The notes beneath the pieces are model-generated. The model did not search any database, was not told the origin of the DNA, and saw nothing but the letters and a program-made list of their open reading frames with translations. From assembly GCA_014728015.1 (NCBI GenBank), contig WJMI01000305.1, positions 6,192 through 70,191 of the forward strand: a stretch of 64,000 nt of DNA. The letters run 5' to 3'. The position numbers and the translations under genes were made by a program. The stretch comes from Chitinivibrionales bacterium. GTDB lineage: Bacteria; Fibrobacterota; Chitinivibrionia; Chitinivibrionales; WJMI01. Positions 1-64,000 of the stretch are shown one piece after another. Position 1 is the first letter of the stretch, and the number at the start of each line of letters is the position of its first letter.

Positions 1-640
1 GAATAGTGACATCCTTGATAAGGATGCCGTGCGCATAACAGGCGACCAGCGCGTGCGAGTACAGATCTTCAAAGAGGCAGTCGCGCACGACACATTTGTG
101 CCCCCTGATATTGAGCGCGAGATATACCCGGTTGAATGTACACGCCTCGACCACCCATCCAGTCGATGTGTTAAGAACCACTTTGTGTTCGATTGAGTCC
201 CCTTCATTCCAGGTGAGCTCTTCGAACGCGAACCCGCGGATAGTGACCCAGTGGTTCCCGCTCTTGGCGCCGTTGTCATCGACACCGGCCCAGTCTGCCG
301 GAACAAAACCGATTTCCCTGATACCCGAGCCGTTGAGCACCGCGCCGTGCGGCTCTTCGGATTCGAAGACAATTGGAGCTTCCGGTGTGCCTTCACCGTG
401 GACCCGTACCCGTTCCTGGTAGACACCGGGCTTGACTGTCACGATGTCGCCGGGATTCAACGCGACCTCACCGGCTTTGCGAATCGTCTTGAGCGGCGCG
501 CCCAGGCTTCCGTCAGCTCCATCGTCGCCGTCCGGTGACACCCAGTAGTGAGCCGCGTGAACGGATGCGAGAACGCAGACCACCCACAAACCTGCCAGCC
601 CGACATATCTGCACAGAGAATTTCGCGTACACGGATTCAT
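1..640 (-). CDS. Secreted right-handed parallel beta-helix protein, type 1 (DUF1565-like N-terminus); 3' part lies outside the window
   Basis: Absent from the ORF track because it runs off the left edge. My translation of the reverse strand from the ATG at 640-638 gives MNPCTRNSLCRYVGLAGLWVVCVLASVHAAHYWVSPDGDDGADGSLGAPLKTIRKAGEVALNPGDIVTVKPGVYQERV... This is a signal peptide followed by the Y.VS..G.D...GS...P..TI..A...PGD.I.V..G.Y start shared with the 5423-7711 protein. A G-run SD (AAAGGGGGGAAAC) lies directly upstream. Confidence 0.7.
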   Translation of the reverse strand, partial: MNPCTRNSLCRYVGLAGLWVVCVLASVHAAHYWVSPDGDDGADGSLGAPLKTIRKAGEVALNPGDIVTVKPGVYQERVRVHGEGTPEAPIVFESEEPHGAVLNGSGIREIGFVPADWAGVDDNGAKSGNHWVTIRGFAFEELTWNEGDSIEHKVVLNTSTGWVVEACTFNRVYLALNIRGHKCVVRDCLFEDLYSHALVACYAHGILIKDVTI

Positions 641-774
641 GTTTCCCCCCTTTGGCGGTAGTTTTGGTTCTAGGCAGAAGATAGGCATAAGGGTTGCATT
701 TCTCAGATATTCATGATATCTTAGAACCGCAGAAATGCACATCTGTCAGCCCATGTGTTGAAAGGAGGCTGGTC

Positions 775-2295
775 TTGGGGCATGCCACAAATGCAGCAGA
801 GGCAGCGGAACGGCTTCGGGCGCGGCTTGGGCCGGGCAACGCGGGGCGTATTCCGACAGCTCGAGAACTCGCCAGGGAGTTCCATATTGCCGAGCGGACG
901 GCGCTGAAGGCACTCCGGCAGTTGCGCGACGAAGGCCTGCTTGAGTTTTCCCGCGGCAAGCGGCCGCGCGCGGCCGGGACACGCAGTGCGCACAAAGATA
1001 CCGCTGCCGGCCGGTTGTTCGAGGACCTGAAACAGGCCATTGTGAAAGGCGCGTACCGTGCCGGTCATATCATGCCTAAGCTTGACTACTTTGTCATCGG
1101 CGAGCATGCTTCGCGCAGCACGGTATCCGAAGCATTCAGAATGCTTGAGCGTGAAGCTCTGGCGCACAAGCGGGGGCGCCAGTGGGTGGTGGGGCCGGGA
1201 CCTGATCATAGGGCATCGCCGTTCGATGCGGCACAACCCAGAGGGGATCGGCCGGTTGTCGTGATGCTCGTTCCGGTACAGAAGGTATGGGAAGACCTGC
1301 TCAACGAGCACCTTCGGCCGTTTCTCTCCGAGTTTCTGGCGGAGCTCGGGCGCCGCCGCCTGGATTTCGTGCTGTGCCAGCGAGAGAACCCCTTGCCGCA
1401 CCGAAGCATTTTCCCGACGGGCCGGGATGAGACCGCGGCCTTGATTCGCGAGCTTGGCAGGCGGTATGCGGGAACGCTTATTGTGACCCAGCCATACAGA
1501 TTTCCCGATCTTGGGGACTGGATTGAGCAGCTTGCCGGGTTCGGACGTCCGGTGCTCTGGTTTGACTATGACGATTCCGGGCCGGCAATGGACCGCCGCG
1601 CCGTCGGCTTCGATCAGTTTTACAGGTGTTTCTGCAATGAATCCCGATGTGTGTCGCTGGCGCTTGAGTCGCTCTCCCGGTTCGGGCATGCCAGGGTGGC
1701 CGTGCCCGTATGCGAAACGCTCGCGCGCGACGAATGGTACACGCATCGGGTTGATCTTCTGCGCGAGATGAGCGGGCATCTCGAGAAGCCGGTTGACATC
1801 ATCACGGTCGATCAGGATGAGCCCGTGTGGGAGAGCATACGCACGCTTGAGGGCCACTATGTGACGTCACGGCGAATAGACGATCTGTACGTTGAGCGGC
1901 GGAAATCGAACGTAAAGCTCAGTGATGCGGCAATCGGCCGTCTCGTACGAGATGCTCTTCTCGAGGAGTTCCCTTCACTTGCATCGCTGCCAGAGCTGGA
2001 TGAGATAACCGCGGTGTTTGCCGCCAACCAGTCGCTTGCGGTCAATTATGTCATATGGTTCGATGCCGTGGGTGTCAGGATCCCGCGCGATATATCGCTT
2101 CTGGCGATAGACAATTACCTGCGCGCTGCCGTGTTTCCGGTTTCGACAATCGCGCAGAATTTCGAAGGGCTTGCCTACAGCATGTCCCACGTGTTCATCG
2201 GTGATATCCCGGTAAACGCGGACAAGCGGGGCAACATGCCGAGCGAGCCGGAATTCGTTGATCGCGGGTCGCTCGGCCGGCCGCCGCGCGGCTAG
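775..2295 (+). CDS. Transcriptional regulator, paralog 1: two tandem GntR-type winged-helix domains plus LacI/PBP1-like sensor domain
   Basis: ORF 694-2295. wHTH1: IPTARELAREFHIAERTALKALRQLRDEGLLEFSRGKRP. wHTH2: MPKLDYFVIGEHASRSTVSEAFRMLEREALAHKRGRQWVVG. C-terminal LacI-like signature: AANQSLAVNYVIWFDAVGVRIPRDISLLAIDNY. I prefer the in-frame TTG at 775, preceded by AAAGGAGG, over the TTG at 694; the start is uncertain. Confidence 0.75.
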   Translation: MGHATNAAEAAERLRARLGPGNAGRIPTARELAREFHIAERTALKALRQLRDEGLLEFSRGKRPRAAGTRSAHKDTAAGRLFEDLKQAIVKGAYRAGHIMPKLDYFVIGEHASRSTVSEAFRMLEREALAHKRGRQWVVGPGPDHRASPFDAAQPRGDRPVVVMLVPVQKVWEDLLNEHLRPFLSEFLAELGRRRLDFVLCQRENPLPHRSIFPTGRDETAALIRELGRRYAGTLIVTQPYRFPDLGDWIEQLAGFGRPVLWFDYDDSGPAMDRRAVGFDQFYRCFCNESRCVSLALESLSRFGHARVAVPVCETLARDEWYTHRVDLLREMSGHLEKPVDIITVDQDEPVWESIRTLEGHYVTSRRIDDLYVERRKSNVKLSDAAIGRLVRDALLEEFPSLASLPELDEITAVFAANQSLAVNYVIWFDAVGVRIPRDISLLAIDNYLRAAVFPVSTIAQNFEGLAYSMSHVFIGDIPVNADKRGNMPSEPEFVDRGSLGRPPRG

Positions 2296-5177
2296 GGCCA
2301 CACGATTCGCTTCACCACCTGCCGCGTGGCAGACCGTGCTCGGACCACGTAGGTGCCTGCGGCGATACCCCGGGAGTGCATATCCAGCGCCGCTGTCCCG
2401 GCACGCGGCAGGAGTTCCAAATCGAGCAACCTTTTTCCTGCAAGTGAATAGACGTTCACCCGCACGCGCCGCGTGCTGTTTGACTTCAGAACAAGCCTGC
2501 CGTTTACAACTCCTATCACGAGCCCTTCTGTGCCCGTCCGGGGGGCCGGTCCGAGCCCGTATCGGGAGGCGTTCTGGGTTTTGTCGTATCCTGCGGGCAG
2601 AGGATAGTCCAGCTCCACGCCTGTGGGATTGCCTGGCGTGGCATCGAGATCGGGCCAGACCAGCGTGCCCAGCTTCTCCTGGTCCTGTTTGTCAAAATTG
2701 TACACGCCATGTTCGTTTGCGTTGGCATCCAGCCACAGCGTGACCTTGCGCAGCTCCTCGCCGGTAAGCGTACAATCATGGTGGCTGCCGTCGACATTCT
2801 GATACAATGGGGAACAATAGGTCCCGAATTTGTAGGGCACCGTGCGCGAGCCGCCATACCAGGGGATCACGAAGTTGAACCGCTGGCTTCCGTGGTAGAA
2901 GAACAGGTACGACGACCGTTTGTCGGGCATGGTGCCGATGGGACAGGCGATTTCCTTTCCAGCCCAATATGAACTGGTGACATTTCCCCACTCTTCGTAG
3001 CCGTTGAGTGCATACCAGTAGTGGATCTCATGTCCGTTGTTGGGACCGCCGCCGGTCGAGCTGTGGCACGGATCGCATTTGGCCTCGAAAATAGGCTGGA
3101 CGGTCCGATAGAATGAGAGCGGCTCCTGGCTTCCGGGCTCCTTCTCCAGCGGTGACGGCGCTCTTCGGAAGGCCAGGGGGTTGGAGCCCATGGGCGGGGG
3201 CGCTTCCCATTTACTCTCGTGACACCCGACACAGGTCAACTGCTCGCCCGGGTGCACGTATGTAATCGATCGCATGGAGTGAATGGCAATGCCGTTTTCG
3301 TCGAGGAGTTGGAAATATATCGGCTTGCCGACGGGCGCCTCGCAGTACACGCTGCCGTCTTCCTCGACCGGTACGACGCCCATTGACATGCGGCACAAGC
3401 TTTCGTGGCCGGCGCCGGTGCGCGGGCTGTCCTTGCCGAATGTCGACTTCGCGAAGAACTGGAGAATCCGCATCCATTTCGCCCTGGCGCCTTCGGGAAG
3501 GGGCATGTCCGAGACATACACGTTCTGCACGGCAATGGTGGCGCGCTTGTGGTCGGCGTGATCGGCCCGATCGCCCTGAAACGTACGGGTGGGGATCGCG
3601 GGTGGTTTCTGGCGCGCCCGCAGCGGGATCGGATCGAGCGGTCTGGTGCCGAGCGAAATATCGATACGGACCTCGTTGCCGAACTTGTCGAGCAGTTCGA
3701 GGTCGTCGTAGTGATTGCACAGGTAGAATTCCTCGGAGAGCGGCCACAGGGTGGCCCAGCCCGGCCACCGGTCGCCGCCGAGCCATTCGGCCTCGGGGAA
3801 CCAGGCCCCGGTCATGCGCTTGACCTGCGACATGCGGTCGTCATCCTTGATTGTCACATCGATAAGTATCGGCGCGCCGTATGCCTGGCCGTGATGCGGG
3901 CCGGCGGTGGCCGTATACTTGCCGCTCGTGCCGGGTATCGCGCGGATGTTGAACTCGGCGAACGGACGCTCCTGCCTTCCGTCAATCCATATCTCGCCGT
4001 CGATATCGTTGTTGGCGGCGAACACGGTGTCGGTGGTGGTCCAGGGGTGGGGGTAGTTGCCGTGCGGCGCGCGCGGATCGCGGCCGTCGGGATAGCAGGT
4101 CCACATGTGGTGAGCAATGCAGTCTTCGCGGTCAACATAGTCCCATCGCGAATACACGATCATACCGTCATTGTCGACCGATGGGTGCCATTCGTTAGTT
4201 TCGTGGAAGCTCAAGCAGATGATATCAGAGCCGTCATCTTTCATGGAGTACAGCGAGTAGGTGGGGTACGGCTCGCTGTGGCACCGGCCGAACCCGCCGC
4301 GCCGCGTGGTATTGAACACGATGCGGCCATTGGGGAGAAAGCACGGGTCGAAGTCATCATACGGGCCGTCGGTGAGCATCATCAGATTGGATCCGTCAAT
4401 GCCGCACTTGAAGAGGTGATAACAGTCGTTTTCGTTCCACCCCGAGCCGCCGCCGCGCGCCCAGGCAAACACAATGGTCTCTCCGTCATACGAAAGATCC
4501 GGTGACAGAAATGCGCCGCCGTTGAGAGACTGGCCGGCCAGCCGTCCGTTCTGGACCGTGGCGCCTTCGAGGACATTGTCCACGCGGGGATTGTCGGCAA
4601 AAGCATTGCGAAGGATGTACAGCCCTCCGCCGCCCGTGCTCTTGTAGCCGTAATACTGCGGGCACATGTGGCCGCACTCGGTCGCGGTTGACACAAAAAG
4701 AAGATCGTCGAAATCGAGAAGCGGATTGGAAACGGCGATCCGGCGCCGCAGGGCGCAGGCCTCCGCGAACAGGTTCCGTTCGACTGCGGTGCCTGTTTTG
4801 GCGAGGCCGAGCCGGTCTCGCGCGGCGCGCAATTCGGCCAGGCGACTACGAAAGGTATCCGCCCTCTTGCGCAGGCCGTCTGTTGACTGAAGGTGTCTGA
4901 GCAGTGCATCGGTGCGCCTCAAGACGACATCAACCGGAGTTCGGTCCGTCTCATGAAGCAGGGCGTGGGGGTCGAGAATGTCCCGTTCGACTTTCCATCG
5001 ATGGGGCGACTTCCCGAGCTTGTGGAGACTTTCGAGCCGTCCGGAAAGCTCAGCATACTCGGTATCCCACCGGGCCCGCACCGACTTGCTGTAGTTGGTT
5101 GATGTGCGTGACCCGGCGAATGGCAGAGATGCGGCTATTATGGTCAGATAGAGCGATATGACAACAGCCAATCGCAT
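2292..5177 (-). CDS. HzsA-related / PD40-like beta-propeller protein with two CxxCH haem c motifs and a T9SS C-terminal domain
   Basis: 961-aa ORF with signal peptide. Propeller motifs: FLSPDLSYDGETIVF, DFDPCFLPNGRIVF, HETNEWHPSVDNDGMIVYSRWDY. Haem motifs: LTCVGCHESKWE and a PSCyt1-like VQPIFEAKCDPCHSS. Tail: VYSLAGKRLLDLEL...GIAAGTYVVRARSATRQVVKRIVWP. Paralog of 54211-56934. SD: AAAAGGGGGAATGCGC. Confidence 0.65.
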   Translation of the reverse strand: MRLAVVISLYLTIIAASLPFAGSRTSTNYSKSVRARWDTEYAELSGRLESLHKLGKSPHRWKVERDILDPHALLHETDRTPVDVVLRRTDALLRHLQSTDGLRKRADTFRSRLAELRAARDRLGLAKTGTAVERNLFAEACALRRRIAVSNPLLDFDDLLFVSTATECGHMCPQYYGYKSTGGGGLYILRNAFADNPRVDNVLEGATVQNGRLAGQSLNGGAFLSPDLSYDGETIVFAWARGGGSGWNENDCYHLFKCGIDGSNLMMLTDGPYDDFDPCFLPNGRIVFNTTRRGGFGRCHSEPYPTYSLYSMKDDGSDIICLSFHETNEWHPSVDNDGMIVYSRWDYVDREDCIAHHMWTCYPDGRDPRAPHGNYPHPWTTTDTVFAANNDIDGEIWIDGRQERPFAEFNIRAIPGTSGKYTATAGPHHGQAYGAPILIDVTIKDDDRMSQVKRMTGAWFPEAEWLGGDRWPGWATLWPLSEEFYLCNHYDDLELLDKFGNEVRIDISLGTRPLDPIPLRARQKPPAIPTRTFQGDRADHADHKRATIAVQNVYVSDMPLPEGARAKWMRILQFFAKSTFGKDSPRTGAGHESLCRMSMGVVPVEEDGSVYCEAPVGKPIYFQLLDENGIAIHSMRSITYVHPGEQLTCVGCHESKWEAPPPMGSNPLAFRRAPSPLEKEPGSQEPLSFYRTVQPIFEAKCDPCHSSTGGGPNNGHEIHYWYALNGYEEWGNVTSSYWAGKEIACPIGTMPDKRSSYLFFYHGSQRFNFVIPWYGGSRTVPYKFGTYCSPLYQNVDGSHHDCTLTGEELRKVTLWLDANANEHGVYNFDKQDQEKLGTLVWPDLDATPGNPTGVELDYPLPAGYDKTQNASRYGLGPAPRTGTEGLVIGVVNGRLVLKSNSTRRVRVNVYSLAGKRLLDLELLPRAGTAALDMHSRGIAAGTYVVRARSATRQVVKRIVWP

Positions 5178-5258
5178 GGCGCATTCCCCCTTTTTGCCAG
5201 GTTATGGAACGGATCTCGGGGTCGCGGCATCTTTCTTGCGGCATGCCCGGGACCATTC

Positions 5259-5268
5259 AATATAGGGG
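5259..5268 (-). promoter_or_regulatory. CCCCTATATT promoter-like (-10-like) motif upstream of 2292-5177
   Basis: Exact 10-mer on the minus strand. Its 3' end is 81 nt upstream of the ATG at 5177. One of four exact copies, all in promoter position. Confidence 0.4.
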
Positions 5269-5355
5269 CATAGGCTGGTGAAGCGCCCCTTGTTCAGAGC
5301 GGAAAACGGCGTTCACTGGACAGAGAGGACAGTACTGGTGCCAGAAGTCAGAGAC

Positions 5356-5411
5356 CAGAGGCCAGAGATCTGTCCTTTCGAATAGTCGCGCTCTTTGACC
5401 TCTGGCCTCTG
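5356..5411 (-). terminator. Terminator-like hairpin after the 5423-7711 gene (no clear U-tract)
   Basis: CAGAGGCCAGAGATC (5356-5370) pairs with GACCTCTGGCCTCTG (5397-5411): a 15-bp stem with one mismatch and a 26-nt loop. It starts 12 nt past the stop at 5423 in minus-strand reading. Confidence 0.35.
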
Positions 5412-5422
5412 AGCTCCGCCTT

Positions 5423-7711
5423 CTACCGGCAGATCATTACACGCCGGCAAACGGTATATGCACCTGCGGCGACTGACACCAGGTAGTACCCGGTAGGCAC
5501 CATGGTACGATTCACGAGGTACCGCCGGGAGCCGCTCCCGCGGACACGGTGCACAAGCCGTCCATTCAGGGAGAACAGGTCGACCCGGTGTGCCCCTTCG
5601 GCAGCTACGTTGACCAGCGCGCGTCCGGCCACTGCGCTCACGTGAAGCGGCATGGCGGTTCGCAGAAGGACCGGTGACAGGGCCACGGCATTGCCGCTCG
5701 AAGGACCTTCGTAGAATTCTATTTCGGCGACATTGAGATAGCCGCACTCGCCGCCGGCATTGCTGTTGTACCGGACATAGGCGGCTTCAAGCGGATCGTC
5801 GATGGTAACCGTGGTCATCTCGCCGTCGGCAGGCACGGATTCGATCGTATAGATGCTGGTCCAGTCGGTGCCGTTGGCCGAGACCTCGAATGTCCTTCCG
5901 ACCATGCGCTCACCGAAGCCGTCGCGTGGGCAGAACGAGATTTCAACAATGGTCTTGGGCTGGTCGAACCGGAACCCCGCCCAGAGCTCGTCGGCTTCAT
6001 GGCAATCGGGGTAGGTGGTGATGTCGCCGTCGAATGCGGCCCAGGGTCCTTCGCAGAAGTCGAGCGGTTCGCCTTCGGAGATAAAATGGCCGGTAGCCTT
6101 GCGCTTTGCTACAATCTCAATCTGCGTGGATGCGCTTTTGGCCGTGCCGTCCATACTGGCATCCGCGGTGACCGTAACCGTTCCCTCGGTGTTTCCCGCG
6201 GTAAACATTCCGTCGTTATCCACTTCGCCGTCAGCGCCGGTTGCCGACCAGGTGAACGCGGGCTGCGTTGGCATGGCAAGGAAATACTGGTCGCGCGCCG
6301 TTGCCCACAACTGAAGTGTCTCGCCGTAAAGGAGCGTGCGGCCGGCCGGAGTGACAGTCATCGAGGTAAACACCGGGGGCTCGGGGTCGCCGGTTTCCCA
6401 GCTTGACGATATAGAACCGGAGTGCGTGCTGTTGAGCTCCACGTTGAAATCGCTCTGGATGCTTGCCAGGCCGGTGCGACTGTTGGGACCCCAGGTAACC
6501 GTGGGCTCGCTGCCCTCCCAGGTGTTATAGTCCCAATCGAAGCTTCGCGTGCTTGCCATGCTGGTTGTCCAGGTCTCGGCTCCCAGGGACGTTCGAATCT
6601 CGCCATTCTGGTAGACGTTATGCTTCAGTGTCAGGTTCTCGATATCGCTGTTGAGCGCGGGTTCGCCGTCACGGACAGGCGCCTCGCGCTCCATGTCCCG
6701 AAGCTCGAACGATCCGTTGATCAGCGTATGCATAATAGTGACATTCTTGCTTTCGCACACCGCAATCTCGGAGCCGTCATTGTCGTGGGAGTAACAGTAT
6801 TCGAGTGTCAGCGGGCCGGTGGGATTGACTTCCCAGAACACCCCTGAGCCTTCCCAGTTGTAGGCCATGCCCTTGTTGTTGCGAAACTCGCTGTTGCGTA
6901 CGACCACGTTGCGGTTGTCCCAGTCGAACCACAGGCCGGGCCCGTGGTTGTCGTAGGCCTGGTGGTTTTCTATGAGGAGCGGGCCTTCATAGTTATTGCA
7001 CCATTTGCCGCCGCCGCCGGAGAACCCGCCCGGTACGTGGTATTTTCCGCCGATATTGTGGAAAGAGCCTTCCTTTTCCGGAAAGGGATTGTAGTCCCAG
7101 CCGCAGTTGTTGTTGCGGGAGATACAGTTCCGCACGACCACATCGCGGCATTTTCCGCCACCGATACCGCCGGCGAAGTTGTACTCGGTGATAACATCTT
7201 CGACAAGGCAATGATCGACGTCCTCGAGCACAATGCCGTCCCAGTGCGATTCCTTGGTGAGGATATTGCGCACGGTCCACCCGCGGCTTCCGCCGGCAAT
7301 GCGTACTTGCGAGTTGTTGAAAAAGCACGCGCCGCGGCGAAATGTCATGTCTTCGAGGGTAACATAGCTTGCGCCCCATGATGCGAACAGGTGACGCATG
7401 GTGGTATCGAATTCGCCGTCGATAATGACCCCGGCGCGGCTTTCGCCCTTGATCACGATCGGATTGTCGGCAGTACCCGAATTGGCCGACCAGAAGATAA
7501 TGGTCTGGTTGTAGGTGCCGGTACGAACCGTGATGACATCCCCGGGCTTGGCCAGGTCCACCGCTTTCTGGATGGTAGCGAATGGCGCGCCGGAGCTGCC
7601 GTCGTTGGTGTCGTCGCCGGATGTTGCTATGAAATAGTCGGCCGCGAATGTGCCGGCAGCGAGAAATACGCATGCCAGCGCGGCATGGATAGTTGCGCGA
7701 AGCGTTCTCAT
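5423..7711 (-). CDS. Secreted beta-helix protein type 1 with Big_2, F5/8 type C (discoidin) and T9SS C-terminal domains
   Basis: 762 aa. Signal peptide, then ADYFIATSGDDTNDGSSGAPFATIQKAVDLAKPGDVITVRTGTYNQ and beta-helix repeats (NCISRNNNCGW, HQAYDNHGPGLWFDWDN). Big_2-like: VTPAGRTLLYGETLQLWATARDQ... Discoidin-like: AAFDGDITTY...VSANGTDWTSIY...AEIEFY. Tail: LFSLNGRLVHRV...TGYYLVSVAAGAYTVCRRVMICR. Confidence 0.75.
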   Translation of the reverse strand: MRTLRATIHAALACVFLAAGTFAADYFIATSGDDTNDGSSGAPFATIQKAVDLAKPGDVITVRTGTYNQTIIFWSANSGTADNPIVIKGESRAGVIIDGEFDTTMRHLFASWGASYVTLEDMTFRRGACFFNNSQVRIAGGSRGWTVRNILTKESHWDGIVLEDVDHCLVEDVITEYNFAGGIGGGKCRDVVVRNCISRNNNCGWDYNPFPEKEGSFHNIGGKYHVPGGFSGGGGKWCNNYEGPLLIENHQAYDNHGPGLWFDWDNRNVVVRNSEFRNNKGMAYNWEGSGVFWEVNPTGPLTLEYCYSHDNDGSEIAVCESKNVTIMHTLINGSFELRDMEREAPVRDGEPALNSDIENLTLKHNVYQNGEIRTSLGAETWTTSMASTRSFDWDYNTWEGSEPTVTWGPNSRTGLASIQSDFNVELNSTHSGSISSSWETGDPEPPVFTSMTVTPAGRTLLYGETLQLWATARDQYFLAMPTQPAFTWSATGADGEVDNDGMFTAGNTEGTVTVTADASMDGTAKSASTQIEIVAKRKATGHFISEGEPLDFCEGPWAAFDGDITTYPDCHEADELWAGFRFDQPKTIVEISFCPRDGFGERMVGRTFEVSANGTDWTSIYTIESVPADGEMTTVTIDDPLEAAYVRYNSNAGGECGYLNVAEIEFYEGPSSGNAVALSPVLLRTAMPLHVSAVAGRALVNVAAEGAHRVDLFSLNGRLVHRVRGSGSRRYLVNRTMVPTGYYLVSVAAGAYTVCRRVMICR

Positions 7712-7784
7712 GGATCCCTCCCCCCCTTAGGGAATGATTTTGCGGAACTGATGCGGCTGAATTGCTCTCCTGCCCTGTTCGGTA

Positions 7785-7794
7785 AATATAGGGG
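7785..7794 (-). promoter_or_regulatory. CCCCTATATT promoter-like motif upstream of 5423-7711
   Basis: Exact 10-mer on the minus strand, 73 nt upstream of the ATG at 7711. Confidence 0.4.
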
Positions 7795-8036
7795 CCATCG
7801 CCCGCTATTCTTGTTTAAATGGTTCTAGAGTGCCATGGGTGTTATAGAATAGGTGCGGAGTCAGAATGAGGAACGCTGAGACAAGAGAATAGTCAAACCG
7901 TCACTGATAGCAGAAATCTGACAAAAATACATCGTTTTCTGTAGTTTTCTCGTGCCATCCAGTCTTAGATTACTATCGTGTTACGCTTTGCGGATCCTGA
8001 GAAGTCTTTGCCGTACATGCGCGACAGTGAAGGGCG

Positions 8037-8063
8037 GACTCAGGTCCACAACCATCCTGAGTC
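8037..8063 (-). terminator. Hairpin downstream of 8085-9335 (terminator-like, no U-tract)
   Basis: GACTCAGG (8037-8044) and CCTGAGTC (8056-8063) form an 8-bp stem with an 11-nt loop, 22 nt past the stop. Confidence 0.25.
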
Positions 8064-8084
8064 AATAGCTACCTGACACGTAGT

Positions 8085-9335
8085 TCAGTGAATGGTCCCC
8101 ACGGCTCTGGCGGCCAAATTCTCCTCCGCTCGATAGCGATATATGTGAACTGCGCTCGGCATGCGGGTGCCGGGATGTAAGGAGTAGAAACAGGCTCTAT
8201 CGGTCCCACGTGTTATCAGCCTTCCTGTCGCGTCGAACACTCCAAAGGAGCCGTTCGGCCCAAGGGGAAGCCGGTGCTGTGCTTGTGATGCTGCTACTGG
8301 AGTTTTGTACGGTTCTCCCTCTCCTGGGGGCTGCGTCAGAAGGCCATCCAGGATGTCCTTCATTTCGCTGGTCGATTTGAGCTGTTTCAAATACGCATGT
8401 TGTTTGTCGGGCGAAGCCTGCCATGCGTTGGAGCCGTCTGCGGCAATCTCGTTGCACCCGTTCGTTTCCGCAGCCCAGTAGTCGGCAAGGCCCCGCACGG
8501 CATACAATACGGCGGTCAGATCCCAGCTTTCCCGGTTTTTGCCCTCACCGCACAGGTAGATATCATACGCCCTGCGTATCGGATTGTCATACGGTGTTTC
8601 TTCTGCCAGGGTCGAACCAGTCAGGATAGCGCTGCCGATTTCGTACCCGGAAAAGGTGACCGGTCGGGGCCAATTATCAACAGCGAACTTGGTGGCCGGC
8701 CCCATATTCAATGCCCAGAAGTTCCACTCACGGCCCTCGGGATAGGCACCTCCCATGCACGACCATGCCTTGACTTTCTTTGCAACAAGGTCCCTGCCGC
8801 ACAGATCGCTGTATTCGTCGGGTGGCGACTGCAGAAGGTGGGCAATGTTTATCAGGTAACCGACCGTGACAATGGTGACGCTGGTGTCGGGTCGTGACGC
8901 AAGTATCTGACGGTATAGGTTTGTCGACAACGGCAATTCATCGCTGGTAGCCACGTCGTGGGGATAGTTGTCCGCGAGATACTCGGCATACGAGCCGCAG
9001 GCCATGACCTTCTGTGACTTGGGAAGCGAAAACGTCCGGTCCTCAAAGATGTCGCGATGAGCCACGCCAATGGGAAGGTCGGGACGGCTGTAAAACGTGT
9101 TTACCACGTCCACCGCTGGCCCGCTCAGATAGTCGGGCACGCTTAACATCACTGCAAGGATATTGCATTCGCCGTTGTCCGCGAGGGCATGAAGCACTGC
9201 AAGTGCACCGCAGTCGTCCACGTCGCCGCCAAAGTCCGTATCGAGAATGATATTCGGCACTGCGCAGGCGGCAAATGCCAAAACCACGATCAGCCTTGCT
9301 GTGTTGAGAATAGTCGCAACGAGTCCACAGTTCAT
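8085..9335 (-). CDS. Secreted inosine-uridine nucleoside hydrolase (IUNH)-fold protein with T9SS-like tail
   Basis: N-terminal Asp cluster ILDTDFGGDVDDCGALAVLHALADNGECNILAVM (the D.D...DD Ca-binding signature of the IUNH fold) follows a signal peptide, MNCGLVATILNTARLIVVLAFAACA. Start moved to the ATG at 9335, preceded by AGGAAGGGGGGATCCT. Paralog of 31014-32210. Confidence 0.7.
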   Translation of the reverse strand: MNCGLVATILNTARLIVVLAFAACAVPNIILDTDFGGDVDDCGALAVLHALADNGECNILAVMLSVPDYLSGPAVDVVNTFYSRPDLPIGVAHRDIFEDRTFSLPKSQKVMACGSYAEYLADNYPHDVATSDELPLSTNLYRQILASRPDTSVTIVTVGYLINIAHLLQSPPDEYSDLCGRDLVAKKVKAWSCMGGAYPEGREWNFWALNMGPATKFAVDNWPRPVTFSGYEIGSAILTGSTLAEETPYDNPIRRAYDIYLCGEGKNRESWDLTAVLYAVRGLADYWAAETNGCNEIAADGSNAWQASPDKQHAYLKQLKSTSEMKDILDGLLTQPPGEGEPYKTPVAASQAQHRLPLGPNGSFGVFDATGRLITRGTDRACFYSLHPGTRMPSAVHIYRYRAEENLAARAVGTIH

Positions 9336-9469
9336 AGGATCCCCCCTTCCTGTTGGTCTGCTGTTGCCGGGAAGTGTACCCCAAATCGTCTGTCCAGACA
9401 ACCTACCGAGCGGACCATGTTGTTGCACTTTTCGGACAATCTGCCGCAAGAATGGGTATATTAGTTTGC

Positions 9470-10252
9470 ATGAAGCTTGAATTCGCCCTTGTGGTGACCC
9501 ATTCCGCCGGATACAGTGTCAGCGACCACACGCATGATGCCCTCGAAATCGTATGCTTTATTACTGGCAGCGGGAGCGTGGCCCTGAAAGGAAAACGGTA
9601 CTGCTACGGACCGGGAAGGTTTGCCATCATTCCTGCCGACATTTCGCATGACCAGCAGTATGGAGAAGAGACGCAGACCGCCTGCATCGGCATTTCCGGA
9701 AGCGGCCTCGAGGAATACCGCGGCGTATGGGATGACCCGGACGCGCAGGTGCGCACGGCCGCCTTGCGATTGATCGAGGAAACCAACGGGAAAAGGGAGG
9801 CCTACCTTCTTGTTTGCCACGGCCTCGCGTATGTCGTGGCCGGCCTGGCCCAGAGGGCCGTCAAAAAGCAGAACCCTTCGGTCGGCCGGCAGCGGCTCGT
9901 TGACGAAGCCATCGACATGATCGTTGCATGCGAAGGAGATACGTCTGTTGGAGAACTGGCCGACAGCCTCTTTGTCAGCAAAGGCTATCTTCGCCATCTG
10001 TTCGGCGATCACGCCCCGTATTCTCCGGTGAAGATGATCCTCCATGCGCGCATTGCCAAGGCAAAAAGCCTTTTGCAGGGCACGGCGCGGGCTCTGTCCG
10101 ATATCGCGTATGCGTGTGGCTTCGAGACCCCCCAGTATTTCTCGCGCGTATTCCGCAAGGCTGTCGGGCGTTCGCCGAGCCAGTATCGCAAGGAGGGCGG
10201 AGAAAGACTCAACAGGCCCGACACCCTTCACTGGCAGGGCCCCCCGACCTAG
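9470..10252 (+). CDS. AraC-family transcriptional regulator (cupin sensor plus AraC HTH)
   Basis: C-terminus: GYLRHLFGDHAPYSPVKMILHARIAKAKSLLQGTARALSDIAYACGFETPQYFSRVFRKAVGRSPSQYR. N-terminal cupin-like: HTHDALEIVCFITGSG...GRFAIIPADISH. Start taken at the ATG at 9470 (MKLEFALV), only 7 nt after a TATATT box. Confidence 0.85.
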   Translation: MKLEFALVVTHSAGYSVSDHTHDALEIVCFITGSGSVALKGKRYCYGPGRFAIIPADISHDQQYGEETQTACIGISGSGLEEYRGVWDDPDAQVRTAALRLIEETNGKREAYLLVCHGLAYVVAGLAQRAVKKQNPSVGRQRLVDEAIDMIVACEGDTSVGELADSLFVSKGYLRHLFGDHAPYSPVKMILHARIAKAKSLLQGTARALSDIAYACGFETPQYFSRVFRKAVGRSPSQYRKEGGERLNRPDTLHWQGPPT

Positions 10253-10417
10253 GATTGGGCGACCATTGGGATGGAGTCAGGCTCGCGCGGCGGCGCTCTT
10301 GCTGCTGGCTCAATCCTCAGCCCGGCGGCCGACATCCGCATTCGTATGAGGCTTGTATTCCGCCGCTCGATGAATTCCGCAACCTTTGTCTGCGCCCCGC
10401 ACTTCGCTGCTTCATTG

Positions 10418-10449
10418 GAATCAGCCCTTCTTGTCAGTCAGGCTGATTC
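10418..10449. repeat. Third, shorter copy of the GAATCAGCC...GGCTGATTC hairpin
   Basis: GAATCAGCC / GGCTGATTC form a 9-bp stem with a 14-nt loop. Same stem sequence family as the terminator hairpins at 10532-10567 and 12727-12762. Confidence 0.45.
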
Positions 10450-10524
10450 GTCATCGTAATGTGAGAAAGACCAAGACTGACTGTATGCAAAATGTTTTCG
10501 AACCAGTTTCGCTATCTCCGGGCC

Positions 10525-10597
10525 AAAAAAACCGAATCAGCCCTCGTTGCTACTCAGGCTGATCCGGCGTGCGAGAAAAGGGGGAACCTTCTCGTTT
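10525..10597 (-). terminator. Rho-independent terminator plus upstream hairpin (73-nt conserved element, copy 1) behind 10643-12193
   Basis: Minus-strand reading: CGAGAA-loop-TTCTCG, then CCGGATCAGCC-loop-GGCTGATTCGG followed by U7. 71 of 73 nt are identical to 12720-12792. Confidence 0.75.
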
Positions 10598-10642
10598 CGG
10601 CAACGGGATGCGTCCTGCAAAGCCGCTGCCGGTATCGGTGGC

Positions 10643-12193
10643 CTACTTCTTCAGGACCTTTCCGTTGAGCAGGCGCTGAACGGTGCCGTCGGTGTAGCGG
10701 ATGATGACCACGCCCGCAGGCATTGCTTTCAGTGAGCCTGTCGTGATGGCGCTCTTGGCAAGCGCCGCGCCCTTGACCGAGTAGACCGCTTCGATCTGGT
10801 TTGCCCGCGGGCGGATGCTGTAGCGTACCGGGCGCCGCGCGTTATCCACCGCGCCGCCGCTTTCCACCACGCTGAATGTGCGCGATGCTTCGCCGCCGTT
10901 GCCGTTGAGAAAGATCGTTATGAGCATGGGGCCGGTGATATTGTCCGGCACGGTGAAATCGACTTCGGCGCCCGAGCCGATACCGACCACGCCTTCGCCG
11001 TCGGAGTCGGCATCATAGCTCCACATCAGGTTGTCGCCGGTCCCGGCAAGCGTCACTGTAGTGCCCATCTCCAGCGTGCTGCCTTCGCCGGGCGACACGA
11101 ACACGGTGGGCGTGAGGTCGCCGCCGCCTTCACACTGCGCATCGGTGGGCGAGACCGCGAGATCGGGGTCGTCTTCGCGATTGGCGAACAGAGGAAGCCC
11201 TTTTTTGTAAAGCACAAGCTTGTCTATTGCGAAATCAAACGAGCGGGGCTGGATTTTTATCGTATGCACGCCTGCGCTCAGGTCGAACTCGCCCGTGCAC
11301 CAGCAGCCTTCCATGGTGCTCTCCCAGTTCCATGCATTTGTCAAATGGGAGAAGGTTTTTTCGAAATGATGCCCGGCGACCGATACCCAGTGGTCGTTAT
11401 GCTGGGTATGGTCGTCCCAGTCGTGATAGTTGCGGTATCTGAACACAAAGGTGCCGGGGTTGCAGACATATACATTGTATACGAGTTCGTTTGAGCCGGG
11501 AGGCGAGCCGAAAAAGTCGGCGCCAAGCCACCGCAGGTACCCGTCGCCGGAATATCCCGCCCAGTTCGTTTCCAACGCCCAGTCGCCGGAGTACTCGGCG
11601 CTTTCGCATTCCACCACGATCATGCCGTCTTTCTCGTAGTAGAGGTCGCCAGCCGCCGGCGGCGGTGGTGGCGGGGGCGGCGGCGTGACACTACCGCCGG
11701 TGGACACGAACTTGATATAGCTGAACCGGCTGTATTGACCGTGACTGGCGCCGCAGGGATAGACCGAGCGCGCCCAGTAGGTAATCTTGTCGCCGTTGTT
11801 TATCGTGTGATTGCCGAGGTCGAGCTCTTCGAGCCGGTATGTGCTTCCGCTGCAGTTGAGGTTGCCGTCGGCGTACGGGAAATTCCCCGTGGCCACGATA
11901 GCGCCGGCGATTGACAGTTCGTACGGCGAGTTGCCATCGGATTCCAGCACGGCGCCGAGAAGGACATTATAGGTGCCGTCATCGCCGGGAAACGCATCCC
12001 ACCACACATCGCCGTCAAGCGACGACCCGGTACCGTCGATACCAAGGCAGCTGATACCGTTGATCGAGCGGTCCTTCCACACACCGTCCTTGCCGCTGCA
12101 TTCCAGGGCATTGAGCTGGACTTCGGCGGCGAATGCGGACACTGCCATGGCGAGAACGGTCATGGCCGTTGTGACTCTGAGAGTCGTACGCAT
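10643..12193 (-). CDS. Secreted two-module carbohydrate-binding-like protein with poly-Pro linker and T9SS-like tail (paralog A)
   Basis: 516 aa with signal peptide. Module 1: GIDGTGSSLDGDVWWDAFPGDDGTYNV...SVYPCGASHGQYSRFSYIKF. PPPPPPPPP linker. Module 2: ECESAEYSGDWALETNWAGYSGDGYLRWLG...HTIKIQPRSFDFAIDKLVLYK. No catalytic motif recognised. SD: ACAGGAGGGGGGCTCTC. Confidence 0.55.
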   Translation of the reverse strand: MRTTLRVTTAMTVLAMAVSAFAAEVQLNALECSGKDGVWKDRSINGISCLGIDGTGSSLDGDVWWDAFPGDDGTYNVLLGAVLESDGNSPYELSIAGAIVATGNFPYADGNLNCSGSTYRLEELDLGNHTINNGDKITYWARSVYPCGASHGQYSRFSYIKFVSTGGSVTPPPPPPPPPAAGDLYYEKDGMIVVECESAEYSGDWALETNWAGYSGDGYLRWLGADFFGSPPGSNELVYNVYVCNPGTFVFRYRNYHDWDDHTQHNDHWVSVAGHHFEKTFSHLTNAWNWESTMEGCWCTGEFDLSAGVHTIKIQPRSFDFAIDKLVLYKKGLPLFANREDDPDLAVSPTDAQCEGGGDLTPTVFVSPGEGSTLEMGTTVTLAGTGDNLMWSYDADSDGEGVVGIGSGAEVDFTVPDNITGPMLITIFLNGNGGEASRTFSVVESGGAVDNARRPVRYSIRPRANQIEAVYSVKGAALAKSAITTGSLKAMPAGVVIIRYTDGTVQRLLNGKVLKK

Positions 12194-12259
12194 GAGAGCC
12201 CCCCTCCTGTGTTCATTGCTTGGAAATTGATGGAATTGGCTTTCCGGACTGCTAAGCAG

Positions 12260-12270
12260 AATATAGAGGG
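12260..12270 (-). promoter_or_regulatory. CCCTCTATATT variant of the promoter-like motif upstream of 10643-12193
   Basis: One-base-insertion variant on the minus strand, 66 nt upstream of the ATG at 12193. Confidence 0.3.
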
Positions 12271-12359
12271 CCAGGGGGGAGGGGATTGTAGGTTTGGCCG
12301 CCTATAGATGTTTTCGATAGGACAGATAGGATAGGCATGCACGCAGGCGTTGGGAAAAT

Positions 12360-12413
12360 GGGACGGAGTTATATTTTTATATTAATCCTAACTTAAAATC
12401 ATAACTCCGTCCC
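12360..12413. repeat. Perfect 13-bp inverted repeat with AT-rich 28-nt loop (intergenic IR element A)
   Basis: GGGACGGAGTTAT (12360-12372) and ATAACTCCGTCCC (12401-12413). The loop ATTTTTATATTAATCCTAACTTAAAATC shares TAATCCTA with element B at 24171. Confidence 0.5.
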
Positions 12414-12719
12414 CAGCTACGCACCTCCCGGCGAGCGCCGCCGATGCTCGGTCCGCTAGACCAGAGGAACGGCGTATGTGAAGTATTTGCCCGAGTTGCC
12501 CGGGAGAACCATACTGAGTCCGGCCCCATCAACTCAGAATGCACACAGCCCCCTTGGGGGCATTACAGGAAGGACAAGCTGGACGCGGGGGGAATATTCA
12601 TTTGTATTTTCGGTGGGCGTTTTGGCGGGCGCGGAAACGGCCCCTGCCATACGCTGCCCTTCGTAGAAATCATGCCGGAGCCGGCAGCCAGGCGCCAAAC
12701 CTGCCAAAAGCATATAAAG

Positions 12720-12792
12720 AAAAAAACCGGATCAGCCCTCGTTGTTACTCAGGCTGATCCGGCGTGCGAGAAAAGGGGGAACCTTCTCGTTT
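12720..12792 (-). terminator. Rho-independent terminator plus upstream hairpin (73-nt conserved element, copy 2) behind 12837-14132
   Basis: Minus-strand reading: CCGGATCAGCC-TGAGTAACAACGAGG-GGCTGATCCGG followed by U7-8. Preceded by the CGAGAA...TTCTCG hairpin. Confidence 0.8.
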
Positions 12793-12836
12793 TTGCCGTC
12801 GGGCTGACGTGTCACGCTGCCGCCGGCAAATTCATG

Positions 12837-14132
12837 TTACCGCTTCACGACCTTCCCGTTGACCATCCGGGAAACGCTGCCGTCGGTGTAGCGGACCACC
12901 ACGACTCCGGCCGGCAGGGCCTTCACCGCGGCGCCTGCGATCATGTTTTTATCGAGTCGTCTGCCGTCTATGGTGTAGGCGGCTTCGACCGCGGCCCTGG
13001 CGCGCGGCTTGTACCGCACCGCGGCGGACTTGTGCGCAATCACGGACCCGTCGCACGTGTTGGCGGTCGGCGTGACCGCGTGATCAGGATCGCTCTCGTT
13101 GGTGTCGAAGCCCTGCTCAGACCAGGCCTTGTACACGATGAACTTGTCGATACAGAAATCGCTGGAGCGCGGCTGGATCTTCACGGTGTGCTCGCCTTCG
13201 TCGAGATTGAAATCGCCCGAGCACCAGCACGGGTCGAAGATCGTGTACCACGACCACTGGTTCTTGATATGTGACATGGTCTTGCGGAACGAATAATCGT
13301 CGATAGACACGAAGTAGTCGTTGTTCTCCTCGTGGTTGTCGTGGATCAGGTGGTTGCGGTACTTGAACCAGTACTGCCCGGCCTCACAGATGTAAATCTT
13401 GTAGGTGAGCTGCTTGTCGGCGCCCGGAGGCGAGCCGAATGACTGCGGGCCCCGCCAGACATAGTACCCGTCGCCGGAATAGCCCGCGTATTCTGTTTCC
13501 AGGTGCCAGTCGCTGTGCGGGATCGGGCAGCTTTCGATTTCAACCACGATTTTTTCACCGATCGCATCAGGATAGTAGACCTCATCACCGGTCACTACCT
13601 GTTCATCGCCCGGGTTCGGGGTAACTTCATCGGTGGTAGGCTCGAACCTGATGCCGGTGAACCGCGCATACTGACCATGATCGCTTCCGCACGGATACAC
13701 CGACTGCGCCCACATGCGTATCTCATCGCCCTGGCTGATTTCTTTCACGCCGCAATCGAGATCTGATTCCTCGTAGGCGGTCGCGCCGCAGTCTTTGTCG
13801 CCGCCGCCGTAAAAGGGATAACTGCTCGAAGCCACCAGGGTGCCGCCGACAAAGATTTTGTATGGCGAGTTGCCGTCCGTCTCAAGGATGGCCTGCAGAT
13901 AGATGCGGTAGCGGCCGGTTTCGCCGGGAAACGAATTCCACCAGATGTCGCCATCAATGGAGCTTCCCGTGCCGTTCAGGCCCATACATGTGTATGGAGT
14001 ACCGCCCGACCGGTCTGTCCACTCACTGTCTTTGCCGTCGAAATCCATCGCACCCAGAGTAACCTGGGCTGAGGCCGCCGTGCCGAGACACAGGATAAGC
14101 GCGGCCGCGGTCAGTTTGATTGTGTTACTCAT
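12837..14132 (-). CDS. Secreted two-module carbohydrate-binding-like protein with T9SS-like tail (paralog B)
   Basis: Start moved to the ATG at 14132 (MSNTIKLTAAALILCLGTAASAQV), preceded by GGAAAAGGGGGGTCTC. Collinear with 10643-12193; by eye roughly half of the residues are identical. Confidence 0.55.
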   Translation of the reverse strand: MSNTIKLTAAALILCLGTAASAQVTLGAMDFDGKDSEWTDRSGGTPYTCMGLNGTGSSIDGDIWWNSFPGETGRYRIYLQAILETDGNSPYKIFVGGTLVASSSYPFYGGGDKDCGATAYEESDLDCGVKEISQGDEIRMWAQSVYPCGSDHGQYARFTGIRFEPTTDEVTPNPGDEQVVTGDEVYYPDAIGEKIVVEIESCPIPHSDWHLETEYAGYSGDGYYVWRGPQSFGSPPGADKQLTYKIYICEAGQYWFKYRNHLIHDNHEENNDYFVSIDDYSFRKTMSHIKNQWSWYTIFDPCWCSGDFNLDEGEHTVKIQPRSSDFCIDKFIVYKAWSEQGFDTNESDPDHAVTPTANTCDGSVIAHKSAAVRYKPRARAAVEAAYTIDGRRLDKNMIAGAAVKALPAGVVVVRYTDGSVSRMVNGKVVKR

Positions 14133-14193
14133 GAGACCCCCCTTTTCCTTTGAGCTTGCAAGGGTTGCACCCTCTCGCCAAAACATGGATGAA

Positions 14194-14203
14194 AATATAG
14201 GGG
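14194..14203 (-). promoter_or_regulatory. CCCCTATATT promoter-like motif upstream of 12837-14132
   Basis: Exact 10-mer on the minus strand, 61 nt upstream of the ATG at 14132. Confidence 0.4.
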
Positions 14204-14594
14204 TGATTTTGGCTCGAATAGATAGACTTTGCCTGGCCCTAAGCGTTCCTGTTAGGCCAGAATGGACAGGGAGTAACCATGCATGGTTTTCTGGCAGGCG
14301 CATCAAAGGTCCCGAAAACGCCATCCAAGTGGACATCAGACCGTTCTTCATATATACTATGGTAGGAACTGCTTCATACCGGACAGAGAGGACAGGGCTA
14401 TAAGAAGGAAAGGATCATCGGGGCGAACCCAGCCTGACCTGGCGCTTTGGCAGCCAGCCGGTCCGCATGTTGGTGGGTTTCGGCGAGGCAAGCTGTTCTC
14501 CCAAGTGCACCGTAGCTGACAGGTGAAGGCGGCTGATTTCCGGACTCTGATCTCTGACCTGTGACTTCTGATCTCTGCCAATAGGGAGATTTTC

Positions 14595-16073
14595 TTGAGC
14601 AGGCATGATTTCCGCACGTGGTTGACGGACTACCTGGACAAACTGGAACCGGGCAGATGGCTGCCCCCGGATGCAGAGCTTGGCAGGAAATGGGACCTCT
14701 CAGCCAGGACGGTGCGCCGCGTGATGGCACAGATGGCCAGAGAGGGCCTGGTCGAGCGGGTCCAGGGCAAAGGCACGAGAAAGCCCGGGGCCGGAGAGAA
14801 TCGAGAGCTTGAAACATTCGAAGAATCCCGGTCGTCATCCCAGCGACTGGCCGAGGCGCTGACCGAGTCGATTTCCAGCGGCCAGATTCGCCGGGGGGAT
14901 GCGCTCCCGCAGCTCAAATATATCTGCCTTCGGTACCACGTGTCCGATAAGACGGTCATTGCCGCATACGAACTTCTGCAGAAAAAAGGGCTGGTGAAAA
15001 AGATCGGGCGCTACTATCGCGTGGGCGGGTTCGAGCCGCTGGAGCGCCGCCCGATTACTCGCGCGGCGTATCTTGTGACCGGCAGCCAGGACGAGTTGTC
15101 ACTCGTTTTCGCCGGCGACCAGCTCGCCCAGGCATATATCAAGCTTGATCGCGAGCTTCGTTCCTGCGGCATACTTCTTACCTGCATGGACACGGCGGAA
15201 TTCCTCGAAGCCCAGCGCCAGTGGGCGGGCGCCGATTCGTATCCGGCGGGCGTATACCTGTGGCGGGTTGACGGCCGCGATTTTGACGAGCGCGTGAAAC
15301 TGGTCTCACCGCTCTTGAGACGGACGCGTCGCCAGCGGATTCCGGTTGTCGTGGATCTGGGTTCGCACGACGGGGTCGGCGAGGTTCCCAAGGGGCTGAT
15401 GATTGTCTCGCGCGGGAACCTCAGCACGACCCTTTCGCGGACCATCGCGGAATTTCTCACGTCGCGCATACGGCGCCGGATCGTGCTTGTCCTCGATGCG
15501 AAAAGCATTATTGCGGATGCGCGCCAGGGATTGCTCAAGTACCAGAAAACCGTGTATGAGGTCCTGCAGCACGCGGCCGAAAAAGTTGCCATACACCAGG
15601 CAGTGCTCAGCGGCGATAGTGCGCTCTCTGTCGAGTCAATTGTCGAGCGTGCCTCCGAGAAAGAGGCCGGCTACATCAAGTACCTGCACGAGAAATACGA
15701 AAGCGTGGTCCGGGCGCAGAGCCGCGACGTGTTCACCGGCCTTTCGGTATACAATGATTTCGCGGATGTGATTCGCGCATTCGGGAAGAATACCTTGTGG
15801 TTGTGTCCTTCAGACGTGCAGGCCAGAAGCGCGCTGGATGCATTGAAGCGCGCGGGGATCAGGGTGCCGGATGACATCGCCTTGATGACCCTTCAGAGCG
15901 TTCCCGAGTATTACCACCTGGGCGTATCATCGTGCACGCCCGACTACGAGCTGGTTGGGTATATCATGGCCCACGCGATAATCGGCGATATTCCCCTGAA
16001 AAAGTCCCACCACGGGTATCTGCGGATACCGTGTCCGGTTGTGGAACGGGCGACCACGCCGCGGGTGCGGTAG
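14595..16073 (+). CDS. Transcriptional regulator, paralog 2: tandem GntR-type wHTH x2 plus LacI/PBP1-like sensor
   Basis: wHTH1: LPPDAELGRKWDLSARTVRRVMAQMAREGLVERVQGKG. wHTH2: LPQLKYICLRYHVSDKTVIAAYELLQKKGLVKKIGRYYRVGG. C-terminus: CPSDVQARSALDALKRAGIRVPDDIALMTLQS. TTG start preceded by AGGGAGA. Confidence 0.75.
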   Translation: MSRHDFRTWLTDYLDKLEPGRWLPPDAELGRKWDLSARTVRRVMAQMAREGLVERVQGKGTRKPGAGENRELETFEESRSSSQRLAEALTESISSGQIRRGDALPQLKYICLRYHVSDKTVIAAYELLQKKGLVKKIGRYYRVGGFEPLERRPITRAAYLVTGSQDELSLVFAGDQLAQAYIKLDRELRSCGILLTCMDTAEFLEAQRQWAGADSYPAGVYLWRVDGRDFDERVKLVSPLLRRTRRQRIPVVVDLGSHDGVGEVPKGLMIVSRGNLSTTLSRTIAEFLTSRIRRRIVLVLDAKSIIADARQGLLKYQKTVYEVLQHAAEKVAIHQAVLSGDSALSVESIVERASEKEAGYIKYLHEKYESVVRAQSRDVFTGLSVYNDFADVIRAFGKNTLWLCPSDVQARSALDALKRAGIRVPDDIALMTLQSVPEYYHLGVSSCTPDYELVGYIMAHAIIGDIPLKKSHHGYLRIPCPVVERATTPRVR

Positions 16074-16135
16074 GGGCTCTGATCGCAGTCCGCCTGCCGG
16101 CAACTGTATTTCAATCCTGAGAGTATTTTAGAGAT

Positions 16136-17581
16136 ATGCGTTCACTGTTCCATGCCCTCCTGGCGCTTTTTCTTGCTGTCTCCTGCGCGAATATCCAGGA
16201 TACGAGCGCGGGCCCGAAAGCCGGCGGTGTTGTGGTCGACAAGGATGGCGATCCGGTCAAGAACGCCGCGGTATATGCGTATGACTTGGAGCATGTTCCC
16301 TGGGTGGGCGATACCGGCATCGCGCGGGTCCAGGCGTGGGATATTACCGGCGGGGACGGGAGGTATACCCTGGAATTCTCGCTGGCCGGGCTGAGCAATA
16401 TTCTTATCACAGCTCCCGACGGAAAGACAGTGTTGGTTGACAGCGTAGTAATTGGCCGTGACGGTACCACGCAGGTCCCGGATGCGGTGGTCGGGAAGCC
16501 GGGCTCGATCGCGGGAACGGTCGTGCTTGCCGGCAAAAGCGATACGGTACGCCCGCAGATCACGGCGTATCTTCCGGGGACCAACCTCGCGGTCCCGGTC
16601 GACACGGGCAGCGGTTCATATGAGATATCCGGCGTGCCGGCCGGCACCTATCGTGTCGTGTTCACTCCCGGCCGGCCGGAGTTTACGGGCGCGACGCTGT
16701 TCGCATCGGTGGCCGCGGATTCGACGGCGGTCTTAGACACGTTTGTCATGTACAGTTCTTTTGTTACCGGGGTGCCCGAGGTGGATGCGGGCCCGGACAC
16801 GCTGGTCCCGCCCGGCGGTACGATACTTCTCCACCCGACTGTCCGGGATACCTTCGGATCGATCGCGGACTACGCGTGGGCATTTGACGACGCCGTGTTC
16901 TATTCGGTCGCGGTTGACTCCACCATGGCCGATACCATGCTCGATGCGCCGTCGAAGCCTGATTCGCAGTTTCTGTGCATCCTGCGGGTGACCGACAACG
17001 ACAGCAACCAGGTATTCGATACCGTGAAAGTCACGGTCGGGACCGTGTCGCAGGCATCGCTCGACTCTCTGTGCCTGCGCGACGGGGCCGTCGGCGGATG
17101 GCTTCGGGACGGTGATTGCGCGGCATACGACCGCGACTCTGTTAGCGACAGCATTGTGGCGGGGAGCGACGTGTGGAAGGAGTTCGGCATGCAGCGGCTG
17201 CTTGCGCAGCAGTTGTACCGCCCGGTCGACAGTCTGCTCGCCGACAGCGTGGCCGGGGACACGGTCGAAATTCGCGCGATGGATTTCGCCGTTCCCGAGA
17301 GCGCATCCGCGATGTTTGCTCACGCGGACACGACCTGGGTTACCGACTCTCTCGCGATCGTATTGAGCGGCTATCCCGACAGTCTTGCGGTCATCATGCC
17401 GCTTACCGGAGACACTATCGTGGATACGGCCGCACAGGACACCACGGTGGAGATATATTACGTGCTTCGCGCGCGCCTGAACCGGTTCTATTTCAAGATG
17501 ACATTCTTTGGCCTTGCCGACAGCGCCGATATCGACACTACCGTGGGCGCGCTCCTGCTCGGCTACGAGCGACGGCTCTAG
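16136..17581 (+). CDS. Lipoprotein with carboxypeptidase-regulatory-like and PKD-like domains, unknown function
   Basis: Lipobox: LALFLAVSC. CarboxypepD_reg-like: GGVVVDKDGDPVKNAAVYAYD and GSIAGTVVL...SGSYEISGVPAGTYRVVFTP. PKD-like: DAGPDTLVPPGGTILL...LRVTDNDSNQVFDTVKVTV. Confidence 0.6.
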   Translation: MRSLFHALLALFLAVSCANIQDTSAGPKAGGVVVDKDGDPVKNAAVYAYDLEHVPWVGDTGIARVQAWDITGGDGRYTLEFSLAGLSNILITAPDGKTVLVDSVVIGRDGTTQVPDAVVGKPGSIAGTVVLAGKSDTVRPQITAYLPGTNLAVPVDTGSGSYEISGVPAGTYRVVFTPGRPEFTGATLFASVAADSTAVLDTFVMYSSFVTGVPEVDAGPDTLVPPGGTILLHPTVRDTFGSIADYAWAFDDAVFYSVAVDSTMADTMLDAPSKPDSQFLCILRVTDNDSNQVFDTVKVTVGTVSQASLDSLCLRDGAVGGWLRDGDCAAYDRDSVSDSIVAGSDVWKEFGMQRLLAQQLYRPVDSLLADSVAGDTVEIRAMDFAVPESASAMFAHADTTWVTDSLAIVLSGYPDSLAVIMPLTGDTIVDTAAQDTTVEIYYVLRARLNRFYFKMTFFGLADSADIDTTVGALLLGYERRL

Positions 17582-18345
17582 CGCCGCTTCCCCAGGCCCC
17601 GTTGCTCGGCCTGCTGGTACCCCCAGTTCCAGCTCAGGTCCCTGAGCTTTGACGGGCAGTATTCCATGACCAGATCGAACAGGTAGTCATCGAGCTTGCA
17701 GTTGTACAGGCAGTTTACCAACCTGATAGCATCGAGGTCGAGACCGCGCACGTTGGTGAGATTCGCCCCGACAATGTAGGCGCCCTTGAGACTCGCGCCG
17801 GTAAGGTCGGCGTTGGAGAGGTCGGCGTTCTTGAGATAGGCGTCCTCAAAGCTTGCGTTGCGGCAGTCGGCGAACCGCAAGTCGACGCTGCGCATATCGG
17901 CGCGCACAAATTTCGATTCCTTGAGGTTCGCGAATTTGAGATCCATCCCATACATGTCACCATCGGTGAAATCGGACTGGGCAAGCTGTTTGCGCGCGGG
18001 ATCCACCGGCCGTCGATACGCATCCTGCGGCGTGGGCGGCGGGGGCACCGGCGCGGCCGACCGGAACCGTTTCATGAACTGATCTTCTGTCATGCACTCG
18101 GTACGCGATCCATCGACATACGTGTAGACCATCTTGGGGAAGTGCCCGTTACCACCGTTACCGCCGGACGGCTGCATGTAGGCGGGGTCCACACAGAGGT
18201 ACATGGGAAACGCTTCGGCAGGGGCGCCGGCGAGCTGCAGCTCAACACTGATGCCGCCGTTGCCGTTGTCGCCGGCAAAACCAGGGGAGAATGAAATGAT
18301 TAACAGAAGGGGAACAATCCCACTACGAACTGCGAGAAAATTCAT
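17578..18345 (-). CDS. Exported pentapeptide-repeat protein
   Basis: C-terminal half: MYGMDLKFANLKESKFVRADMRSVDLRFADCRNASFEDAYLKNADLSNADLTGASLKGAYIVGANLTNVRGLDL. Start moved to the ATG at 18345 (MNFLAVRSGIVPLLLIISFSPGFA). Confidence 0.8.
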   Translation of the reverse strand: MNFLAVRSGIVPLLLIISFSPGFAGDNGNGGISVELQLAGAPAEAFPMYLCVDPAYMQPSGGNGGNGHFPKMVYTYVDGSRTECMTEDQFMKRFRSAAPVPPPPTPQDAYRRPVDPARKQLAQSDFTDGDMYGMDLKFANLKESKFVRADMRSVDLRFADCRNASFEDAYLKNADLSNADLTGASLKGAYIVGANLTNVRGLDLDAIRLVNCLYNCKLDDYLFDLVMEYCPSKLRDLSWNWGYQQAEQRGLGKRR

Positions 18346-18744
18346 TATTACCCCGCGGATGCACGCACCACATGCGGAACACGTCCATAGACACGATTCA
18401 TGTGTTATGAGCCCATGATGCTGGGGATCGGGAGAGAACCCGGATCTACATATTGTACCCAAACTGGCGCCAAAGTTCAACAAATTTTTAGTATCACGGT
18501 ATTCAGGATTGCACAGACCGGCATTTTCCCCGGTCCATGCCGGCAGCGAGGAAATTGCGGCCATGTGTCTCTCTTCAAGCAGGCACGACACTATATATGG
18601 GGGGGGCATTGCACTGTAACAGTATAACACAGTAGTACCATATTGTCCTGGAACCTGTTCCCGGCTCTGTCTATTATTGAGGATACTGTGCGGGAAGAAG
18701 AGGGGATGATTAACCCTTATTCAGAGAAAGAGGGAGACGGCGTC

Positions 18745-20640
18745 ATGAGTACAATTCGGCCTGCATGTAATTTTGCTGGCGCGCTCGCGCTTGCCGCGCT
18801 CGCAACCGTCCTCGTGTCGGATATCCTGGCCAATGAAACTATTACGGTGACCGCAACAGGCGGCGCGCTTCAGGAGTTCGACGGTTTCGGGGTGCATCCC
18901 ACGCGCACCAAGTACAAGCAGAGTGTCCGGGACACCCTGGCCAAGCTGATTATCGGCGATCTGAAGATGACCAACATCAGGATTTATCACAATGCATACG
19001 CCACGGAAGATTCGCTCTTGGAGTACTGGGTGAAAGGCTGGGATGCGTTCGACGAAAGCAAGCCGGGGTTCGAGTTCGGCTATGCCTACCCGGACTGCAC
19101 GTCGATGCTTGACGACTGGATGGCGGTAAATCCCGACCTGTTTTTCGTGGTGGGCGGGGGGGAGCAGATAACCGACCAGAGCAGGATCTACCCCTTCTGC
19201 ACGAAGCAGGCGACGCTTATCAAGTTCTTGCGAGACAACCGGGGACTGCCCATTACCTGGACCACGCTGGTCAACGAGCCGAACGACTACGGAAAGCCCT
19301 GGCAGGGACAGGATCCCGACGTTCGCATGGTGCCGACCGATCTGTATCCCGCGCTCACCAGAACCATGCGCCACGTGCTGGATTCATTCGGCCTTGACAT
19401 GGTGAAAATCTATGTCCCCGAGGTGTCAAGCGTTGACAGCATGTGCCACGCCTACATCGATCTCGTGCGCAATGATCCCGATGCCTGGGCCGCCACGGAG
19501 GGGTTTTTTACAAAAGCGTATAACATGTGCGCCGACTGGGAGATGAAGGAGCTCTGCGAGGAGACGGGGCTGCCGTATTTCACGGCCGCGGGCGCCAACC
19601 TCGTGGACCAAGACATCGTATACGCGAACGATCCAAACAAGTGGTCCCGCTTCGTGGACTATGAGAACACCAACGATGACGATCATTGGGCCGCCGAGAT
19701 GGCGGGACGGGTTTTCAATGATTTCAATCACATGGTGACGTGCTGGCAGACGTATCTCGGCGTGTGCGTGCACGACTGGCGTTTCGGACCGCACCGGCTG
19801 ATTGTGTACTTCGAAAGCGCATCTGATTCGGCACAGGCGGTAAACGACTGGGGATATCCTCCGGACGATATCGAGCCGCTCGCCGACGGCACCTATATCT
19901 GCTACACGCTGAAATACTGGTATCTGAAACAGATCGCCCATGCGTTCGATGTCGGCTGCGCGTTCAGATATTGCGAAACCGATAAGGAGCTTCCGCATAG
20001 AGACATGTGGATGACCTACGGCCAGAAGCCGGCTATTGTGGCGAGCACGGCGCAAAACCCGGACGAGAGCTGGACTATCGGCGTAGTGAATATAACGGGC
20101 TGCCAGTCGGATACGTTCGAGATAAACTCCAACCACCCTGCATCCATTTTCCAGTATTATGACCCAGCCGCCTACGATGTCACGGTCAGGGTGGAGGAGC
20201 TTGCCGGCAATGACCAGCTCAAGTTCCAGTTGATAAGAAGCAATAAGACCGACTGGGTGGAGCCGCAGGCCGATTCAGTGACCATGACCAACGGAGAAAT
20301 AACGCTTACGGTGGGGCCCAAGGAGCTGATCACGCTTCGCGGCGCCAAGGGGGCCGATGTCAGCGTCAAAGCGTTTTCCCGGGATGCCACGCCGCTTCTG
20401 GCAAGGTCTCCCTACCTGCGGGGTTCGCATACACTGGTCGTGCCGCTTGCTGACAACGGCATCTACGGAGTAGAGTTGGTTGATTTATCGGGAAAGAAGA
20501 TCTTTGCGGTACGCTCCGCCGGCGATGCCGCGCGCGGCGAGTACCGGATACCTGTCGCCGGTCTTGGCGCCGGGGCGTTTCTCCTTCGGGTGATGCGTGA
20601 CGGTTCGCCATCTGTTATCAGAAGAATCGTAATTCGTTAG
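18745..20640 (+). CDS. GH30-like (clan GH-A) glycoside hydrolase with T9SS C-terminal domain, paralog 1
   Basis: LQEFDGFGVHP near the N-terminus. Candidate acid/base TTLVNEPND; candidate nucleophile IYVPEVSSVDS. Tail: VELVDLSGKKIFAV...GAGAFLLRVMRDGSPSVIRRIVIR. Start at the ATG at 18745, after AGAGGGAGA. Confidence 0.6.
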   Translation: MSTIRPACNFAGALALAALATVLVSDILANETITVTATGGALQEFDGFGVHPTRTKYKQSVRDTLAKLIIGDLKMTNIRIYHNAYATEDSLLEYWVKGWDAFDESKPGFEFGYAYPDCTSMLDDWMAVNPDLFFVVGGGEQITDQSRIYPFCTKQATLIKFLRDNRGLPITWTTLVNEPNDYGKPWQGQDPDVRMVPTDLYPALTRTMRHVLDSFGLDMVKIYVPEVSSVDSMCHAYIDLVRNDPDAWAATEGFFTKAYNMCADWEMKELCEETGLPYFTAAGANLVDQDIVYANDPNKWSRFVDYENTNDDDHWAAEMAGRVFNDFNHMVTCWQTYLGVCVHDWRFGPHRLIVYFESASDSAQAVNDWGYPPDDIEPLADGTYICYTLKYWYLKQIAHAFDVGCAFRYCETDKELPHRDMWMTYGQKPAIVASTAQNPDESWTIGVVNITGCQSDTFEINSNHPASIFQYYDPAAYDVTVRVEELAGNDQLKFQLIRSNKTDWVEPQADSVTMTNGEITLTVGPKELITLRGAKGADVSVKAFSRDATPLLARSPYLRGSHTLVVPLADNGIYGVELVDLSGKKIFAVRSAGDAARGEYRIPVAGLGAGAFLLRVMRDGSPSVIRRIVIR

Positions 20641-20669
20641 TACGCTCAATGCAAGGAGGCCGGGCGAAC

Positions 20670-22103
20670 ATGCTTAGGCGAACAGCCTGTATTATGATCA
20701 TTATTGCCGGAGCGGCCGGGATGTCGCGCGCGGAGTGCCCGTCGTACGTCAAGAAAGATCAGTCCTCGGTCGGTGAACAGTCGAGCGTGCCTGAGGGGTG
20801 GTTCGCCTATGTTGGGCGCACCGCGGACAACCGCATTCCGGGCGTCGTGATTTCCCCTACCACGACGTATTCGCCGGTCACAGTACCGAACACCGAGGCG
20901 GATACGTGTCTCATGGTCCAGATGACCGACGATGCCTCCTGGCTTCTGTACATGACCACCAGTCAGGAGGTGTTTCTCATTCGCCCTGATGGTTCGTCGA
21001 AGACGGCGGTTCCCACGCCCAACTGCGAGGTGTCGCAGAACAACCAGTTCCCGCGCACCGCGGGCGTGTACCGCAACGCGCCGGGCGGGGATGCAATCGT
21101 GTACACTTCGGCCTATGATAAAATGCGCGCGATGGACGTAGACCTGTCTGGCGAAACACCGTCGTTCGGGAGCGATCGCAGTCTCATCGATTTGGGCGGA
21201 TCTGGAATCCGTTTCGGTGAAATGGCCATGGAGGGGCGGATCCGGTCGATCAACGGGAACCACTATCTGGGGCAGCGTGTTGACGAGAGCGGGTGGTTGT
21301 TGTCAACGCTGTTCATCACTATCCCGGATGGCGGCGCGGGGACCGCCGGTACCGGGGACATATGGTGGTACACCAATCTCACCTGGAAAACATTCGGATG
21401 CGGATACACGCTTTCGCCTGACGGTTCCATTGCGCTATTCAACACGGGCGACCAGGGCAACGATGCCGAGTGCCACCCGTCACACGCATCGGGAATGGAC
21501 CACAAGGGATTTCTCGTGGCGGAGTTCCCGGAGCCGGGCACCGCGCAGTGCGGGGCGCACGAATTCGTGACCGAGCATGCCATAAGCATCAACTGGGCTC
21601 CGGAGCAATACCGTTTCGGGGCATACTACGAAGTCGACTTCACCGACTGGTCATATGCGAATACCGGCAACTATATCATCGGCGTACTCCGGGGGAGCCT
21701 GGCGCCCGATCCGGGCGTGTGGCTCGTGAACTGGGGCACCAACGAGTGGACGCACTTGACCGACGGCAGCACTTATGCCGGCAGTCCCGATGTGTTTTTC
21801 GGCGAGAGCCCGGTGGGTCTCACGAACCGGATGCCGACCGTGCGGCCGCAGCATGCACAGAGCAGGCTGGCCGGGACCCCGCATATCCGCGAGGCCGGCC
21901 GGCTGGTTGTGCCGATTGCATCGGCGGGAATCTATACCGCGGCATTGACCGATCCGGGCGGCAGGACCGTGCATGTGTCCACTTTCCGGTGCGCGGGCCC
22001 GACCGAGAAGGTCCTTTTTCTCTCGGATTATGCAGCCGGAGTATACCTGCTTCGTTTGTCGGACAACAGTGCCACCTCTGTGGAGCGGGTTTTCGTTCGG
22101 TAG
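20670..22103 (+). CDS. Secreted TolB/PD40-like beta-propeller protein with T9SS C-terminal domain (propeller family P, copy 1)
   Basis: FLIRPDGSSKTAV, YTLSPDGSIALFNTGDQ. Tail: ALTDPGGRTVHVSTF...AAGVYLLRLSDNSATSVERVFVR. Start at the ATG at 20670, after AAGGAGG. Confidence 0.5.
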   Translation: MLRRTACIMIIIAGAAGMSRAECPSYVKKDQSSVGEQSSVPEGWFAYVGRTADNRIPGVVISPTTTYSPVTVPNTEADTCLMVQMTDDASWLLYMTTSQEVFLIRPDGSSKTAVPTPNCEVSQNNQFPRTAGVYRNAPGGDAIVYTSAYDKMRAMDVDLSGETPSFGSDRSLIDLGGSGIRFGEMAMEGRIRSINGNHYLGQRVDESGWLLSTLFITIPDGGAGTAGTGDIWWYTNLTWKTFGCGYTLSPDGSIALFNTGDQGNDAECHPSHASGMDHKGFLVAEFPEPGTAQCGAHEFVTEHAISINWAPEQYRFGAYYEVDFTDWSYANTGNYIIGVLRGSLAPDPGVWLVNWGTNEWTHLTDGSTYAGSPDVFFGESPVGLTNRMPTVRPQHAQSRLAGTPHIREAGRLVVPIASAGIYTAALTDPGGRTVHVSTFRCAGPTEKVLFLSDYAAGVYLLRLSDNSATSVERVFVR

Positions 22104-22129
22104 CGATCGTGGGTCTTCCCGCAAATCCC

Positions 22130-22163
22130 AGCCCCGGTTTTCGCACGATGGCCGGGGCTTTTG
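22130..22163 (+). terminator. Putative rho-independent terminator after 20670-22103
   Basis: AGCCCCGG / CCGGGGCT stem with a 14-nt loop, followed by TTTG. Confidence 0.4.
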
Positions 22164-22308
22164 CATGCTTGTGTTGTGCTTGTGGTAAGGATATGATACC
22201 AATTGACGCTTTCTCCGCGCTCTCTCTTTCCATATCTTGTGAAGAATCGTATCGCTGCCGCACGCGGGGGAGGGGCGGCCGCTGTTCCCACAGTCACTGG
22301 AGCATAAA

Positions 22309-24162
22309 ATGGGAAAAAGATCTCTCTTCCGAAACCGTGCGGGTGTATGCGCCTGTGTGCTTGCCGTAAGCCTGACCTGTGGGATTTCCGCTGAGAAAAC
22401 GGTGACCATCCAGGTTGAATCGCCTCCCCTCCAGACCTTCGAGGGGTTCGGGCTTCACGACGGGTGCACGTACCTCGAGCGCTATCGCGACACGGTCAAT
22501 TCCTTTTTTGTCAAACCGCTTCGGGCAACGCACGCGCGGTTCTATATCGCCGGCCCGCATGTCGATTCTATCAAGGCCGCCTTTCTTTCCCGGTTCGGGT
22601 ACAGCGACGGCACGACCTTTTTTCACGATTATCTGAAACAGGATCCCGACCTGTATTTCCTCATTGCCGGCGGCGAGCAGATGACCAGTCTCGCGGCCCT
22701 CGAGCCGTTTTGCACGAAATGGGCCGAAGCGGTGAAATGGCTGAAAGAGGACCAGGGCCTGGACATTCGCTGGACAACCTTGACCAACGAGCCCAACGAC
22801 TACGGGTTCGAATGGCAGGGACAGGATCCCACGAAGCGCAAGTGCGCCCCGGAGTTTTACGCGCCGTTCGCAAAGACCATGCGCTCGGTGCTCGACAGCT
22901 ACGGGCTTACTGATGTCAAGATATTTGCGCCCGAAGTGTCCAGTGTCGACAGCATGTGTCACGTGTATATCAACCTGCTGAAGGACGATCCGGAGGCGTG
23001 GCCGATTGTCGAGGGGCTCTTTACCAAGGCGTACAACATGTGCGCCGACTGGACCATGAAAGAGCTGTGCGAGGAATCCGGCAAGCCGTATTTCACGGCG
23101 GCCGGATCCAATCTGATTGACTGGCACAACTATCGCGACCACGGTATCGGCAAGGACGATGTCGAGCAGGAGTATTTCAATGACAACGACCACTGGGGCG
23201 CGGACATGTGCGGCCGGGTATTTAACGATTTCAACCACATGGTCACGCACTGGGGCTGGTATCTCACGGCGCACCGGCCGGATGGCTTTCCCTACAGCGA
23301 TCCGCGGTTCAACCCGCATCGCCTGGCCTACTATGTCGACACATCCATGATAGCAGGCACCGATCTCCTGGGCGAGCTTTCCAGCTTGGGCTACAACACG
23401 TCCCAGTGGTTCGATCTCGGTGACGGGACCGCGTACATGATGATTACACTCAAGTACTACTATCTCAAGCAGCTCGCCCACATGTTCGATGTCGGATGCG
23501 TGTTCCGGTACTGCGAGTCGGACCCCGCCCTCCCGCACGCGGACATGTGGTATACCTACGGCCAGAAACCCGCGGTCTCGGCATCGGCCGCGCGGAATCC
23601 CGACGGGTCGTTCACCATCGGCGTGGTCAATCTCACCGGGTGCACCAGTGACGGGTTCCCTGTTGCGGGCTGGCATGCGACGCCCTATTTCGAGTACTAT
23701 GATGCCGAAAGGTATGATGTTACTATCCGCATGCACGAATTGATCGACAGCGGGCCGCGGCGGTTCGCGATGTATCGCAGTTCCAGGACAGAGCGGTTCG
23801 AGTTTGTTGATTCGGTGACCATGACCGGCGGCGAAATGACCATCTCCGTCGACCCGAAAGCGTTGGTGACACTTCGGGGGTCGGGAGGCTCAGCTGTGGT
23901 CGCGGCGAGTGCTTCCCGGTTTCAACGCGGGAGCTTGGGTGATGTGCGGGCGCACAAAGGAATGATAGATATTGCCTTTGCCAATGCCGGCAGCTATTCG
24001 ATCAAGCTCGCCGGTCTTTCGGGCAGAATCGTTTACACACACAGGAAATTCTGCTGCTCCGCCCCGGCGCAGTATCGAATTCCTGCATTGGTGCCGGGAT
24101 GTTATGTGCTTCGGGTCTCGGGACGCTATCGCTCGATGGCACGGAGAATTGTTGTGCAGTAG
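22309..24162 (+). CDS. GH30-like (clan GH-A) glycoside hydrolase with T9SS C-terminal domain, paralog 2
   Basis: LQTFEGFGLHD, TTLTNEPND, IFAPEVSSVDS. Collinear with 18745-20640. Tail: IKLAGLSGRIVYTH...VPGCYVLRVSGRYRSMARRIVVQ. Confidence 0.6.
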   Translation: MGKRSLFRNRAGVCACVLAVSLTCGISAEKTVTIQVESPPLQTFEGFGLHDGCTYLERYRDTVNSFFVKPLRATHARFYIAGPHVDSIKAAFLSRFGYSDGTTFFHDYLKQDPDLYFLIAGGEQMTSLAALEPFCTKWAEAVKWLKEDQGLDIRWTTLTNEPNDYGFEWQGQDPTKRKCAPEFYAPFAKTMRSVLDSYGLTDVKIFAPEVSSVDSMCHVYINLLKDDPEAWPIVEGLFTKAYNMCADWTMKELCEESGKPYFTAAGSNLIDWHNYRDHGIGKDDVEQEYFNDNDHWGADMCGRVFNDFNHMVTHWGWYLTAHRPDGFPYSDPRFNPHRLAYYVDTSMIAGTDLLGELSSLGYNTSQWFDLGDGTAYMMITLKYYYLKQLAHMFDVGCVFRYCESDPALPHADMWYTYGQKPAVSASAARNPDGSFTIGVVNLTGCTSDGFPVAGWHATPYFEYYDAERYDVTIRMHELIDSGPRRFAMYRSSRTERFEFVDSVTMTGGEMTISVDPKALVTLRGSGGSAVVAASASRFQRGSLGDVRAHKGMIDIAFANAGSYSIKLAGLSGRIVYTHRKFCCSAPAQYRIPALVPGCYVLRVSGRYRSMARRIVVQ

Positions 24163-24170
24163 TATGGCTG

Positions 24171-24268
24171 TTGGGGACGGACTAATCCTATTGTTTTGAG
24201 CCCGCATTTCTGGCGCTTCTAGGCATATTCGCCCTTTATCATTTACGCAACACAATTCGCCCGTCCCC
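24171..24268. repeat. Intergenic IR element B (TTGGGGACGGACTAATCCTA ... CCGTCCCC)
   Basis: GGGGACGG (24173-24180) and CCGTCCCC (24261-24268), 80 nt apart, starting 9 nt after the stop at 24162. The left arm closely resembles that of element D at 38511. Confidence 0.35.
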
Positions 24269-24284
24269 ATACACAATGCTGTGA

Positions 24285-24587
24285 TCAGCACCCCTTGTAT
24301 TCGATCTCGGCCTTTGCCTTGTCCGGGTTCTCGTCGGCCCATTCCTTCCGGTCTTCGCGCTCTTCTTCGACATCATCCGCATCGAGGTTCTCGATACCCC
24401 TTGCCGGGTTGATGCGCGTGTACGTGAAATTGCCCTTTTCCTGCTCCAGTTTCGCGGCAGCTTCCTCACAGGGCATGAGGGTCAGGGATGTGGTGATACC
24501 AACCATGGGGACCGGGTAGACCGCCTGGATCAGGTAGTATATCTTGCCCGCTTCGAACGTGAGCCTGGCTTTGGCTATGTAACACAA
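24285..24587 (-). pseudogene. Possible 5'-truncated gene remnant (small acidic C-terminal fragment)
   Basis: 100-aa ORF with GC3-rich codons, a TTG 'start', no signal peptide and no SD. An in-frame stop lies only 8 codons upstream. The sequence ...ARLTFEAGKIYYLIQ...EEREDRKEWADENPDKAKAEIEYKGC reads like the C-terminal part of a larger protein. Confidence 0.25.
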
Positions 24588-24657
24588 ATCCTTTGTCGTG
24601 GAAGCACCAATCTATAGTACTCCTGATACCAAGTATCCGTCTCAGAGCTTGCCAGTT

Positions 24658-24667
24658 CCCCTATATT
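24658..24667 (+). promoter_or_regulatory. CCCCTATATT promoter-like motif upstream of 24810-26015
   Basis: Exact 10-mer on the plus strand, 142 nt upstream of the ATG at 24810. Confidence 0.4.
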
Positions 24668-24809
24668 GGCTGCCAGGGACGAAGAACACATGCAGGAGGA
24701 GCGAATCCTGGGCACTCAGCCGCTAGACAACGGTTAATCGGTTTAACGACCCAAGGCCTTTCCTGCCCTGACCTCGCTTGTTCGAAATGCCAACTCAAGG
24801 AGTCTTGCC

Positions 24810-26015
24810 ATGTCTCAAAGACTCGAATTCTTTTCGGCTGGAGAGCCCCTTCCAAAAGCCCGAACTCCAGTACTCCGCATTGCTGCCCGCTTTTTCCCAA
24901 GGCGTTGTTCGAAGGCTCTGGCGGCAGTCATTGCCGCCGCAGCGATGAGCGCATTCGGCGAATTCTCGGCTACCGTTTCCGAGGTAGACGGCGACATTGA
25001 TGTGGTACTCGAGAATGCCGTGTTCAAATGCACATACGGGCCGGTGTCGAAATTCTATACCGACCAAGACGAGACCTGTATCAAGGAGCTGGTTGTCAAC
25101 GGCGGGAACGATGTTGTCGGCCGGTTCTACATGGATGCCATGGTCAAAAACGAGGAACACGATCGCGGCGCGCTCAACCACGCGGAAGTCGTTGTCGATG
25201 ATGCATCGGAAAAAACGGTCCAGCTCGAGTGGGACGGGAGCGCGGTGGTGCAGCGGGTGACAATGTATCCCCACAAACCGTATCTCAAGATCGATTACTA
25301 CCGCTACTACATGTATGTGCGGGACTTCCCCGAGAAAACAGGGGGAACGCCCATTGTATATGGGGCGAATGACTGGTGCCGGGTTGACGGAAGCAATCCT
25401 TTCGGCGAGGGCATTTTTCCACGGAGCTACTACCGTCCGGAGATGGGCGATCCGGCTGATGGAGGTTCGTTGAACTATGCCGGATGGTTTATCATGGGGA
25501 CGCTTTCGGGCAGCGCCGGGTTCGGACGTCTACTCCCTGTCAAGCACATGAGCGTTATCAAGCTGCTCGATCCGCACAAAGGGTATGAGTTCTATCCGCA
25601 CTGGGTAACGAAAGGGTCCCGCCAGCCGTTTACGTCTATCCTGTACATCATTACGGGCGGAGAGGATGAGCTTTTCACGCAGGGCATGCTTCTTGCCGAA
25701 AACACCGAGGCCGATCCGCCGGCTATTGACCTTCCGGAGGTGGGCGCCATCGGCAGGGCGCCTGCGCACAAAGCCCGGCCAACCGCGATAGCGGCGACAT
25801 ACAAGTCCGGAGCGGTGCTGGTGAAGGTTGTATCACCCGGGCCGCACAGCATTCGCCTGGTTGATCTCAAGGGGGCGACGATTATGCATCGAACCACACA
25901 GGGTAACCATACCTATCGGGTTTCGCTCGACAATGTTGCAGCCGGCATGTACTTGATGCGCGTCAAAGCCACGGACAAAGTCGTGAACAAGATAATCGTG
26001 CATCACGGAAGGTAG
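24810..26015 (+). CDS. Secreted protein of unknown function (family U, copy 1) with T9SS C-terminal domain
   Basis: 401 aa. Paralog of 42353-43540, sharing VLEN..FKCTYG.V.K.YTD..ET.I.E, YMDA.V...E.DRG, DGG.L.Y.GWFI.G, PVKH.SVIK.L. Tail: IRLVDLKGATIMHR...AAGMYLMRVKATDKVVNKIIV. No motif I can assign. Confidence 0.5.
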   Translation: MSQRLEFFSAGEPLPKARTPVLRIAARFFPRRCSKALAAVIAAAAMSAFGEFSATVSEVDGDIDVVLENAVFKCTYGPVSKFYTDQDETCIKELVVNGGNDVVGRFYMDAMVKNEEHDRGALNHAEVVVDDASEKTVQLEWDGSAVVQRVTMYPHKPYLKIDYYRYYMYVRDFPEKTGGTPIVYGANDWCRVDGSNPFGEGIFPRSYYRPEMGDPADGGSLNYAGWFIMGTLSGSAGFGRLLPVKHMSVIKLLDPHKGYEFYPHWVTKGSRQPFTSILYIITGGEDELFTQGMLLAENTEADPPAIDLPEVGAIGRAPAHKARPTAIAATYKSGAVLVKVVSPGPHSIRLVDLKGATIMHRTTQGNHTYRVSLDNVAAGMYLMRVKATDKVVNKIIVHHGR

Positions 26016-26124
26016 GAGTTGCTGCAAACCGGAGCAATGTCTCCGCAAATGTGAGGGTAGTAACCGACATATGGTCAAGCACGCGAATACCGGCTATATA
26101 GTCCGTGTTTGCAGGGAGGAAACA

Positions 26125-28134
26125 ATGGACGCTGCTCGCATGACACTTTGCATGATTGTATTTGCCCTGGTTCCCTGCCTTGCGGAACCTGTCCTTACAG
26201 AGTTTTCCCGGACCGGGTACGAGGCTTGGGACGGTATTACCGACAAATCGAGTGCCCCTTATACCGAACGGGCCCTCCATTATGACATCGACTGGCAGCC
26301 CACGCAACTATGGGACGGGTACAATCAGGATGAATTCATGTATGTCCGGACCTTCTGGTGTGACGGCGGCTATAACCGCGATGATTTCTTGTCGTTCAAG
26401 ACTTCGCGCGACATCACCGTATACCTCTCGTTTCCCCGGTATGATCCTCGCGACCATGGTCCTTGGAACCCCGATCCTATCGTGAGCGAGAACGCGTCGG
26501 AGCATCTCGCTACGCATCCGGTCTGGCTTGTACAGCGCGGATTTGAAAAAAGAGGCAAGATGCTCCATATCGTGGAAGTCGAACACGATGTGTACGAACG
26601 AACGTACACGGCAGGGGAAACCGTCCGGCTTGGAGGGTGCGGGGGAAGGACCGAAATGTACCACATATTCGTGAAGACCGGCGCGCATGACCCCAAGCCT
26701 TGGACGCCTGCAAAGACGCCCGACAACTGGCAAGAGAACCTTCCCGAACCGGTCCTCTCGGAGCATCAGGGATGGATTGATTTCTATTACCACTGCTGGG
26801 AAATGGCTGAAAGCAAAAAGGTGCGGCGTCCGGGTGTCGGCACCGAAGGCATGGTATTCTGCTTCGATGATGCGCACAGCGGGCAGTTCACGTGGACCTG
26901 GGACCAGGTTTGGGTGAGCACGTTTGCCAAATACTGGCAGGGCGCTCATGATGTAATCGGCCATTATATGAATGGTATCGACGTGCTATACAGCGTGCAG
27001 TATGACGACGGATACATCCCGTACATGTGGGGCACGTGGGGAGACCCAACGAGGGTTCAGGCGCCCATCCTGAGCCTGGCGGAATGGGTTTGCTACCAAC
27101 ACACGGCTGATACCGCGCGGCTTCATCGTGTGCTTCCTGTACTGCGTAAATACTTCTTCAATGTAAGACGCTTGCACGGGCAGTACTATGACGGACCATA
27201 CAGCGCCAGTTTCATCGGCAACGGCATGGACAACCGGTATAACGGACGGCGGATTATCGATTTGACCGGGCAGCAGGCAATGAATGCCCTGCTGCTCTCA
27301 CGGCTGTACGGGGTCATCAGTGACAGCGAGAATTCCGAGTTGTTTCACCGGGAATGGGAATTCCTGCGTGAGATTATCAACGACAAGATGTGGCACGAGG
27401 AAAACCGATTCTATGAAGACCTGGCCAATTTGACAGGTGACGGCTTGCGGACAACCTGGACGCTGGCATCATACTGGCCGCTCATTGCCGAGGTTGCTCC
27501 GCCCGAACGCGCCGCGGCAATGAAAGACCATTTGTTCGACCCTGATAACTTTGCCACGCCCCATATGCCGCCATCATCAGGTAAAAAATGCCCGAACTAC
27601 GATCCCAACGGTTGCTATTGGCAGGGCTCTGTATGGGTACCGACGGCTACCATGGTAATTCGCGGACTGATTGTGTGCGGATTCGAAGATGCAGCGCGAG
27701 AGATAGCCTTGAACCATCATGGAGCCCTCTACCGTACCTGGCTAAGTGATCATACAGTGTATGAAAACTACTGGCAGGGCGGCGATGGTCCGGCGACCGG
27801 CGTGAACCCGAAACCCGGATTCGCGGGATGGAGTGCGGTAACGCCTATTGCCACGCTTATCGAAGTGATCATCGGCATCCGAACCAATGCGCCGGAAAAC
27901 AGAATGTTCTGGCGGCCTCGATTGACCGAAGAGAACGGCATCCGCAACCTCAAATGGGGACCCGGCTATTCGCGGGTGGTGGACATGATCGCGGCCGAGC
28001 GATCCAGCGCAAGCGACCCGATCACGATTACGATCAACAGCAATCATGCATTTACGTTGGAGGTCGATGCGGGATTTGCGACGAAAACGATCGATGTCGC
28101 CGCCGCCGATGGTCAGGTGTTTACGATTGAATGA
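26125..28134 (+). CDS. GH63-like (alpha/alpha)6-barrel glycoside hydrolase, no T9SS tail (copy 1)
   Basis: DDGYIPYMWG, QAPILSLAEW, IDLTGQQAMNALLLSRL. CYWQGSVWVPTATMVIRGL resembles the W(R/Q)G(P/S)(I/V)W motif of GH63/MOGS-type enzymes. Also VYENYWQ and FAGWSAVTPIATLIE. Start at the ATG at 26125, after AGGGAGGAAACA. Confidence 0.7.
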   Translation: MDAARMTLCMIVFALVPCLAEPVLTEFSRTGYEAWDGITDKSSAPYTERALHYDIDWQPTQLWDGYNQDEFMYVRTFWCDGGYNRDDFLSFKTSRDITVYLSFPRYDPRDHGPWNPDPIVSENASEHLATHPVWLVQRGFEKRGKMLHIVEVEHDVYERTYTAGETVRLGGCGGRTEMYHIFVKTGAHDPKPWTPAKTPDNWQENLPEPVLSEHQGWIDFYYHCWEMAESKKVRRPGVGTEGMVFCFDDAHSGQFTWTWDQVWVSTFAKYWQGAHDVIGHYMNGIDVLYSVQYDDGYIPYMWGTWGDPTRVQAPILSLAEWVCYQHTADTARLHRVLPVLRKYFFNVRRLHGQYYDGPYSASFIGNGMDNRYNGRRIIDLTGQQAMNALLLSRLYGVISDSENSELFHREWEFLREIINDKMWHEENRFYEDLANLTGDGLRTTWTLASYWPLIAEVAPPERAAAMKDHLFDPDNFATPHMPPSSGKKCPNYDPNGCYWQGSVWVPTATMVIRGLIVCGFEDAAREIALNHHGALYRTWLSDHTVYENYWQGGDGPATGVNPKPGFAGWSAVTPIATLIEVIIGIRTNAPENRMFWRPRLTEENGIRNLKWGPGYSRVVDMIAAERSSASDPITITINSNHAFTLEVDAGFATKTIDVAAADGQVFTIE

Positions 28135-28198
28135 CAAAACGATCGCACAACCCCGCAGGGGCACGACGTCGTCATGCCCCGACGGGGAATCCGCAACG

Positions 28199-30943
28199 AT
28201 GGGACCACTGATGAAACAAATCATGCTCCCCGCAATCCTGATGGCGACAATCGGCGCAACGCATGCAGACACTGTCTACGTGGCCCCCGGCCACGACCTC
28301 GGCGATGCTATCGGCAAAAACCCCCCTCACACCACGTTCATAATCAGGCGCGGGGTGCACAAAAACGCGAAAATTCACGGGCCAAAAACCGGACAGGCGT
28401 TCATCGGGGAGGACGGCGCCGTACTCGAGGGCGACACGGGCATCATGTACTGCGTCAACGGGTGGCGGCAGAACGGCGAAGGCGACAGTGTGACTGTCCG
28501 TAATCTGGAAATACGCGGGTACTGGTACGAAGACTGTGGTGGCGCGGCCGTCCTGATGGAGCCCTTCAGCAAGGGATGGGTGTTCGAAGACAACGAGGTG
28601 CACCACAACGGCGGCGTGGGTGTGATATTCGGCAGTCATTGCGTCATCCGTAATAACTACATCCATCACAACACCATGCAGGGCGTGGGATGCGGCGGCA
28701 ACTGCGGCGAGGGGTACAAGGGCAATCTTAGCCCGTGCAGCAAACACGCGGTATTCGAAAACAACGAAGTGGCCTGGAACAACTGGGACGCGGAGCGTGA
28801 TACGAATTTCTGCGAATGGGGGCACACGGGAGGCGGCAGCAAGTTCGCGGTTGCGTTGGGGCTCGTGGTGAAAAACAACTGGTCGCATCACAACTGGGGA
28901 CCGGGATTCTGGACCGATGTGGCGAACGACAGCATCGTATACGAAGGCAATCTCGTGGAGCACAATATTGCCATGGGCATTTTCCACGAGATCAGCTGGG
29001 GTGTTGAAATCCGATGCAATATCTCGCGGCAGAACGGCGTATGGGTGGATTTCGGCGGGGACCAGCAGATCCTGCTTACTTCGGCCGGGCCCGCCGAGGT
29101 CTGGGGGAATATCGTCGAAGTCAACGCGCTTCACGGCGGCGGCATAACCTGGGGAGAAAACCGGCGGCTTCCGTTCCGGTCGCAGGATATCAGCGTGCAT
29201 CACAATACGATCATTTTTCCCGGCGAAGTCGGCACGGCCATCGGCGCGGGGTGCCAGTGGTATGATTCGTGCGCCATGTTTTACGAAACAAACTGCTGGA
29301 ACCATTCGATAGACTACAACACATATTATGTACCGAGCAAAGACTGCAGACTGTGGCGGTTCAATGGACCGTCCTACCACGGCCTTACATGGGATGATTT
29401 CACGGCGCTTCACGAACTGGGCGCACATGGGACGGTCATCGAAACTGATGATTTCCCTTCGGCGGACGATATCGAATGTCCGGACGGTTGTGAAGACATT
29501 CTGTCGCCCAGCATGATCATGTCGCCGCGGCGGCTTACGGTGCGCGCCGCCGCGGGCGGCGGCAATCCCGTGCCGCACACCATGACGATCAGAAACAAAG
29601 CCAAGGGGCGACTCGATCGCATTGAGACAAACGTGGTGTATCATGACGGCGACGGGTGGCTCGGCATTTCTACACCGGACGGCGCCGGCAATATGCAGCG
29701 AATTGTCAACAGCGTTGATGTGTCCGGCCTTGCAACCGGGGAGTATCTGGCGCGCGTGGAAATCACGTGCGACAACGCAACACCGTCCTACATGAAATAC
29801 CTCGTGTGGCTGTATGTGGAAGACGGTGGATCATCGGCAGGACATGTCGTGGTGACACCGGATAATGCAACCGTCTCACCGGGTCAGACGGTTCGCTTCG
29901 ATGCCGTTGTTGTTGACCGGCTCGGCAATCCGCTTTCTGTCCAGCCAGCTGTCACGTGGACTGTGGATGGCGAAGGGAGCGTGGCCGCCGGCCTGTATAC
30001 CCCGCCCTCGACGCTGGGAGGGCCGTATACGATTACCGCATCGGCGGGTTCTGCCGGCGGCTCGGCTGAGGTTGCGGTGATGCGCGCCCTGCCGCTGGTG
30101 CAGGACGGGAGTTTTACTGATATTCAAGGCACGAGCCAAACCGGATTCATCAAGAAACTCCTTACAATACGCGGTTCGGATGACATGCCGGTTGCGGTTG
30201 TAGGTGACGGCAATACGGGAGTTGACAATGTGCTCGTGCCCGGCATCGGAGGCCTGTGGCCGATTCCGGGAGACAAGATCGCCATTCTCGGCACTGATTA
30301 CACATGGAGCATCGAATACGAAGATGATGCCTTCTGGAATGACAACGTCCGTGAAAAGGCTCATTACTGGGTAGATTACTTTTTCATTGCGCTGGTGAGC
30401 CCCGTCGAACGGCAGGTACGGATCGGCACCCGTCACATGGGGGGAATCAAGATATGGCTCAATGGTAATCCCGTACATCAGAACGGCTGGTGGGACGGAT
30501 GGGGAACCGAGGCTACCGTACCGGTGACGTTGAAGAAAGGCCACAACCGCCTAATGCTGAAACTCACCGCCGGTGACGGCGATAGCTATTTCGCGGTGCA
30601 GGTTGCTGAAGAGAACGGAAGGCTGCTTACGGATCTCCAGTACTCTCTTGGCGGTGACAACGAGCAGGACCTCGTTGCGCGCGCATCGGCTCGCGTTCCT
30701 CGGAATCGTTTGGCAGGGCTTATGGTGCGACGCGCAGCGGGGCGATTCCTTGTTGACGTTTCTGGCGCCGGAGGGGGCCACGAGCTGCAACTGTTGACAT
30801 TGAGCGGACGGACCATCATGAAACGCCGGGGCGCAGGCAATGCCGTGTATTCGGTCCCGCGCGCCGTTTTGGCGCGGGGTGTGTATCTGGTGTCTTTGCG
30901 AAGCAGCACGGGCGTGATTCGCACGAAGCTGGTCGCGTATTGA
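28199..30943 (+). CDS. Secreted beta-helix protein type 2 with Big_2, beta-sandwich and T9SS C-terminal domains (copy 1)
   Basis: FIGEDGAVLEGD, NLEIRGY, VHHNGGVGVIFG, IRNNYIHHNTMQGVG, NNWSHHNWGPGFWTDVANDSIVYEGNLVEHNIAMGIFHEISWGVEIRCNISRQNG. Big_2-like: VVVTPDNATVSPGQTVRFDAVVVDRLGNPL. Tail: LLTLSGRTIMKRR...ARGVYLVSLRSSTGVIRTKLVAY. Start is either 28199 or 28211. Confidence 0.7.
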   Translation: MGPLMKQIMLPAILMATIGATHADTVYVAPGHDLGDAIGKNPPHTTFIIRRGVHKNAKIHGPKTGQAFIGEDGAVLEGDTGIMYCVNGWRQNGEGDSVTVRNLEIRGYWYEDCGGAAVLMEPFSKGWVFEDNEVHHNGGVGVIFGSHCVIRNNYIHHNTMQGVGCGGNCGEGYKGNLSPCSKHAVFENNEVAWNNWDAERDTNFCEWGHTGGGSKFAVALGLVVKNNWSHHNWGPGFWTDVANDSIVYEGNLVEHNIAMGIFHEISWGVEIRCNISRQNGVWVDFGGDQQILLTSAGPAEVWGNIVEVNALHGGGITWGENRRLPFRSQDISVHHNTIIFPGEVGTAIGAGCQWYDSCAMFYETNCWNHSIDYNTYYVPSKDCRLWRFNGPSYHGLTWDDFTALHELGAHGTVIETDDFPSADDIECPDGCEDILSPSMIMSPRRLTVRAAAGGGNPVPHTMTIRNKAKGRLDRIETNVVYHDGDGWLGISTPDGAGNMQRIVNSVDVSGLATGEYLARVEITCDNATPSYMKYLVWLYVEDGGSSAGHVVVTPDNATVSPGQTVRFDAVVVDRLGNPLSVQPAVTWTVDGEGSVAAGLYTPPSTLGGPYTITASAGSAGGSAEVAVMRALPLVQDGSFTDIQGTSQTGFIKKLLTIRGSDDMPVAVVGDGNTGVDNVLVPGIGGLWPIPGDKIAILGTDYTWSIEYEDDAFWNDNVREKAHYWVDYFFIALVSPVERQVRIGTRHMGGIKIWLNGNPVHQNGWWDGWGTEATVPVTLKKGHNRLMLKLTAGDGDSYFAVQVAEENGRLLTDLQYSLGGDNEQDLVARASARVPRNRLAGLMVRRAAGRFLVDVSGAGGGHELQLLTLSGRTIMKRRGAGNAVYSVPRAVLARGVYLVSLRSSTGVIRTKLVAY

Positions 30944-31013
30944 CGGTGGACGGCGTTGCGGACGGGGGGAAATTGCCGGAAGCAATCGTCTTGTTTTTCG
31001 GGGGGGAGGAAAC

Positions 31014-32210
31014 ATGCGAACAGGTCTTGCGGCAATCGCCATGCTCATAGCTGCCGCCATATGCCGTGCCGATGCGCCGCGCATCATCTTCGATACCGAC
31101 ATGTGCTCGGATATCGACGATATCGCGGCCCTGGGCATGCTCCACGCGCTTGCAGACAACGGCGAGTGCATCCCGCTGGGCATGATGCTTTCAAGCGGCA
31201 ATGATGACGGCATCGCCGCGATCAGCGCGATGAACCACTACCATAACCGTCCAGACCTTCCGATCGGTTCATTCAAGGGCGCGGGAAAGAGCTCGCCCAA
31301 CTACTACGGCGCAATCCCGGATCGATTTCCCTGCGCCGTGCGCACCCGCGATGATGTTCCCGATGCCGTGTCGGTCTATCGCCGGATACTCGCGTCCCAG
31401 CCGGATGCCAGTGTTACCATTGTCACAGTGGGCTACCTGCACAACATTCGGGACCTTCTGCAATCCGGGGCGGACCAGCACAGCGATCTTAGCGGTGTCC
31501 AGTTGGTCGCGGCAAAAGTCAAGGAGTGGTCGTGCATGGGAGGCAGTTTCTGGGATGCCAACAACTGGAGTTTCGAATGGAACCTGTGCGAGGACGGTGC
31601 AGCAAGCAAGTATGCAATCGATCATTTCCCGTCGGCGATCGTGTTCAGCGGGTATGAAATCGGTGATCCCGTGAAGACCGGCGTGGGGTACGGTGACCGC
31701 ACGCCGGCGGAAAATCCCGCCCGCGCCGTATACGATCCGAATTACCCGGACTGGCCCCGGCAGGAGGGGCACTGCAGTTTCGATCAGACCGCGGTGTTGC
31801 ATGCGGCGCGCGGCATTCGTAACTACTGGGATGCCAACACGACCGGCTATTGCGAAGTCAACGATGCAGGATACGTGTTCTGGCACGATTCGCCGGACAA
31901 AGAGCACGGATATCTGATTCGCAAAATGGACAACAACGAGCTTGCGGGGATTATCAACGAACTCATGTTTCAGCAGCCGTTTGAGGGCGAAAGCGACCCG
32001 GTCCCGGTGGTGAGGTATGGCGGGCCGAATGACGGCTCACGCCGGGATGCCGCGCTTGTCTCGCCTGCCCGAGTATTCGACCTGCGGGGACGGGCTCTCG
32101 GCGGTGTCCCAACGGTTCGAGGGGACAAGCAGGCTCTTGGGTTTGGGGTGTACGTCGCGGATGCCTTTTCAGGGAATGCAAAAGCAGCACGGGAATTGGT
32201 GCTTCGTTGA
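31014..32210 (+). CDS. Secreted IUNH (nucleoside hydrolase)-fold protein with T9SS-like tail, copy 2
   Basis: APRIIFDTDMCSDIDDIAALGMLHALADNGECIPLGMM. Collinear with 8085-9335 (VTIVTVGYL.NI..LLQS, VKEWSCMGG, FSGYEIG). SD: GGGGGGGAGGAAAC. Confidence 0.7.
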   Translation: MRTGLAAIAMLIAAAICRADAPRIIFDTDMCSDIDDIAALGMLHALADNGECIPLGMMLSSGNDDGIAAISAMNHYHNRPDLPIGSFKGAGKSSPNYYGAIPDRFPCAVRTRDDVPDAVSVYRRILASQPDASVTIVTVGYLHNIRDLLQSGADQHSDLSGVQLVAAKVKEWSCMGGSFWDANNWSFEWNLCEDGAASKYAIDHFPSAIVFSGYEIGDPVKTGVGYGDRTPAENPARAVYDPNYPDWPRQEGHCSFDQTAVLHAARGIRNYWDANTTGYCEVNDAGYVFWHDSPDKEHGYLIRKMDNNELAGIINELMFQQPFEGESDPVPVVRYGGPNDGSRRDAALVSPARVFDLRGRALGGVPTVRGDKQALGFGVYVADAFSGNAKAARELVLR

Positions 32211-32326
32211 AGGGGGGCAACCGGGCGAATAGGGAGGGACCAAGTCTATCGTCATAATCGCTGAAGAGACTACGATCCGCTTAGGGTCATAAAATCTGTC
32301 CGTCCCCCCAATCTACGCATTGAACT

Positions 32327-32336
32327 ATAGTACTAT
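32327..32336. promoter_or_regulatory. Perfect 10-bp palindrome ATAGTACTAT upstream of the PA14-GH63 gene (candidate operator)
   Basis: Self-complementary 10-mer 78 nt upstream of the ATG at 32414. It shares the ATAGTA/TACTAT half-site with the 50093-50114 palindrome. Confidence 0.3.
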
Positions 32337-32413
32337 GTTAACCAATCAAAACTGACTTCGCGCTCCGTTCCCCTTATTATCTCTGACAGCACTATCAGGC
32401 CAAGGGGGAAACC

Positions 32414-34774
32414 ATGACCGCAATCATCGCCAGTCCGCAGCATCTCCTTTCACAGATTGTTTCACTGTTGCTCGCGCTCGCGCTTCTGGCCCGGGCCGCC
32501 ACCGATCCAGGCGCACCGGTCAATCCCGACGGCATCGTAAACGGCCTGAAATACAAGTACTATGAAGGGGATTGGCCGGACGGTATTCCCGACCTGAGCG
32601 GGGTTTCCCCGGACAAGGTGGGCTGGTGCCGCAACCTGGACATCAGCTACGCCGATCGCGGGGACAACTACATCATTACCTGGCATGGCTATCTCAAGGT
32701 TCCCGCGGCAAAAGACTACTGGTTTACGCTTCGTTCCGATGACGGCAGCAGGTTGTATCTCAACGACCAGTGCATTATCAAGAACGACGGCGCCGACTAT
32801 GTGGGGTGGGATCATGATAACCACCGGCCCCATGATGCGGGCAGCGGCGCAGTCAGTCTCTCGGCAGGCATATACAAGGCCACCATCATGTTTCATGAGG
32901 TCTCGGGAGGCGAACAGATGAGTCTTGTGTGGACCGCCGACGGCATGGACCCGCATGCGGTCCCTGACAGCGCCTGGTTTCAGGATTCAACCGGCACGGG
33001 CATTGTGCCCCGCAGGGGCATCACCGACTGGCGCGCAAAGCTTCCCGAGCCAATCATGGCCGGTCATGACGGGTGGGTGGATTTCTATTATGATGCATGG
33101 CGTATAGGCGACAAGCGAAAGTATCGCTCACCCAAGGGATGGATCTGGGACTGCGCCCATAGTACCGGGAGCCAGTGGCAATGGGACATGACGTTCGTTA
33201 CCACATGGGCGAAGTACTGCCGTGATGCGCATCCCGATGTCACCTCACACCTGACCGGCCTGGACCTTTTCTACGAGGAACAAAAGTATCATGATGACGG
33301 GTTCATCCCGTTCATGTGGGGACCGTGTCTGGGCGGATGCTCCAACCGCAACGTCCAGAACCCAATCTTTACCCTTGCCGAATGGGACAACTACCTGTTC
33401 ACCGCCGACACCGCGCGTCTCGAGGAAGTGCTTCCGATCCTCGATGATTTCTTTTTCTGCGTAAAGGAACACTGGGCGGCGCCGTGCGGGGTATACAAGG
33501 CCGGCTACCTTCACAACGGCATGGACAACCGCCCGGTATTCAATCATCAGGCGATAATCGATTTGACCGGCCAGCAGGCCATGAACGCACTTACCCTCAT
33601 GCGTATGGCACAGGTGACAGGTGACAGCGAGCGTGAAGCAAAATTCCAGAGCGAGTACAACCAGCTCAAGGAGCTGATCAACACATCGATGTGGGACGAC
33701 GCCACCAATTTCTACTGTGACGTTCTGGGGGATACGCCTGATACGACGCAGATCACGAACTGGTGTGACTCAAAGCTGCAGACCTGGAGCGTGGCGAGCT
33801 TCTGGCCGCTTATCGCCGAGGTTGCTGATGAGACCAAGGCCGAATATTGCGTGCAGCATCTCGAAGACCCGGACAATTTCAAGACCCACCACCGGGTGCC
33901 CTCGCTGGGCAAGCGCAACCTCGAGTGCTCGAACAGCCAGGCGCGTCAATACAAGGAAGGCGGCAACTACTGGCAGGGAAGCGTGTGGATCCCCACGAAC
34001 ACCATGGTCATCAAGGGCCTTCGCAAGTACGGCTACGGCGATGTCGCTCTTGATATCGCCATGAACCACATGGAGTCGATGTACCAGACCTGGCTGAAGC
34101 GCGGCACCATTTACGAATGCTACTGGCAGAACGGCGATGATTACCCGCAGGAGGGCGGACGGCTGCCGGATTTCGTAGGGTGGAGCGGCACCACGCCTAT
34201 CGCGACATTCATCGAGCAGATCATCGGGATAACGGTCAACGCGCCAAAGAACATGATCACCTGGCGCGTGCGCACGACCGAGCAGCACGGCCTGCGGGAC
34301 CTGCGCTGGGGCAGGGACCTAAAAAATTCCGTAAGCCTGGTCGCGGCCGAACGTGATGCCGGGACCGACGATATCATCATCAATGTTACATCCAACCGTG
34401 CGTTCACGCTTAAAGTGGATGCGCCGGTGGGTGTCCATGAGGCCGATGTTGTGGCCGGCACGCAGTCATTTCGGGTGACAAGCGAAGGCATCGAGATCAG
34501 CGACGTGGTCGCGCGCATCGACGGGCGCCGGGCCAGGACTTCCTCCCGCATGGGCGTGCAGCGAACAGCCGACCGGTATCTGGTACATGTTGCCGGCATG
34601 TCAGGCTCCCATACGCTCCGGGTGCTGACACTGGGCGGACGGACCGTGGCGCATCAGCGGGCAACGGGCGGCGCGACATACAACATCCCGCGCGCTATGC
34701 TTTCGCCGGGCGTGTACCTTCTGTCGGTCAAGGGGCGCGGCACGGTTCTGCGTACGCGGCTGGTCGCGTACTAG
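32414..34774 (+). CDS. PA14-domain / GH63-like (alpha/alpha)6 glycoside hydrolase fusion with T9SS C-terminal domain (copy 2)
   Basis: PA14: GLKYKYYEGDW...YIITWHGYLKVPAAKDYWFTLRSDDGSRLYLND...SLVW. Catalytic part is collinear with 26125-28134 (DDGFIPFMWG, IDLTGQQAMNAL, NYWQGSVWIPTNTMVIKGL, YECYWQ). Tail: LRVLTLGGRTVAHQR...SPGVYLLSVKGRGTVLRTRLVAY. Confidence 0.7.
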   Translation: MTAIIASPQHLLSQIVSLLLALALLARAATDPGAPVNPDGIVNGLKYKYYEGDWPDGIPDLSGVSPDKVGWCRNLDISYADRGDNYIITWHGYLKVPAAKDYWFTLRSDDGSRLYLNDQCIIKNDGADYVGWDHDNHRPHDAGSGAVSLSAGIYKATIMFHEVSGGEQMSLVWTADGMDPHAVPDSAWFQDSTGTGIVPRRGITDWRAKLPEPIMAGHDGWVDFYYDAWRIGDKRKYRSPKGWIWDCAHSTGSQWQWDMTFVTTWAKYCRDAHPDVTSHLTGLDLFYEEQKYHDDGFIPFMWGPCLGGCSNRNVQNPIFTLAEWDNYLFTADTARLEEVLPILDDFFFCVKEHWAAPCGVYKAGYLHNGMDNRPVFNHQAIIDLTGQQAMNALTLMRMAQVTGDSEREAKFQSEYNQLKELINTSMWDDATNFYCDVLGDTPDTTQITNWCDSKLQTWSVASFWPLIAEVADETKAEYCVQHLEDPDNFKTHHRVPSLGKRNLECSNSQARQYKEGGNYWQGSVWIPTNTMVIKGLRKYGYGDVALDIAMNHMESMYQTWLKRGTIYECYWQNGDDYPQEGGRLPDFVGWSGTTPIATFIEQIIGITVNAPKNMITWRVRTTEQHGLRDLRWGRDLKNSVSLVAAERDAGTDDIIINVTSNRAFTLKVDAPVGVHEADVVAGTQSFRVTSEGIEISDVVARIDGRRARTSSRMGVQRTADRYLVHVAGMSGSHTLRVLTLGGRTVAHQRATGGATYNIPRAMLSPGVYLLSVKGRGTVLRTRLVAY

Positions 34775-34886
34775 GCGGCATCGGGGACCGCTTCGGCAAA
34801 CGCCGCCTGCATCGCGGCCTGGCGTATCACATGCAGGCGGAATGAGGAATTCTCCGCCTACGGCGCAGCAGAAGGGGGCCGACGCT

Positions 34887-35883
34887 ATGCGGAAACAGCA
34901 TCAGACGGATCACTCCCTGTTCCTGGCATTCATAATCATCTCGCATGTCGCCTCTCTCAGCTTCGCCCTCGATAACGGCCTGTGCCTGACCCCGCCCATG
35001 GGCTGGAACTCGTGGAATTGTTTCGGCTGGCACGGACACGATCAGGACAAGTGCCTTGCCGTTGCCGACAGTATGGTGTGCTTCGGGTTGCTGGATGCTG
35101 GTTATGAGTACTTCTGCCTGGACGACGGGTGGCAGGATTCCAACAACGACACGGATACACTGCGCCCCAACTCGCGATATTCGCGGGGGATGAAGGCATT
35201 CGGCGATTCGCTGCACGCACGCGGGTTCCAATTCGGTATCTACACCACATGCGGCATGAGCCGCGGCCGCGAGAGCGCGCATTGCTGGAAACGACATTCG
35301 CAACATGTCTCAGCAGACCGTGGAAATCCTGACCAACAGGGATCTCATTGCCATTAACCAGGATTCGCTGGGACTGCAGTGCTATCCGGTGAGCGGTGAG
35401 AAGGGGCAGCAGCAGGTGTTTGTCAAGCCACTCATGAAGGGCGATTGCGCGATTGCGTTCTTCAACCCGACCGACGGCTCACAGAGCATGAGCGTGAACT
35501 GGAGTGAATTCGATTGGCCCGAAAACGGCGCGCGGGTGAGAGACCTGTGGGCCGGGCAGGAGCTTGGCATCATTGAAGGCGGGTATTCTGTGACGGTTGA
35601 AGCTCACGGTACGGTTGTGCTGAGGCTGTCGCCGACGAGCCCCCAACAGACCATTTCATCCAAGAGACATGTCCCGCGGTCGAGCCGTTTCAAGGCCACG
35701 GCAGCATCGTTTCCCGCCTCTGGCGAATGCCAGATCAGCCTCACCGACCTGTCAGGACGCACGGTTTACACAGCAGAGAACGTTCACGCCCAGCACATGT
35801 TCCGTCCCCACTCCTCCGGAGTGTACGTACTTTGCGTGACCGGCTCGAATGGCTCGTTCAGCAAGAGAATCGTTATCAGGTAG
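34887..35883 (+). pseudogene. GH27 alpha-galactosidase pseudogene: internal out-of-frame deletion removing the catalytic core; T9SS tail retained
   Basis: 5' ORF: LDNGLCLTPPMGWNSWNCFG...YEYFCLDDGWQ...GFQFGIYTTCGM, then nonsense. 3' ORF, in another frame: (IAGNDIRN)MSQQTVEILTNRDLIAINQDSLG... plus the tail. The segment that would carry the YLKYDNC nucleophile and the acid/base Asp is absent. Junction is near 35255-35280. Confidence 0.75.
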
Positions 35884-35917
35884 GCCGAAAGGCCCACGGG
35901 GGGGCCTGATAAGAGGG

Positions 35918-35953
35918 GCCCACGGTTCGAGAGAGCCGTGGGCTTTCTTTCTT
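35918..35953 (+). terminator. Rho-independent terminator after the GH27 pseudogene
   Basis: GCCCACGG / CCGTGGGC 8-bp stem with a 10-nt loop, followed by TTTCTTTCTT. Confidence 0.65.
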
Positions 35954-35957
35954 GGAT

Positions 35958-36980
35958 CTACAGAGGCTTGACCGGGATGCAGATGTCGACCTTGTGGATG
36001 ACATCCGGCCCGCAGTCATCGTCGGCACAGTCGCCGCAGGCACGCTCGAAGCTCGGCGCGTCGTCGGGCTGATATCCGCTCTTGGGCAGCCACTCGCCGA
36101 ACACGTAGTTCCACGCATCCGGGTACTGGCTGGGATAAATCTCGAAGTGCGCAACAGCGTACTTCCCGCCCTTCACCTTCATCTTCCCGATTTCCCCGTC
36201 AACCTTGGTGTCTTCGGGCACCGTGATACACACGCTCGTGCGAAGCTTGCTCTCATCGGTGATCTCCGGGCTGTCGTGGTAGATATTGAAACACTGAAGG
36301 TCGGGTTGCTGCATGAGACCGCGCGGGCCGGCCCACGTACCGAGTTTCTCCCAGAGCCTCTTGAACAGCTCGGCATCGCCCTTGTACGGGCCGACATGCC
36401 GCACGTATGCAACGGTCAGCTCAGGGAACGTCTCGACCTTGACATCAGCCGTAACAGTGGATGGACCTTTCATGTTGCTCCTCCGTTGAGTTGTGGTTGT
36501 AGGTGACAGTGTGGCGCCATCACGTACTGTGCCATCAATATACCCGGAGGAGGCTTCGGTGTCTTTCCGATCCTTGCTGACCGTTTTGCTCCCGTTGCTT
36601 TCGGCTTTGCGATTCTTGCTGAATGTGGCATACCCGCCAGCTCGCCAGTCGGACGCGCTCATGCCGAACGTGTCGCGGAAGGCACGGGCGAAGGTCGCCG
36701 AGCTCGAGAACCCGCAGTCGAGTGCAATCTTTGTGACTGAACTCTTTGGATTGCCGACAAGCATGGATGCGGCCTTTTCTATGCGCACGCGGGCGATGAA
36801 TTGGTTGAGAGTCTCTCCGGTCATCGCGCCGAATATCCGGTGGAAATGAAACGGCGAGAAATGCGCGACCGAAGCGAGCTCGGCGAGGGGGAGCGGGCGG
36901 TGGATATTCTTCTCGACGAAATCGATGACCCGGTTGATCCGCGCCCGGTATTCTTCGAGCTGGTATTGCGACGTTGGCAT
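35958..36980 (-). CDS. AraC-family regulator with GyrI-like effector-binding domain
   Basis: LAELASVAHFSPFHFHRIFGAMTGETLNQFIARVRIEKAASML...IALDCGFSSSATFARAFRDTFGMSASDWR. GyrI-like: FPELTVAYVRHVGPYKG...GGKYAVAHFEIYPSQYPDAWNYVFGEWLPKSGY. Start taken at the ATG at 36980. Confidence 0.85.
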   Translation of the reverse strand: MPTSQYQLEEYRARINRVIDFVEKNIHRPLPLAELASVAHFSPFHFHRIFGAMTGETLNQFIARVRIEKAASMLVGNPKSSVTKIALDCGFSSSATFARAFRDTFGMSASDWRAGGYATFSKNRKAESNGSKTVSKDRKDTEASSGYIDGTVRDGATLSPTTTTQRRSNMKGPSTVTADVKVETFPELTVAYVRHVGPYKGDAELFKRLWEKLGTWAGPRGLMQQPDLQCFNIYHDSPEITDESKLRTSVCITVPEDTKVDGEIGKMKVKGGKYAVAHFEIYPSQYPDAWNYVFGEWLPKSGYQPDDAPSFERACGDCADDDCGPDVIHKVDICIPVKPL

Positions 36981-37169
36981 GGGCGTAAAATAGAACAAGC
37001 AAGGGCGCTACGTCTTCGGGCCAATCGGCAAGATGACTGTGGAGAGATCCCGCTCGCTTCTTCCCCTGGCCAATCTGTCCTATCTGCAGTCCGGCCGGGC
37101 TGCGCATTCCGTGCACCCGTCGCAGGTTTCCTATTACTTTGGAATACAAGCGGCAACTCAGGGGGGGCC

Positions 37170-38471
37170 ATGCGAACAGTGCCAGCCTTGTCGGCAGTCT
37201 GCTTGTTTCTGGTCGTCGGTGTGTCTCACACCGAGTACCGCCGTCCGTACGGGCCTACCGCTCCGTGGAACGTCCCGGTGGCTGGCCTGCCACTGCATCC
37301 CGAGTCAGACACCTATGCCTCACGGCTCTACAACGACGCAACAGCGTCGCGCCCCGGCAATTTCAACCTGAGCTTCGACGGGTATACCTACCCGGTGTAC
37401 CATGCCTCCGATGCGACAGGGGAGTATCCGGTCGAGACGACGTGGTCGACCAATATCGATGGCACCAGCATCCCGTGGAACCCCGCGTGGGAAGCGGCGT
37501 CCGGCACCGATGGGCAGGTGATCATTCTCGATTCGGCGACCGGCCGCGAGTGGAACCTGTGGCAGGTGAGCCTCGACGGCGGCACGGTGACGGCGACGAA
37601 CGGGAACCTTGTTCAGGCCGGGGAAGAACGGGGCGACGGTTCCCAGCCTGCCAATTACTGGACAAAAGAAAACGGATACAAACCTTCCCGCGGCTGCGGC
37701 ATTCAGTACTTCGCCATGCTGGTGGTGCCCGCGGAAATCGAGCAGGGCGCTATTGAGCACGCGCTTTCGGTGCCGATCATTAATACCGACGGCGATATGT
37801 TTGTGGCGCCGGCAACCAAGCTGGAATACCCAGACCATCCCTCGAACGGCATCCCCGAGGGCATGCGTTTTGCGCTCGATATCACCGACGAGGACATCGA
37901 TGACTGGATCACTTCGCTGCCCGCTGCTCTGCCGGATGCGACAAGAACCGCGGCGCGGGTTATCGCGGTGGCGCTGCGGGACTACGGATGGTTCATTACC
38001 GACAGCTCGGGGGGGGCGCATTTCCAGTTCGAAGACCGCGCAAGCGCCGGGGCGGAGTGGGAGGCCCTCGGCCTTGCCGATCAGGAAATCGGCGGCAAGA
38101 CATATCCGCGCGACCTTCTTGACGGGCTTATCACCCAAGACAACATCTACGCGATAGTGCCCAGCGACGAGTATGGCACGACAATACGCGATCGGGATGG
38201 CGCGCTTCCGGCCCCCACGGGCATCGGCCTGCAGGTGACGCGGCTGGGCCGCGGCCGCGTGGCTTTCACGGTGAGCGGCACGACCGGAAGCCCCATGAGA
38301 CTGGCGGTCTACAATCTCTCAGGCTCCAGCCTTCTTCGGCGTACTATGTGGCGGAACAATGAAGCGTTTGTGCTGCATTGTCCTGACAACTCCCCGGTTG
38401 CATTGGGCGTGTGCGTGGCGGTCATTGAGCACAGCGGCCGGCGCGTTGCACGCGCGATACCGTCGTTCTGA
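37170..38471 (+). CDS. Secreted protein of unknown function with T9SS C-terminal domain
   Basis: Start at the ATG at 37170, after CAGGGGGGGCC. Signal peptide: MRTVPALSAVCLFLVVGVSHT. Conserved-looking core: SRGCGIQYFAMLVVPAEIEQGAIEHALSVPIINTDGDMFVAPATKLEYPD. Tail: LAVYNLSGSSLLRR. Confidence 0.5.
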   Translation: MRTVPALSAVCLFLVVGVSHTEYRRPYGPTAPWNVPVAGLPLHPESDTYASRLYNDATASRPGNFNLSFDGYTYPVYHASDATGEYPVETTWSTNIDGTSIPWNPAWEAASGTDGQVIILDSATGREWNLWQVSLDGGTVTATNGNLVQAGEERGDGSQPANYWTKENGYKPSRGCGIQYFAMLVVPAEIEQGAIEHALSVPIINTDGDMFVAPATKLEYPDHPSNGIPEGMRFALDITDEDIDDWITSLPAALPDATRTAARVIAVALRDYGWFITDSSGGAHFQFEDRASAGAEWEALGLADQEIGGKTYPRDLLDGLITQDNIYAIVPSDEYGTTIRDRDGALPAPTGIGLQVTRLGRGRVAFTVSGTTGSPMRLAVYNLSGSSLLRRTMWRNNEAFVLHCPDNSPVALGVCVAVIEHSGRRVARAIPSF

Positions 38472-38510
38472 GAGCTGCTTTGTGCGTGCTAATGATGTTG
38501 TTGGGTCAGA

Positions 38511-38604
38511 TTGGGGTCGGACTACTTTTACGCTGACATTTGCATCGTCACAGAACGCCGCGACAAAGGCCGCAAAAAAAATAAAAAAAGTTCGTCCCCA
38601 TATT
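38511..38604. repeat. Intergenic IR element D (TTGGGGTCGGACTAC ... TTCGTCCCCATATT)
   Basis: The left arm at 38511-38525 pairs imperfectly with 38591-38600. An A-rich spacer lies between them. The right arm continues into a CCCCATATT promoter-like box 70 nt upstream of the ATG at 38675. Confidence 0.35.
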
Positions 38605-38674
38605 CATGCATTGAGCCGCACTTGAGGCAATACTATGTGCCAGGGGCAGTAATTCATATCCGTTGGGGGCTCTT

Positions 38675-40498
38675 ATGCGTATATCAAATGCCGCAGCTTT
38701 GGTTTTTGTTCTGTTCTTTAGCTTAATCGCTTCAGCCGCGAATCCGGGCGGCTGGGCCTGCTTTGCCGGGAACAATCGAGTGTATCGCGTTCAGATGAAC
38801 GGTGATCTCGAGGATCTCACCGGCGATGTCAACGCCAAGCATGCCCGGTGGTCGGCGGATGGCCGTCAGATTTTCTATATCCGCGGGAACAACGAGATAT
38901 GGGCCATGCACAACAACGGCGACAACAACCGCAAGATCGGCAGCGGCAATATTGCATCAGGGAGCTCCATCGCGGCGTACCGACCCGATGCAGACTACGT
39001 GCTCAGCGTTGAAGGAGGAGACTTCTACAAGCTCAACTCCAGGACACCCGGCAAGACCCTGATCTGCGCCAGCGGAAGCTCTGTTTATGGCGAGATTGCC
39101 ATTAGCCAGGCAGGCAACAGAATCGCGTTTCGCAATGGTGGCCTGTATGTGATCGATTTCAATCCCGCCACTGCGGATGTTACCGCATCTGACCGGTATG
39201 CTGATGCGTGCTCGGCCGGCCTGTCACCCGACGGGCTCTGGATGATTCGCAACGGCGGCTCGCACACGGTCCTCGAAATACACAGCTACACGAGCGGCAA
39301 TCTGGATCATACAATCGGGAGCGGCACAATAGGAGGCACCTGGGACAACCAGGCCTTCGCGGTCAACTCCAACGACTGGATCTGCTGCCTGATGGATAAC
39401 GGCGTGGGATCGAACAGTGGCAGCCGTGTCGCTGTCGTGCACCGAACCGATGAAAGCCAGCAGTACGAAGTTGTCGACTGGAGCGGATTCAATACGATGT
39501 ATCCTGATTTTTTCGTCGGCGATCTGCCGAGCCCGGTCATGGATGATCCCACCAGCCCCTCGGCCCCGACAAACCTCGCGGTAACGGGCACGTCAAACAC
39601 GAGCGTGACGCTCGGCTGGGATGCGGGAGCCGATGCCGAATCCGGGATCAAGCATTACATCGTGTACTTTGAAGATGCGCTTCACTCTACGGTCAGCTCG
39701 ACGTCCGCCACGATAACGGGATTGACAAGGGCCACTATATACGAGAATATCTACGTGAAAGCGGTCAACGGCGTGGATTCGGTGTCGGCCGCCAGCAATA
39801 CGGTGAGCGCTACGACCGCGGACAACGCATTCAACGACGGAACGTTCTATGTGGAAGCCGCGAGCGGCGCGTTGTCCAACGGTATGACCGCCACGACGCA
39901 GGACGGCTCGCAGGCGGCCGAAGTAATCTACGGCACGACCGGCGACCTCGGGGCCGCGGGCGGCTCGTTGTCCAAGGCGGAGTATACCGTGGACCTGGCA
40001 GCGGGCGATTGGTATGCGTGGGGCCGCTTCTATTTCGGCGGCTCCGCGAACTCGTTCTGGATTCAGGTAGATGGCGGCACTGCCGAGCGTTTCGGCAACG
40101 GCGAAGAATCGACCGCTTCGTGGCACTGGGAAGGGGAACAGGGCGCGAAGCTTTCCCTGGGCACGCTGGGCGAGGGAACGCATACCATCACTATCAGCGG
40201 CAGGGAAGTGGCGGACAACTGCCTGCTTGACATGATCTGCCTGACAACCGATGCAGCGTTTGTGCCTGATGACGGCGCAACAATCGGTGCGCCCCCTCGA
40301 GAAACGGCGTACCGTCATGACGGTCTTCGCCGGTCAGGACGGGTGACGCTGTATACGCTTTCGGGCAAAAAGGTCGGGACATATTCCCTTGTGGCGGGAA
40401 AGATACAGGCGGCTGCCCTGGCCGGAAGGCCGGCAGGAACGTATATCGCGCATCAGACCGCAACGGGCAGAACATTCAGCGTGAAGGTTGGCAGATAG
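38675..40498 (+). CDS. Secreted TolB/PD40-like propeller / FN3 / CBM-like protein with T9SS-like tail (propeller family P, copy 2)
   Basis: HARWSADGRQIFYIRGNNEIWAM. FN3: PSAPTNLAVTGTSNTSVTLGWDAG...YIVYF. CBM-like: FYVEAASGAL...FWIQVDGG...GTHTITISGRE. Tail: VTLYTLSGKKVGTY. Confidence 0.55.
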   Translation: MRISNAAALVFVLFFSLIASAANPGGWACFAGNNRVYRVQMNGDLEDLTGDVNAKHARWSADGRQIFYIRGNNEIWAMHNNGDNNRKIGSGNIASGSSIAAYRPDADYVLSVEGGDFYKLNSRTPGKTLICASGSSVYGEIAISQAGNRIAFRNGGLYVIDFNPATADVTASDRYADACSAGLSPDGLWMIRNGGSHTVLEIHSYTSGNLDHTIGSGTIGGTWDNQAFAVNSNDWICCLMDNGVGSNSGSRVAVVHRTDESQQYEVVDWSGFNTMYPDFFVGDLPSPVMDDPTSPSAPTNLAVTGTSNTSVTLGWDAGADAESGIKHYIVYFEDALHSTVSSTSATITGLTRATIYENIYVKAVNGVDSVSAASNTVSATTADNAFNDGTFYVEAASGALSNGMTATTQDGSQAAEVIYGTTGDLGAAGGSLSKAEYTVDLAAGDWYAWGRFYFGGSANSFWIQVDGGTAERFGNGEESTASWHWEGEQGAKLSLGTLGEGTHTITISGREVADNCLLDMICLTTDAAFVPDDGATIGAPPRETAYRHDGLRRSGRVTLYTLSGKKVGTYSLVAGKIQAAALAGRPAGTYIAHQTATGRTFSVKVGR

Positions 40499-40587
40499 CC
40501 TTAGTACCGGCATTTGCGTGCAAACCTGGACCCCGTCTCCGGCCGGCGCAGAGGCGGGGTTTCCTGTATGTCTGCCGAGGCCGTCCT

Positions 40588-42114
40588 CTACCGTTCCCTG
40601 CGCGGACGGCCCACCGAGCCGCGATCCACAAGCACGGGAGTGCAGCGCACGTTGCCCCGGCGGTCGCTTCCCACCGGGATATCGCCCACAAAGACGTGGG
40701 CCGCCTTATAGCCGAGGTCCTCCAGACGCAGGTCGAGCGTAGTGATCGGATACAGGCTCAGGGGAGAGTAGTTGTCGAACGCGATAAGTGACATGTCCCG
40801 GGGTACATTCATGCCCGTCATGGTCAGCCACGTATAGTAGTGCATGGCCAGCCACTGGTTCGCCGCGATAATTGCCGTTGCCGGGCCGTCGACTATCGCG
40901 CGCATGGAGGCAAACTCGCGGTGCAGAAACGAGCGTACGTCTCCTGAAGAGCCGCCGGCATGCGGACCGGCGATTCTCGCGAACATGAGATTGTACGCGA
41001 CAAACCACTTCACTCGCGGGTCCTCATCCGCCTCAAGGCCTTCCATCCAGTGCGTTTCGTTCTGCGCCACGGTATCGACCCGTATCGGGGAGGGGAGCGC
41101 GCCCGCCGCATCGGTTATCTTGCGCAACCGGTCCTGTTCCCAGTCAAACCTTCCAAACCTGACACAGCGCGGGTAGACTATCCGGCGATGCCCCAGTGTG
41201 GCGAGATGGGATACTGCAAGACGAACCATCTGGTTTTCGTCGGGCGAACACCGGTAGTACGTGCGGCGGCCGATGGTTCCGCGATCGTAGTCCGGGTGCG
41301 CGTTATCGAAATCGATCCAGACCACCGGGCCGTTGAACTGCGCGAGCCAGTCGATCCAGTCTTTGAGGTCGGGAGAGAGTTCATAATGCTGGGCAATGCA
41401 GGTGCCGCGATAGTATGACCCGAGCGAATTGATGAGATCCAGAATGCCCGCCCTGCCGGTGGGAAAGCAGGTCTGCACCGGGCTGTCTGATCCATGCCCG
41501 AACACCGGTATGACGCGCATGCCCGCGCGATAGAGCTGCCCGGTGAATTCGTCAAGCATGGGAAACAGGTGCTCGGAGAAAAGGTTCTTCCAGCGGTCAT
41601 AATGGCCTACCAGAAGCAGAACTGACGGCATGTTTGCCGAGGGGGTTTCTCGTACCCGTACTCTTCGCTCGCGCAGCGGCGCGCCGACAACCCAGTGCTT
41701 GCCGCGCTTGTGCAACAGGCCTTTCGCGGCAAGTAAACGCATCGCCGCACATACCGTGTTGTATGAAACAGCCTGGGTGGTCGAGAAATAGCGCGCCTTG
41801 GGGAGGGGGTCTCCCACGCGATACCGGCCCTCGCGCATGCCCTGCTCAATCAGGAGCGCAAGCGACCCGGCCGAGCCCCGGCCTGCATGCGGCGAGACCA
41901 GCGAGGCATTCGCGCCGAGTACCTGCATCCGCTGTCCGGGGGAGACCCGCAGTTTCCCCTGATCGCGAAGCAGATGCACTGCTCTGAGCATGGTGGCGGT
42001 TGACACTCCCTCTCGCGCGCACAGGATCGCAACCGGATCGAGAAATGCCAGGCCGTTCTCACGGGCGGATTCATACACGCGCTTAGCGACTTCTCTAAAC
42101 AGGATTCTGGACAT
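40588..42114 (-). CDS. Transcriptional regulator, paralog 3: tandem GntR-type wHTH x2 plus LacI/PBP1-like sensor
   Basis: wHTH1: LDPVAILCAREGVSTATMLRAVHLLRDQGKLRVSPGQR. wHTH2: LPKARYFSTTQAVSYNTVCAAMRLLAAKGLLHKRGKHWVVG. C-terminus: AANQWLAMHYYTWLTMTGMNVPRDMSLIAFDNY. Start at the ATG at 42114 (MSRILFREV). Confidence 0.75.
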   Translation of the reverse strand: MSRILFREVAKRVYESARENGLAFLDPVAILCAREGVSTATMLRAVHLLRDQGKLRVSPGQRMQVLGANASLVSPHAGRGSAGSLALLIEQGMREGRYRVGDPLPKARYFSTTQAVSYNTVCAAMRLLAAKGLLHKRGKHWVVGAPLRERRVRVRETPSANMPSVLLLVGHYDRWKNLFSEHLFPMLDEFTGQLYRAGMRVIPVFGHGSDSPVQTCFPTGRAGILDLINSLGSYYRGTCIAQHYELSPDLKDWIDWLAQFNGPVVWIDFDNAHPDYDRGTIGRRTYYRCSPDENQMVRLAVSHLATLGHRRIVYPRCVRFGRFDWEQDRLRKITDAAGALPSPIRVDTVAQNETHWMEGLEADEDPRVKWFVAYNLMFARIAGPHAGGSSGDVRSFLHREFASMRAIVDGPATAIIAANQWLAMHYYTWLTMTGMNVPRDMSLIAFDNYSPLSLYPITTLDLRLEDLGYKAAHVFVGDIPVGSDRRGNVRCTPVLVDRGSVGRPRRER

Positions 42115-42352
42115 GTATTTCCCTTTTGAGCTGGTTTCCGAGATTTGAAAGGGACGCATACCGGCGCCCGGCTCTTGTCTCTTACTGCCTTTCGCAAGGC
42201 TCCTGCGTGCAATATACAGTAAATAGAACGGAATAGTAGCACAATAATCAGAAGCAGGCCATCTATTTCTATAACTTCGCTCATGGGGAGGTTCAGGGCA
42301 TTCTGAATCAGCCGGTTCTTACAGGTCGATTAATACCGAAGGAGTCTCTTCC

Positions 42353-43540
42353 ATGTCTTCACAAACCTTCAATACCGCGTACTTCAAAGCCGCACTGTGC
42401 GCAGCGGCCCTTCTGGCGGCCTTGTTCGCAGTGCCATCTCACGGGGAGTGGGGCTCAATATCTGTCAGCAAGGATGCTTCGGACAATTTTCAGGTGGTGC
42501 TCGAGAACAGCAAATTCAAATGCACCTACGGCACGGTCACCAAACCCTACACCGACATCAAGGAAACCACAATCAGGGAATTCTCGGTGAAAGCCGCGGG
42601 CGGAGCAGACCAGGTAGGCGCTCCCGGGTATATGGATGCACAGGTCATGTCCATGGAAAAGGACCGCGGGGTGTGTATCTACGCGGATGTTGTCAGGGAT
42701 GGCGCTGACACAAAGACCGTACGCATGGTATGGGACAACGGCCAGGTGTTTCAGGATATCACTATGACCAAGGACTCTCCTGTTCTCAAGATGGACTACT
42801 ATAACTACGGGATTACGATCCGCGATTTTGTCATGCCCGGCGGAAACGAGTGGGGCGAGTATTCGATTTACGGCGGCGGATCGTACACGCGCAAGGAAGG
42901 CATTCTGACCCTGTCCGGATATCAGTATCCCGCATCGTACTATCGTGATGCCGACGGCACCAATGACCCGGCCGACGGCGGCGCTCTCAGCTACAACGGA
43001 TGGTTCATCATCGGCGTGTACGCCGACAACGGCCAGGGGTACGTGCGAGTGATGCCGGTGAAACATATCAGTGTGATAAAGGCGCTCTACGGCCGCGGCT
43101 GGGAGTGGGCCCCGCACTACGGCACCAAAGGCGACCCGGTTGCGTTTACCGGCTACCTTGGGATCGTTTCCGGCGGCGGCGGCGAGATCCAGTCACTTGG
43201 CAAGTCTGCTGCCGACAATGCGCCGGGTATGGAGCCGGCAACCGTACCCCCGCTTCCGATAACGCCTACTATTGGAAGTACCATGCTCCAGAAGAAACGC
43301 GCGCCAGCCATGCGCATACAGCGTACCGGCGGGTATGTCGCCGTATCTGTCGCCGCTCTGTCAAAGCATCAGCTTCGGGTATTCACCCCGAACGGCAGAA
43401 CGGTCTACGCGGCACATGCACAGGGGACCACGACGTATCGGGTACCGGTACGGACGATGGCAAACGGGCTGTATGTATTCCAGGTCAAAACAGAAGCGAA
43501 GGTGTTCAACAAGACCCATGTCATGCTTCACTACAGATAG
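42353..43540 (+). CDS. Secreted protein of unknown function (family U, copy 2) with T9SS C-terminal domain
   Basis: 395 aa, collinear with 24810-26015. Tail: LRVFTPNGRTVYAAH...ANGLYVFQVKTEAKVFNKTHVM. SD: GAAGGAG. Confidence 0.5.
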   Translation: MSSQTFNTAYFKAALCAAALLAALFAVPSHGEWGSISVSKDASDNFQVVLENSKFKCTYGTVTKPYTDIKETTIREFSVKAAGGADQVGAPGYMDAQVMSMEKDRGVCIYADVVRDGADTKTVRMVWDNGQVFQDITMTKDSPVLKMDYYNYGITIRDFVMPGGNEWGEYSIYGGGSYTRKEGILTLSGYQYPASYYRDADGTNDPADGGALSYNGWFIIGVYADNGQGYVRVMPVKHISVIKALYGRGWEWAPHYGTKGDPVAFTGYLGIVSGGGGEIQSLGKSAADNAPGMEPATVPPLPITPTIGSTMLQKKRAPAMRIQRTGGYVAVSVAALSKHQLRVFTPNGRTVYAAHAQGTTTYRVPVRTMANGLYVFQVKTEAKVFNKTHVMLHYR

Positions 43541-43561
43541 AAACCATAAGAGAGTTTTATC

Positions 43562-45481
43562 ATGAAATCGAAAAGCATACTTACAGCCGTTGTTGCGGCG
43601 CTTTGTCTGTGCTCCACCGCGCTGGCGGAGGAAATATTCACCGACTTCAACCGCAACGGGTACCGCGCATACGATGGTCTTCAGGTCGGGGACTGGCTCT
43701 ACGTTGACCTGAGCTACGGGGTTACCGATATGTGGAGCGGGTATGCCCCCGACAATTACATGTGCATCAAGACATATTTCTCCGACAAGTTTTACTGGGA
43801 CAAGGATTTTCTGATCTTCACCGTGCACCGCGATGTGACCGTGCTGATCGGCTGGCCGCAGGCCAGCAAGCACATGCCGGACTGGCTCCAGGACGGGTGG
43901 GTGGACAACGGCAAGCGAGGGGCTACAGGCTCATATACGCTCACATTCTACGAGAAGGAGTTCTCATCGGGTGATCGCGTGCAGCTCGGGGGCAATGAAG
44001 AGGCGTCGTTTATCATGTATACGATTCAGGTCGAGACCGGGCCGCACGATCCCGCGCCGTGGGTGCAGGAGAACGTGGTGCCCGACACATGGCTCGACGG
44101 CCTTCCGGAGCCGGTGCTGTCCGAGCATACGGGCTGGATAGATTTCTACTACTTCGCATGGGACATGGCCGACACCAAGAAGGTGCACCGTCCTCTGGGA
44201 TGGACTTTCGACGAGGCGCATGGGAGCGACGTGTCGTACCTGTGGGACTATGTCTGGATGACCTATTTCACCAAGTATGTGCAGGATGCCCATCCGCTCA
44301 TCACTGATTTCATGCTCGGTATCGACCAGATGTATGCCGACATGTATCCCGATGGATACGCGCCGTTCAAGTGGGGCTACCGCCGCGATCCGTTCTGGAC
44401 CCAGGCGCCCATTTTCCCCATGGCCGAATGGCAGTGCTACATTCACACGGCCGATACCGATCGTGTCAAACGGGTCCTTCCGTACCTCGAGAAGAACTTC
44501 TGGAATGTAAAGCGGTTCTGGGCAACGTACTGGGGGCCGCAGTATTTCGATGCCATGATCGGCAACGGCATGGACAATCGTCCCAACGGTGCGCGCATCA
44601 TCGATCTCACGGGGCAGCAGGCAATCAATGCCCTGATAATTTCGCGTCTTGCCGAGGCTGCCGGCGATACCGACCGAGAGTACAAGTTCAACAAGGAATA
44701 CAATTTCATCAAGGATGTTATCAACAATAAGATGTGGCATGACGGTGATAAGTTCTACACCGACATGAAGAACCGTACCGGCGACGAGCTGAAATCGGGT
44801 GACTGGACACTGGCATCCTACTGGCCGCTCATTGCTGAAGTTGCGCCGCAGGATCGTGTCGACCATATGGTGGCGCACCTCAACGATCCGGACAATTTCA
44901 AAACCGCGCATCGCCCGCCCTCAACCGGCAAGAAGAGCTGGGCCTACGATCCCGGAGGTAAGTACTGGCAGGGGAGTGTGTGGGTACCGACGGCCACCAT
45001 GGTGATCCACGGCCTGACCGCGTGCGGCGAGCATGATCTCGCGCGCGAGATCGCGGTCAATCACCACTACTACACCTACGAGACCTACCTGCAGACAGGC
45101 ACGATTCTCGAGAACTACTGGCAGGAAGGCGTGGGCAAGCCCACGGCCGGAAGCTCGATGACCGACTTCGTCGGCTGGAGCGGCATTACGCCGACCGGCA
45201 CGCTTATCGAATACGTGATCGGTATAAAGGTCAATGCACCCGAGAATACTGTCACCTGGCGCCTTCGGCTGACAGAACAGAACGGCATGCGAAACCTGAA
45301 ATGGGGTCCCGGCTTTGCGCATGTAATGGATCTGGTTGCTGACGCCAGAAGCAGTGAGAGCGACCCTGTGACTGTTAGAGCAAACAGCAATCATGCATTC
45401 AAACTTGTAGTTGATGCCGGCTTCAAAACAAAGACGTTTGATGTGGCAGCGGCCAATGATCAGGTATTCGTGGTTCAATAG
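43562..45481 (+). CDS. GH63-like (alpha/alpha)6-barrel glycoside hydrolase, no T9SS tail (copy 3)
   Basis: Collinear with 26125-28134: LPEPVLSEHTGWIDFYYFAWDMADTKKV, IDLTGQQAINALIISRL, KYWQGSVWVPTATMVIHGL, LENYWQ, FVGWSGITPTGTLIE. Confidence 0.7.
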   Translation: MKSKSILTAVVAALCLCSTALAEEIFTDFNRNGYRAYDGLQVGDWLYVDLSYGVTDMWSGYAPDNYMCIKTYFSDKFYWDKDFLIFTVHRDVTVLIGWPQASKHMPDWLQDGWVDNGKRGATGSYTLTFYEKEFSSGDRVQLGGNEEASFIMYTIQVETGPHDPAPWVQENVVPDTWLDGLPEPVLSEHTGWIDFYYFAWDMADTKKVHRPLGWTFDEAHGSDVSYLWDYVWMTYFTKYVQDAHPLITDFMLGIDQMYADMYPDGYAPFKWGYRRDPFWTQAPIFPMAEWQCYIHTADTDRVKRVLPYLEKNFWNVKRFWATYWGPQYFDAMIGNGMDNRPNGARIIDLTGQQAINALIISRLAEAAGDTDREYKFNKEYNFIKDVINNKMWHDGDKFYTDMKNRTGDELKSGDWTLASYWPLIAEVAPQDRVDHMVAHLNDPDNFKTAHRPPSTGKKSWAYDPGGKYWQGSVWVPTATMVIHGLTACGEHDLAREIAVNHHYYTYETYLQTGTILENYWQEGVGKPTAGSSMTDFVGWSGITPTGTLIEYVIGIKVNAPENTVTWRLRLTEQNGMRNLKWGPGFAHVMDLVADARSSESDPVTVRANSNHAFKLVVDAGFKTKTFDVAAANDQVFVVQ

Positions 45482-45737
45482 TCCTATGGACGATGAAGCT
45501 CGAAATTCAGAACATGATAGGGGCACGTGTGCGGATTGCGGATCGGGGAGCCGCACACGGGCCCTTCCATGTCTTTGAGCGGCAGCGACTTGTGTCCTAA
45601 TTGGCCGAGCAACAACAGCCACAACAACCTTCTGGAGACGTTCTACACAGATGTGGACCGATATATTGCTTTGAGAGGCATTTCACAATCTGCCTGCCGT
45701 CTTCTTGCGGCAAAATTATTGACCGGGGGGAACTCGT

Positions 45738-48386
45738 ATGAGACTGAATCTTTCCATACTGCTGACCGCTTTTGCCACAGTATCGACACTGTTGGCCGCC
45801 GAAGTTGTCATCAATCCGGGCGACGACTGGGGTGCGGCCATCTCCAACAACCCCGCCGGCACGGTATTCATTATCAAGGCCGGTATCCATCCTGACCCGG
45901 AAATCAGCGATGCCAAAAACGGCATGCAGTTCATCGGAGAGGACGGTGCCATTGCGCAGGGCGACACCAGCGGCATGTATTTCGCCACCGGCTACGGACC
46001 CAACGGCAAGATTGAAGATGTTGTTATCAAGAACATCGAGATTCGCGGCTATGGTCTTGACAGAGACGGCAACGTTGGGTATTGCGACGGCGGCCCGCTT
46101 TCGGTGCATGACAGCAAGAACTGGCTTCTCGAAGAACTCGAGGTCCATCACTGCGGCGGAACCGGGATTACCACCGGTGAAGGCACCATCGTCAGGAACT
46201 GCTGGGTGCATCATAATTTTCAGCAGGGATTCGGCGGCAAGTTCAGCGGCGCCACTGTCGAGGGGTGCGAGAACGGGTACAACAATGTTGTCATCGACGG
46301 CGTCGACAGCAACTACTGCGCGTGGGAGCATTCAGCCGGCGGCAGCAAGTGGGCCATCTGTTCCACCCTGGTGGTCAAGAATTGCTGGACTCACCATAAC
46401 TACGGGCCCGGCTGGTGGACCGATATCTCGAACGAGGACATCACCTATACCGGCTGTCTGGTCGAAGAGAACGTTTCCATGGGGATATTCCATGAAATAA
46501 GCGGCAACGCCACTATCAACTGTAATATCTCGCGCAACAACGGTATCGGTCCCAACTCAGGATCCAATTTTCAACTTCACGTAGTGTCTTCGGGTCCCAC
46601 GGAGTTATGGGGCAATATCATGGATGTGCATGCATCGGGCGGCGCCGGATACCAGGTGACCGAGAACGGCCGCGAGTACCTGGCCCAGGATGTCGATTTT
46701 CATCACAATATCATTGTATATCGCCATACCACCGGCCCGGCAGTCGGCATGGGCTGCCAGATAGGCGGCGGGTGCGATGCCGTGTACAACGACAACGCGC
46801 AAAACATCGATTTTCACGACAACACCTACTACGTTCCCGATGCCAGCGCCGAGCTCTGGCAGTGGGACGTGGGCGACTGCGTGGACTTCACTACCTTCAA
46901 GACATATCACAGTTTCGGGCGCGGCAGCGAGGTGATCGAAACCGGCGATTTTCCGGATATCGAGGATCTCGATTGCCCGACCGGGTGCGAGGACGTGCTC
47001 GCGCCTGAGATTATCCTGAGGAACCGGCGCATGCATTTCGAGATCGGCCAGGGCGGCAGCGCATCGCCGCAGGTCGTTTCGGTCGGCAACATGACCATGG
47101 GCACGCTTGCCGATGTGGAAACCGATATCTCGTACGTGAACGGCAGCGGATGGCTCAATGTCGCGCGAAGCGGCTCGGGAAACACCCAGAAACTGACTAA
47201 TACGATCGACGTTTCCGGCGTGAGCGCGGGAGACTACAGCGCCAAGGTGCGCGTGTCGGCATCGAATGCCGACTACGTTCCGTGGTACTGGGTGCATATG
47301 AAGGTGACCGGCGAATCACCGGCACTTACCTCGTTTGACATCGTTCCGTCAAACGCGGTCTGTTCTCCCGAACAGAGCATCAAATTCATCGCCACGGCCC
47401 TTGACCAGTGGGACAATCCCCTGGCCGATCAGCCGTCGGATATCTCATGGTCGGTGACCGGCGACGGGTCCGTATCGAACGGCACGTATACGGCGGGCAC
47501 GGAAATCGGCGCCCATACCCTGACCGTTTCATCGGGAGGTGTATCCACCGAGCAGCCGGTGCGCGTGCTTAAGGCCGACCCGCTGGACATGTCGGAGAAT
47601 ATCAAGGACTTTCTGGTGCTGTGCGCGCCGGGCGGCTCGCCCAAGCTGAATGTGAGCAATTACGCGGGATCGAGCACGCATGTCATGGACGATGAGCACC
47701 TCCTGACACCTGCGCCGGGCGACAAGGTGACGGTTGGCGGCACGGACTACACCTGGACAATCATGCACGACGATGACGGTCAGTGGCATGATGATGCCGG
47801 CGGCGGCGAGTGGATAGCGTACTTCGCGATAACGGTCTTGAGCACAAAGGACCAGTGGGTCAGGTATAATGTCAGGCACGCGGGCGGCATGCGGATCTAC
47901 TCGAACGGCCTGAAGGTGTACGGGTATAATTCGTGGGACAATCGCCGGGCTGTCGCGAGCGATCCCGCGCTGCTCGAGCGGGGCGCCAACCAGGTCATAT
48001 TCAAGCTGGCAAGCAATACGTACCCCCGGTTCTCCGCGCACATTGATGATGCCCAATCCGGCGGGCTTCTCACCGATCTGTACTACACGCTCGACGATGC
48101 CGCGGGCGGCGACCTGACAATCAGCGGGCCGATGCTCAGCCGCGCGATGCGTCCCCTGGGCATCAGTGTCCGGCGGAGCGCCGGCAGGTATGTTCTCGAT
48201 GTCGCGGGCGTGGAAGGGTCTCACGAAGTGCGCGTGCTGAGTCTCAATGGACGGACCGTGTTCGTGCGACGCGGCATGGGTGAAGCGGCCTACATGATCC
48301 CGCGGAGCAAAATGGCATCCAGCGTATACGTGGTGTCGGTCAGGGCCGGCGAAAAGGTCCTGCGCAAGCGGTTCATCGGTTACTGA
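45738..48386 (+). CDS. Secreted beta-helix protein type 2 with Big_2, beta-sandwich and T9SS C-terminal domains (copy 2)
   Basis: Collinear with 28199-30943: FIGEDGAIAQGD, NIEIRGY, KNCWTHHNYGPGWWTDISNEDITYTGCLVEENVSMGIFHEISGNATINCNISRNNG. Tail: VLSLNGRTVFVRR...SSVYVVSVRAGEKVLRKRFIGY. SD: GGGGGGAACTCGT. Confidence 0.7.
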   Translation: MRLNLSILLTAFATVSTLLAAEVVINPGDDWGAAISNNPAGTVFIIKAGIHPDPEISDAKNGMQFIGEDGAIAQGDTSGMYFATGYGPNGKIEDVVIKNIEIRGYGLDRDGNVGYCDGGPLSVHDSKNWLLEELEVHHCGGTGITTGEGTIVRNCWVHHNFQQGFGGKFSGATVEGCENGYNNVVIDGVDSNYCAWEHSAGGSKWAICSTLVVKNCWTHHNYGPGWWTDISNEDITYTGCLVEENVSMGIFHEISGNATINCNISRNNGIGPNSGSNFQLHVVSSGPTELWGNIMDVHASGGAGYQVTENGREYLAQDVDFHHNIIVYRHTTGPAVGMGCQIGGGCDAVYNDNAQNIDFHDNTYYVPDASAELWQWDVGDCVDFTTFKTYHSFGRGSEVIETGDFPDIEDLDCPTGCEDVLAPEIILRNRRMHFEIGQGGSASPQVVSVGNMTMGTLADVETDISYVNGSGWLNVARSGSGNTQKLTNTIDVSGVSAGDYSAKVRVSASNADYVPWYWVHMKVTGESPALTSFDIVPSNAVCSPEQSIKFIATALDQWDNPLADQPSDISWSVTGDGSVSNGTYTAGTEIGAHTLTVSSGGVSTEQPVRVLKADPLDMSENIKDFLVLCAPGGSPKLNVSNYAGSSTHVMDDEHLLTPAPGDKVTVGGTDYTWTIMHDDDGQWHDDAGGGEWIAYFAITVLSTKDQWVRYNVRHAGGMRIYSNGLKVYGYNSWDNRRAVASDPALLERGANQVIFKLASNTYPRFSAHIDDAQSGGLLTDLYYTLDDAAGGDLTISGPMLSRAMRPLGISVRRSAGRYVLDVAGVEGSHEVRVLSLNGRTVFVRRGMGEAAYMIPRSKMASSVYVVSVRAGEKVLRKRFIGY

Positions 48387-48442
48387 AAACGAGCACTAAC
48401 GCTACCCCGCCCGGCCGGCCGAAGCCGCGGGGCCCTCAGCAT

Positions 48443-48480
48443 TGATTTGTCCCGGAGATTATTTACTAGTTTACCTCCGG
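48443..48480 (+). repeat. Exact 38-bp repeat, copy 1 (TGATTTGTCCCGGAGATTATTTACTAGTTTACCTCCGG)
   Basis: Identical to 53928-53965 in the same orientation. It contains the CCGGAG-N17-CTCCGG inverted repeat. Lies between the stop of 45738-48386 and the stop of the regulator 48502-50061. Confidence 0.9.
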
Positions 48481-48501
48481 AGTAAATATGGAGTACGACA
48501 G

Positions 48502-50061
48502 TTACAAGCGTGCTACACCGGCAATGGAGCCGCGGTCTATCAATTCCGGAACCGTGGCGATATTCCCCCGCCGGTCCGCCCGGATCGGGATGTCGCCCAC
48601 AAAAATGTGCGCCGCCTTATAGGCAATATCCTCGAGCTTCTGATCCACGGTAGTGACCGGCTCCCTGCTGAAATAGAGGTAGTTGTCGAACGCGACAAGC
48701 GACAGGTCCTTCGGTACTGCAATGCCCACATTTTTCAGCCAGTAGAGGTAGTTCACCGCAGCCCACTGGTTGGCGGCGATGAGAGCAGTCGCGCGGTTTG
48801 GTTTCAACAGGGGTGTCAGCGAGGGAACCGTGCGGGCGAGTTCCTGAGACAGGAGTTTTTCCCGGCGCGCGCGTGTTGCTTTCGGGTGTGCCGCCCGAAT
48901 AGATTCCCGAATCGAATCCACGTGATTGAACATGGGGTTGATGCCCATGTAGTCGTAGAGAAGGTTGTATTCGGGTTCTCTGCCGATAAGCCACAGGCGC
49001 TCGTTGTGTTCCCACACGGTCAAATCAAGGCGTGCCTGGCGGCACAGGTCGGCAATCAGCTCGCGGCGGTTTATCAACCAGTCTTCCCGGGCAAACCTGT
49101 TGGGAACAATCAACGCGGCGCTCCGGTGCCCTCGGTCCGCCAATGCTGATACTGCGAGTCTCACCAAGGCGCGCTCTTCACTGTAGCACCGGAAGAACGC
49201 CCGGCGGCCGACTGTCCTGCGGTCGAGATGCGGCAGGCGGTTTTCGATGTCGAGAAATACCACCGGCCTGTCGAACTGGCCCAGCCACGAGACCCAGTCA
49301 CGCATGTCGTCCAAATCCTTTTGGTGGACCACGACAAACGTACCCCGGTATCGATCGCCCAGCTTCTGGATTGTTTTCAGGATGTCGGCCCGTCCCGCCG
49401 CGAAGAAATCTCGGCTGGTGGCCCGGCGATCCGCATGCACCACAGTCGGTGCCTGAGCGATTTCCTTCTGCACCACCAGGTACTCGTGACCGAATCGTTT
49501 GAGCTCGGTACAGAAGGTGGAGATCATGAGATTGGAGTGCATGGTAAACAGGTCACGCCAGAAATCATATCCCTGCACCAGAATGAGAACGACCGGCTTT
49601 TCTTCTCGGGCCTTGTATCCAGGAGCGGGCGCCGCGGGCTGGGGACCCACAGCCCATCTTTTGCCCTGCCGGTGAATAAGACCTTCTGAAGAGAGAATCG
49701 ACATGGCCCGGCTCACAGTGCTGCCGGAGACATGATCGGTCAGGATGTAGTGGAGCTGCTTGGGGAGCGTGTCGCCCGCCCGAAGAATGCCATCGTCAAT
49801 TTTGTCCCTGACATTTCTGGCAAACCGTCCTGCCGAAGTATGATCGGAGAAGCTTTCACCAGGGATATCGAGCCGTACAGGCCTCCGCCTGTTGCGCAGT
49901 TTCACCAGGCCGCGACTCGACAGGATCCGCAGAGCCGCAACGGCGGTGTTCTTGGCCACTTCGGATTCGCGGACGATTTCACGCACAGATGGCACAGGCA
50001 AACCGGGATTGGCGCGGAGTGTTTCTTCGATTGTGGCGGCAATACGCTCTGCAAGCGGCAC
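48502..50061 (-). CDS. Transcriptional regulator, paralog 4: tandem GntR-type wHTH x2 plus LacI/PBP1-like sensor
   Basis: wHTH1: VPSVREIVRESEVAKNTAVAALRILSSRGLVKLRNRR. wHTH2: LPKQLHYILTDHVSGSTVSRAMSILSSEGLIHRQGKRWAVG. C-terminus: AANQWAAVNYLYWLKNVGIAVPKDLSLVAFDNY. GTG start preceded by AGGAGA. Confidence 0.75.
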   Translation of the reverse strand: MPLAERIAATIEETLRANPGLPVPSVREIVRESEVAKNTAVAALRILSSRGLVKLRNRRRPVRLDIPGESFSDHTSAGRFARNVRDKIDDGILRAGDTLPKQLHYILTDHVSGSTVSRAMSILSSEGLIHRQGKRWAVGPQPAAPAPGYKAREEKPVVLILVQGYDFWRDLFTMHSNLMISTFCTELKRFGHEYLVVQKEIAQAPTVVHADRRATSRDFFAAGRADILKTIQKLGDRYRGTFVVVHQKDLDDMRDWVSWLGQFDRPVVFLDIENRLPHLDRRTVGRRAFFRCYSEERALVRLAVSALADRGHRSAALIVPNRFAREDWLINRRELIADLCRQARLDLTVWEHNERLWLIGREPEYNLLYDYMGINPMFNHVDSIRESIRAAHPKATRARREKLLSQELARTVPSLTPLLKPNRATALIAANQWAAVNYLYWLKNVGIAVPKDLSLVAFDNYLYFSREPVTTVDQKLEDIAYKAAHIFVGDIPIRADRRGNIATVPELIDRGSIAGVARL

Positions 50062-50092
50062 GGGGACTCTCCTGTGTAGTACAGAAGGACTG

Positions 50093-50114
50093 AATAGTAT
50101 TATAATGTACTATT
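50093..50114. promoter_or_regulatory. 22-bp palindrome AATAGTA-N8-TACTATT containing overlapping TATAAT boxes on both strands (candidate divergent promoter plus operator)
   Basis: AATAGTATTATAATGTACTATT. TATAAT sits on the plus strand at 50101-50106 and on the minus strand at 50099-50104. It lies in the 140-bp gap between regulator 48502-50061 (minus) and the beta-helix gene 50202-51746 (plus). Confidence 0.45.
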
Positions 50115-50201
50115 TCAAGACTCCTTCTGCACATACTTTCTGCGCAAGTGGCACAGCCGATAGCCAAAGCATTTGGACAGCACAGATTGAAAGGTCGTGT
50201 A

Positions 50202-51746
50202 ATGCGCATACGACTCAATTTCGCCGCGTTGTCAATACTGCTCGTCGTGTCAGGTATCTTGGCAAGGGACACTGTGTATCTCTATCCTGGCAATCCGTTT
50301 CGCGATTCGGTTCAGGCATATCCCGAGAGCACAACGTTCATTGTCAAGGAAGGCACCCATTACCAGCCCCGCATATGGCCAAAGACCGGTGATCATTTCA
50401 TCGGGGAGGACGGTGCTGTCATGGATGGTGGAGACACCGCCTATCATGCGATAGTCGGCAACCAGACCGTCGATGACATTGTCATCCGTAATATCCGGTT
50501 CCTCAACTACGGCTCCGCTCCGCGGCTGTGTGTTATCACTGCCCGGGCCGATGCGTACAACGGCGCCCGCTGGACCATTGAAAACTGCGAGTTTGGATAC
50601 TGCAACGGCGGTGCCATCATGATAGGCGACAGTTTCGAGGTTCGCGGCAATTACATACATCACATGGGCCAGATTGGGCTTCTGGGGGGCGCAACCGGCT
50701 CGCTGGTCGAGAACAACGAGATTGCTTTCTGCAACTATGAAATGGAGAACTCGTTCATTTTCGAGGCAGGGGGCGCGAAATTTGCGTATGCGACCAATCT
50801 GATCGTACGCGGTAACTATGTCCACGACAATTTCGGCCCTGGTTTGTGGACCGATATCGACAACATGAATATCCTGTACGAGGGCAATATCATCGAGGAC
50901 AACCTGCAGTTCGGCATCTTTCACGAAATCAGCTATGATGCAGTCATCCGATGCAATGTGATTCGTAACAACGGTGCGGCGCATGACTCACTCGTGTGGT
51001 GGATGAAGCCCGGGCAGATAAAGATCGCCAACTCCCAAAACACCGAAATCTGTCATAATATCATCGAAGTGCATCCGAGCTTTGGCGATGGGATTGCCTT
51101 GTCAAATGCGGTTCGCGGAGAAGACTGGTACTGCAGAGATAATAGCGTGCACCACAACCATATCATCCACAAGGGAAAAAACGCGTCGTACAGCGGCATC
51201 AACGGCGTGGAGTCCGAATGGCACGAGGAGTTCGAGAACCTGTATACCCAGGCCGATAACCGGTTCGATGCCAACTATTATCATGTGCCTGATGACACCA
51301 CCCGCTACTGGTTCTGGCGCGGGACACGCTGGGACCATACGGGCAACGGGTTTCGCACATTCGAGGAATTCCAGGCGATGGGCCAGGAGCAACACGGCAT
51401 TATTGACCACGACACGGGCGGCAGTTACGCCTGCGCGCCGTGCCAGGACCTCGTTGACCGGATAGAAACGGCGCGCAAGATTTGCCCGGGAAGGATCGCG
51501 CAGCAGGGTTTGCGTGTCGGCGCGACCGCGCGGGACGGAAACTGTGTTGTTAAAATAACCGGCAACTGCGCGCCGCCGGTCGAAATCTGCATTCACGATG
51601 CCCGGGGAAGGCGCGTATCGCGAATTCTTGTCGGCCATGAGGTACAACGCATCGTGGTTCCGACATCATCTTTGGGCCGGGGCATGTACCTGGTCCGCGC
51701 GCATGCATCGGGAATGACTGCTGTCACCACGTTCGTGGTGCGGTAA
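50202..51746 (+). CDS. Secreted beta-helix protein type 2, minimal form (catalytic core plus T9SS C-terminal domain; copy 3)
   Basis: FIGEDGAVMDGGD, NIRFLNY, VRGNYIHHMGQIG, VRGNYVHDNFGPGLWTDIDNMNILYEGNIIEDNLQFGIFHEISYDAVIRCNVIRNNG. Tail: IHDARGRRVSRIL...GRGMYLVRAHASGMTAVTTFVVR. Start at the ATG at 50202. Confidence 0.7.
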   Translation: MRIRLNFAALSILLVVSGILARDTVYLYPGNPFRDSVQAYPESTTFIVKEGTHYQPRIWPKTGDHFIGEDGAVMDGGDTAYHAIVGNQTVDDIVIRNIRFLNYGSAPRLCVITARADAYNGARWTIENCEFGYCNGGAIMIGDSFEVRGNYIHHMGQIGLLGGATGSLVENNEIAFCNYEMENSFIFEAGGAKFAYATNLIVRGNYVHDNFGPGLWTDIDNMNILYEGNIIEDNLQFGIFHEISYDAVIRCNVIRNNGAAHDSLVWWMKPGQIKIANSQNTEICHNIIEVHPSFGDGIALSNAVRGEDWYCRDNSVHHNHIIHKGKNASYSGINGVESEWHEEFENLYTQADNRFDANYYHVPDDTTRYWFWRGTRWDHTGNGFRTFEEFQAMGQEQHGIIDHDTGGSYACAPCQDLVDRIETARKICPGRIAQQGLRVGATARDGNCVVKITGNCAPPVEICIHDARGRRVSRILVGHEVQRIVVPTSSLGRGMYLVRAHASGMTAVTTFVVR

Positions 51747-51781
51747 TACCAAACAAGCAACGGCCGTTCAGGGAGGACGCA

Positions 51782-53803
51782 ATGTACTGGACAGGCAACG
51801 CACTGGTATTGACAGCTCTTGCGCTTTTCTGGCTCGCGTGGGGAGCACAGGGGCTGGAAGGTATGCTCTTGGGATATTATCCCGACACCGATCAGGACGG
51901 CGTTGTCGATACCAATGCCTGCCCCGGCTATATCAGCCAGGAGAACGCGGGGGCGTTGTTCGTGTATTTCCTGGGCACGGGACACAAGGTGTATGTCGAG
52001 GAGGACGGCGTTCTCAGCGGTAGTTTTTCCCCCGACGGCAGCCGGATTGCATACCAGAAAGCGAACCAGGTGTGGGTATGCGACGTTGACGGGAACAACA
52101 GGCAGGCGGTGACAGCGTGCGGCACCGGCGATGCGGTCACCTGGGGAAGCGACTACATTTACTGGAGCGAGTTGACCAGTGCTGTGTACCAGGTCAAGGA
52201 GGACGGCAGCGAGCGGGGCGTGCTCCACGATTTCGGCCAAACCGTGTACAAGGCCGGCGTTTCGCAGGATGGCACCCATGTGTCGGGGTTTGCCATGCCC
52301 GGCCCCTGGATAATTGCGTGGGACAGCGCCACGAATACGACATCGAATGTGGCCTGCTGCAATTTCGGCGGGGGGTGCCGGGGGACATTTTCCCCTGACG
52401 GGTCGATGGTTACGCGTAACCGGTCGAACCACAACGACTGGGACATCATCGCCTATTCGCCCGGCGATCCTATCAACGGGTGGCCCGGCATCCAGCACAT
52501 CGATAACATCAATTGGGAGCCGTGCGCCGGCCGTACGGACGGCAAGGCGACATTCAACATGCATCGCTTTTCGACCAAGTCGAATGATTTCGTTGTGTTA
52601 ACGGGCGAAGGGGCCAACAGCGCATACGTATACCAGCTGTCCACACGGCAGTTTCACTATATCTGCCGCGGCATCGCGCTCGATTTCTGTCCGTTTTCCC
52701 CGTTCAACTCCGTTCCTGCGCCCGCCTTTGCGCCGCAGCAGGGGACTTTTGCCGATGCGATTGATGTGACGATTACCGGGACCGGCACGATTCGCTATAC
52801 CACCGATGCCAGCGATCCGACTGACATGTCGCTGCCGTACGCCGGGCCTGTTCATCTGACTGCAACCACCACGATCAAGGCGCGGTGTTTCAGCGGTGAT
52901 GACCAAAGCTCTATCGCATCGAAGACCTATACCAAAGCCGCTGCCGGCGCGCAATTGACTGCTATCCAGCTTGCGCCCGCGACAATGGATGTGGCAGGCG
53001 GCGGGCGGGTGCATTATACAGCAACCGCACTCGATCAGAATGGCGCGGAAATGCAGGATGTGTCTTTCACGTGGAGTGTCGATGGCGGGGGGACTATTGA
53101 TACCGCCGGTCTGCTGAAGGCCGGTATGATGGAAGGCGGTCCGTATACGGTACGTGTCTCTTCGGGCGGGGTTCACGCATCCGCGACATTCTCGGTGCAG
53201 GGCACTATCTGTCTTATTGAGCCGCAGGCGGCCGCACGCTATCGCGAGGGTGACACGATGCATGTCCGCTGGGAATGGACCGGCGCGGATACATATCCCG
53301 GCGGCGTGGTGGTGAGCTTCTCAAATGACGGCGGCTTGAGCCTGCACGATATCACGGGGACCAACAGCATTGCTTCCGGCGATGCGGCCTGGGGAGATCT
53401 GACCTGGGTGATAGGCCAGGGGCTTCCCGATGGTGTGTCCGTGCAAACACAAAAAGGTGTTGTGCAAATCGGCCGGTATGCCGCAACCGGCCTTGCATGG
53501 AACGGAACCACAAGCGAGCCGTTCACAGTACTGGCCAAGGATGCCGCAACGATCCCCTCCCCGCCCAGCAAATCCAGCCGCGCGGCCATACGAGCGGTTC
53601 GTGATGCGTTGCTGGTGACGATACCCTATCGAGGCTATTTGGAAATCGAGGTGAATGATACAAGGGGTCGTCGGGTCTTTTGCGAGGCCGTACGAGGCGC
53701 GGGAACGCGGCGCATTGAGAAGCGGTTGGCCCCGGGCGCATGGATGGTGTGTGTGCGCATCGACGGCCGATGCCTGACGAGCGCGCTCATAACCGCGCGA
53801 TAG
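51782..53803 (+). CDS. Secreted TolB/PD40-like propeller / CHB_HEX_C-like / Big_2 protein with T9SS C-terminal domain (propeller family P, copy 3)
   Basis: GSFSPDGSRIAYQKANQVWVCDVDGNNRQAVT. CHB_HEX_C-like: FAPQQGTFADAIDVTITGTGTIRYTTDASDPT...TTIKARCF. Big_2-like: TATALDQNGAEMQDVSFTWSV. Tail: IEVNDTRGRRVFCE...PGAWMVCVRIDGRCLTSALITAR. Confidence 0.55.
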   Translation: MYWTGNALVLTALALFWLAWGAQGLEGMLLGYYPDTDQDGVVDTNACPGYISQENAGALFVYFLGTGHKVYVEEDGVLSGSFSPDGSRIAYQKANQVWVCDVDGNNRQAVTACGTGDAVTWGSDYIYWSELTSAVYQVKEDGSERGVLHDFGQTVYKAGVSQDGTHVSGFAMPGPWIIAWDSATNTTSNVACCNFGGGCRGTFSPDGSMVTRNRSNHNDWDIIAYSPGDPINGWPGIQHIDNINWEPCAGRTDGKATFNMHRFSTKSNDFVVLTGEGANSAYVYQLSTRQFHYICRGIALDFCPFSPFNSVPAPAFAPQQGTFADAIDVTITGTGTIRYTTDASDPTDMSLPYAGPVHLTATTTIKARCFSGDDQSSIASKTYTKAAAGAQLTAIQLAPATMDVAGGGRVHYTATALDQNGAEMQDVSFTWSVDGGGTIDTAGLLKAGMMEGGPYTVRVSSGGVHASATFSVQGTICLIEPQAAARYREGDTMHVRWEWTGADTYPGGVVVSFSNDGGLSLHDITGTNSIASGDAAWGDLTWVIGQGLPDGVSVQTQKGVVQIGRYAATGLAWNGTTSEPFTVLAKDAATIPSPPSKSSRAAIRAVRDALLVTIPYRGYLEIEVNDTRGRRVFCEAVRGAGTRRIEKRLAPGAWMVCVRIDGRCLTSALITAR

Positions 53804-53927
53804 GTGCAGCCCAACGCCGACCTCAAATGAATACAGTATCTCCGGCGTCAATAACCTGATTGTCCCCCGGTGATTCCCCAGGGCAGTTTGCCGTCTCCAG
53901 CGAACTGCGGAAACGGGCCGAAACTAC

Positions 53928-53965
53928 TGATTTGTCCCGGAGATTATTTACTAGTTTACCTCCGG
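53928..53965 (+). repeat. Exact 38-bp repeat, copy 2
   Basis: Identical to 48443-48480. A degenerate partial copy (CTGATTGTCCCCCGGTGATT) lies 70 nt upstream at 53856-53875. Confidence 0.9.
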
Positions 53966-54210
53966 TTTAAATTCCCGCCCCAAAAAAATAGGACTTCTCT
54001 GAAGTTCCATACTCCGCCCGACTCCATGAGAAAATTGTATAATTCGATCAGAGGATCATATCTGCTTGATACGCCCGAATCCCAGTATATTGGGTTCTTG
54101 GGGAGACCGGTATTGACAAGAATTTCTCCGACAGGGGGTGCTTCGGAGTAACAACTGAAATAGCAACATAAGTTATGCGCTTAAATCGCGAGGTAAGAAG
54201 GGGGAACTTC

Positions 54211-56934
54211 ATGACCAAGTCGAACAGCGCTATATTTCTCATTTCAGTGCTTGCATTGAATATGGCGGCATCGGGTGGCTTGTGCCGTCGTGCTTCGTCG
54301 TTTCCGCAAAATGTTGTTCAGAAGTGGCAGGAGCAGTACAGCGACATTGATGGGCAGATTGCCGCCACGAACAGCCTGGGCAAAAGACGTGACAATGCTT
54401 TCGGCAAAATGGCAAGCCGGCATGCGCTGGTCCTTGCCGGGGATCGCGATCCCGCCGATGTAGTCCTTCGCCGCACCGGGGCCCTCATGGAGAGCCTCAA
54501 GCGCCTTGAGGACTGTCCTGATCTTTCGGCGTTTGAATCCCGCCTCGAGCAGCTCCGCAGTCAGAACCGCGGCGGTCTCGCCAAGGCTTCGGCGGCCGCG
54601 CGTGAGGCATTGTACCTCGAGGCATGCGCCCTTCGGCGGCAGATTGCCATCTCCAATCCGCTCCTCGATTTCAACGATGTGCTGTATGTCGAGCGGGCGC
54701 TGTGCGGCAACTGGGAAGAGACAGGCCATCACTGCTGCGACCAGTTCCACAATTTCACCAATGCGCCGGGCGGATGGGTGTACATCATGAAAGATGCGTT
54801 CAGTGACAATCCCCAGCGCGCAAACCTTCTTCAAAACGCGGTCGTCGAAAACGGGCAGTTTGAGGGGCAGAGGCTGGTCGACCTGACAGGCAAGTGCCTG
54901 AGCCCGGAGCTGTCCTTTGACGGCCAGACCGTGCTGTTCGCATTTGCGGAGGGCGGCTGCAAGAACAACAATCACATCAAATTCGGGCTGCCGCCGCACG
55001 AGCATTTCTGGAATGACCAGAACTGCTGGCACATTTTCAAAATCAACATTGACGGCACCGGTCTGCGTCAGTTGACATTCGGCCCGTATGACGATTTCGA
55101 CCCGTGTTTTCTTCCCAACGGCCGCATCACGTTCATATCAAACCGTCGCGAAGGGTATGGCCGCTGCCACTTCCGTCTGGTGCCTACCTATACCCTGTAT
55201 TCCATGAAAGACGACGGCAGTGATATCATCTGCCTGAGCTTCCATGAAACCAACGAGTGGCATCCCTCGGTGAACAACGACGGCATGATTGTGTATACGA
55301 GATGGGATTATATCGATCGCCCGGATTTGGCCTCGCACCATATCTGGACCTGTTACCCTGACGGGCGCGATCCGCGGGCCCCGCACGGCAACTACCCCGA
55401 GCCGTATGCCACGCATGTCGACGGCGGGTGGGGTGACACGTTCCGGAAACGGCCCAATGGGGAATACAATATCAAGGCCATTCCCGGGACCGCGAGCAAG
55501 TATACGGCTACCGCCGGACCGCACCACGGCGAGTCGTACGGATGTCCTGTCATACTCGATATTGCTATCGAAGATGACAATTGTATGTCGCAGATCACCA
55601 AGATAGTCGACGTTGGTTTTCCCGAATCGGAAGTGGGGGGAACGGTCGGCGGAAGCTACGGGACCGTTTGGCCGTTGTCCGAAGAGTTTTTCCTGTGCAA
55701 CAGGGACGGCGGGCTGGCGCTTCTGGACATTCACGGTAATGTAGAATACTTCGGCGGCGGCCATACCATGCGGCCGGTCGATCCTATTCCGGTCAAGGCG
55801 CGCACCAAGCCGCCCGTCATACCCGTGCAGACCTGGCAGGGGGAACGGGAAGGCGCTCCGGACCACCAGCGCGCCGTCATCAGCGTCATGAATATCAATG
55901 TCGCCGATTACCCGCTTCCGGACAATGCGGAGATCACACACATGCGCATCATCCAGGCCTTTCCGCATTCGCAGCCGTTCAGTGTGTATGCGGGACATGG
56001 GGAGCACTCGCAGGGGCGCATGCCGATTGGCACGGTGCCGGTCGAGGAAGACGGGAGCGTGTATTGCGAAGCGCCGGTGGGCAAACAGATATACTTCCAG
56101 CTTCTGGATGAAAAAGGCCATGCGATCGCATCCATGCGTTCCGGCACGTATGTGCATCCCGGCGAGCATCTGACGTGCGTTGGCTGTCACGAAAGCAAGT
56201 GGGAATCACCTCCGCCCATGACATCGACCCCGCTTGCGCTCCGCCGCGAGCCGTCGCCTATTGAGCCCGAAGTCGGTGGCGTGAATCCGATCGGGTTCGA
56301 CCTGGTCCAGCCGATTATTCAGAGCAAGCTTTCGGGAACGTTTTCCTCAAACTATCATGATCTGGAGCCCATAATATTCTATCTCGAAAGCGGCATCTAC
56401 TGGATGCAGTACCAGCACGGCGGGTCGCGCACGATCCCGGGTCGTTTCGGCGCCCTCGAATCCGGCATGCTTAAGACGATAAACGGCATGAACCACAATC
56501 TCACCGACGAGGAATACCGCAAGATTGTGCTGTGGCTCGACTGTAATTCCAACGAGTTCGGTCTGGCACGCAACGGGGGCTATCACCCGCAGGCCTATCT
56601 TATGGACTACGACGAGAATAATCCCTCGGGAGTCGAGTATGACCGGCCCGCGCGCGGCTCAACGACCATCAAGCTCCAGCGCTTCGCGCCATCCGGGGAA
56701 CCGCATATTCGAGTAACAAACCGAATGCTCACGGTGAACAGCGGAGCGAATGAAGGGGCGGATCTGGCGGTCTACGATCTGAGCGGGCGCGTGGTGTTGC
56801 GGCGCCGGCTGGGACACGGTACCTCTTGCATCGATCTCGGGGCGCAGGGAGTTGCCGCGGGAAGCTACGTGGTCAGGCTTACGGATGCCAAGCAGCGGAC
56901 CCTGCAAAGCAGGCGGATTGTTGCGGCGCGTTAG
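54211..56934 (+). CDS. HzsA-related / PD40-like beta-propeller protein with one CxxCH motif and a T9SS C-terminal domain (paralog 2)
   Basis: Collinear with 2292-5177: DFDPCFLPNGRITF, HETNEWHPSVNNDGMIVYTRWDY, VPVEEDGSVYCEAPVGKQIYFQLLDEKG, LTCVGCHESKWESPPP. Tail: LAVYDLSGRVVLRRR...AAGSYVVRLTDAKQRTLQSRRIVAAR. Start at the ATG at 54211, after GAAGGGGGAACTTC. Confidence 0.65.
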   Translation: MTKSNSAIFLISVLALNMAASGGLCRRASSFPQNVVQKWQEQYSDIDGQIAATNSLGKRRDNAFGKMASRHALVLAGDRDPADVVLRRTGALMESLKRLEDCPDLSAFESRLEQLRSQNRGGLAKASAAAREALYLEACALRRQIAISNPLLDFNDVLYVERALCGNWEETGHHCCDQFHNFTNAPGGWVYIMKDAFSDNPQRANLLQNAVVENGQFEGQRLVDLTGKCLSPELSFDGQTVLFAFAEGGCKNNNHIKFGLPPHEHFWNDQNCWHIFKINIDGTGLRQLTFGPYDDFDPCFLPNGRITFISNRREGYGRCHFRLVPTYTLYSMKDDGSDIICLSFHETNEWHPSVNNDGMIVYTRWDYIDRPDLASHHIWTCYPDGRDPRAPHGNYPEPYATHVDGGWGDTFRKRPNGEYNIKAIPGTASKYTATAGPHHGESYGCPVILDIAIEDDNCMSQITKIVDVGFPESEVGGTVGGSYGTVWPLSEEFFLCNRDGGLALLDIHGNVEYFGGGHTMRPVDPIPVKARTKPPVIPVQTWQGEREGAPDHQRAVISVMNINVADYPLPDNAEITHMRIIQAFPHSQPFSVYAGHGEHSQGRMPIGTVPVEEDGSVYCEAPVGKQIYFQLLDEKGHAIASMRSGTYVHPGEHLTCVGCHESKWESPPPMTSTPLALRREPSPIEPEVGGVNPIGFDLVQPIIQSKLSGTFSSNYHDLEPIIFYLESGIYWMQYQHGGSRTIPGRFGALESGMLKTINGMNHNLTDEEYRKIVLWLDCNSNEFGLARNGGYHPQAYLMDYDENNPSGVEYDRPARGSTTIKLQRFAPSGEPHIRVTNRMLTVNSGANEGADLAVYDLSGRVVLRRRLGHGTSCIDLGAQGVAAGSYVVRLTDAKQRTLQSRRIVAAR

Positions 56935-57076
56935 GTTGTGACTGCAAAACACTGCCGGGCTTTGCAGCCGGGGAAACCTGACCGGCGGATTGAACCTGCG
57001 TGCCGGTAATTGCCTGCATGCGCGTTTTCCTCTTTCTTCCAGGCGCGAGAAAATGCTCCATTTTAAGGAGAAGATT

Positions 57077-57130
57077 ATGACTCTGGGTGAAGCTGCCCCT
57101 TATGTATTATGGAGACAGAGGGAACCATGA
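57077..57130 (+). CDS. Candidate 17-codon small ORF with strong SD
   Basis: My own reading: TAAGGAGAAGATT-ATG, encoding MTLGEAAPYVLWRQREP. Its stop overlaps the next ATG (ATGA at 57127-57130). Too short for the ORF track. Confidence 0.25.
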   Translation: MTLGEAAPYVLWRQREP

Positions 57131-57249
57131 AGCATGGCATGATTTCGCCCGTCGAGTTTAACCGGTTAAGATGCCTCGTGAAATCATGCGTAATAGCCGC
57201 TGGGATTGATGGAAGCCGGGAACGATTGTACAATGAAGTGATCCCATAG
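57127..57249 (+). CDS. Candidate 40-codon small ORF, coupled to the preceding sORF
   Basis: MKHGMISPVEFNRLRCLVKSCVIAAGIDGSRERLYNEVIP. Ends 13 nt before the GTG of 57263-58057. Confidence 0.25.
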   Translation: MKHGMISPVEFNRLRCLVKSCVIAAGIDGSRERLYNEVIP

Positions 57250-57262
57250 GCTGGAGAGAACC

Positions 57263-58057
57263 GTGAAACTTCTCAAGACCGCCCCCCAAGCTCTGTGCAT
57301 GGCATTGGCTGCTGTGTCCTGCCTGCGGGCCGCCAACGCGGTGCAGGAGCTCAGGTTCTTCGATGCCGCCGGCAACATGCTCTTCAAGGTAGCCTACGAG
57401 TACGACAACAACGGAAACAACACCACGCGCACGGTCTATGACCGGGGCGACTATGTGCTGAAACGGATTACGTTTAACGCCGACACCAACCGCTATTTCG
57501 ATCCGTTCGACAACCTTCTGTTCCGCGCAGGCTACACTGCCGCCTCCGGCGGTGAGAGCTTCGCATTCCACGATCGCTACCAGAAAGGAAGCCTGGTGCA
57601 CAGCGGCTCGTATTCCGGGTCGCCGGGGAGTTATGAATTTTCCGATGCCGGCGGCGGCAAGACGCACAGCCTGAGCTACCAGTATGACAGTGACAACCGG
57701 ATAACGCAGATTGATGTCAAGGATGCCGGCGGCGCGCTCACGCACTATGTCATGGTATACTACGTGGGCGATCAGCCGATCCGCCATGCAGCAGGCCCGC
57801 GGGCGAGCATTTCCTCCCTGCGGGTAGCCGGCGATCGTGTGCGCATGGCCGTCTCGCTCACCGGCAAGCAGCGAGTGCAGGCGCAGTTTTTCGATGTTCT
57901 CGGCAAGCTTGTTCATACCGCCCTGGACAGGAACATGCCCGGCGGATATCACACCGCCAGTCTTTCGCCCGGGCCCGCGCAGAGCGTCGGCGTGTACCTG
58001 CTCCGGGTGACTGCCGGTGACGTGCGCGTGGTCAAGAAGGTGCAGGTCGTCAGATGA
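57263..58057 (+). CDS. Small secreted YD-repeat-like protein with T9SS C-terminal domain
   Basis: GTG start after GGAGAGAACC. Signal peptide: MKLLKTAPQALCMALAAVSCLRAANA. YD-like: YEYDNNGNNTTRTVYD and YQYDSDNRITQIDVKD. Tail: AQFFDVLGKLVHTA...SVGVYLLRVTAGDVRVVKKVQVVR. Confidence 0.6.
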   Translation: MKLLKTAPQALCMALAAVSCLRAANAVQELRFFDAAGNMLFKVAYEYDNNGNNTTRTVYDRGDYVLKRITFNADTNRYFDPFDNLLFRAGYTAASGGESFAFHDRYQKGSLVHSGSYSGSPGSYEFSDAGGGKTHSLSYQYDSDNRITQIDVKDAGGALTHYVMVYYVGDQPIRHAAGPRASISSLRVAGDRVRMAVSLTGKQRVQAQFFDVLGKLVHTALDRNMPGGYHTASLSPGPAQSVGVYLLRVTAGDVRVVKKVQVVR

Positions 58058-59949
58058 GCGCGGTCAAACAACGCCATATCACGAGCATTGCGGCCGCGTG
58101 TGTTGTGGCGCTGGGCGCGCTGCGAGTGACGGCCGAGGATGTCGATCCCGGGTTTGTCACCGAGCTTCTCTATCTGTTCGACGAACTTCCGGGCGTGAAC
58201 AAGTCGGAATATCTCTCGCCGGATGCGTTCGCGGTTTCGCCGGACGGGAAAACACTGTACGTTGCCGAGAAAACATCGCGGCAGGTGGCGTATGTGGATA
58301 TCGCAAGCGGCGAAGTCACCAATGAGGTGCTCTTTCCCAACGAGGTGACCGGCATTGCGGTTGCTCCCGACGGGGCCCGCCTGTATGTGACCTGTTCTTC
58401 CGGCAAGCGCCCGCAGGGCGTGGTATGTGTCGTGAATGCATCATCGGGCGCCATCGAGACCACCATTCTGGCCGGGCATTCGACACGCGAGCCGGTGGTC
58501 AGCCCTGACGGCGCCGAGCTGTATGTGTGCAACCGGTTCGACAATGAGGTCGCCGTTATCGACTTGGCATCGAACAGCGTGGCGGCGCGCATTCCCGTGG
58601 TGCGCGAGGCGACCGGCGCGGCGATCACCGACGACGGCTCGCGGCTGGTGGTCACCAACTACCTGCCGATCGGCAGGGCGGACCTTGACACGGTCCAGTG
58701 TCCGGTCAGTATTATCGATACCGACACGCGCGCCGTGGTAGCCAATGTTCTCCTTGCCAACGGCGCCCACAGCCTTCAGGACGTCGCCGTTTCGCCTAAA
58801 CGCGGCGACGGCAAGTACTATGCGTATGTCACGCATCCGATCGCGCGGTTCCAGATACCGCCCAACGAAATCCAGCGCGGGTGGATAACGTCGAACGCGC
58901 TCAGCGTTATCAACGTGACCGATGCCGAATATGTCAACGTCGTGCCGCTCGATGACAACCAGCGCGGCGTGGCCAATCCGTGGGGCATCGCGTGCACCGG
59001 TGACGGTGCCTCTATCGTGATCAGCCATGCGGGCAGTCACGATGCCGTGGTCATCGATGCCGACGATATGCACGCCAAACTCGATACCGCGACCCAGGAC
59101 CTGTCGTACAACCTTCTGTTCTCCCAGAGTTTCCGTACCCGGCTGGCGCTCGACGTGCTTGGTCCGCGGCCCGTGGCGATTGTCGGCACCACGGCCTATA
59201 TCGGCGGGTACTTCTCCGATGATATCCAGATTGTCGATCTGTCGTCCGGCACGCCGTCTACGAGCGGCAGCATCGCGCTGGGCCCTTCGAAGGAAATGGA
59301 CCAGATACGGTTCGGCGAGCTCCGGTTCTTTGATGCGCGGATATGTTTCCAGCGGTGGCAGAGCTGTCATTCGTGTCATCCCAACACGCGCACCGACATG
59401 CTCAACTGGGATTTGCTCAATGACGGTATCGGCAATCCGAAAAGCGACAAGAGCATGCTGCTCGCGCACATCACACCGCCGGCGATGATCTCCGGGGTAC
59501 GGGACAGCGCTGAGGTGGCCGTTCGCGCCGGGGTATTATATATCCTGTTTGCCGAACCGGTCGAAACGGATGCGCTGGCCATGGATGAATATCTCAAGTC
59601 TCTGCGGCCGGTGCCGAGCCCGTACCTGGTGAAAGGCATGATGAGCGATGCGGCGAAGCGGGGCAAGGGGTTGTTCTACGACAAGTTCCAGTGCCAGCAG
59701 TGTCATCCCGAGCCGCTGTACACCGATCTGCGGTTTCACAACGTGGGCACGCAGGGCCCGCTCGATACCGACGGCCGGAGCGAGTTCGATACGCCGACGC
59801 TTATCGAGAACTGGCGCACGGCGCCGTACCTGCATGACGGGCGCTACCCGGAAATGAAAGACGTGTATTCGCCCGGCAGGCACGGGCTGATTGTCAATGC
59901 CACGGACCAGGAGATACAGGACCTCGTTGAATTTGTCAACTCGCTGTAG
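58054..59949 (+). CDS. YVTN-type beta-propeller fused to a di-haem cytochrome c peroxidase (CCP/MauG family) domain
   Basis: Propeller: VSPDGKTLYVAE, VAPDGARLYVTC, VSPDGAELYVCNRFDNEVAVIDL. CCP: WQSCHSCHP and FQCQQCHPEPLYTD (two CxxCH), plus FDTPTLIENWRTAPYLHDG. ATGA overlap with the upstream gene. Confidence 0.85.
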   Translation: MSAVKQRHITSIAAACVVALGALRVTAEDVDPGFVTELLYLFDELPGVNKSEYLSPDAFAVSPDGKTLYVAEKTSRQVAYVDIASGEVTNEVLFPNEVTGIAVAPDGARLYVTCSSGKRPQGVVCVVNASSGAIETTILAGHSTREPVVSPDGAELYVCNRFDNEVAVIDLASNSVAARIPVVREATGAAITDDGSRLVVTNYLPIGRADLDTVQCPVSIIDTDTRAVVANVLLANGAHSLQDVAVSPKRGDGKYYAYVTHPIARFQIPPNEIQRGWITSNALSVINVTDAEYVNVVPLDDNQRGVANPWGIACTGDGASIVISHAGSHDAVVIDADDMHAKLDTATQDLSYNLLFSQSFRTRLALDVLGPRPVAIVGTTAYIGGYFSDDIQIVDLSSGTPSTSGSIALGPSKEMDQIRFGELRFFDARICFQRWQSCHSCHPNTRTDMLNWDLLNDGIGNPKSDKSMLLAHITPPAMISGVRDSAEVAVRAGVLYILFAEPVETDALAMDEYLKSLRPVPSPYLVKGMMSDAAKRGKGLFYDKFQCQQCHPEPLYTDLRFHNVGTQGPLDTDGRSEFDTPTLIENWRTAPYLHDGRYPEMKDVYSPGRHGLIVNATDQEIQDLVEFVNSL

Positions 59950-59958
59950 GAGCACGGC

Positions 59959-61308
59959 ATGCGCGCGGAGAAGATGCTGAAGGTAATCGCTAGTGCACTT
60001 CTTGTATCACTTGCAGTGTCCGCCGCTGAAAGCGACGCGGACAGGAAGGTCGATTTCGGCGGATGGGGCTGGCTGACATTCGGCCGGGTGACCGAGAGCT
60101 ACTACGAACCGGTCCGGCACGCCCGGTATGACCATACCGCCAAGTGGCTTACCGATGTCGAGACCGGGTTGTGGGTCAAGGCCATGCCCAGGGACTGGGC
60201 GGACATCTACCTTCACTGGGAGTTTCTCTATGTCCGGCCTATCATCAACGAGACCAGAAAAAGCGCGGCCTCGCTCGCCAAAACATTCAATCTCAGGGTG
60301 CTGGAGGCATACGCGCGCGCCCGGGCCATAGAAACCGACCGGATCAAGCTCAACGCCCGGCTCGGGTATTTCAATGTCAAGTACAACCCCGAGGTGAGGA
60401 ACCTCGGAGAGTACCTGCTGCGGAGTTTTACCTACCCCCAGTATCTCGTGTCGGGATTCGAGATTGCCGACAAGGTGAAGAACCGGGGCCTGCAGATCCG
60501 GCTTCAGGTGCTTGACGGCATGTGGACCAACGATGTCCTCGTGAACAGCGAGATCGAGACATACCCGATCAACGACCTGTCGTTTTCGTATATCACCTCG
60601 GTGAAACCCGTTGGGGCGTTTCTGGATATCGGGGCGGGGATCAGTTTCTCGCATCTGGTTTCGTTCGACCCTGAGCTTACCACGCCCGGCCTGGACACCG
60701 CCGCTTTCTCGACACGGCTCGATCGGGTATACAACACGTACTACGATCCGGAAACGGGTGATTCCACGTTGTTTACCTTTCGCGGCGAGAAGGTGATGGG
60801 GCGGCTGACCATCGATCCCAAGGAATTCATTCCGCTGAGGATCCTCGGGGAGAACGATCTAAAACTGTATACCGAAGCGGCGATCATCGGCCTGAAGGAT
60901 TACCCCGAATGGTACGAAAATATCCGGGAGCGTGTGCCGATCATGGTCGGGTTCAACGTGCCCGCGTTCAAGCTTCTGGATGTGCTTGCCGTTGAAGTCG
61001 AGCGGTTCCAGTCGCCGTATACGAATTCCACGAAAGACGTTTGGGGTTTCAGATCTCCTATCCCCTACACCGGCCAGTCGGTCCCGTACCGCAAGGAAGA
61101 GGACCTGTATGCCAACGGTGATATCGACGACTGGCGGTGGTCGGTCTACGCCAGCCGCCGGATAGCCGATTTCATCCGGGTCAGCGGCCAGGTTGCGCGC
61201 GACCACGCATCCCGCGCCTGGTATACCGGAGGGGCGGGAGGCTACGAAGATATCACCCAGGTGCCGGGCGACTGGTACTGGATGGCCCGCGTGATGTTTT
61301 ACTTCTGA
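59959..61308 (+). CDS. Outer-membrane beta-barrel (porin-like) protein
   Basis: Signal peptide: MLKVIASALLVSLAVSAA. Alternating amphipathic segments throughout. C-terminus WYWMARVMFYF ends in an aromatic residue, as in OM beta-barrels. Confidence 0.5.
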   Translation: MRAEKMLKVIASALLVSLAVSAAESDADRKVDFGGWGWLTFGRVTESYYEPVRHARYDHTAKWLTDVETGLWVKAMPRDWADIYLHWEFLYVRPIINETRKSAASLAKTFNLRVLEAYARARAIETDRIKLNARLGYFNVKYNPEVRNLGEYLLRSFTYPQYLVSGFEIADKVKNRGLQIRLQVLDGMWTNDVLVNSEIETYPINDLSFSYITSVKPVGAFLDIGAGISFSHLVSFDPELTTPGLDTAAFSTRLDRVYNTYYDPETGDSTLFTFRGEKVMGRLTIDPKEFIPLRILGENDLKLYTEAAIIGLKDYPEWYENIRERVPIMVGFNVPAFKLLDVLAVEVERFQSPYTNSTKDVWGFRSPIPYTGQSVPYRKEEDLYANGDIDDWRWSVYASRRIADFIRVSGQVARDHASRAWYTGGAGGYEDITQVPGDWYWMARVMFYF

Positions 61309-61354
61309 GTTATGCCCTCATGCGGGCAGTACGACGCGAAAGGACTGTCATACC

Positions 61355-62536
61355 ATGGTTAAACAGGTTGTTGTCGAGGAACCGGTCGTGCACTCATCGT
61401 TTGCCACCGATACCGGGGCGCGAGAGTCGTATCTGATTGTCGGCACCGAGGCGCACGCGACATTCGCTGCGGCGCTCGAGGAGCTGGATCGCAATTACGC
61501 GCGCGCGCTCGAGCAGCAGGACCTGACTGATGATACGCTGGTTTTCACCCGCGTGTTTCTCAGCGATATCCAGAACCAGAAAGACGAATTCCGCTCGTCG
61601 AAGATATACACGCATATCAAAAGCGGCGCGGTCTCAATTATCGAACAAACGCCGCTGCAAGGGGGCGCGGTCAGCCTGCTGTGCTATCATATCTCCGATG
61701 ACCGCCCGGTCTCCGGCAAGGCGGTCCTCAACCACAGTATCGACGGCTGGCGCAACGGCCTGGTGTATACCGGCATGCATTACGCGGCGGTCTGGACCGG
61801 CAGCTATGCCGGGTACGGCGATTTTGATGCAAAGCTGCAGACCCAGGAGCTCCTGACCGCCTATTCCCGCGAGCTCGAGCGCCAGGGGATGAGCCTGCTT
61901 CAAAACGGCGTGCGCACGTGGATTTACGTGCGCGACATCGACAATCACTACGGCGGCATGGTGCGCGCCCGCCGGGAATTTTTCGAGCATCAGGGACTGA
62001 CCACCCGCTCGCGGTTTCTGGCATCGACCGGCATCGAGGGGAAAAGCAAGGAGATTGATTCCCTGGTGACCATGGATGCCTTGTCCTATTCCAACCTGCA
62101 GGAGGGACAGATTGAAAGAATGGAGGCGCTCGACAACATGTCGCCCACCATCCGCTACGGGGTAACATTCGAGCGGGGGCTGCGCGTGAAGTTCGGCGAT
62201 CGCTCGCACCTCTACGTGTCGGGAACCGCCAGTATCGACCGCCACGGCGACGTGCTCCATATCGGGGATATCCGCAAGCAGACCGAGCGCGCGATAGACA
62301 ATGTCAGGGCGTTGCTGTCGCCGCACAACGCGACCCTCAATGATATGGCCTACCTTATCGTGTACCTCAGAGACCCGAAATTCCTTTCCGGCGTGATGGA
62401 AATCGCGGAGCGCGAAGTGCCTGCCGGCATTCCACTCATTGCCGTGCGGGGGTCGGTGTGCCGGCCCACCTGGCTTGTCGAATTCGAAGGCGTCGGTATA
62501 GTCAAAGACTCGAACCCGTACCCCCCGTTCATCTGA
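61355..62536 (+). CDS. RidA/YjgF-fold protein, chorismatase (FkbO/Hyg5/XanB2)-like
   Basis: RFLASTGIEG and HLYVSGTASIDRHGDVLHIGDIRKQTERAIDNVRALL resemble the chorismatase signature as I recall it. Repeated RidA-like lobes (TRVFLSDIQN, TWIYVRDIDN, LIVYLRD). Confidence 0.45.
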   Translation: MVKQVVVEEPVVHSSFATDTGARESYLIVGTEAHATFAAALEELDRNYARALEQQDLTDDTLVFTRVFLSDIQNQKDEFRSSKIYTHIKSGAVSIIEQTPLQGGAVSLLCYHISDDRPVSGKAVLNHSIDGWRNGLVYTGMHYAAVWTGSYAGYGDFDAKLQTQELLTAYSRELERQGMSLLQNGVRTWIYVRDIDNHYGGMVRARREFFEHQGLTTRSRFLASTGIEGKSKEIDSLVTMDALSYSNLQEGQIERMEALDNMSPTIRYGVTFERGLRVKFGDRSHLYVSGTASIDRHGDVLHIGDIRKQTERAIDNVRALLSPHNATLNDMAYLIVYLRDPKFLSGVMEIAEREVPAGIPLIAVRGSVCRPTWLVEFEGVGIVKDSNPYPPFI

Positions 62537-62626
62537 GCCGCGCCGCGCTTGACTCTGCGGAGCGGGTTCACCTAGTTTACCAGTGATCCCTTTTCTCGCG
62601 CGTATCGCAGTGGGCAGGGCTGTCCG

Positions 62627-63739
62627 GTGAACACTACCCGCATTCAAAATCTTCCCGCAGTACGGCTGCTTTTGTCGCTTCGCACGACAGTGGCATGCCT
62701 GTTTTTGCTTGCCGTTCTCGTGCTATGGGGCACGTTCTACCAGGTTGATCACGGGCTGTATGCGGCGCAGGAGCGGTTCTTTCATTCGTGGATCCTGCTC
62801 GTCTGGGGCGTGGTGCCGTTTCCCGGCGCGAAACTGGTGGTGGCGGTGCTCTCGGCAAACCTGATGCTGTCGATTCTGTTCAGGTTTGTCCGCGACTACC
62901 GGCTCGCCGGACTGCTGGTCGTGCACCTGGGCATTGCGCTTCTGTTCGCATCGTCGGCGTTCACCTACTACTTTGCCGAAGAATCCTTTGTTACGCTGGC
63001 CGAGGGCGGGGTGACAAGCTCGGCGCTCAGCTATCACGATTGGGAGCTGGCTGCTCTGTCGAGCGCGCATCCGCGCGCGATTGATGAACCCGATGCGGAA
63101 ACCGTCACACTCGCGGGCGCACGAAGCGGATCGCGGCTGGTACTGCAAAACGAGAACCTCGAAGTCCGGGTGCTGGAATTCCATGCCAACTGCGAAGCGC
63201 TCGGGCGGGGGAGCGTGGATTCGCTCGTGCCGAAGCGGCCTTTGGCGCAGCCCGCCGAGAACATTCCGTGCCTGGCCGCCGAAGTGCGCGCGCTCGGCGA
63301 TGCAGCCGGAAGCACGCGTACGGTCAGGCTGCACGGCGCGGACCCGCGTCCGGCGCCGGTGGTGGCGGGCGGCAAGGTCACCTACCTGGCGCTTCGCAGA
63401 CGGCGCATACCGCTTCCCGCACGTGTCCGCCTGGTCGACTTTACCCGCACCCGGCATCCGGGCACCAGCATTGCGAAGAGCTTCGAGAGCCGCCTGCGCA
63501 TCACGGGCGAGGGTATCGACCGCGAAGTGGCCGTTTCGATGAACCGCCCGTTTCGTCACGGGGCATTCACCTTTTTTCAAACGTCGTATGCGGAGACCGA
63601 GGCGGGCGAGATGTCCACGCTTGCCGTGGTGAAGAACACCGGGAGGCTTCTTCCGTATATCGCAAGCATTGCCATCGCCCTGGGCATGCTTCTGCATTAC
63701 CTGTTTCGCGCCATGACAAGAAAAAGGAAGAAGGATTGA
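62627..63739 (+). CDS. resB: Cytochrome c biogenesis protein ResB/Ccs1 (system II)
   Basis: GTG start. N-terminal TM segment followed by WGTFYQ. Large loop, then VSMNRPFRHGAFTFFQTSY and a final TM segment, LPYIASIAIALGMLLHY. Immediately followed by a CcsA-like gene. Confidence 0.75.
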   Translation: MNTTRIQNLPAVRLLLSLRTTVACLFLLAVLVLWGTFYQVDHGLYAAQERFFHSWILLVWGVVPFPGAKLVVAVLSANLMLSILFRFVRDYRLAGLLVVHLGIALLFASSAFTYYFAEESFVTLAEGGVTSSALSYHDWELAALSSAHPRAIDEPDAETVTLAGARSGSRLVLQNENLEVRVLEFHANCEALGRGSVDSLVPKRPLAQPAENIPCLAAEVRALGDAAGSTRTVRLHGADPRPAPVVAGGKVTYLALRRRRIPLPARVRLVDFTRTRHPGTSIAKSFESRLRITGEGIDREVAVSMNRPFRHGAFTFFQTSYAETEAGEMSTLAVVKNTGRLLPYIASIAIALGMLLHYLFRAMTRKRKKD

Positions 63740-63743
63740 GGCG

Positions 63744-64000
63744 ATGAGCAACCGGCGCGCACTGCCGCGAACGCTTCGGGGCGTCATTGGCGCAGTCCTT
63801 GTCGTGACATGCACGGCGGGCGTTGTCTTGGGCGCTGACAGGCCCGTAGATGTCGATGCTCTTGCGCGGATTGTTGTGCTTGACGGGGGGCGGCAGAAGC
63901 CGCTCGACACCTATGCCCGCGCGCGCCTGCTGCAGCTCTCGGGGCGCAAGACCGTGGCCGGTACGCCGGCCATCGCGTGGCTCGCCGCGCTGCTGTTCGA
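63744..64000 (+). CDS. ccsA: Cytochrome c assembly protein CcsA/ResC-like, N-terminal part (runs off the right edge)
   Basis: My translation from the ATG at 63744: MSNRRALPRTLRGVIGAVLVVTCTAGVVLG...GGRQKPLDTYARARLLQLSGRKTV... The PLDT(F/Y)AR motif and the position directly after resB fit CcsA-type proteins. Confidence 0.55.
   Translation, partial: MSNRRALPRTLRGVIGAVLVVTCTAGVVLGADRPVDVDALARIVVLDGGRQKPLDTYARARLLQLSGRKTVAGTPAIAWLAALLF

Follow-up and report, generated by a model that had tools for sequence, protein, structure and literature searches.

Classical nucleoside hydrolases (NH) of the IUNH superfamily are cytoplasmic salvage enzymes, whose mechanism relies on a leaving-group activation suited to heteroaromatic bases. 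In the purine-specific group-II enzymes (IAG-NH), a Trp rather than a His stands before the Ca2+-binding Asp, and the base is activated by aromatic stacking. A binding role has previously been suggested for PF07632-type NH-like domains, and cleavage of alkyl O-glycosides is not known for any nucleoside hydrolase. An enzyme with a different location has been described in Bacteroides thetaiotaomicron, where RusNH (BT2808) is periplasmic and cleaves pNP-beta-D-ribofuranoside as well as, weakly, all nucleosides tested (10.1101/574913). Glowacki et al. proposed that RusNH frees ribose from covalently linked sources as part of ribose utilization systems, and a conserved Asn was described within its motif, along with one additional acidic residue (10.1101/574913). 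This preprint was the sole relevant item found in our literature searches on NH signal peptides or periplasmic location and on BT2808.

The window analyzed here, a stretch of 64 kb, contains two genes for exported NH-fold proteins. Gene A (8085..9335, minus strand, 416 aa) is identical to P0009 of a Chitinivibrionales MAG, which is annotated as 'nucleoside hydrolase' and whose NCBI start agrees with the start of gene A at 9335; gene B (31014..32210, plus strand, 398 aa) is identical to P0001. The two are paralogs, 45% identical across an aligned stretch of 325 residues (E 3e-84). The coordinates of the two open reading frames and the presence of two copies, as given in an earlier note on this DNA, were both confirmed. 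We put a probability of roughly 60% on A and B being Sec-exported, Ca2+-dependent ribosyl hydrolases of the IUNH superfamily. Their most likely task would be to liberate ribose outside the cytoplasm, not to degrade polysaccharides, because their clade relatives often adjoin genes for ribose kinases and ribose transporters.

Assignment to the superfamily is carried by profile and structure comparisons. Gene B matches PF01156 (IU_nuc_hydro) with 36.3 bits (E 6.5e-9), above the gathering cut-off of 34.2, and gene A with 32.4 bits (E 9.7e-8), just under this cut-off. For the PDB search a family profile was needed, since the single sequence of B gave no match there; the profile matched solved IUNH structures with E 1.5e-7. 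The AF2 model of B (pLDDT 85, pTM 0.82) has the NH fold with its Rossmann-like alpha/beta core. Its best Foldseek matches were all IUNH structures (probability 1.0, TM ~0.72, ~16% identity), and the best 50 PDB matches listed for the model were all nucleoside or riboside hydrolases (TM ~0.7). An identity of A and B as PF07632-type binding domains (the NH-like domain of Sde_0182-type proteins) was ruled out, as this profile gave no match at E<=1 for either protein. A and B belong to a large exported clade, for which matches were found in at least 490 genomes at species level from many phyla; column statistics given below refer to 120 clade members, and gene-context statistics to 80 related genome loci.

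Both proteins begin with a hydrophobic leader. In A, residues 1-24 (MNCGLVATILNTARLIVVLAFAAC; 9264..9335, minus strand) reach a 12-residue Kyte-Doolittle maximum of 3.1 and include a lipobox-like pattern; the leader appears to be of the Sec type, with either an AFA/A signal-peptidase-I site or a lipobox-like FAAC as the putative cleavage site. In B, residues 1-20 (MRTGLAAIAMLIAAAICRAD; 31014..31073, plus strand) reach a maximum of 2.82 and carry R2 in the n-region, the cleavage site again being a prediction; the B model shows a predicted helix at 4-16 ahead of the first strand at 23-28. The Asp cluster starts 26-31 residues from Met1 in A and B, in keeping with the signal peptide followed by an Asp cluster that had been noticed before, and a hydrophobic leader is found in 115/120 clade members, with the Asp motif starting at a median residue of 33. 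Thus, the leaderless, cytoplasmic state of the classical salvage enzymes applies neither to A and B nor to these 115 members, and leader and NH fold together bear out the earlier view of exported NH-fold proteins unlike the cytoplasmic enzymes.

An IUNH Asp cluster, as the earlier note had it, is indeed present, but not in its canonical form DXDXXXDD: the clade motif is the 10-residue DTDxxxDxDD, two residues longer and with one extra invariant Asp. It reads DTDFGGDVDD in the translation of A (residues 32-41; 9213..9242, minus strand) and DTDMCSDIDD in B (D27, D29, D33, D35 and D36; 31092..31121, plus strand), and all five Asp columns are invariant in the 120 clade members. In HMMER alignments with 1mas and 8qnd, D29, D35 and D36 of B pair with Asp10, Asp14 and Asp15 of the Crithidia fasciculata IU-NH, and D33 is clade-specific. 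E188-W189-N190 of B (31575..31583, plus strand) aligns to 'EFN' of 1mas, 8qnd, 8ctm and 5tsq and provides the equivalents of the ribose-hydroxyl ligands Glu166/Asn168 of IU-NH; N190 is invariant in the 120-member family, and E188 occurs in 67% of members, A and B among them. In the F256-D257 pair of B (31779..31784, plus strand), D257 is invariant and corresponds to Asp242, a Ca2+ ligand, and position 256, that of the group-I catalytic His (His241), is Trp in A and Phe in B (clade: Trp 71%, Ala 23%, Phe 5%). The Ca2+ and ribose ligands including the Asn are thus kept, and the group-I catalytic His is replaced by Trp or Phe; this His-to-Trp mapping is a single HMMER alignment ('swD' to 'MHD' of 8qnd, posterior ~0.7-0.8) of moderate confidence, which counts against the ribosyl hydrolase reading. 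H44, R123 and R79 are further clade-invariant residues. In 27 columns checked, signature residues included, A and B are like the ribokinase-linked members; the exceptions are D194M in A, which also has Leu for Gln at the variable column 258, and three substitutions in B (Y77H, R253H, W256F).

Among the 80 related loci, a ribokinase gene lies within 10 kb in 12, usually adjacent, and a gene for an RbsU-type permease is present in 9; their arrangement in operons with the NH gene implies free sugar as the product. Operons of the ribokinase-NH-ARH-permease type (ARH, ADP-ribosylglycohydrolase) belong to Bacteroidota, and the same four genes occur in another order in Fidelibacterota. L009, which holds the closest genomic relative of B (46% identical), is a cluster of this type. 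Several observations weigh against reading A and B as ribosyl hydrolases of this kind. Genes for a ribokinase, an RbsU-type permease, an ADP-ribosylglycohydrolase or a sulfatase were not found in the 64-kb window, so that neither A nor B adjoins, within it, the ribokinase and ribose transporter genes typical of Rus loci; in 54 of the 80 related loci, no flagged gene for ribose use or for a sulfatase is present; in a rough NJ tree without support values, A and B fall into the half outside Bacteroidota, where a ribose context occurs only once; and some relatives are placed in sulfatase- and GH-rich PULs.

Going from the fold, export signal, conserved ligands and relatives' gene context, all documented here, to chemistry, substrate and localisation, we infer the following course of events. 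By homology, Ca2+ would be held by the Asp cluster, the backbone carbonyl of the 'TVG' strand and D257, and would chelate the 2',3'-cis-diol of a beta-D-ribofuranosyl group, with E188 and N190 binding the remaining hydroxyls; likewise by homology, a Ca2+-bound water activated by D29 would attack C1'. Where group-I enzymes have their catalytic His, the leaving group would meet an aromatic side chain, Trp in A and Phe in B, which would favor leaving groups that are aromatic, as nucleobases are, or good for other reasons. Free ribose and the aglycone would be set free in the periplasm or outside the cell and, in many relatives, the ribose may then be imported by the adjacent RbsU-type permease and phosphorylated by the adjacent ribokinase. 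The substrates of A and B would most likely be nucleosides and related ribosides derived from extracellular nucleic acids and cofactors. If so, widespread exported ribosyl hydrolases are now annotated as cytoplasmic-type 'nucleoside hydrolase' in a clade that spans at least 490 species-level genomes and a dozen phyla of polymer degraders. Knowledge of their substrate would then show by what route bacteria in the environment gain ribose and bases from nucleic acids outside the cell, from cofactors or from ribosylated polymers, and the same result would carry the ribose-utilization idea developed for Bacteroides well beyond the gut.

Beta-helix, GH63/MGH1-like and other secreted proteins make up the neighborhood of both genes, which were rightly described as embedded among glycan-degrading enzymes. 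Gene B starts 70 nt after the end of a gene for a right-handed beta-helix protein of 914 aa that carries a sorting tail (28199..30943, plus strand; PF13229 E 8.7e-12; tail HMM 67.5 bits), which has a paralog at 45738-48386. Downstream of A lies the gene for a 762-aa protein with beta-helix, F5/8 type C and sorting tail (5423..7711, minus strand; matches to PF13229, PF00754 and PF07602; tail HMM 65 bits), and divergent from A is that of an AraC-family protein (9452..10252, plus strand; PF12833, PF00165, PF02311), a candidate regulator of A whose link to it is one of position alone. Promoter and terminator scans around A and B gave scores no better than those of shuffles. We also considered a conserved NH-beta-helix gene pair and rejected it, since the helix regions of the two adjoining beta-helix proteins share only ~23% identity and no recurrence of the pair was seen in the 80 related loci.

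It is conceivable, though unlikely, that recruitment of the NH fold has produced enzymes which split O-linked beta-ribofuranosyl or other cis-diol furanosyl groups (e.g. apiosyl) off a polysaccharide, working together with the neighboring beta-helix and GH63-like enzymes. The window is dense in secreted carbohydrate-active proteins, and some relatives keep similar company: the Arenibacter homolog P0021 resides in a PUL of the order SusC-SusD-GH5-GH39-NH-sulfatases-NH, with three sulfatases and a second NH; the tandem double NH P0002 lies near GH32 and GH127 enzymes of the furanosidase type and a beta-helix protein; and immediate neighbors in the 80 loci include sulfatases (6), apiosidase-like proteins (2) and, in single cases, a fucosidase, GH130, GH3, rhamnosidase and alginate lyase. 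That RusNH is a poor nucleosidase (10.1101/574913) points in the same direction. On the other hand, adjacency to CAZymes is weak evidence in this window, since about half of its large ORFs are secreted enzymes (17/33 share a common C-terminal tail), and the cassette of three genes that precedes B (24810-30943) occurs a second time as a paralogous copy (42353-48386), there without an NH gene after it. Neither beta-helix nor GH63 proteins are recurrent neighbors in the 80 related loci, where the recurrent ones are ribokinase, RbsU-type permease and ADP-ribosylglycohydrolase. Moreover, the leaving-group position is occupied by Trp, Phe or Ala, with no carboxylate or His acid catalyst apparent, and a literature search found no NH-fold glycoside hydrolase or ribofuranosidase. 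The step from beta-helix adjacency to a non-nucleoside, polysaccharide substrate, which the earlier note had taken, is therefore unsupported: the adjacency says little, and A and B carry the signature residues of ribose-linked members. Of the proposed cleavage of a ribofuranosyl linkage in a polysaccharide, the ribofuranosyl part agrees with the context of relatives, which does not speak for a glycan as the aglycone; ribofuranosyl release as such is not a new idea, having been put forward by Glowacki et al. for RusNH (10.1101/574913). In its boldest form, which we hold to be quite improbable, the exported clade would constitute a new NH-fold glycoside hydrolase family of Ca2+-dependent O-furanosidases that trim beta-ribofuranosyl or other cis-diol (e.g. 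apiose) caps off bacterial or algal polysaccharides and are delivered by the type IX secretion system (T9SS) along with beta-helix and GH63-like enzymes. Members in SusC/SusD-sulfatase PULs, or adjoining GH32/GH127, would be the clearest cases, and glycoside hydrolases would gain a new fold.

Another doubtful proposition, again with little likelihood in our estimation, is that A and B hydrolyze ADP-ribose/NAD-type or other conjugated ribosides, in series with enzymes of the ADP-ribosylglycohydrolase family, so as to remove ribose from cofactors or ribosylated molecules and not from plain nucleosides. This would fit the exported ADP-ribosylglycohydrolases of ~525 aa that are the commonest immediate neighbors (9/80 loci), and the pairing of NH with ADP-ribosylglycohydrolase genes in Rus loci (10.1101/574913). 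However, the association is limited to a Bacteroidota subclade plus L009, and the window lacks a gene of this kind, as noted above. Finally, a non-catalytic role of the NH-like domain as a carbohydrate- or ligand-binding module, to which the ~16% identity to active enzymes and the subthreshold Pfam score of A might be taken to point, is very improbable given that the 120 members, drawn from many phyla, retain the metal and ribose ligands (E188 in 67%), that PF07632 does not match, and that the ribokinase and permease operons imply a free sugar product.

The earlier note had assigned a T9SS-like tail to both A and B, which is supported for B but not for A. With a local HMM trained on the C-terminal tails of 17 other proteins of the window, the match in B (residues 353-391, ...RVFDLRGRAL...GFGVYVADAF...; 32070..32186, plus strand) scored 10.8 bits at the right place, a value reached by 0/1000 of its own shuffles (E 0.0023 among 120 family members) and above that of homolog P0013 (9.5 bits), whose Por_Secre_tail is recognised by Pfam. 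A has a C-terminal extension (residues ~339-416; 8088..8321, minus strand) that is absent from most members (family median 338 aa); its tail is in register at the C-terminus, but the score of 1.9 bits is not significant because 88/1000 shuffles reach it. The Pfam Por_Secre_tail model matched neither isolated tail, a test that is uninformative since the positive control itself was marginal (E 0.13). The existence of a T9SS in the host genome is implied by the 17 other window proteins with the same tail, and B is probably handed on to this system.

Compared with type-A CTD cargo of the T9SS (Por_Secre_tail), the last ~45 residues of B match the tail of these 17 proteins, and the homologs P0010 and P0013 have clear tails; relative to such cargo domains, the tails in A and B are shorter, and they are degenerate. 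With group-I IU-NH (C. fasciculata 1mas/2mas; Leishmania 5tsq/8ctm; E. coli RihA/RihB/RihC), A and B share the fold (TM 0.70-0.74 on the target), the N-terminal Asp cluster right after strand 1, and counterparts of the Ca2+ ligands and of Glu166/Asn168. They differ in their ~16% identity, the motif two residues longer with the extra invariant D33, Trp or Phe where the catalytic His241 stands, export, a C-terminal extension of 70-80 residues and the clade-invariant H44, R123 and R79. Group-II IAG-NH (Trypanosoma vivax/brucei; 1hp0, 2ff2, 4i70) is a structural neighbor as well, and the clade has its W-D at the aligned position, but TM scores are lower than for group I (0.60-0.67), there is no sequence-level match to the family profile, and the second stacking Trp could not be placed on the clade sequences; nor would aromatic stacking be universal, given the Ala at position 256 in 23% of members. 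As for RusNH, its motif description fits a second exported clade (DTDTYNEvDD; L001, 6125-7096) and not that of A and B, which has the extra Asp (D33) but lacks the Asn, a distinction drawn from the description. The best 120 matches to the second NH of the Maribellus locus were all at least 75% identical, none of them named Bacteroides thetaiotaomicron. The two exported clades are ~17-22% identical, align with an hhalign probability of 96%, and have both the 10-residue motif and the Trp-Asp pair in common. Like A and B, RusNH is an exported NH, and its gene lies in a PUL-like locus. A and B are not in a ribose locus within the 64-kb window; many members of their clade occur in equivalent ribokinase/permease loci.

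A (ORF at 8085-9449 on the minus strand, 454 codons, with an internal ATG at 9335 giving 416 aa) and B (31014-32210, plus strand; 398 aa) are identical to the database proteins P0009 and P0001, respectively, both annotated as 'nucleoside hydrolase' and encoded on the same contig (81 kb) of a Chitinivibrionales MAG. They share 45% identity over 325 residues (E 3e-84) and are thus paralogs, with similarity ending ahead of the final 70-80 residues. The Pfam nucleoside hydrolase (NH) model PF01156 (IU_nuc_hydro; gathering score 34.2) matched both weakly, B with 36.3 bits and A, slightly below the gathering score, with 32.4 bits; scores against the NCBIfam RihC equivalog fell far short of its threshold, and a PDB sequence search with B alone returned no match. 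A 120-homolog profile matched 13 solved nucleoside hydrolases in the PDB (best E 1.5e-7). The AlphaFold2 model of B, computed from a 120-homolog alignment, is confident for residues 21-325 (mean pLDDT 85, pTM 0.82), and its 50 best Foldseek matches listed against the PDB are all nucleoside/riboside hydrolases (probability 1.0; target-normalised TM ~0.70-0.74, ~16% identity). In view of profile matches, model and Foldseek results, the NH fold of A and B is real, far beyond chance, and both are distant superfamily members. The earlier note's reading of two NH-fold genes was thus borne out by paralogy, PF01156, the profile-PDB matches and the structure prediction it had proposed as a check. Both belong to the inosine-uridine NH (IUNH) superfamily, as members of an exported clade.

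Invariant in the 120-member alignment (B numbering throughout) are D27, D29, D33, D35, D36, R123, L126, G140, L148, K168, N190 and D257. Residues were mapped to the IU-NH of Crithidia fasciculata by HMMER alignments to 1mas, 8ctm, 5tsq and 8qnd, with residue roles taken from the published IU-NH mechanism. Asp10, Asp14 and Asp15 of the C. fasciculata enzyme align with D29, D35 and D36; a T-V-G strand aligns with that of Thr126, whose carbonyl binds Ca2+ in IU-NH; and Glu166-x-Asn168 corresponds to E188-x-N190. The Asp motif of the clade, DTDxxxDxDD, exceeds DXDXXXDD by two residues and contains the extra invariant Asp D33. Since 'swD' lies opposite 'MHD' in the 8qnd alignment (posterior probability ~0.7-0.8), D257 is probably the Asp242 equivalent, with Trp or Phe preceding it at the place of the catalytic His241. 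Position 256 is Trp in 71%, Ala in 23% and Phe in 5% of the clade, and hence not a conserved acid. Alignment to IUNH families, another check suggested at the outset, yielded a split picture: as judged from these alignments, the half of the site that binds metal and glycone is retained in full, whereas the leaving-group half departs from the group-I pattern and is like the Trp-type IAG-NH at position 256 alone.

Both proteins start with a hydrophobic leader, and a few residues further on comes the first strand, which bears the Asp cluster. Such a leader (12-residue Kyte-Doolittle mean >= 1.8) is present in 115 of 120 family members, in line with the signal peptide described before, and the Asp motif starts at median residue 33; in cytoplasmic IUNHs it starts at about residue 8-10. 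The leader cleavage sites of A and B are putative, and A may be lipidated, as its leader contains a lipobox-like FAAC. A T9SS-like tail had been attributed to both proteins, and here the earlier observation, otherwise real, found support for B only. Using a tail HMM trained on the C-terminal 62 residues of 17 further window proteins with an obvious sorting-type tail (own scores 38-75 bits), the B tail scored 10.8 bits in register (residues 353-391), a value reached by 0/1000 shuffles of its own tail, versus 1.9 bits for A, reached by 88/1000. The homologs P0013, with a Pfam-recognised Por_Secre_tail, and P0010 scored 9.5 and 20.8 bits. The Pfam tail model matched neither the A nor the B tail, though an in-window positive control itself reached only E 0.13. 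A T9SS tail is thus supported for B, as a prediction, and not for A.

The tail of ~60 aa shared by these 17 large ORFs (...L.GR.V......G.Y.v.......R.vv.) is found, for example, at the ends of ORFs within 2292-5177, 5423-7711, 18643-24162, 24810-26015, 28199-30943, 32414-34774, 36801-40498, 42353-43540, 45738-48386 and 50148-56934. Its match to Por_Secre_tail is marginal, and it looks like a lineage-specific variant of the T9SS sorting domain.

The clade has many members in many lineages: scoring gave 600 clusters at E<=1e-3 among the candidates, and pattern scanning of a single genome for each GTDB species confirmed at least 490 relatives in Bacteroidota, Planctomycetota, Verrucomicrobiota, Acidobacteriota, Armatimonadota, Fidelibacterota, KSB1, Hydrogenedentota and other phyla. 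Among the best 80 of these at least 490 loci (flanks up to 10 kb per side), a ribokinase-type PfkB gene occurs in 12, mostly directly adjacent, an RbsU-type sugar permease in 9 and sulfatases in 14; 54 contain none of the flagged genes. As genomes carry few ribokinase genes among thousands, we estimate that a ribokinase within 10 kb in 15% of loci is far above expectation. Immediate neighbours by Pfam (upstream + downstream) are ADP-ribosylglycohydrolase (2+6), PfkB (4+1), sulfatase (2+4) and three further IU_nuc_hydro copies, then scattered single glycoside hydrolases. Neighbour clustering and rescanning revealed ADP-ribosylglycohydrolase (ARH) proteins of ~525 aa in 9 loci. Operons read ribokinase-NH-ARH-permease in L055 and L069 (ARH at 6215-7792 and 11068-12687), ribokinase-NH-ARH in L079 (10961-12538), and permease-ARH-ribokinase-NH in L009 (7096-8664), a Fidelibacterota locus whose NH comes nearest to B among the genomic relatives listed (46% identity). 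In these four ARH proteins, the domain begins ~40-54 residues in, and there are ~180-200 extra C-terminal residues. Their place in ribokinase-NH-permease operons suggests a putative exported ARH-type ribosidase. In Maribellus, a LacI gene flanks the order NH (of a second type)-ribokinase-NH (A/B clade)-permease. At 27 alignment columns, including the conserved signature residues, A and B are like the ribokinase-linked members. A departs from them in D194M and, at the variable column 258, in having L for Q; B departs in Y77H, R253H and W256F. It is mainly this shared signature that leads us to assign ribose as the glycone.

The window itself harbors no homologs of ribokinase, RbsU, ADP-ribosylglycohydrolase or sulfatase in its 64 kb. 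Secreted proteins abound in it, with the shared tail on 17 of ~33 large ORFs; it encodes three GH63/MGH1-like proteins, several beta-helix proteins, two HZS_alpha/PD40 propellers and four GntR-PBP regulators. A beta-helix gene ends 70 nt ahead of B; A precedes another such gene and is transcribed divergently from an AraC regulator. In the helix, these two beta-helix neighbors are only ~23% identical. Upstream of B lies a three-gene cassette (24810-30943), of which a paralogous copy is found at 42353-48386 (38-50% identity; same gene order and strand). Each copy comprises a tailed protein of ~400 aa without a Pfam catalytic domain (24810-26015, with a weak Por_Secre_tail match; 42353-43540, with none), a GH63/MGH1-like hydrolase and a ~900-aa beta-helix protein with sorting tail. 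An NH gene follows the first copy only. Closeness of A and B to glycan enzymes is expected by density alone, and adjacency therefore does not identify the substrate; the former argument from the beta-helix neighbor to a non-nucleoside substrate does not hold up against this density and the NH-less cassette copy.

Several other window genes deserve mention. Two secreted proteins of 617-665 aa without Pfam match (18643-20640 and 22309-24162; 46% identical) share a 'WTTL(V/T)NEPN' motif of a type typical of clan GH-A TIM-barrel glycosidases, and may on this basis form a divergent GH30/GH5-like family. The minus-strand paralogs 10643-12193 and 12837-14351 (46% identity) show only weak GH115_C/Golvesin_C-like matches and bear the sorting tail in a shorter form; the former also has a poly-Pro linker. 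The ~950-aa proteins 2292-5177 (minus) and 54175-56934 (plus), 46% identical, combine a hydrazine-synthase-alpha middle domain, PD40 propeller repeats and sorting tails, an architecture unusual among CAZyme-like genes. The four ~500-aa regulators (694-2295, 14595-16073, 40588-42159, 48502-50061), one near each enzyme cluster, join a GntR wHTH to Peripla_BP_3 behind a long N-terminal extension, with a weak second HTH match in two.

The best supported function, to which we assign a probability of roughly 0.6, would be to free ribose from ribosides, with the reaction taking place outside the cytoplasm. Nucleosides are the most likely aglycone-bearing substrates, and conjugated ribosides are possible ones. 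A ribosylated polysaccharide is an unlikely, minority option. Some relatives do lie in polysaccharide-type contexts, as in Arenibacter (SusC-SusD-GH5-GH39-NH-sulfatase-sulfatase-GH106?-sulfatase-NH) or near GH32, GH127 and a Pel9A-like beta-helix protein in the case of P0002, and the adjacency in our window carries little weight for it. P0002 (L006 3751-5697; 648 aa) unites two tandem NH domains of the A/B clade in one protein.

Among characterised concepts, the nearest is RusNH (BT2808) of Bacteroides thetaiotaomicron. This periplasmic NH, encoded in a PUL, the ribose utilization system (rus), is active on pNP-beta-D-ribofuranoside and weakly on all nucleosides tested (10.1101/574913). Diversified rus loci, containing NHs, ADP-ribosylglycohydrolases, 22 GH families and sulfatases, were proposed by these authors to free ribose from varied covalently linked sources (10.1101/574913). 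The notion that an exported NH may act on a non-canonical substrate was reasonable, apart from its adjacency argument, and had already been put forward for Rus. Literature searches found no NH-fold glycoside hydrolase and no 'ribofuranosidase'. RusNH, described as having a conserved Asn plus an additional acidic residue within its Asp motif (10.1101/574913), would fit a second exported clade rather than that of A and B. This clade, represented by L001 6125-7096 of Maribellus and P0121-P0240, has the motif DTDTYNEvDD and a Trp-Asp pair and is probably of RusNH type, BT2808 being placed there by the published motif description. It is unusually conserved, its 120 best clusters, Prolixibacteraceae and the Flavobacteriaceae genus Mariniflexile included, all being at >=75% identity. 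The two clades are distant (22% identity by BLAST; hhalign probability 96% at 17% identity), with the 10-residue motif, the acidic position 7 and the Trp-Asp pair in common. A and B are suited to a simple enzymology project and are not a new kind of system.

What the first reader, a model, noticed from the sequence alone, without database searches (positions are those of the whole stretch)
24810..48386. Ancient segmental duplication of a three-gene cassette: unknown protein U - GH63-like - beta-helix type 2
Genes 24810-26015 / 26125-28134 / 28199-30943 and 42353-43540 / 43562-45481 / 45738-48386 have the same order and orientation. Each pair is collinear, with by eye roughly half or more of the residues identical.

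In both copies U and the beta-helix protein carry a T9SS tail, while the GH63-like enzyme has only a signal peptide. This suggests a fixed division of labour: extracellular attack by U and the beta-helix, then periplasmic trimming by GH63.

Only the second cassette has its own divergent tandem-wHTH regulator (40588-42114).
Basis: seen in the sequence. Interest (0 to 1): 0.55.

Follow-up and report, generated by a model that had tools for sequence, protein, structure and literature searches.

The report
Duplicated three-gene glycan-degradation cassette
A sugar-polymer-degrading bacterium known only from a metagenome carries two old, diverged copies of the same three-gene set, which is an ordinary kind of gene-family growth, although two of the three proteins belong to families nobody has characterised.

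Summary
Genes 24810-26015 / 26125-28134 / 28199-30943 and 42353-43540 / 43562-45481 / 45738-48386 are collinear homologues. Synonymous sites are saturated. In trees with outside homologues each pair is sister (GH63-like 100%, beta-helix 100%, U 78% bootstrap). The most economical reading is an old block duplication within this Chitinivibrionales lineage.

Homology stops at the three genes. An earlier-branching GH63-like paralogue (32414-34774) and beta-helix paralogue (50148-51746) also lie in the window.

U and the beta-helix proteins carry T9SS C-terminal domains. The two cassette GH63-like proteins have only signal peptides. However, the third GH63-like paralogue has PA14 plus a T9SS tail, so the division of labour is not fixed for the family.

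The GntR+sugar-binding regulator next to cassette 2 is real. A regulator-U divergent pair also occurs in another MAG, so cassette 2 probably keeps the ancestral layout.

U is an unannotated roughly 260-aa beta-supersandwich domain family with at least 225 clusters at 50% identity. The substrate is unknown. Overall this is an ordinary paralogous expansion built partly from uncharacterised parts.

The parts
24810..26015 (+). U1: secreted protein made of a signal peptide, a roughly 260-aa beta-supersandwich domain from an unannotated family, and a T9SS C-terminal domain
   Evidence: 41% identical to U2. The only library hit is TIGR04183/Por_Secre_tail. The exhaustive HMMER search finds 225 clusters for this domain. 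The AF2 model has pLDDT 87.
26125..28134 (+). GH63-like 1: signal peptide, a roughly 190-aa N-terminal domain seen only in the two cassette copies, and a six-hairpin MGH1-like/GH63/GH37-type catalytic domain. It has no T9SS tail. The longest ORF starts at 26071.
28199..30943 (+). BH1: signal peptide, right-handed beta-helix domain, Ig-like domains, a roughly 180-aa beta-rich domain and a T9SS C-terminal domain. The longest ORF starts at 28046.
40588..42114 (-). Regulator divergent from cassette 2, with wHTH(s) of GntR type plus a Peripla_BP_3 sugar-binding domain. The longest ORF reaches 42159.
   Evidence: It has paralogues at 694-2295, 48502-50061 and 14595-16073. It is 37% identical to the regulator that sits divergent from a U homologue in L027.
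42353..43540 (+). U2: paralogue of U1 with the same architecture
43562..45481 (+). GH63-like 2: paralogue of GH63-like 1 with the same N-terminal domain and no T9SS tail
45738..48386 (+). BH2: paralogue of BH1 with the same multidomain architecture and a T9SS tail
32414..34774 (+). GH63-like 3: earlier-branching paralogue made of PA14, the six-hairpin catalytic domain and a T9SS tail
   Evidence: sister to the cassette pair at 99% bootstrap. Its tail is 46-49% identical to the tails of BH1 and BH2.
50202..51746 (+). BH3: earlier-branching beta-helix paralogue made of the beta-helix domain plus a T9SS tail only. It lies divergent from regulator 48502-50061(-).
   Evidence: sister to BH1+BH2 at 94%.
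48502..50061 (-). Second GntR/Peripla_BP_3 regulator, convergent with BH2 and divergent from BH3
31014..32210 (+). IU-nucleoside-hydrolase-like secreted protein directly after BH1. Its paralogue at 8085-9449(-) is likewise next to a beta-helix gene.
35915..35946 (+). The only strong intrinsic-terminator-like hairpin (14-bp stem) downstream of cassette 1. It suggests one long transcription unit running from U1 to the GH27 remnant.

Best explanation
The window comes from a metagenome-assembled Chitinivibrionales (Fibrobacterota) genome. It is a glycan-degradation island made of repeated gene families.

**The duplication.** Within the island, one three-gene unit was copied as a block in this lineage long ago. 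The unit consists of:
- U, a T9SS-exported beta-supersandwich protein;
- a six-hairpin glycosidase of the GH63/GH37/MGH1-like superfamily, exported by Sec only;
- a T9SS-exported multidomain right-handed beta-helix enzyme.

Both copies have stayed intact and keep the residues conserved in their families.

**Regulation.** Cassette 2 keeps what is probably the ancestral layout, in which a divergent GntR+sugar-binding regulator controls it. Cassette 1 lost or never received the regulator. It now heads a longer same-strand gene string: U1, GH63-like 1, BH1, an IUNH-like gene, GH63-like 3 and a GH27 remnant, ending at a terminator at 35915.

**Inferred mechanism.**
- The beta-helix enzyme, and possibly U, act on a polysaccharide at the cell surface.
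- Oligosaccharides enter the periplasm.
- There the GH63-like enzyme removes a terminal alpha-linked sugar.
- The two copies have most likely diverged in substrate detail and in regulation.

**Shown versus inferred.** Homology, collinearity, sister relationships, domain content, the presence or absence of export tails, and regulator adjacency are shown. Cellular locations, enzyme activities, substrate, operon structure and subfunctionalisation are inferred.
For: **Homology and collinearity.**
- Shown: **Age.**
- dS is saturated and dN is 0.63, 0.43 and 0.60 for the three pairs.

**Trees.**
- (GH63-1, GH63-2) has 100% bootstrap and GH63-3 joins at 99%, with Verrucomicrobiota-type homologues outside.
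- (BH1, BH2) has 100% and BH3 joins at 94%.
- (U1, U2) has 78% among 148 domains.
- The N-terminal domain of GH63-like 1 and 2 occurs in no other protein returned from 5.8 billion.

**Cassette distribution.**
- None of 14 genome loci holding U has the cassette.
- None of 8 metagenome loci holding the beta-helix family has it either.

**Conserved residues retained.**
- U: 19 and 18 of 21. GH63-like: 50 and 51 of 54. Beta-helix: 47 and 45 of 62.
- The catalytic base of YgjK (E727) aligns with the family's invariant Glu.

**Export tails.**
-.

**Regulator.**
-.
- The regulator-U divergent pair recurs in L027.
- The closest outside U homologue lies next to an MGH1-like gene.

**Context of outside GH63-like homologues.**
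- They lie in glycan-degradation loci.
Against: - The U1/U2 sister grouping is only moderately supported. The U1-U2 distance (0.95) is barely smaller than U2's distance to homologues from other phyla (0.98-1.04).
- Trees are neighbour-joining on modest samples. Few or no other Chitinivibrionales genomes were available, so 'sister' could hide unsampled donors.
- No flanking non-coding homology or repeat marks the duplication borders.
- GH63-like 3 is T9SS-tailed, so the compartment model is not a family property.
- No TonB-dependent transporter or other importer was recognised beside either cassette.
- In other genomes, neighbours of U include polysaccharide-synthesis genes (GT1/GT4, Wzy_C, methyltransferases). 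This does not fit a purely catabolic role.
- No activity, substrate or expression data exist.
Confidence: 0.65

Rival explanations
1. Two related cassettes were acquired separately by horizontal transfer from different, unsampled donors and were not duplicated in place.
For: - Divergence is very deep: dS is saturated and U1-U2 is almost as distant as U2 is from homologues in other phyla.
- Both cassettes sit in GC dips (0.55-0.56) against flanks near 0.60.
- The lineage is poorly sampled.
Against: - Each pair is mutually closest in all public data searched.
- The next closest relatives of the GH63-like and beta-helix pairs are further paralogues in the same window.
- The N-terminal domain of GH63-like 1 and 2 is found nowhere else.
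- No mobile-element genes, tRNA genes or flanking repeats were noticed, though these were not searched for systematically.
- Other paralogue pairs in the window show a similar 45-46% identity, which points to in-genome family growth.
Confidence: 0.12
2. U is not an enzyme. It is a cell-surface glycan-binding or accessory protein, analogous to surface glycan-binding proteins, that hands substrate to the beta-helix enzyme.
For: - The galactose-mutarotase-like supersandwich fold is mostly a non-catalytic accessory domain in GH2, GH31, GH38, GH81 and GH97 and in PL8 and PL17 (one search hits, plus general knowledge).
- The structural matches are weak, with TM no higher than 0.47.
- T9SS type A tails often anchor cargo to the cell surface (general knowledge).
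Against: - U is a stand-alone domain in many organisms.
- In multidomain relatives it is usually N-terminal and followed only by binding, spacer or anchor modules (Flg_new_2, FG-GAP, LamG, Ig, CBM6, CBM35, SLH). That is the usual layout of a catalytic module.
- The family keeps a set of near-invariant charged or aromatic residues: E24, N25, K53, Y119, D128, W145, Y179, R196, K207 and E216.
- The same fold is catalytic in PL4 lyases and in aldose epimerases.
Confidence: 0.35
3. The cassettes remodel or recycle the organism's own exopolysaccharide or capsule and do not harvest external polysaccharide.
For: In other phyla, U-domain genes lie beside glycosyltransferases, Wzy_C polymerase/ligase genes and C-methyltransferases.
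Against: - In this window no synthesis genes are present.
- The surroundings are secreted hydrolase-like proteins and sugar-sensing regulators.
- Outside GH63-like homologues lie with alpha-galactosidases, fucosidases, GH127, GH116 and sulfatases.
Confidence: 0.12
4. Three separate single-gene duplications happened to end up in the same order and orientation.
For: - The three pairs differ somewhat in divergence (38-50% identity).
- The window holds many independently duplicated families.
Against: - Identical order, strand and tight spacing in both copies.
- The differences in divergence are within what different constraints on different proteins would give.
Confidence: 0.03

Closest known systems
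Paralogous polysaccharide-utilisation gene clusters of the FCB group (Bacteroidota PULs; T9SS-dependent glycan degradation in Flavobacterium and Fibrobacter)
   Same: - Clustered secreted glycan-active enzymes.
- T9SS export of the outward-facing enzymes.
- Sec-only enzymes presumed to be periplasmic.
- An adjacent sugar-sensing regulator.
- Cluster families that grow by duplication.
   Different: - No SusC/SusD pair or other transporter was recognised next to the cassettes.
- The regulator is a GntR-wHTH + Peripla_BP_3 hybrid, not a hybrid two-component system or SusR type.
- Two of the three proteins belong to uncharacterised families.
Glycoside hydrolase family 63 / MGH1-like / GH37 six-hairpin glycosidases (E. 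coli YgjK, Thermus TTHA0978, processing alpha-glucosidase I, trehalases)
   Same: - Significant Pfam MGH1-like_GH and Trehalase matches.
- A profile match to YgjK at E 2e-23.
- YgjK's catalytic base Glu727 aligns with an invariant Glu.
   Different: - Only the C-terminal half of the catalytic domain aligns.
- Single sequences find no PDB relative.
- The Pfam GH63 model is below its cut-off for copy 1.
- The N-terminal domain is unique to the two cassette copies.
- The closest relatives are roughly 490-aa unannotated 'trehalase family' proteins of Verrucomicrobiota-type loci.
Galactose-mutarotase-like beta-supersandwich domains (PL4 and PL26 rhamnogalacturonan lyases, GH38 C-terminal domain, aldose 1-epimerases, YidC P1)
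   Same: The overall fold class of the U model. Foldseek probability is up to 1.0 with E down to 4e-5.
   Different: - TM-scores are no higher than 0.47 and sequence identity is 7-13%.
- There is no sequence-level relative in PDB, Pfam or NCBIfam.
- No conserved His corresponds to the epimerase catalytic set.
Right-handed parallel beta-helix carbohydrate-active enzymes (PL1/3/6/9, GH28, NosD/CASH-type)
   Same: - The Pfam Beta_helix model matches above its cut-off.
- A conserved cluster of acidic, His and Asn residues is present (GPGxWTD, GIFHEIS, HHN).
   Different: - No specific PL or GH family model matches.
- A profile search of PDB finds nothing.
- The long C-terminal extension of Ig-like and beta-rich domains is shared only by BH1 and BH2.

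Membership tests
Segmental (block) duplication | Same gene order and orientation, with significant pairwise homology for every member | tested here: met
   41%, 50% and 38% identity, E from 2e-75 to 0.
Segmental (block) duplication | Each pair is mutually closest (sister) when outside homologues are included | tested here: met
   NJ bootstrap is 100% for GH63-like, 100% for beta-helix and 78% for U. Sampling of close relatives is thin.
Segmental (block) duplication | Comparable divergence of all members, consistent with a single event | tested here: inconclusive
   dN is 0.63, 0.43 and 0.60, but dS is saturated, so no clock comparison is possible.
Segmental (block) duplication | Homology of intergenic or flanking DNA, or border repeats | tested here: not met
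   Only the shared ribosome-binding site AAGGAGTCT is found. There is no other non-coding similarity. This is expected at such an age.
Glycoside hydrolase family 63 | Match to the GH63 catalytic-domain model above its curated cut-off | tested here: inconclusive
   PF03200 (cut-off 22.4): copy 1 scores 18.7 (below), copy 2 scores 29.4 and copy 3 scores 53 (above). PF22422 MGH1-like_GH scores 86-104 bits for all three.
Glycoside hydrolase family 63 | Catalytic general base Glu (YgjK E727) | tested here: met
   It aligns with the invariant Glu of 'YENYWQ', which is E565 in the 687-aa ORF.
Glycoside hydrolase family 63 | Catalytic general acid Asp (YgjK D501, motif ESGRDD) | tested here: inconclusive
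   HMMER does not align this stretch. The family has an invariant NGMDN motif (D387) at the expected place. The assignment is by motif resemblance only.
Glycoside hydrolase family 63 | Alpha-glucosidase, mannosylglycerate hydrolase or glucosylglycerate hydrolase activity | not testable with these tools
   This requires an enzyme assay.
T9SS type A cargo | C-terminal sorting domain (TIGR04183 / PF18962) at the extreme C-terminus | tested here: inconclusive
   U1 passes TIGR04183 (25.1, cut-off 23). U2 (17.6), BH1 (21.3) and BH2 (20.8) fall just below it, and all four are below the Pfam cut-off of 27. Position and mutual similarity are consistent: 84-89 bits with a window-derived HMM, which is partly circular. 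The tail is absent from GH63-like 1 and 2.
T9SS type A cargo | T9SS machinery genes present in the genome | not tested
   None lie in the window and the rest of the MAG was not examined. T9SS in Fibrobacterota is general knowledge.
GntR-type wHTH + LacI-type ligand-binding regulator | GntR wHTH and Peripla_BP_3 domains above their cut-offs | tested here: met
   For 40588-42159(-), PF00392 scores 35.0 (cut-off 27) and PF13377 scores 69.3 (cut-off 26.5).
GntR-type wHTH + LacI-type ligand-binding regulator | A second, tandem wHTH at the N-terminus | tested here: inconclusive
   Two GntR stretches or extra wHTH hits are seen in paralogues 694-2295, 14595-16073 and 48502-50061. In 40588-42159 the second wHTH is inferred only from full-length homology to these.
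Galactose-mutarotase-like supersandwich (incl. PL4 lyases) | Structural superposition with good coverage | tested here: inconclusive
   Foldseek E is 4e-5 to 1e-3 and probability is up to 1.0, but TM is no higher than 0.47 and rmsd is 8-16 A.
Galactose-mutarotase-like supersandwich (incl. PL4 lyases) | Catalytic residues of PL4 (Lys/His) or of the epimerases (His/His/Asp/Glu) at equivalent positions | not tested
   No tool was available for residue-level superposition. The family has no near-invariant His.
Right-handed beta-helix CAZymes | Beta_helix repeat model above its cut-off | tested here: met
   PF13229 scores 45.4, 33.8 and 63.1 bits against a cut-off of 25.9.
Right-handed beta-helix CAZymes | Membership of a defined PL or GH family | tested here: not met
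   No family-specific Pfam or NCBIfam hit. The profile finds no solved structure.

The most novel reading that the evidence does not exclude
The U domain is the catalytic module of a so-far undescribed family of glycan-cleaving or glycan-modifying enzymes built on a beta-supersandwich, as in PL4 lyases. The family is widespread in Chloroflexota, Planctomycetota, Armatimonadota and FCB-group bacteria. In this lineage it has become locked into a three-enzyme pathway with a new GH63-clan subfamily and a new beta-helix family. The two copies of that pathway have specialised on different glycans.
Probability: 0.25. Interest if true: 0.6.

Novelty: new member of a known kind. Interest (0 to 1): 0.35.

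Why it matters
Growth of glycan-degradation clusters by duplication is well known, so the duplication itself adds little.

The value lies in the parts. The cassette links three poorly known protein families in a conserved functional unit:
- an unannotated roughly 260-aa beta-supersandwich domain with at least 225 clusters at 50% identity across several phyla;
- a GH63-clan subfamily whose relatives sit in galactose/fucose/sulfate-type glycan loci;
- an uncharacterised beta-helix family.

Two independently retained copies, plus a regulator-U pair and a GH63-like/U adjacency elsewhere, give a guilt-by-association handle for choosing targets in CAZyme discovery.

Tried and rejected
- **Word-indexed searches for U.** The single sequence and a 60-sequence profile returned almost nothing, because the candidate cap was saturated. 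The exhaustive HMMER search was needed.
- **AF2 on two sequences.** The model was unusable at pLDDT 30. It was repeated with 60 sequences.
- **The search for related loci with the 60-sequence alignment.** It failed for lack of a conserved stretch. It was redone with 10 sequences.
- **Biopython bootstrap.** It timed out and was replaced by my own NJ code.
- **PDB sequence searches.** Single GH63-like and beta-helix proteins found nothing. Profiles of the beta-helix and U families also found nothing.
- **Shared operators or palindromes.** A search upstream of U1, U2, BH3 and the regulators found only the ribosome-binding site.
- **Decayed regulator upstream of cassette 1.** A search for a remnant, and for upstream nucleotide similarity, found nothing.
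- **Sigma-70 promoter scan.** It was uninformative, with counts only modestly above shuffles and no hit in the cassette upstream regions.
- **Literature search for Chitinivibrionales.** Nothing on these genes.
- **U as a trans-acting N-domain of the GH63-like enzyme.** GH15, GH63 and GH65 enzymes have N-terminal sandwich domains, so I considered this idea. I rejected it because U is T9SS-exported while the GH63-like protein is not, and because the GH63-like proteins have their own N-domain.

Full report
**Source and setting.** The exact sequences of U1 and the GH63-like proteins are deposited as hypothetical proteins GF418_134xx of a metagenome-assembled 'Chitinivibrionales bacterium' on an 81-kb contig. 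The window has 55-62% G+C. It is densely packed with secreted proteins that end in a roughly 70-80-aa T9SS-type C-terminal domain.

**Check of the observation.**
- The three gene pairs are homologous and collinear. U1 vs U2 is 41% identical over 364 aa (E 2e-75). GH63-like 1 vs 2 is 50% over 672 aa. Beta-helix 1 vs 2 is 38% over 923 aa.
- 'Half or more identical' is therefore right only for the middle gene.
- At the DNA level, only the 3' 1.4 kb of the GH63-like genes is still recognisably similar (64%). Synonymous differences are saturated (pS 0.69-0.74). dN is 0.63, 0.43 and 0.60.
- An all-against-all comparison of 36 window proteins shows that homology between the two regions is limited to exactly these three genes.
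- U1 and U2 share the ribosome-binding sequence AAGGAGTCT and an MS(S)Q start, which supports the start at 24810.

**The window is a mosaic of paralogues.** Apart from the cassette, one search shows:
- three full-length GntR/Peripla_BP_3 regulators at about 35% identity (694-2295, 40588-42159, 48502-50061), plus a more distant fourth (14595-16073);
- two HZS_alpha/PD40 proteins at 46% (2292-5177 and 54175-56934);
- two IU-nucleoside-hydrolase-like proteins at 45% (8085-9449 and 31014-32210);
- pairs 10643-12193 / 12837-14351 and 18643-20640 / 22309-24162, both at 46%;
- a third GH63-like gene (32414-34774) and a third beta-helix gene of the same family (50148-51746).

The cassette duplication is one episode in a general expansion of this island.

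**Phylogenetic test of co-duplication.**
- *GH63-like.* I used 448 aligned columns of the catalytic domain with 16 outside homologues. Copies 1 and 2 are sister at 100% bootstrap. Copy 3 joins them at 99%. The roughly 490-aa homologues of Verrucomicrobiota type are outside.
- The roughly 190-aa N-terminal domain of copies 1 and 2 was covered by no other protein returned from the 5.8-billion-sequence collection.
- *Beta-helix.* I used 345 columns and nine outside sequences from a metagenome scan. BH1 and BH2 are sister at 100%, and BH3 joins at 94%.
- *U.* I used 148 domain sequences from an exhaustive HMMER search. U1 and U2 are sister at 78%. The split is very deep: the U1-U2 distance is 0.95, against 0.98-1.04 from U2 to homologues of other phyla.
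- *Distribution of the cassette.* None of 14 reference-genome loci with a U gene has it. None of 8 metagenome loci with the beta-helix family has it either.
- *Conclusion.* Together with the identical order, this favours one block duplication inside this lineage. Separate acquisition from unsampled relatives cannot be excluded.

**Are both copies functional?** All six ORFs are intact. Of the columns conserved in at least 90-95% of the outside homologues:
- U1 keeps 19 of 21 and U2 keeps 18 of 21;
- the GH63-like copies keep 50 and 51 of 54;
- BH1 keeps 47 and BH2 keeps 45 of 62.

**What the parts are: U.**
- Its only library hit is the T9SS tail.
- A profile of its core finds 225 clusters (50% identity representatives) at E <= 1e-3, and 69 at E <= 1e-30.
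- Many are single-domain secreted proteins of 250-400 aa.
- In 41 multidomain relatives the domain is mostly N-terminal. It is followed by Flg_new_2 (19 of 41), FG-GAP, LamG, Ig-like domains, CBM6, CBM35 or SLH, and once by GH5. No Pfam model covers the U domain itself.
- With a 60-sequence alignment, AlphaFold2 gives a confident all-beta model with a C-terminal helix (pLDDT 87, pTM 0.87).
- Foldseek places it with galactose-mutarotase-like supersandwiches: the GH38 C-terminal domain, PL26 and PL4 rhamnogalacturonan lyases, aldose epimerases, YidC P1 and the GH81 N-domain. The matches are weak (TM <= 0.47, 7-13% identity). The profile finds no solved relative by sequence.
- Near-invariant residues are E24, N25, K53, Y119, D128, W145, Y179, R196, K207 and E216.
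- I infer a carbohydrate-active function and lean towards a catalytic role because of the modular layout. A binding role is a serious rival.

**What the parts are: GH63-like.**
- Pfam MGH1-like_GH (86-104 bits) and Trehalase match all three copies. The GH63 model passes its cut-off for copies 2 and 3 but not for copy 1.
- A family profile matches YgjK (2e-23), Chaetomium glucosidase I, TTHA0978 and trehalases.
- YgjK's catalytic base Glu727 aligns with the invariant Glu of YENYWQ. The acid (D501, ESGRDD) lies in an unaligned stretch. An invariant NGMDN motif is the likely counterpart (this is inference).
- The proteins therefore belong to the GH63/GH37 six-hairpin superfamily. Family membership in the strict sense is not established.

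**What the parts are: beta-helix.**
- The Pfam Beta_helix model matches all three.
- The catalytic-looking domain (about the first 470 aa) has strongly conserved motifs: FIGEDGA, GPGxWTD, GIFHEIS and HHN.
- There is no specific lyase or hydrolase family hit, and no solved relative by sequence.
- BH1 and BH2 alone share a roughly 400-aa extension of Ig-like and beta-rich domains before the tail.

**Localisation.**
- U1, U2, BH1 and BH2 have N-terminal signal peptides and T9SS tails.
- GH63-like 1 and 2 have signal peptides with AxA-type cleavage sites and no tail. A periplasmic location for them is a reasonable inference.
- GH63-like 3, their closest relative, carries an N-terminal PA14 domain and a tail that is 46-49% identical to those of BH1 and BH2. 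The family therefore also works outside the cell.

**Regulation and layout.**
- The regulator 40588-42114(-) has a GntR wHTH plus Peripla_BP_3. It is divergent from U2 across 238 bp.
- Upstream of U1 there is a 100-aa minus-strand ORF with no family hit, and no trace of a regulator.
- In another MAG (L027, GCA_964621685.1), a 512-aa regulator that is 37% identical to 40588-42159 lies divergent from a T9SS-tailed U homologue. The regulator-U pair thus predates or is independent of the duplication, and cassette 2 looks ancestral in layout.
- Downstream of cassette 1 the same strand continues with the IUNH-like gene, GH63-like 3 and a GH27 remnant. The only strong terminator-like hairpin lies at 35915-35946.

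**Hints on substrate.**
- The closest outside U homologue (P0022) follows a partial MGH1-like gene on its short contig.
- The closest outside GH63-like genes lie directly after a roughly 1,200-aa PA14/BPSS1860/sortilin-like protein in three loci (L015, L016, L029).
- Those genes also lie among GH36/GH27 alpha-galactosidases, GH172, GH130, GH2, fucosidases (GH29/GH95), GH127, GH116, sulfatases and a T9SS-tailed Pel9A-like beta-helix protein.
- This suggests a complex, possibly galactose- or fucose-containing heteropolysaccharide, but no more than that.
- Neighbours of U genes in other phyla are mixed: methyltransferases, GT1/GT4, Wzy_C, apiosidase-like, GH88 and GH109.

**Verdict.**
- The duplication is real, old and best explained as a single block event in this lineage.
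- The 'fixed division of labour' and the roles assigned to U and the beta-helix protein remain inference, and the third GH63-like paralogue partly contradicts them.
- As a phenomenon it is an ordinary paralogous expansion of a glycan-degradation cluster.
- Its interest lies in tying together three little-known protein families.

Noticed in passing
window 34842-35883 (+): The GH27 alpha-galactosidase gene is broken. Frame 0 encodes Melibiase_2 positions 1-101. A second frame encodes only the end of the catalytic domain, then Melibiase_C and a T9SS tail. The middle of the catalytic domain, about 130-180 aa, is missing. This is a pseudogene or an assembly error.
   Followed up: partly
window 32414-34774 (+): GH63-like 3 looks chimeric. 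Its PA14 domain is 34% identical to the PA14 that follows the beta-helix domain in outside beta-helix homologues (L018, L019). Its T9SS tail is 46-49% identical to those of BH1 and BH2, including the unusual ...LVAY ending. This suggests domain shuffling between the two enzyme families.
   Followed up: partly
window 694-2295, 14595-16073, 40588-42159(-), 48502-50061(-): Four paralogous regulators of about 500 aa, each with (tandem) wHTH of GntR type plus Peripla_BP_3. Two of them are divergent from secreted-enzyme genes. This is an unusually dense set for 64 kb.
   Followed up: partly
window 2292-9449(-) and 50148-56934(+): Further repeated gene neighbourhoods. Beta-helix genes lie next to IU-nucleoside-hydrolase-like genes (5423-7711 with 8085-9449, and 28199-30943 with 31014-32210). 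Beta-helix genes also lie near HZS_alpha/PD40 proteins (2292-5177 and 54175-56934, 46% identical).
   Followed up: no
window 24285-24587 (-): A 100-aa ORF with an acidic C-terminus lies between gene 22309-24162 and U1, on the opposite strand. It has no Pfam hit. It interrupts the same-strand gene string just before cassette 1.
   Followed up: partly
L002 10001-13668: An Anaerolineales MAG carries three U-domain genes in tandem, so the family also expands locally in other phyla.
   Followed up: no
L015 6299-9949, L016 2309-5959, L029 6387-10004: In Verrucomicrobiota-type loci, a roughly 1,200-aa PA14/BPSS1860/sortilin-like protein always lies directly upstream of the GH63-like homologue. In L029 the two genes overlap. 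This is a conserved gene pair of unknown function.
   Followed up: no
window 59959-61308 (+): A 449-aa protein with a signal peptide, no Pfam hit and a C-terminal ...MFYF ending. It could be an outer-membrane beta-barrel. It is the only candidate porin or transporter seen in the window and is not next to either cassette.
   Followed up: no
window 24000-28000 and 42000-46000: Both cassettes begin in local G+C minima (0.55-0.56), while the flanks are at 0.58-0.62. This could reflect the composition of the encoded proteins and need not indicate foreign origin.
   Followed up: no

Follow-up and report, generated by a model that had tools for sequence, protein, structure and literature searches.

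Identical 38-bp direct repeats at the intergenic borders of a three-gene segment in a Chitinivibrionales genome

The window, by which we mean the whole 64,000-nucleotide stretch that was analysed, comes from a Chitinivibrionales metagenome-assembled genome (MAG) at NCBI. Two copies of a 38-bp sequence, at 48443-48480 and 53928-53965, enclose three genes, and domain matches identified these as the regulator, beta-helix and propeller genes that had originally been described there. The regulator (48502-50061, minus strand; MBD3393125.1 and MBD3396629.1 in NCBI) combines a GntR-type winged helix, for which Pfam reports two matched stretches, with a Peripla_BP_3 domain. The window has four such paralogues, this one included; it shares 34-36% amino acid identity with the two full-length ones and, over the N-terminal ~150 aa, 27% with the fourth. 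The plus strand encodes a right-handed beta-helix protein with Beta_helix and NosD matches (50148-51746, alternative start 50202), which is 31-32% identical to the products of 45738-48386 and 28046-30943, and then a secreted propeller-like protein with CHB_HEX_C_1/Fn3_assoc domains (51782-53803). GC content (0.55-0.60), GC3 (0.67-0.70) and codon usage (RSCU distance 2.96-4.24) of the three enclosed genes all fall inside the range of the other 30 genes of the window.

Regulator and beta-helix gene are divergent, and the gap between them (50062-50147) contains nested palindromes, CAGAAGGA..TCCTTCTG and AATAGTA..TACTATT, around a TATAAT. Judged from its sequence, this gap is likely the enclosed module's own operator-promoter and has no relation to the 38-mer. 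Sites resembling ATAGTACTAT are enriched in the window and recur in other intergenic gaps, some of them upstream of operons. Beyond the segment, the plus-strand gene 54175-56934 encodes an HZS_alpha/PD40-domain protein and is the first of an operon that is kept in Fibrobacterota-type relatives. It is followed by genes for a 264-aa protein, a 631-aa cytochrome/propeller protein, a 449-aa protein, an L-PSP protein and ResB.

The 38-mer, TGATTTGTCCCGGAGATTATTTACTAGTTTACCTCCGG, occurs on the plus strand at both positions with no mismatch. No further copy with up to three mismatches was found on either strand of the window, and 100 dinucleotide-preserving shuffles gave no match to it, which upholds the original prediction of exact direct repeats whose chance occurrence is negligible. 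Among the exact repeats of the 64-kb window it ranks second-longest. Its proposed internal features, CCGGAG-N17-CTCCGG and TTTACTAGTTTAC, were each found solely within the two copies. Similarity between the copies ends abruptly on the left and near-abruptly on the right, where it resumes into TAAAT after a 2-nt mismatch (AG vs TT). The extended block measures 45 nt with 43/45 identity, or alternatively 58 nt at 86%. The 45-nt block is an imperfect palindrome, which in copy 1 (48443-48487, plus strand) consists of an outer stem ATTTG/TAAAT, an internal loop TC/AG and an inner stem CCGGAG/CTCCGG, with a 17-nt, AT-rich loop, ATTATTTACTAGTTTAC. The sole changes in copy 2 (53928-53972, plus strand) are those from AG to TT, and both fall in the predicted internal loop. 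As DNA, this two-tier hairpin with stems of 5 and 6 bp is weak, with a fold of -4.7 kcal/mol (z = -1.9) for copy 1 and -4.8 kcal/mol (z = -2.4) for copy 2. A degenerate half-copy had also been proposed at 53856-53875, but it needs two indels to align and 3 to 19 other 50-nt tiles of the window score at least as well against the repeat under three scoring schemes; it is no better than chance.

Both copies are purely intergenic and share the same orientation, and each follows a plus-strand gene and the GC-rich hairpin behind it. Copy 1 is situated in a 115-nt convergent gap, 57 nt past the stop of the plus-strand beta-helix gene 45738-48386 and 22 nt past the stop of the minus-strand regulator. 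A hairpin CCCCGC...GCGGGG (48405-48432, plus strand), read from the sequence and the alignment, lies between the first of these stops and copy 1 and ends 10 nt before the repeat. Copy 2 is found in a 371-nt gap, 125 nt past the stop of the propeller gene, with the ATG of the HZS_alpha-domain gene (54175) following 210 nt later, and marks the 5' boundary of that operon. The hairpin that precedes it, GCAGTTTGC...GCGAACTGC (53883-53908, plus strand), ends 19 nt before the repeat and has no sequence relation to the one preceding copy 1.

Database searches were conducted against a background of distant relatives, as no collection searched contained a close relative of the source and the nearest protein relatives were ~45-48% identical. 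The 23-nt core of the 38-mer was not matched exactly by any of 185,579 species-representative genomes or by the JGI metagenomes, and queries with the 23-mer and 19-mer cores and with partial 38-mer patterns returned nothing related in any collection searched. Viral contigs, phage and plasmid records held no copy of the 38-mer, and the loci of distant relatives (10-23 kb each) had no dispersed exact repeat longer than 18 nt. The 38-mer's existence, extent and positions are established, as is its uniqueness within the searched databases. Pfam scans of all large ORFs revealed no integrase, transposase or relaxase in the window, which bears out the earlier statement about integrases, and ARAGORN predicted no tRNA or tmRNA gene.

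The window contains a second short element of intergenic sequence. This 73-nt repeat on the minus strand (10525-10597 and 12720-12792) is 97% identical between its two copies, has sharp boundaries beyond which the flanks are unrelated, and follows two genes that share only ~45% identity. It is an intrinsic terminator with an 11-12-bp GC stem and a T7 tract (DNA fold -15.7 kcal/mol, z = -3.5). The presence of this discrete, nearly identical element means that the genome does carry copied short intergenic elements.

We consider it most likely, with a probability of about 0.4, that the 38-mers represent a short REP-like intergenic repeat that was recently copied or converted and that brackets whole genes through its position at unit borders. 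This is the scenario that the original prediction had set against its own readings. The two 38-mers would be copies of a lineage-specific, AT-rich imperfect palindrome of ~45 bp, of the REP/miniature-palindromic class. Such elements would occupy the gaps that close transcription units, here just beyond the GC-rich hairpin following a plus-strand gene. Their perfect identity would stem from recent copying or gene conversion, not from retention since the ancient duplications that gave rise to the paralogues nearby. The surrounding paralogues share 32-46% protein identity, and the longest exact DNA match inside the coding paralogues of the window is 20 nt, so the 38/38 match is young or homogenised. 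Located at unit borders, the two copies inevitably have whole genes between them, and the "three-gene module" would be a by-product of this position rather than evidence that the segment moved. Being direct repeats of 38 bp, they could nonetheless allow rare events in which the 5.5-kb segment is deleted or duplicated. The copies' mode of origin and their membership of a multi-copy family are what we infer here.

A REP-like repeat is consistent with two intergenic, co-oriented copies placed 10-19 nt beyond a GC-rich hairpin, with the small imperfect palindrome that varies solely in the predicted internal loop, at two positions, with the native composition of the enclosed genes, and with a window free of mobility genes and tRNAs. 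Several observations count against it. There are only two copies in 64 kb with ~23 intergenic gaps, and the hairpin is weak (6-bp inner stem, 17-nt loop, ~-5 kcal/mol as DNA), from which typical REPs differ. No RAYT-type (Y1) transposase was found in the window by the Pfam scans of large ORFs, and the core searches identified no related genome displaying a family of the 38-mer. Moreover, the copies bracket a self-contained unit of regulator, divergent promoter, two genes and closing hairpin, and an insertion would produce the same picture.

Insertion was indeed among the original readings, in which the repeats were att-like scars. The 38-mers would then resemble attL and attR, left when the 5,485-bp segment of regulator, beta-helix and propeller genes entered by site-specific recombination at a 38-bp core. 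We regard this as unlikely, and hold the same doubt about its extension, in which the segment is now an integrase-less, CIME-like (cis-mobilizable) element that a recombinase encoded elsewhere could excise. Integrase-less elements that keep attL and attR are a described class, the CIMEs (PMC5704250). The direct repeats at both ends, identical over 38/38 positions with abrupt or near-abrupt loss of similarity outside them, fit such an element, as does the self-contained segment, outside of which the residual site would retain its own hairpin and promoter-like sequences. Without the segment, moreover, a beta-helix gene would immediately precede the HZS_alpha operon, an arrangement present in a paralogous locus within the window (5423-7711 then 2292-5177) and in one relative (L018). 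However, the beta-helix genes in the upstream position of these comparator loci have no orthology to 45738-48386, and interruption of a conserved gene pair is therefore not demonstrated. Neither the segment nor the rest of the window contains an integrase, a transposase or a decayed mobility gene; as a CIME by definition lacks a recombinase, this speaks only against an autonomous element. No tRNA or tmRNA serves as a target, the repeats duplicate no conserved gene end, and neither base composition (GC, GC3) nor codon usage marks the three genes as foreign. As read from its letters, the 38-mer shows no architecture recognisable as core-type or XerC/D-type, and viral contigs, phage and plasmid records yielded no copy. 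Of the supporting features that were tested, the proposed scars show just the direct repeats with no recombinase between them, as in CIMEs, and lack all others: a recombinase, a tRNA target and a compositional anomaly.

A shared protein-binding site marking module borders had been proposed as well. Here the 45-bp block would be an operator for one of the local GntR/PBP regulators or a sigma-70-type promoter on the minus strand (TTTACT/TTTAAA, 17 nt, AATAAT) whose transcripts would run antisense into the 3' ends of the genes upstream, with the copies kept identical by conversion; both versions seem unlikely to us. The loop sequence is an AT-rich island within a 58% GC genome, and the block holds an inverted-repeat frame plus a TTTAC-N3-TTTAC direct repeat. 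The minus-strand promoter scores 9/12 in both copies, and the conserved 45 bp would cover about -36 to +9. Promoter-like matches in the region are nevertheless at chance level (6 found vs 4.0 +/- 2.0 expected), the minus-strand promoter has no gene downstream in either copy, and minus-strand transcripts would hit a GC-rich hairpin within ~25-50 nt. A binding site suits copy 2, which lies upstream of the conserved operon and ~70-120 nt upstream of its promoter-like TGTATAAT (~54034) and CCCAGTATATT (~54080). It does not suit copy 1, which lies outside any promoter region and has no gene to control either way in its convergent gap, 22 nt past a stop. The putative operator-promoter at 50062-50147 and the ATAGTACTAT-type palindromes of other intergenic gaps are unrelated to the 38-mer, which has ACT|AGT and not AGT|ACT, and 38/38 identity goes beyond what binding sites usually require.

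Less probable still is that the 38-mer is the site of a trans-acting recombinase which moves self-regulated modules for glycan degradation, each a regulator with secreted enzymes and no integrase, from locus to locus in Chitinivibrionia. If true, polysaccharide-utilisation genes would have a cassette-like system on the chromosome that parallels CIMEs or pdif modules. There is no evidence that the 5.5-kb segment moves, and the data favour no modular-exchange reading over an intergenic repeat.

The third of the original readings, a conserved RNA hairpin, is disfavoured by our results, and we think it very unlikely that the 38-mer is transcribed, whether as a small RNA or as the 3'-UTR hairpin or terminator of the plus-strand genes that precede it. 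Both copies do lie 3' of plus-strand genes in sense orientation, the sole variable dinucleotide falls in the internal loop of the two-tier hairpin, and bona fide terminators of the window likewise have large (14-nt) loops. Yet in RNA context the plus-strand folds are no stabler than shuffles (z = +0.65 and -1.35), and neither copy has a U-tract after the stem, which is followed by AGTAAAT or TTTAAAT. Each copy is preceded by a stronger hairpin, so little read-through would reach it, and two identical copies offer no covariation. Rfam 15 gave no match over the window at the gathering threshold and, over 48300-54300 at E <= 10, none except a chance NiCo match inside a gene. As an intrinsic terminator, the 6-bp stem with its 17-nt loop and no U-tract was not called by a consensus scan. 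An assembly artefact, a chimeric join at a shared k-mer, is highly improbable: the source is a MAG and 38 equals k-1 for k = 39, a setting of some de Bruijn assemblers, but final k values are ordinarily far larger, such a join requires a shared 38-mer in the reads anyway, composition is continuous over both junctions, and the two proteins looked up (regulator and HZS_alpha protein) each have two NCBI accessions that differ by 3 in both sets, which reflects the same gene spacing in two MAG records.

With a REP-like intergenic repeat as the favoured reading, the whole finding is fairly ordinary. As one member of a lineage-specific repeat family, the 38-mer would be of practical value, both as a marker of transcription-unit borders and as a sequence at which DNA could be deleted or duplicated, in a phylum-level group of which little is known (Fibrobacterota, Chitinivibrionia). 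As a recombination site, it would imply that regulated sets of carbohydrate-active genes are exchanged as modules with no integrase resident in them, which would be of real interest for the diversification of polysaccharide-utilisation loci.

Among known systems, Xer-dependent modules (IMEX, Acinetobacter pdif modules) are likewise a few kb long, free of an integrase and delimited by short specific sites. pdif modules are bounded by inversely oriented sites; in dif and pdif sites a 6-8-bp spacer separates two 11-bp arms of partial dyad symmetry, and chromosomal dif lies at the GC-skew switch. The 38-mer's sequence contains no 11-6-11 XerC/XerD half-sites with ATAA/TTAT inner ends. Cumulative GC skew climbs steadily across the window, minor local dips aside, so the window is not a chromosomal terminus. 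With no two-arm layout and no skew switch, we rejected a dif/pdif site. The attL/attR sites of integrase-less CIMEs (PMC5704250) offer a likeness in identical direct repeats of typical att-core length around a self-contained gene set without a recombinase. Unlike such elements, the segment is not targeted to a tRNA or a gene end, carries no decayed mobility genes, is native in base composition and in codon usage, and has no documented empty site or circular form. The 73-nt terminator of the window shares no sequence with the 38-mer, which lacks its strong stem and T-run, but both are discrete, sharply bounded, near-identical and intergenic amid diverged genes. Compared with REP/BIME elements, the 38-mer is known from two copies in the window only, has a weak stem and a 17-nt AT-rich loop, and comes without a conserved GTAG-type 5' tetranucleotide or a RAYT gene in the window. 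Like these miniature palindromic repeats, it is part of an imperfect palindrome of ~45 bp that is strictly intergenic, 3' of genes or between convergent genes, and its copies are near-identical and sharp-edged while the neighbouring genes are highly diverged.

The sequence TGATTTGTCCCGGAGATTATTTACTAGTTTACCTCCGG occurs at 48443-48480 (copy 1) and 53928-53965 (copy 2), both times on the + strand and with no mismatches between the copies, as the original prediction of an exact, same-orientation 38-bp repeat had claimed. No matches to this 38-mer were obtained in 100 dinucleotide-preserving shuffles, and the 64-kb window contained no third match on either strand at up to three mismatches. The 38-mer is a real, statistically unambiguous repeat. 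It is the second longest exact repeat of the 64 kb, and exact matches between coding paralogues reach at most 20 nt. The predicted CCGGAG-N17-CTCCGG motif is present in both copies and, like TTTACTAGTTTAC, is found within the window only at the two 38-mer sites. To the right, a 2-nt difference (AG vs TT) is followed by TAAAT in both copies, extending the repeat to a 45-nt block with 43/45 identical positions, while the only common sequence to the left is GGGCC, eight bases off. Beyond the repeat itself, the two copies have no small ORFs in common. A degenerate half-copy, also claimed, at 53856-53875 could not be upheld: it requires two indels, and 3-19 other window tiles score equally high or higher. 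We did not count it in the feature, as its score is not above chance. Two further partial matches were likewise rejected, 13 of 14 positions at 10514-10527 and a 10-mer at 62572-62581, both being at chance level by our estimate.

Copy 1 lies in a 115-nt convergent gap between a beta-helix gene (45738-48386, +) and a regulator gene (48502-50061, -), and copy 2 in the 371-nt gap from a propeller-like gene (51782-53803, +) to the HZS_alpha gene starting at 54175. Read along the + strand, both gaps have the same order: a stop codon, a GC-rich hairpin (48405-48432 and 53883-53908, respectively, both +), 10-19 nt and the repeat. The sequences of the two hairpins are unrelated to each other. In GC, GC3 and codon usage, the three enclosed genes do not differ from their neighbours, and the enclosed segment has its own putative divergent operator-promoter at 50062-50147, formed by nested palindromes around TATAAT that are unrelated to the 38-mer. 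The surroundings form a mosaic of glycan-related units that are old paralogues: four regulators (GntR winged helix plus Peripla_BP_3), two HZS_alpha/PD40 proteins, three GH63-like genes and several beta-helix proteins, with protein identities among paralogues of ~24-50%. Within it, 24810-30943 and 42353-48386 are an old tandem expansion of a three-gene glycan-degradation unit (a ~400-aa Por_Secre_tail protein, a GH63/MGH1-like hydrolase and a large beta-helix protein; 38-50% protein identity), and 32414-34774 contains a third GH63-like gene. An alpha-galactosidase (Melibiase_2, Melibiase_C and Por_Secre_tail) is split into overlapping frames at 34842-35357 and 35305-35883 (+), and is a frameshifted pseudogene or a sequencing error in the metagenome-assembled genome (MAG) from which the window derives.

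To the right of copy 2, the gene order HZS_alpha, ~270-aa protein, cytochrome/propeller, ~445-aa protein, L-PSP and ResB is conserved in three loci of distant relatives (L001, L018 and L019). HZS_alpha homologues were found in these and in a fourth locus, L017, all from distant Fibrobacterota-type relatives and with the downstream operon conserved; for L001, L018 and L019 the comparison took in four downstream genes, at 24-46% identity. Since this order is kept in distant relatives, copy 2 stands at the 5' boundary of a conserved unit, and the content upstream differs between genomes. The operon (54175-63739) corresponds to positions 10001-19151 of L018 and L019 and 1588-8440 of L001, and CcsA is also present in L018. 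Its HZS_alpha/PD40, cytochrome-c/beta-propeller, L-PSP-domain and cytochrome c biogenesis ResB proteins form a predicted extracytoplasmic haem-protein system within a glycan-degradation neighbourhood. When the four loci were inspected for an empty site, their upstream neighbours were not orthologous, so synteny says nothing on an interrupted gene pair. Alignment of the paralogous gap at 5178-5422 to a reconstructed empty site scored 20, within the range of shuffles (17.5 +/- 2.3).

Searches for the repeat elsewhere returned no relatives. Its exact 23-nt core, GAGATTATTTACTAGTTTACCTC, was absent both from 185,579 species-representative genomes and from JGI metagenome contigs. The 19-nt loop with its closing pair gave four matches in metagenomes, all in unrelated AT-rich DNA without the flanking stems. 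Among viral contigs, the 17-nt loop gave nine chance matches in phage DNA of ~30% GC and the 18-nt left arm none, and blastn, run with one gap on plasmids and with the other on phages, gave GC-hairpin noise or no match. The closest relatives of the flanking proteins have ~45-48% identity. Two word-index protein searches with the regulator recovered only the query itself, and a protein-pattern scan of genome contigs confirmed no relatives. An exhaustive HMM search identified 385 representatives (E <= 1e-30), which shows that the regulator family exists, albeit with little annotation; the nearest match that we looked up is on a 1.7-kb contig.

One explanation is that the two copies are att-like scars of an insertion, as in an integrase-less cis-mobilizable element (CIME). 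The repeats have the length of an att core, the enclosed unit is self-contained, and elements that lack an integrase but keep attL and attR are known (PMC5704250). The window contains no integrase, as had been claimed, and neither a transposase nor a tRNA anywhere. Against an insertion, all tested accessory features are absent except the direct repeats and the lack of an internal recombinase, and we consider this explanation doubtful. Read from its sequence, the 38-mer has none of the layouts of dif/pdif (XerC/D-type) sites, attC sites or IS200/IS605 ends, and the steadily rising GC skew across the window rules out a chromosomal terminus.

A role as a binding site or antisense promoter is about equally doubtful. 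Both copies contain a minus-strand sigma-70-like TTTACT/TTTAAA, 17 nt, AATAAT arrangement, and a promoter of this kind would fit neatly within the conserved 45 bp. Yet sigma-70-like matches occur at chance frequency in the region (6 vs 4.0 +/- 2.0), and at copy 1 there is no gene to drive on either strand.

Other candidate regulatory motifs were seen in the window. The four paralogous regulators of ~500 aa (694-2295, +; 14595-16073, +; 40588-42159, -; 48502-50061, -) combine a GntR-type winged helix with a Peripla_BP_3 sensor domain, with two matched GntR stretches in three of them (Pfam). Intergenic ATAGTACTAT / AATAGTA..TACTATT palindromes lie at 14352-14366, 24600-24620, 32327-32336, 42190-42225 and 50062-50147, and several of these sites precede operons or sit in divergent gaps between a regulator and an operon. 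At up to one mismatch there were four matches vs 0.34 expected, two of the four in such gaps, and at 50062-50147 the palindromes are nested in a second one, CAGAAGGA..TCCTTCTG, around TATAAT. Judging from these sequence patterns, they probably serve the GntR/PBP regulators as operators. CCCCTATATT, a candidate promoter signature of the -10 type in this organism, precedes several operons and is correctly oriented there (5259-5268, -; 7785-7794, -; 14194-14203, -; 24658-24667, +), with variants at 12260-12269 (-), ~45655-45668 and ~54078-54090; it has eight matches at up to one mismatch vs 3.2 expected and no evident -35 element. The exact 15-mer GGACAGAGAGGACAG is common to two intergenic gaps (5318-5332 and 14381-14395), which also have CAGAG/CTCTG-rich repeat tracts in common (5342-5370 and 14535-14570), forming an inverted repeat at 5343-5424; these are possibly another regulatory motif. 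A 643-nt gap contains an inverted repeat with 25-nt arms, GGGACGGAGTTATA...TATAACTCCGTCCC, and an AT-rich centre (12360-12413), and related GGGGACGGAC / GTCCGTCCCC motifs are found in gaps at ~24174, 24259, 32296, 38511 and 38592.

An RNA or terminator role is unlikely. The isolated 45-mer folds as a modest two-tier hairpin (~-4.8 kcal/mol as DNA, z ~-2). Within its RNA context, the hairpin of the + strand does not exceed shuffles in stability (z = +0.65 and -1.35). The 38-mer has no U-tract and was not called by the terminator scan, and Rfam searches of the window (gathering threshold) and of 48300-54300 (E <= 10) gave nothing relevant. The regulator (MBD3393125.1, from the record with locus-tag prefix GF418, and MBD3396629.1) and the HZS_alpha protein each occur under two accessions, with numbers differing by 3 in both sets, which indicates two MAG records with the same gene spacing. 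That the repeat is an assembly artefact is very improbable.

The longest exact repeat of the window (47 nt) is part of a 73-nt block present at 10525-10597 and at 12720-12792, with 97% identity. Read on the minus strand, this block forms a textbook intrinsic terminator (stem of 11-12 bp plus T7; -15.7 kcal/mol as DNA, z = -3.5). It is located ~45 nt downstream of two tandem paralogues with just 45% protein identity, and it ends abruptly on both sides, where the flanking sequences are unrelated. The block has the look of a terminator cassette that was copied or gene-converted; besides the terminator it contains a small hairpin, and a partial third hairpin copy lies at 10418-10450. Short intergenic elements that are discrete, nearly identical and sharply delimited thus do occur at gene ends in this genome. 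The loci of distant relatives contained no dispersed exact repeats >18 nt.

Because the neighbouring paralogues are ancient, the 38/38 identity is no leftover of their duplication, and the 38-mer was probably copied or homogenised in recent times. Insertion by recombination and the spreading of a small repeat both presuppose the 38-mer at two places, so a repeated intergenic element is the more basic statement. We tentatively favour, at a probability of roughly 40%, a REP-like, lineage-specific intergenic repeat, based on the small imperfect palindrome, its position past + strand gene ends (in one case in a convergent gap) and the precedent within the window. The bracketing of whole genes would then simply follow from its location at unit borders. 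The 38-mer is probably a feature of an ordinary kind, namely a short intergenic repeat, from a lineage that is unusual and poorly sampled.
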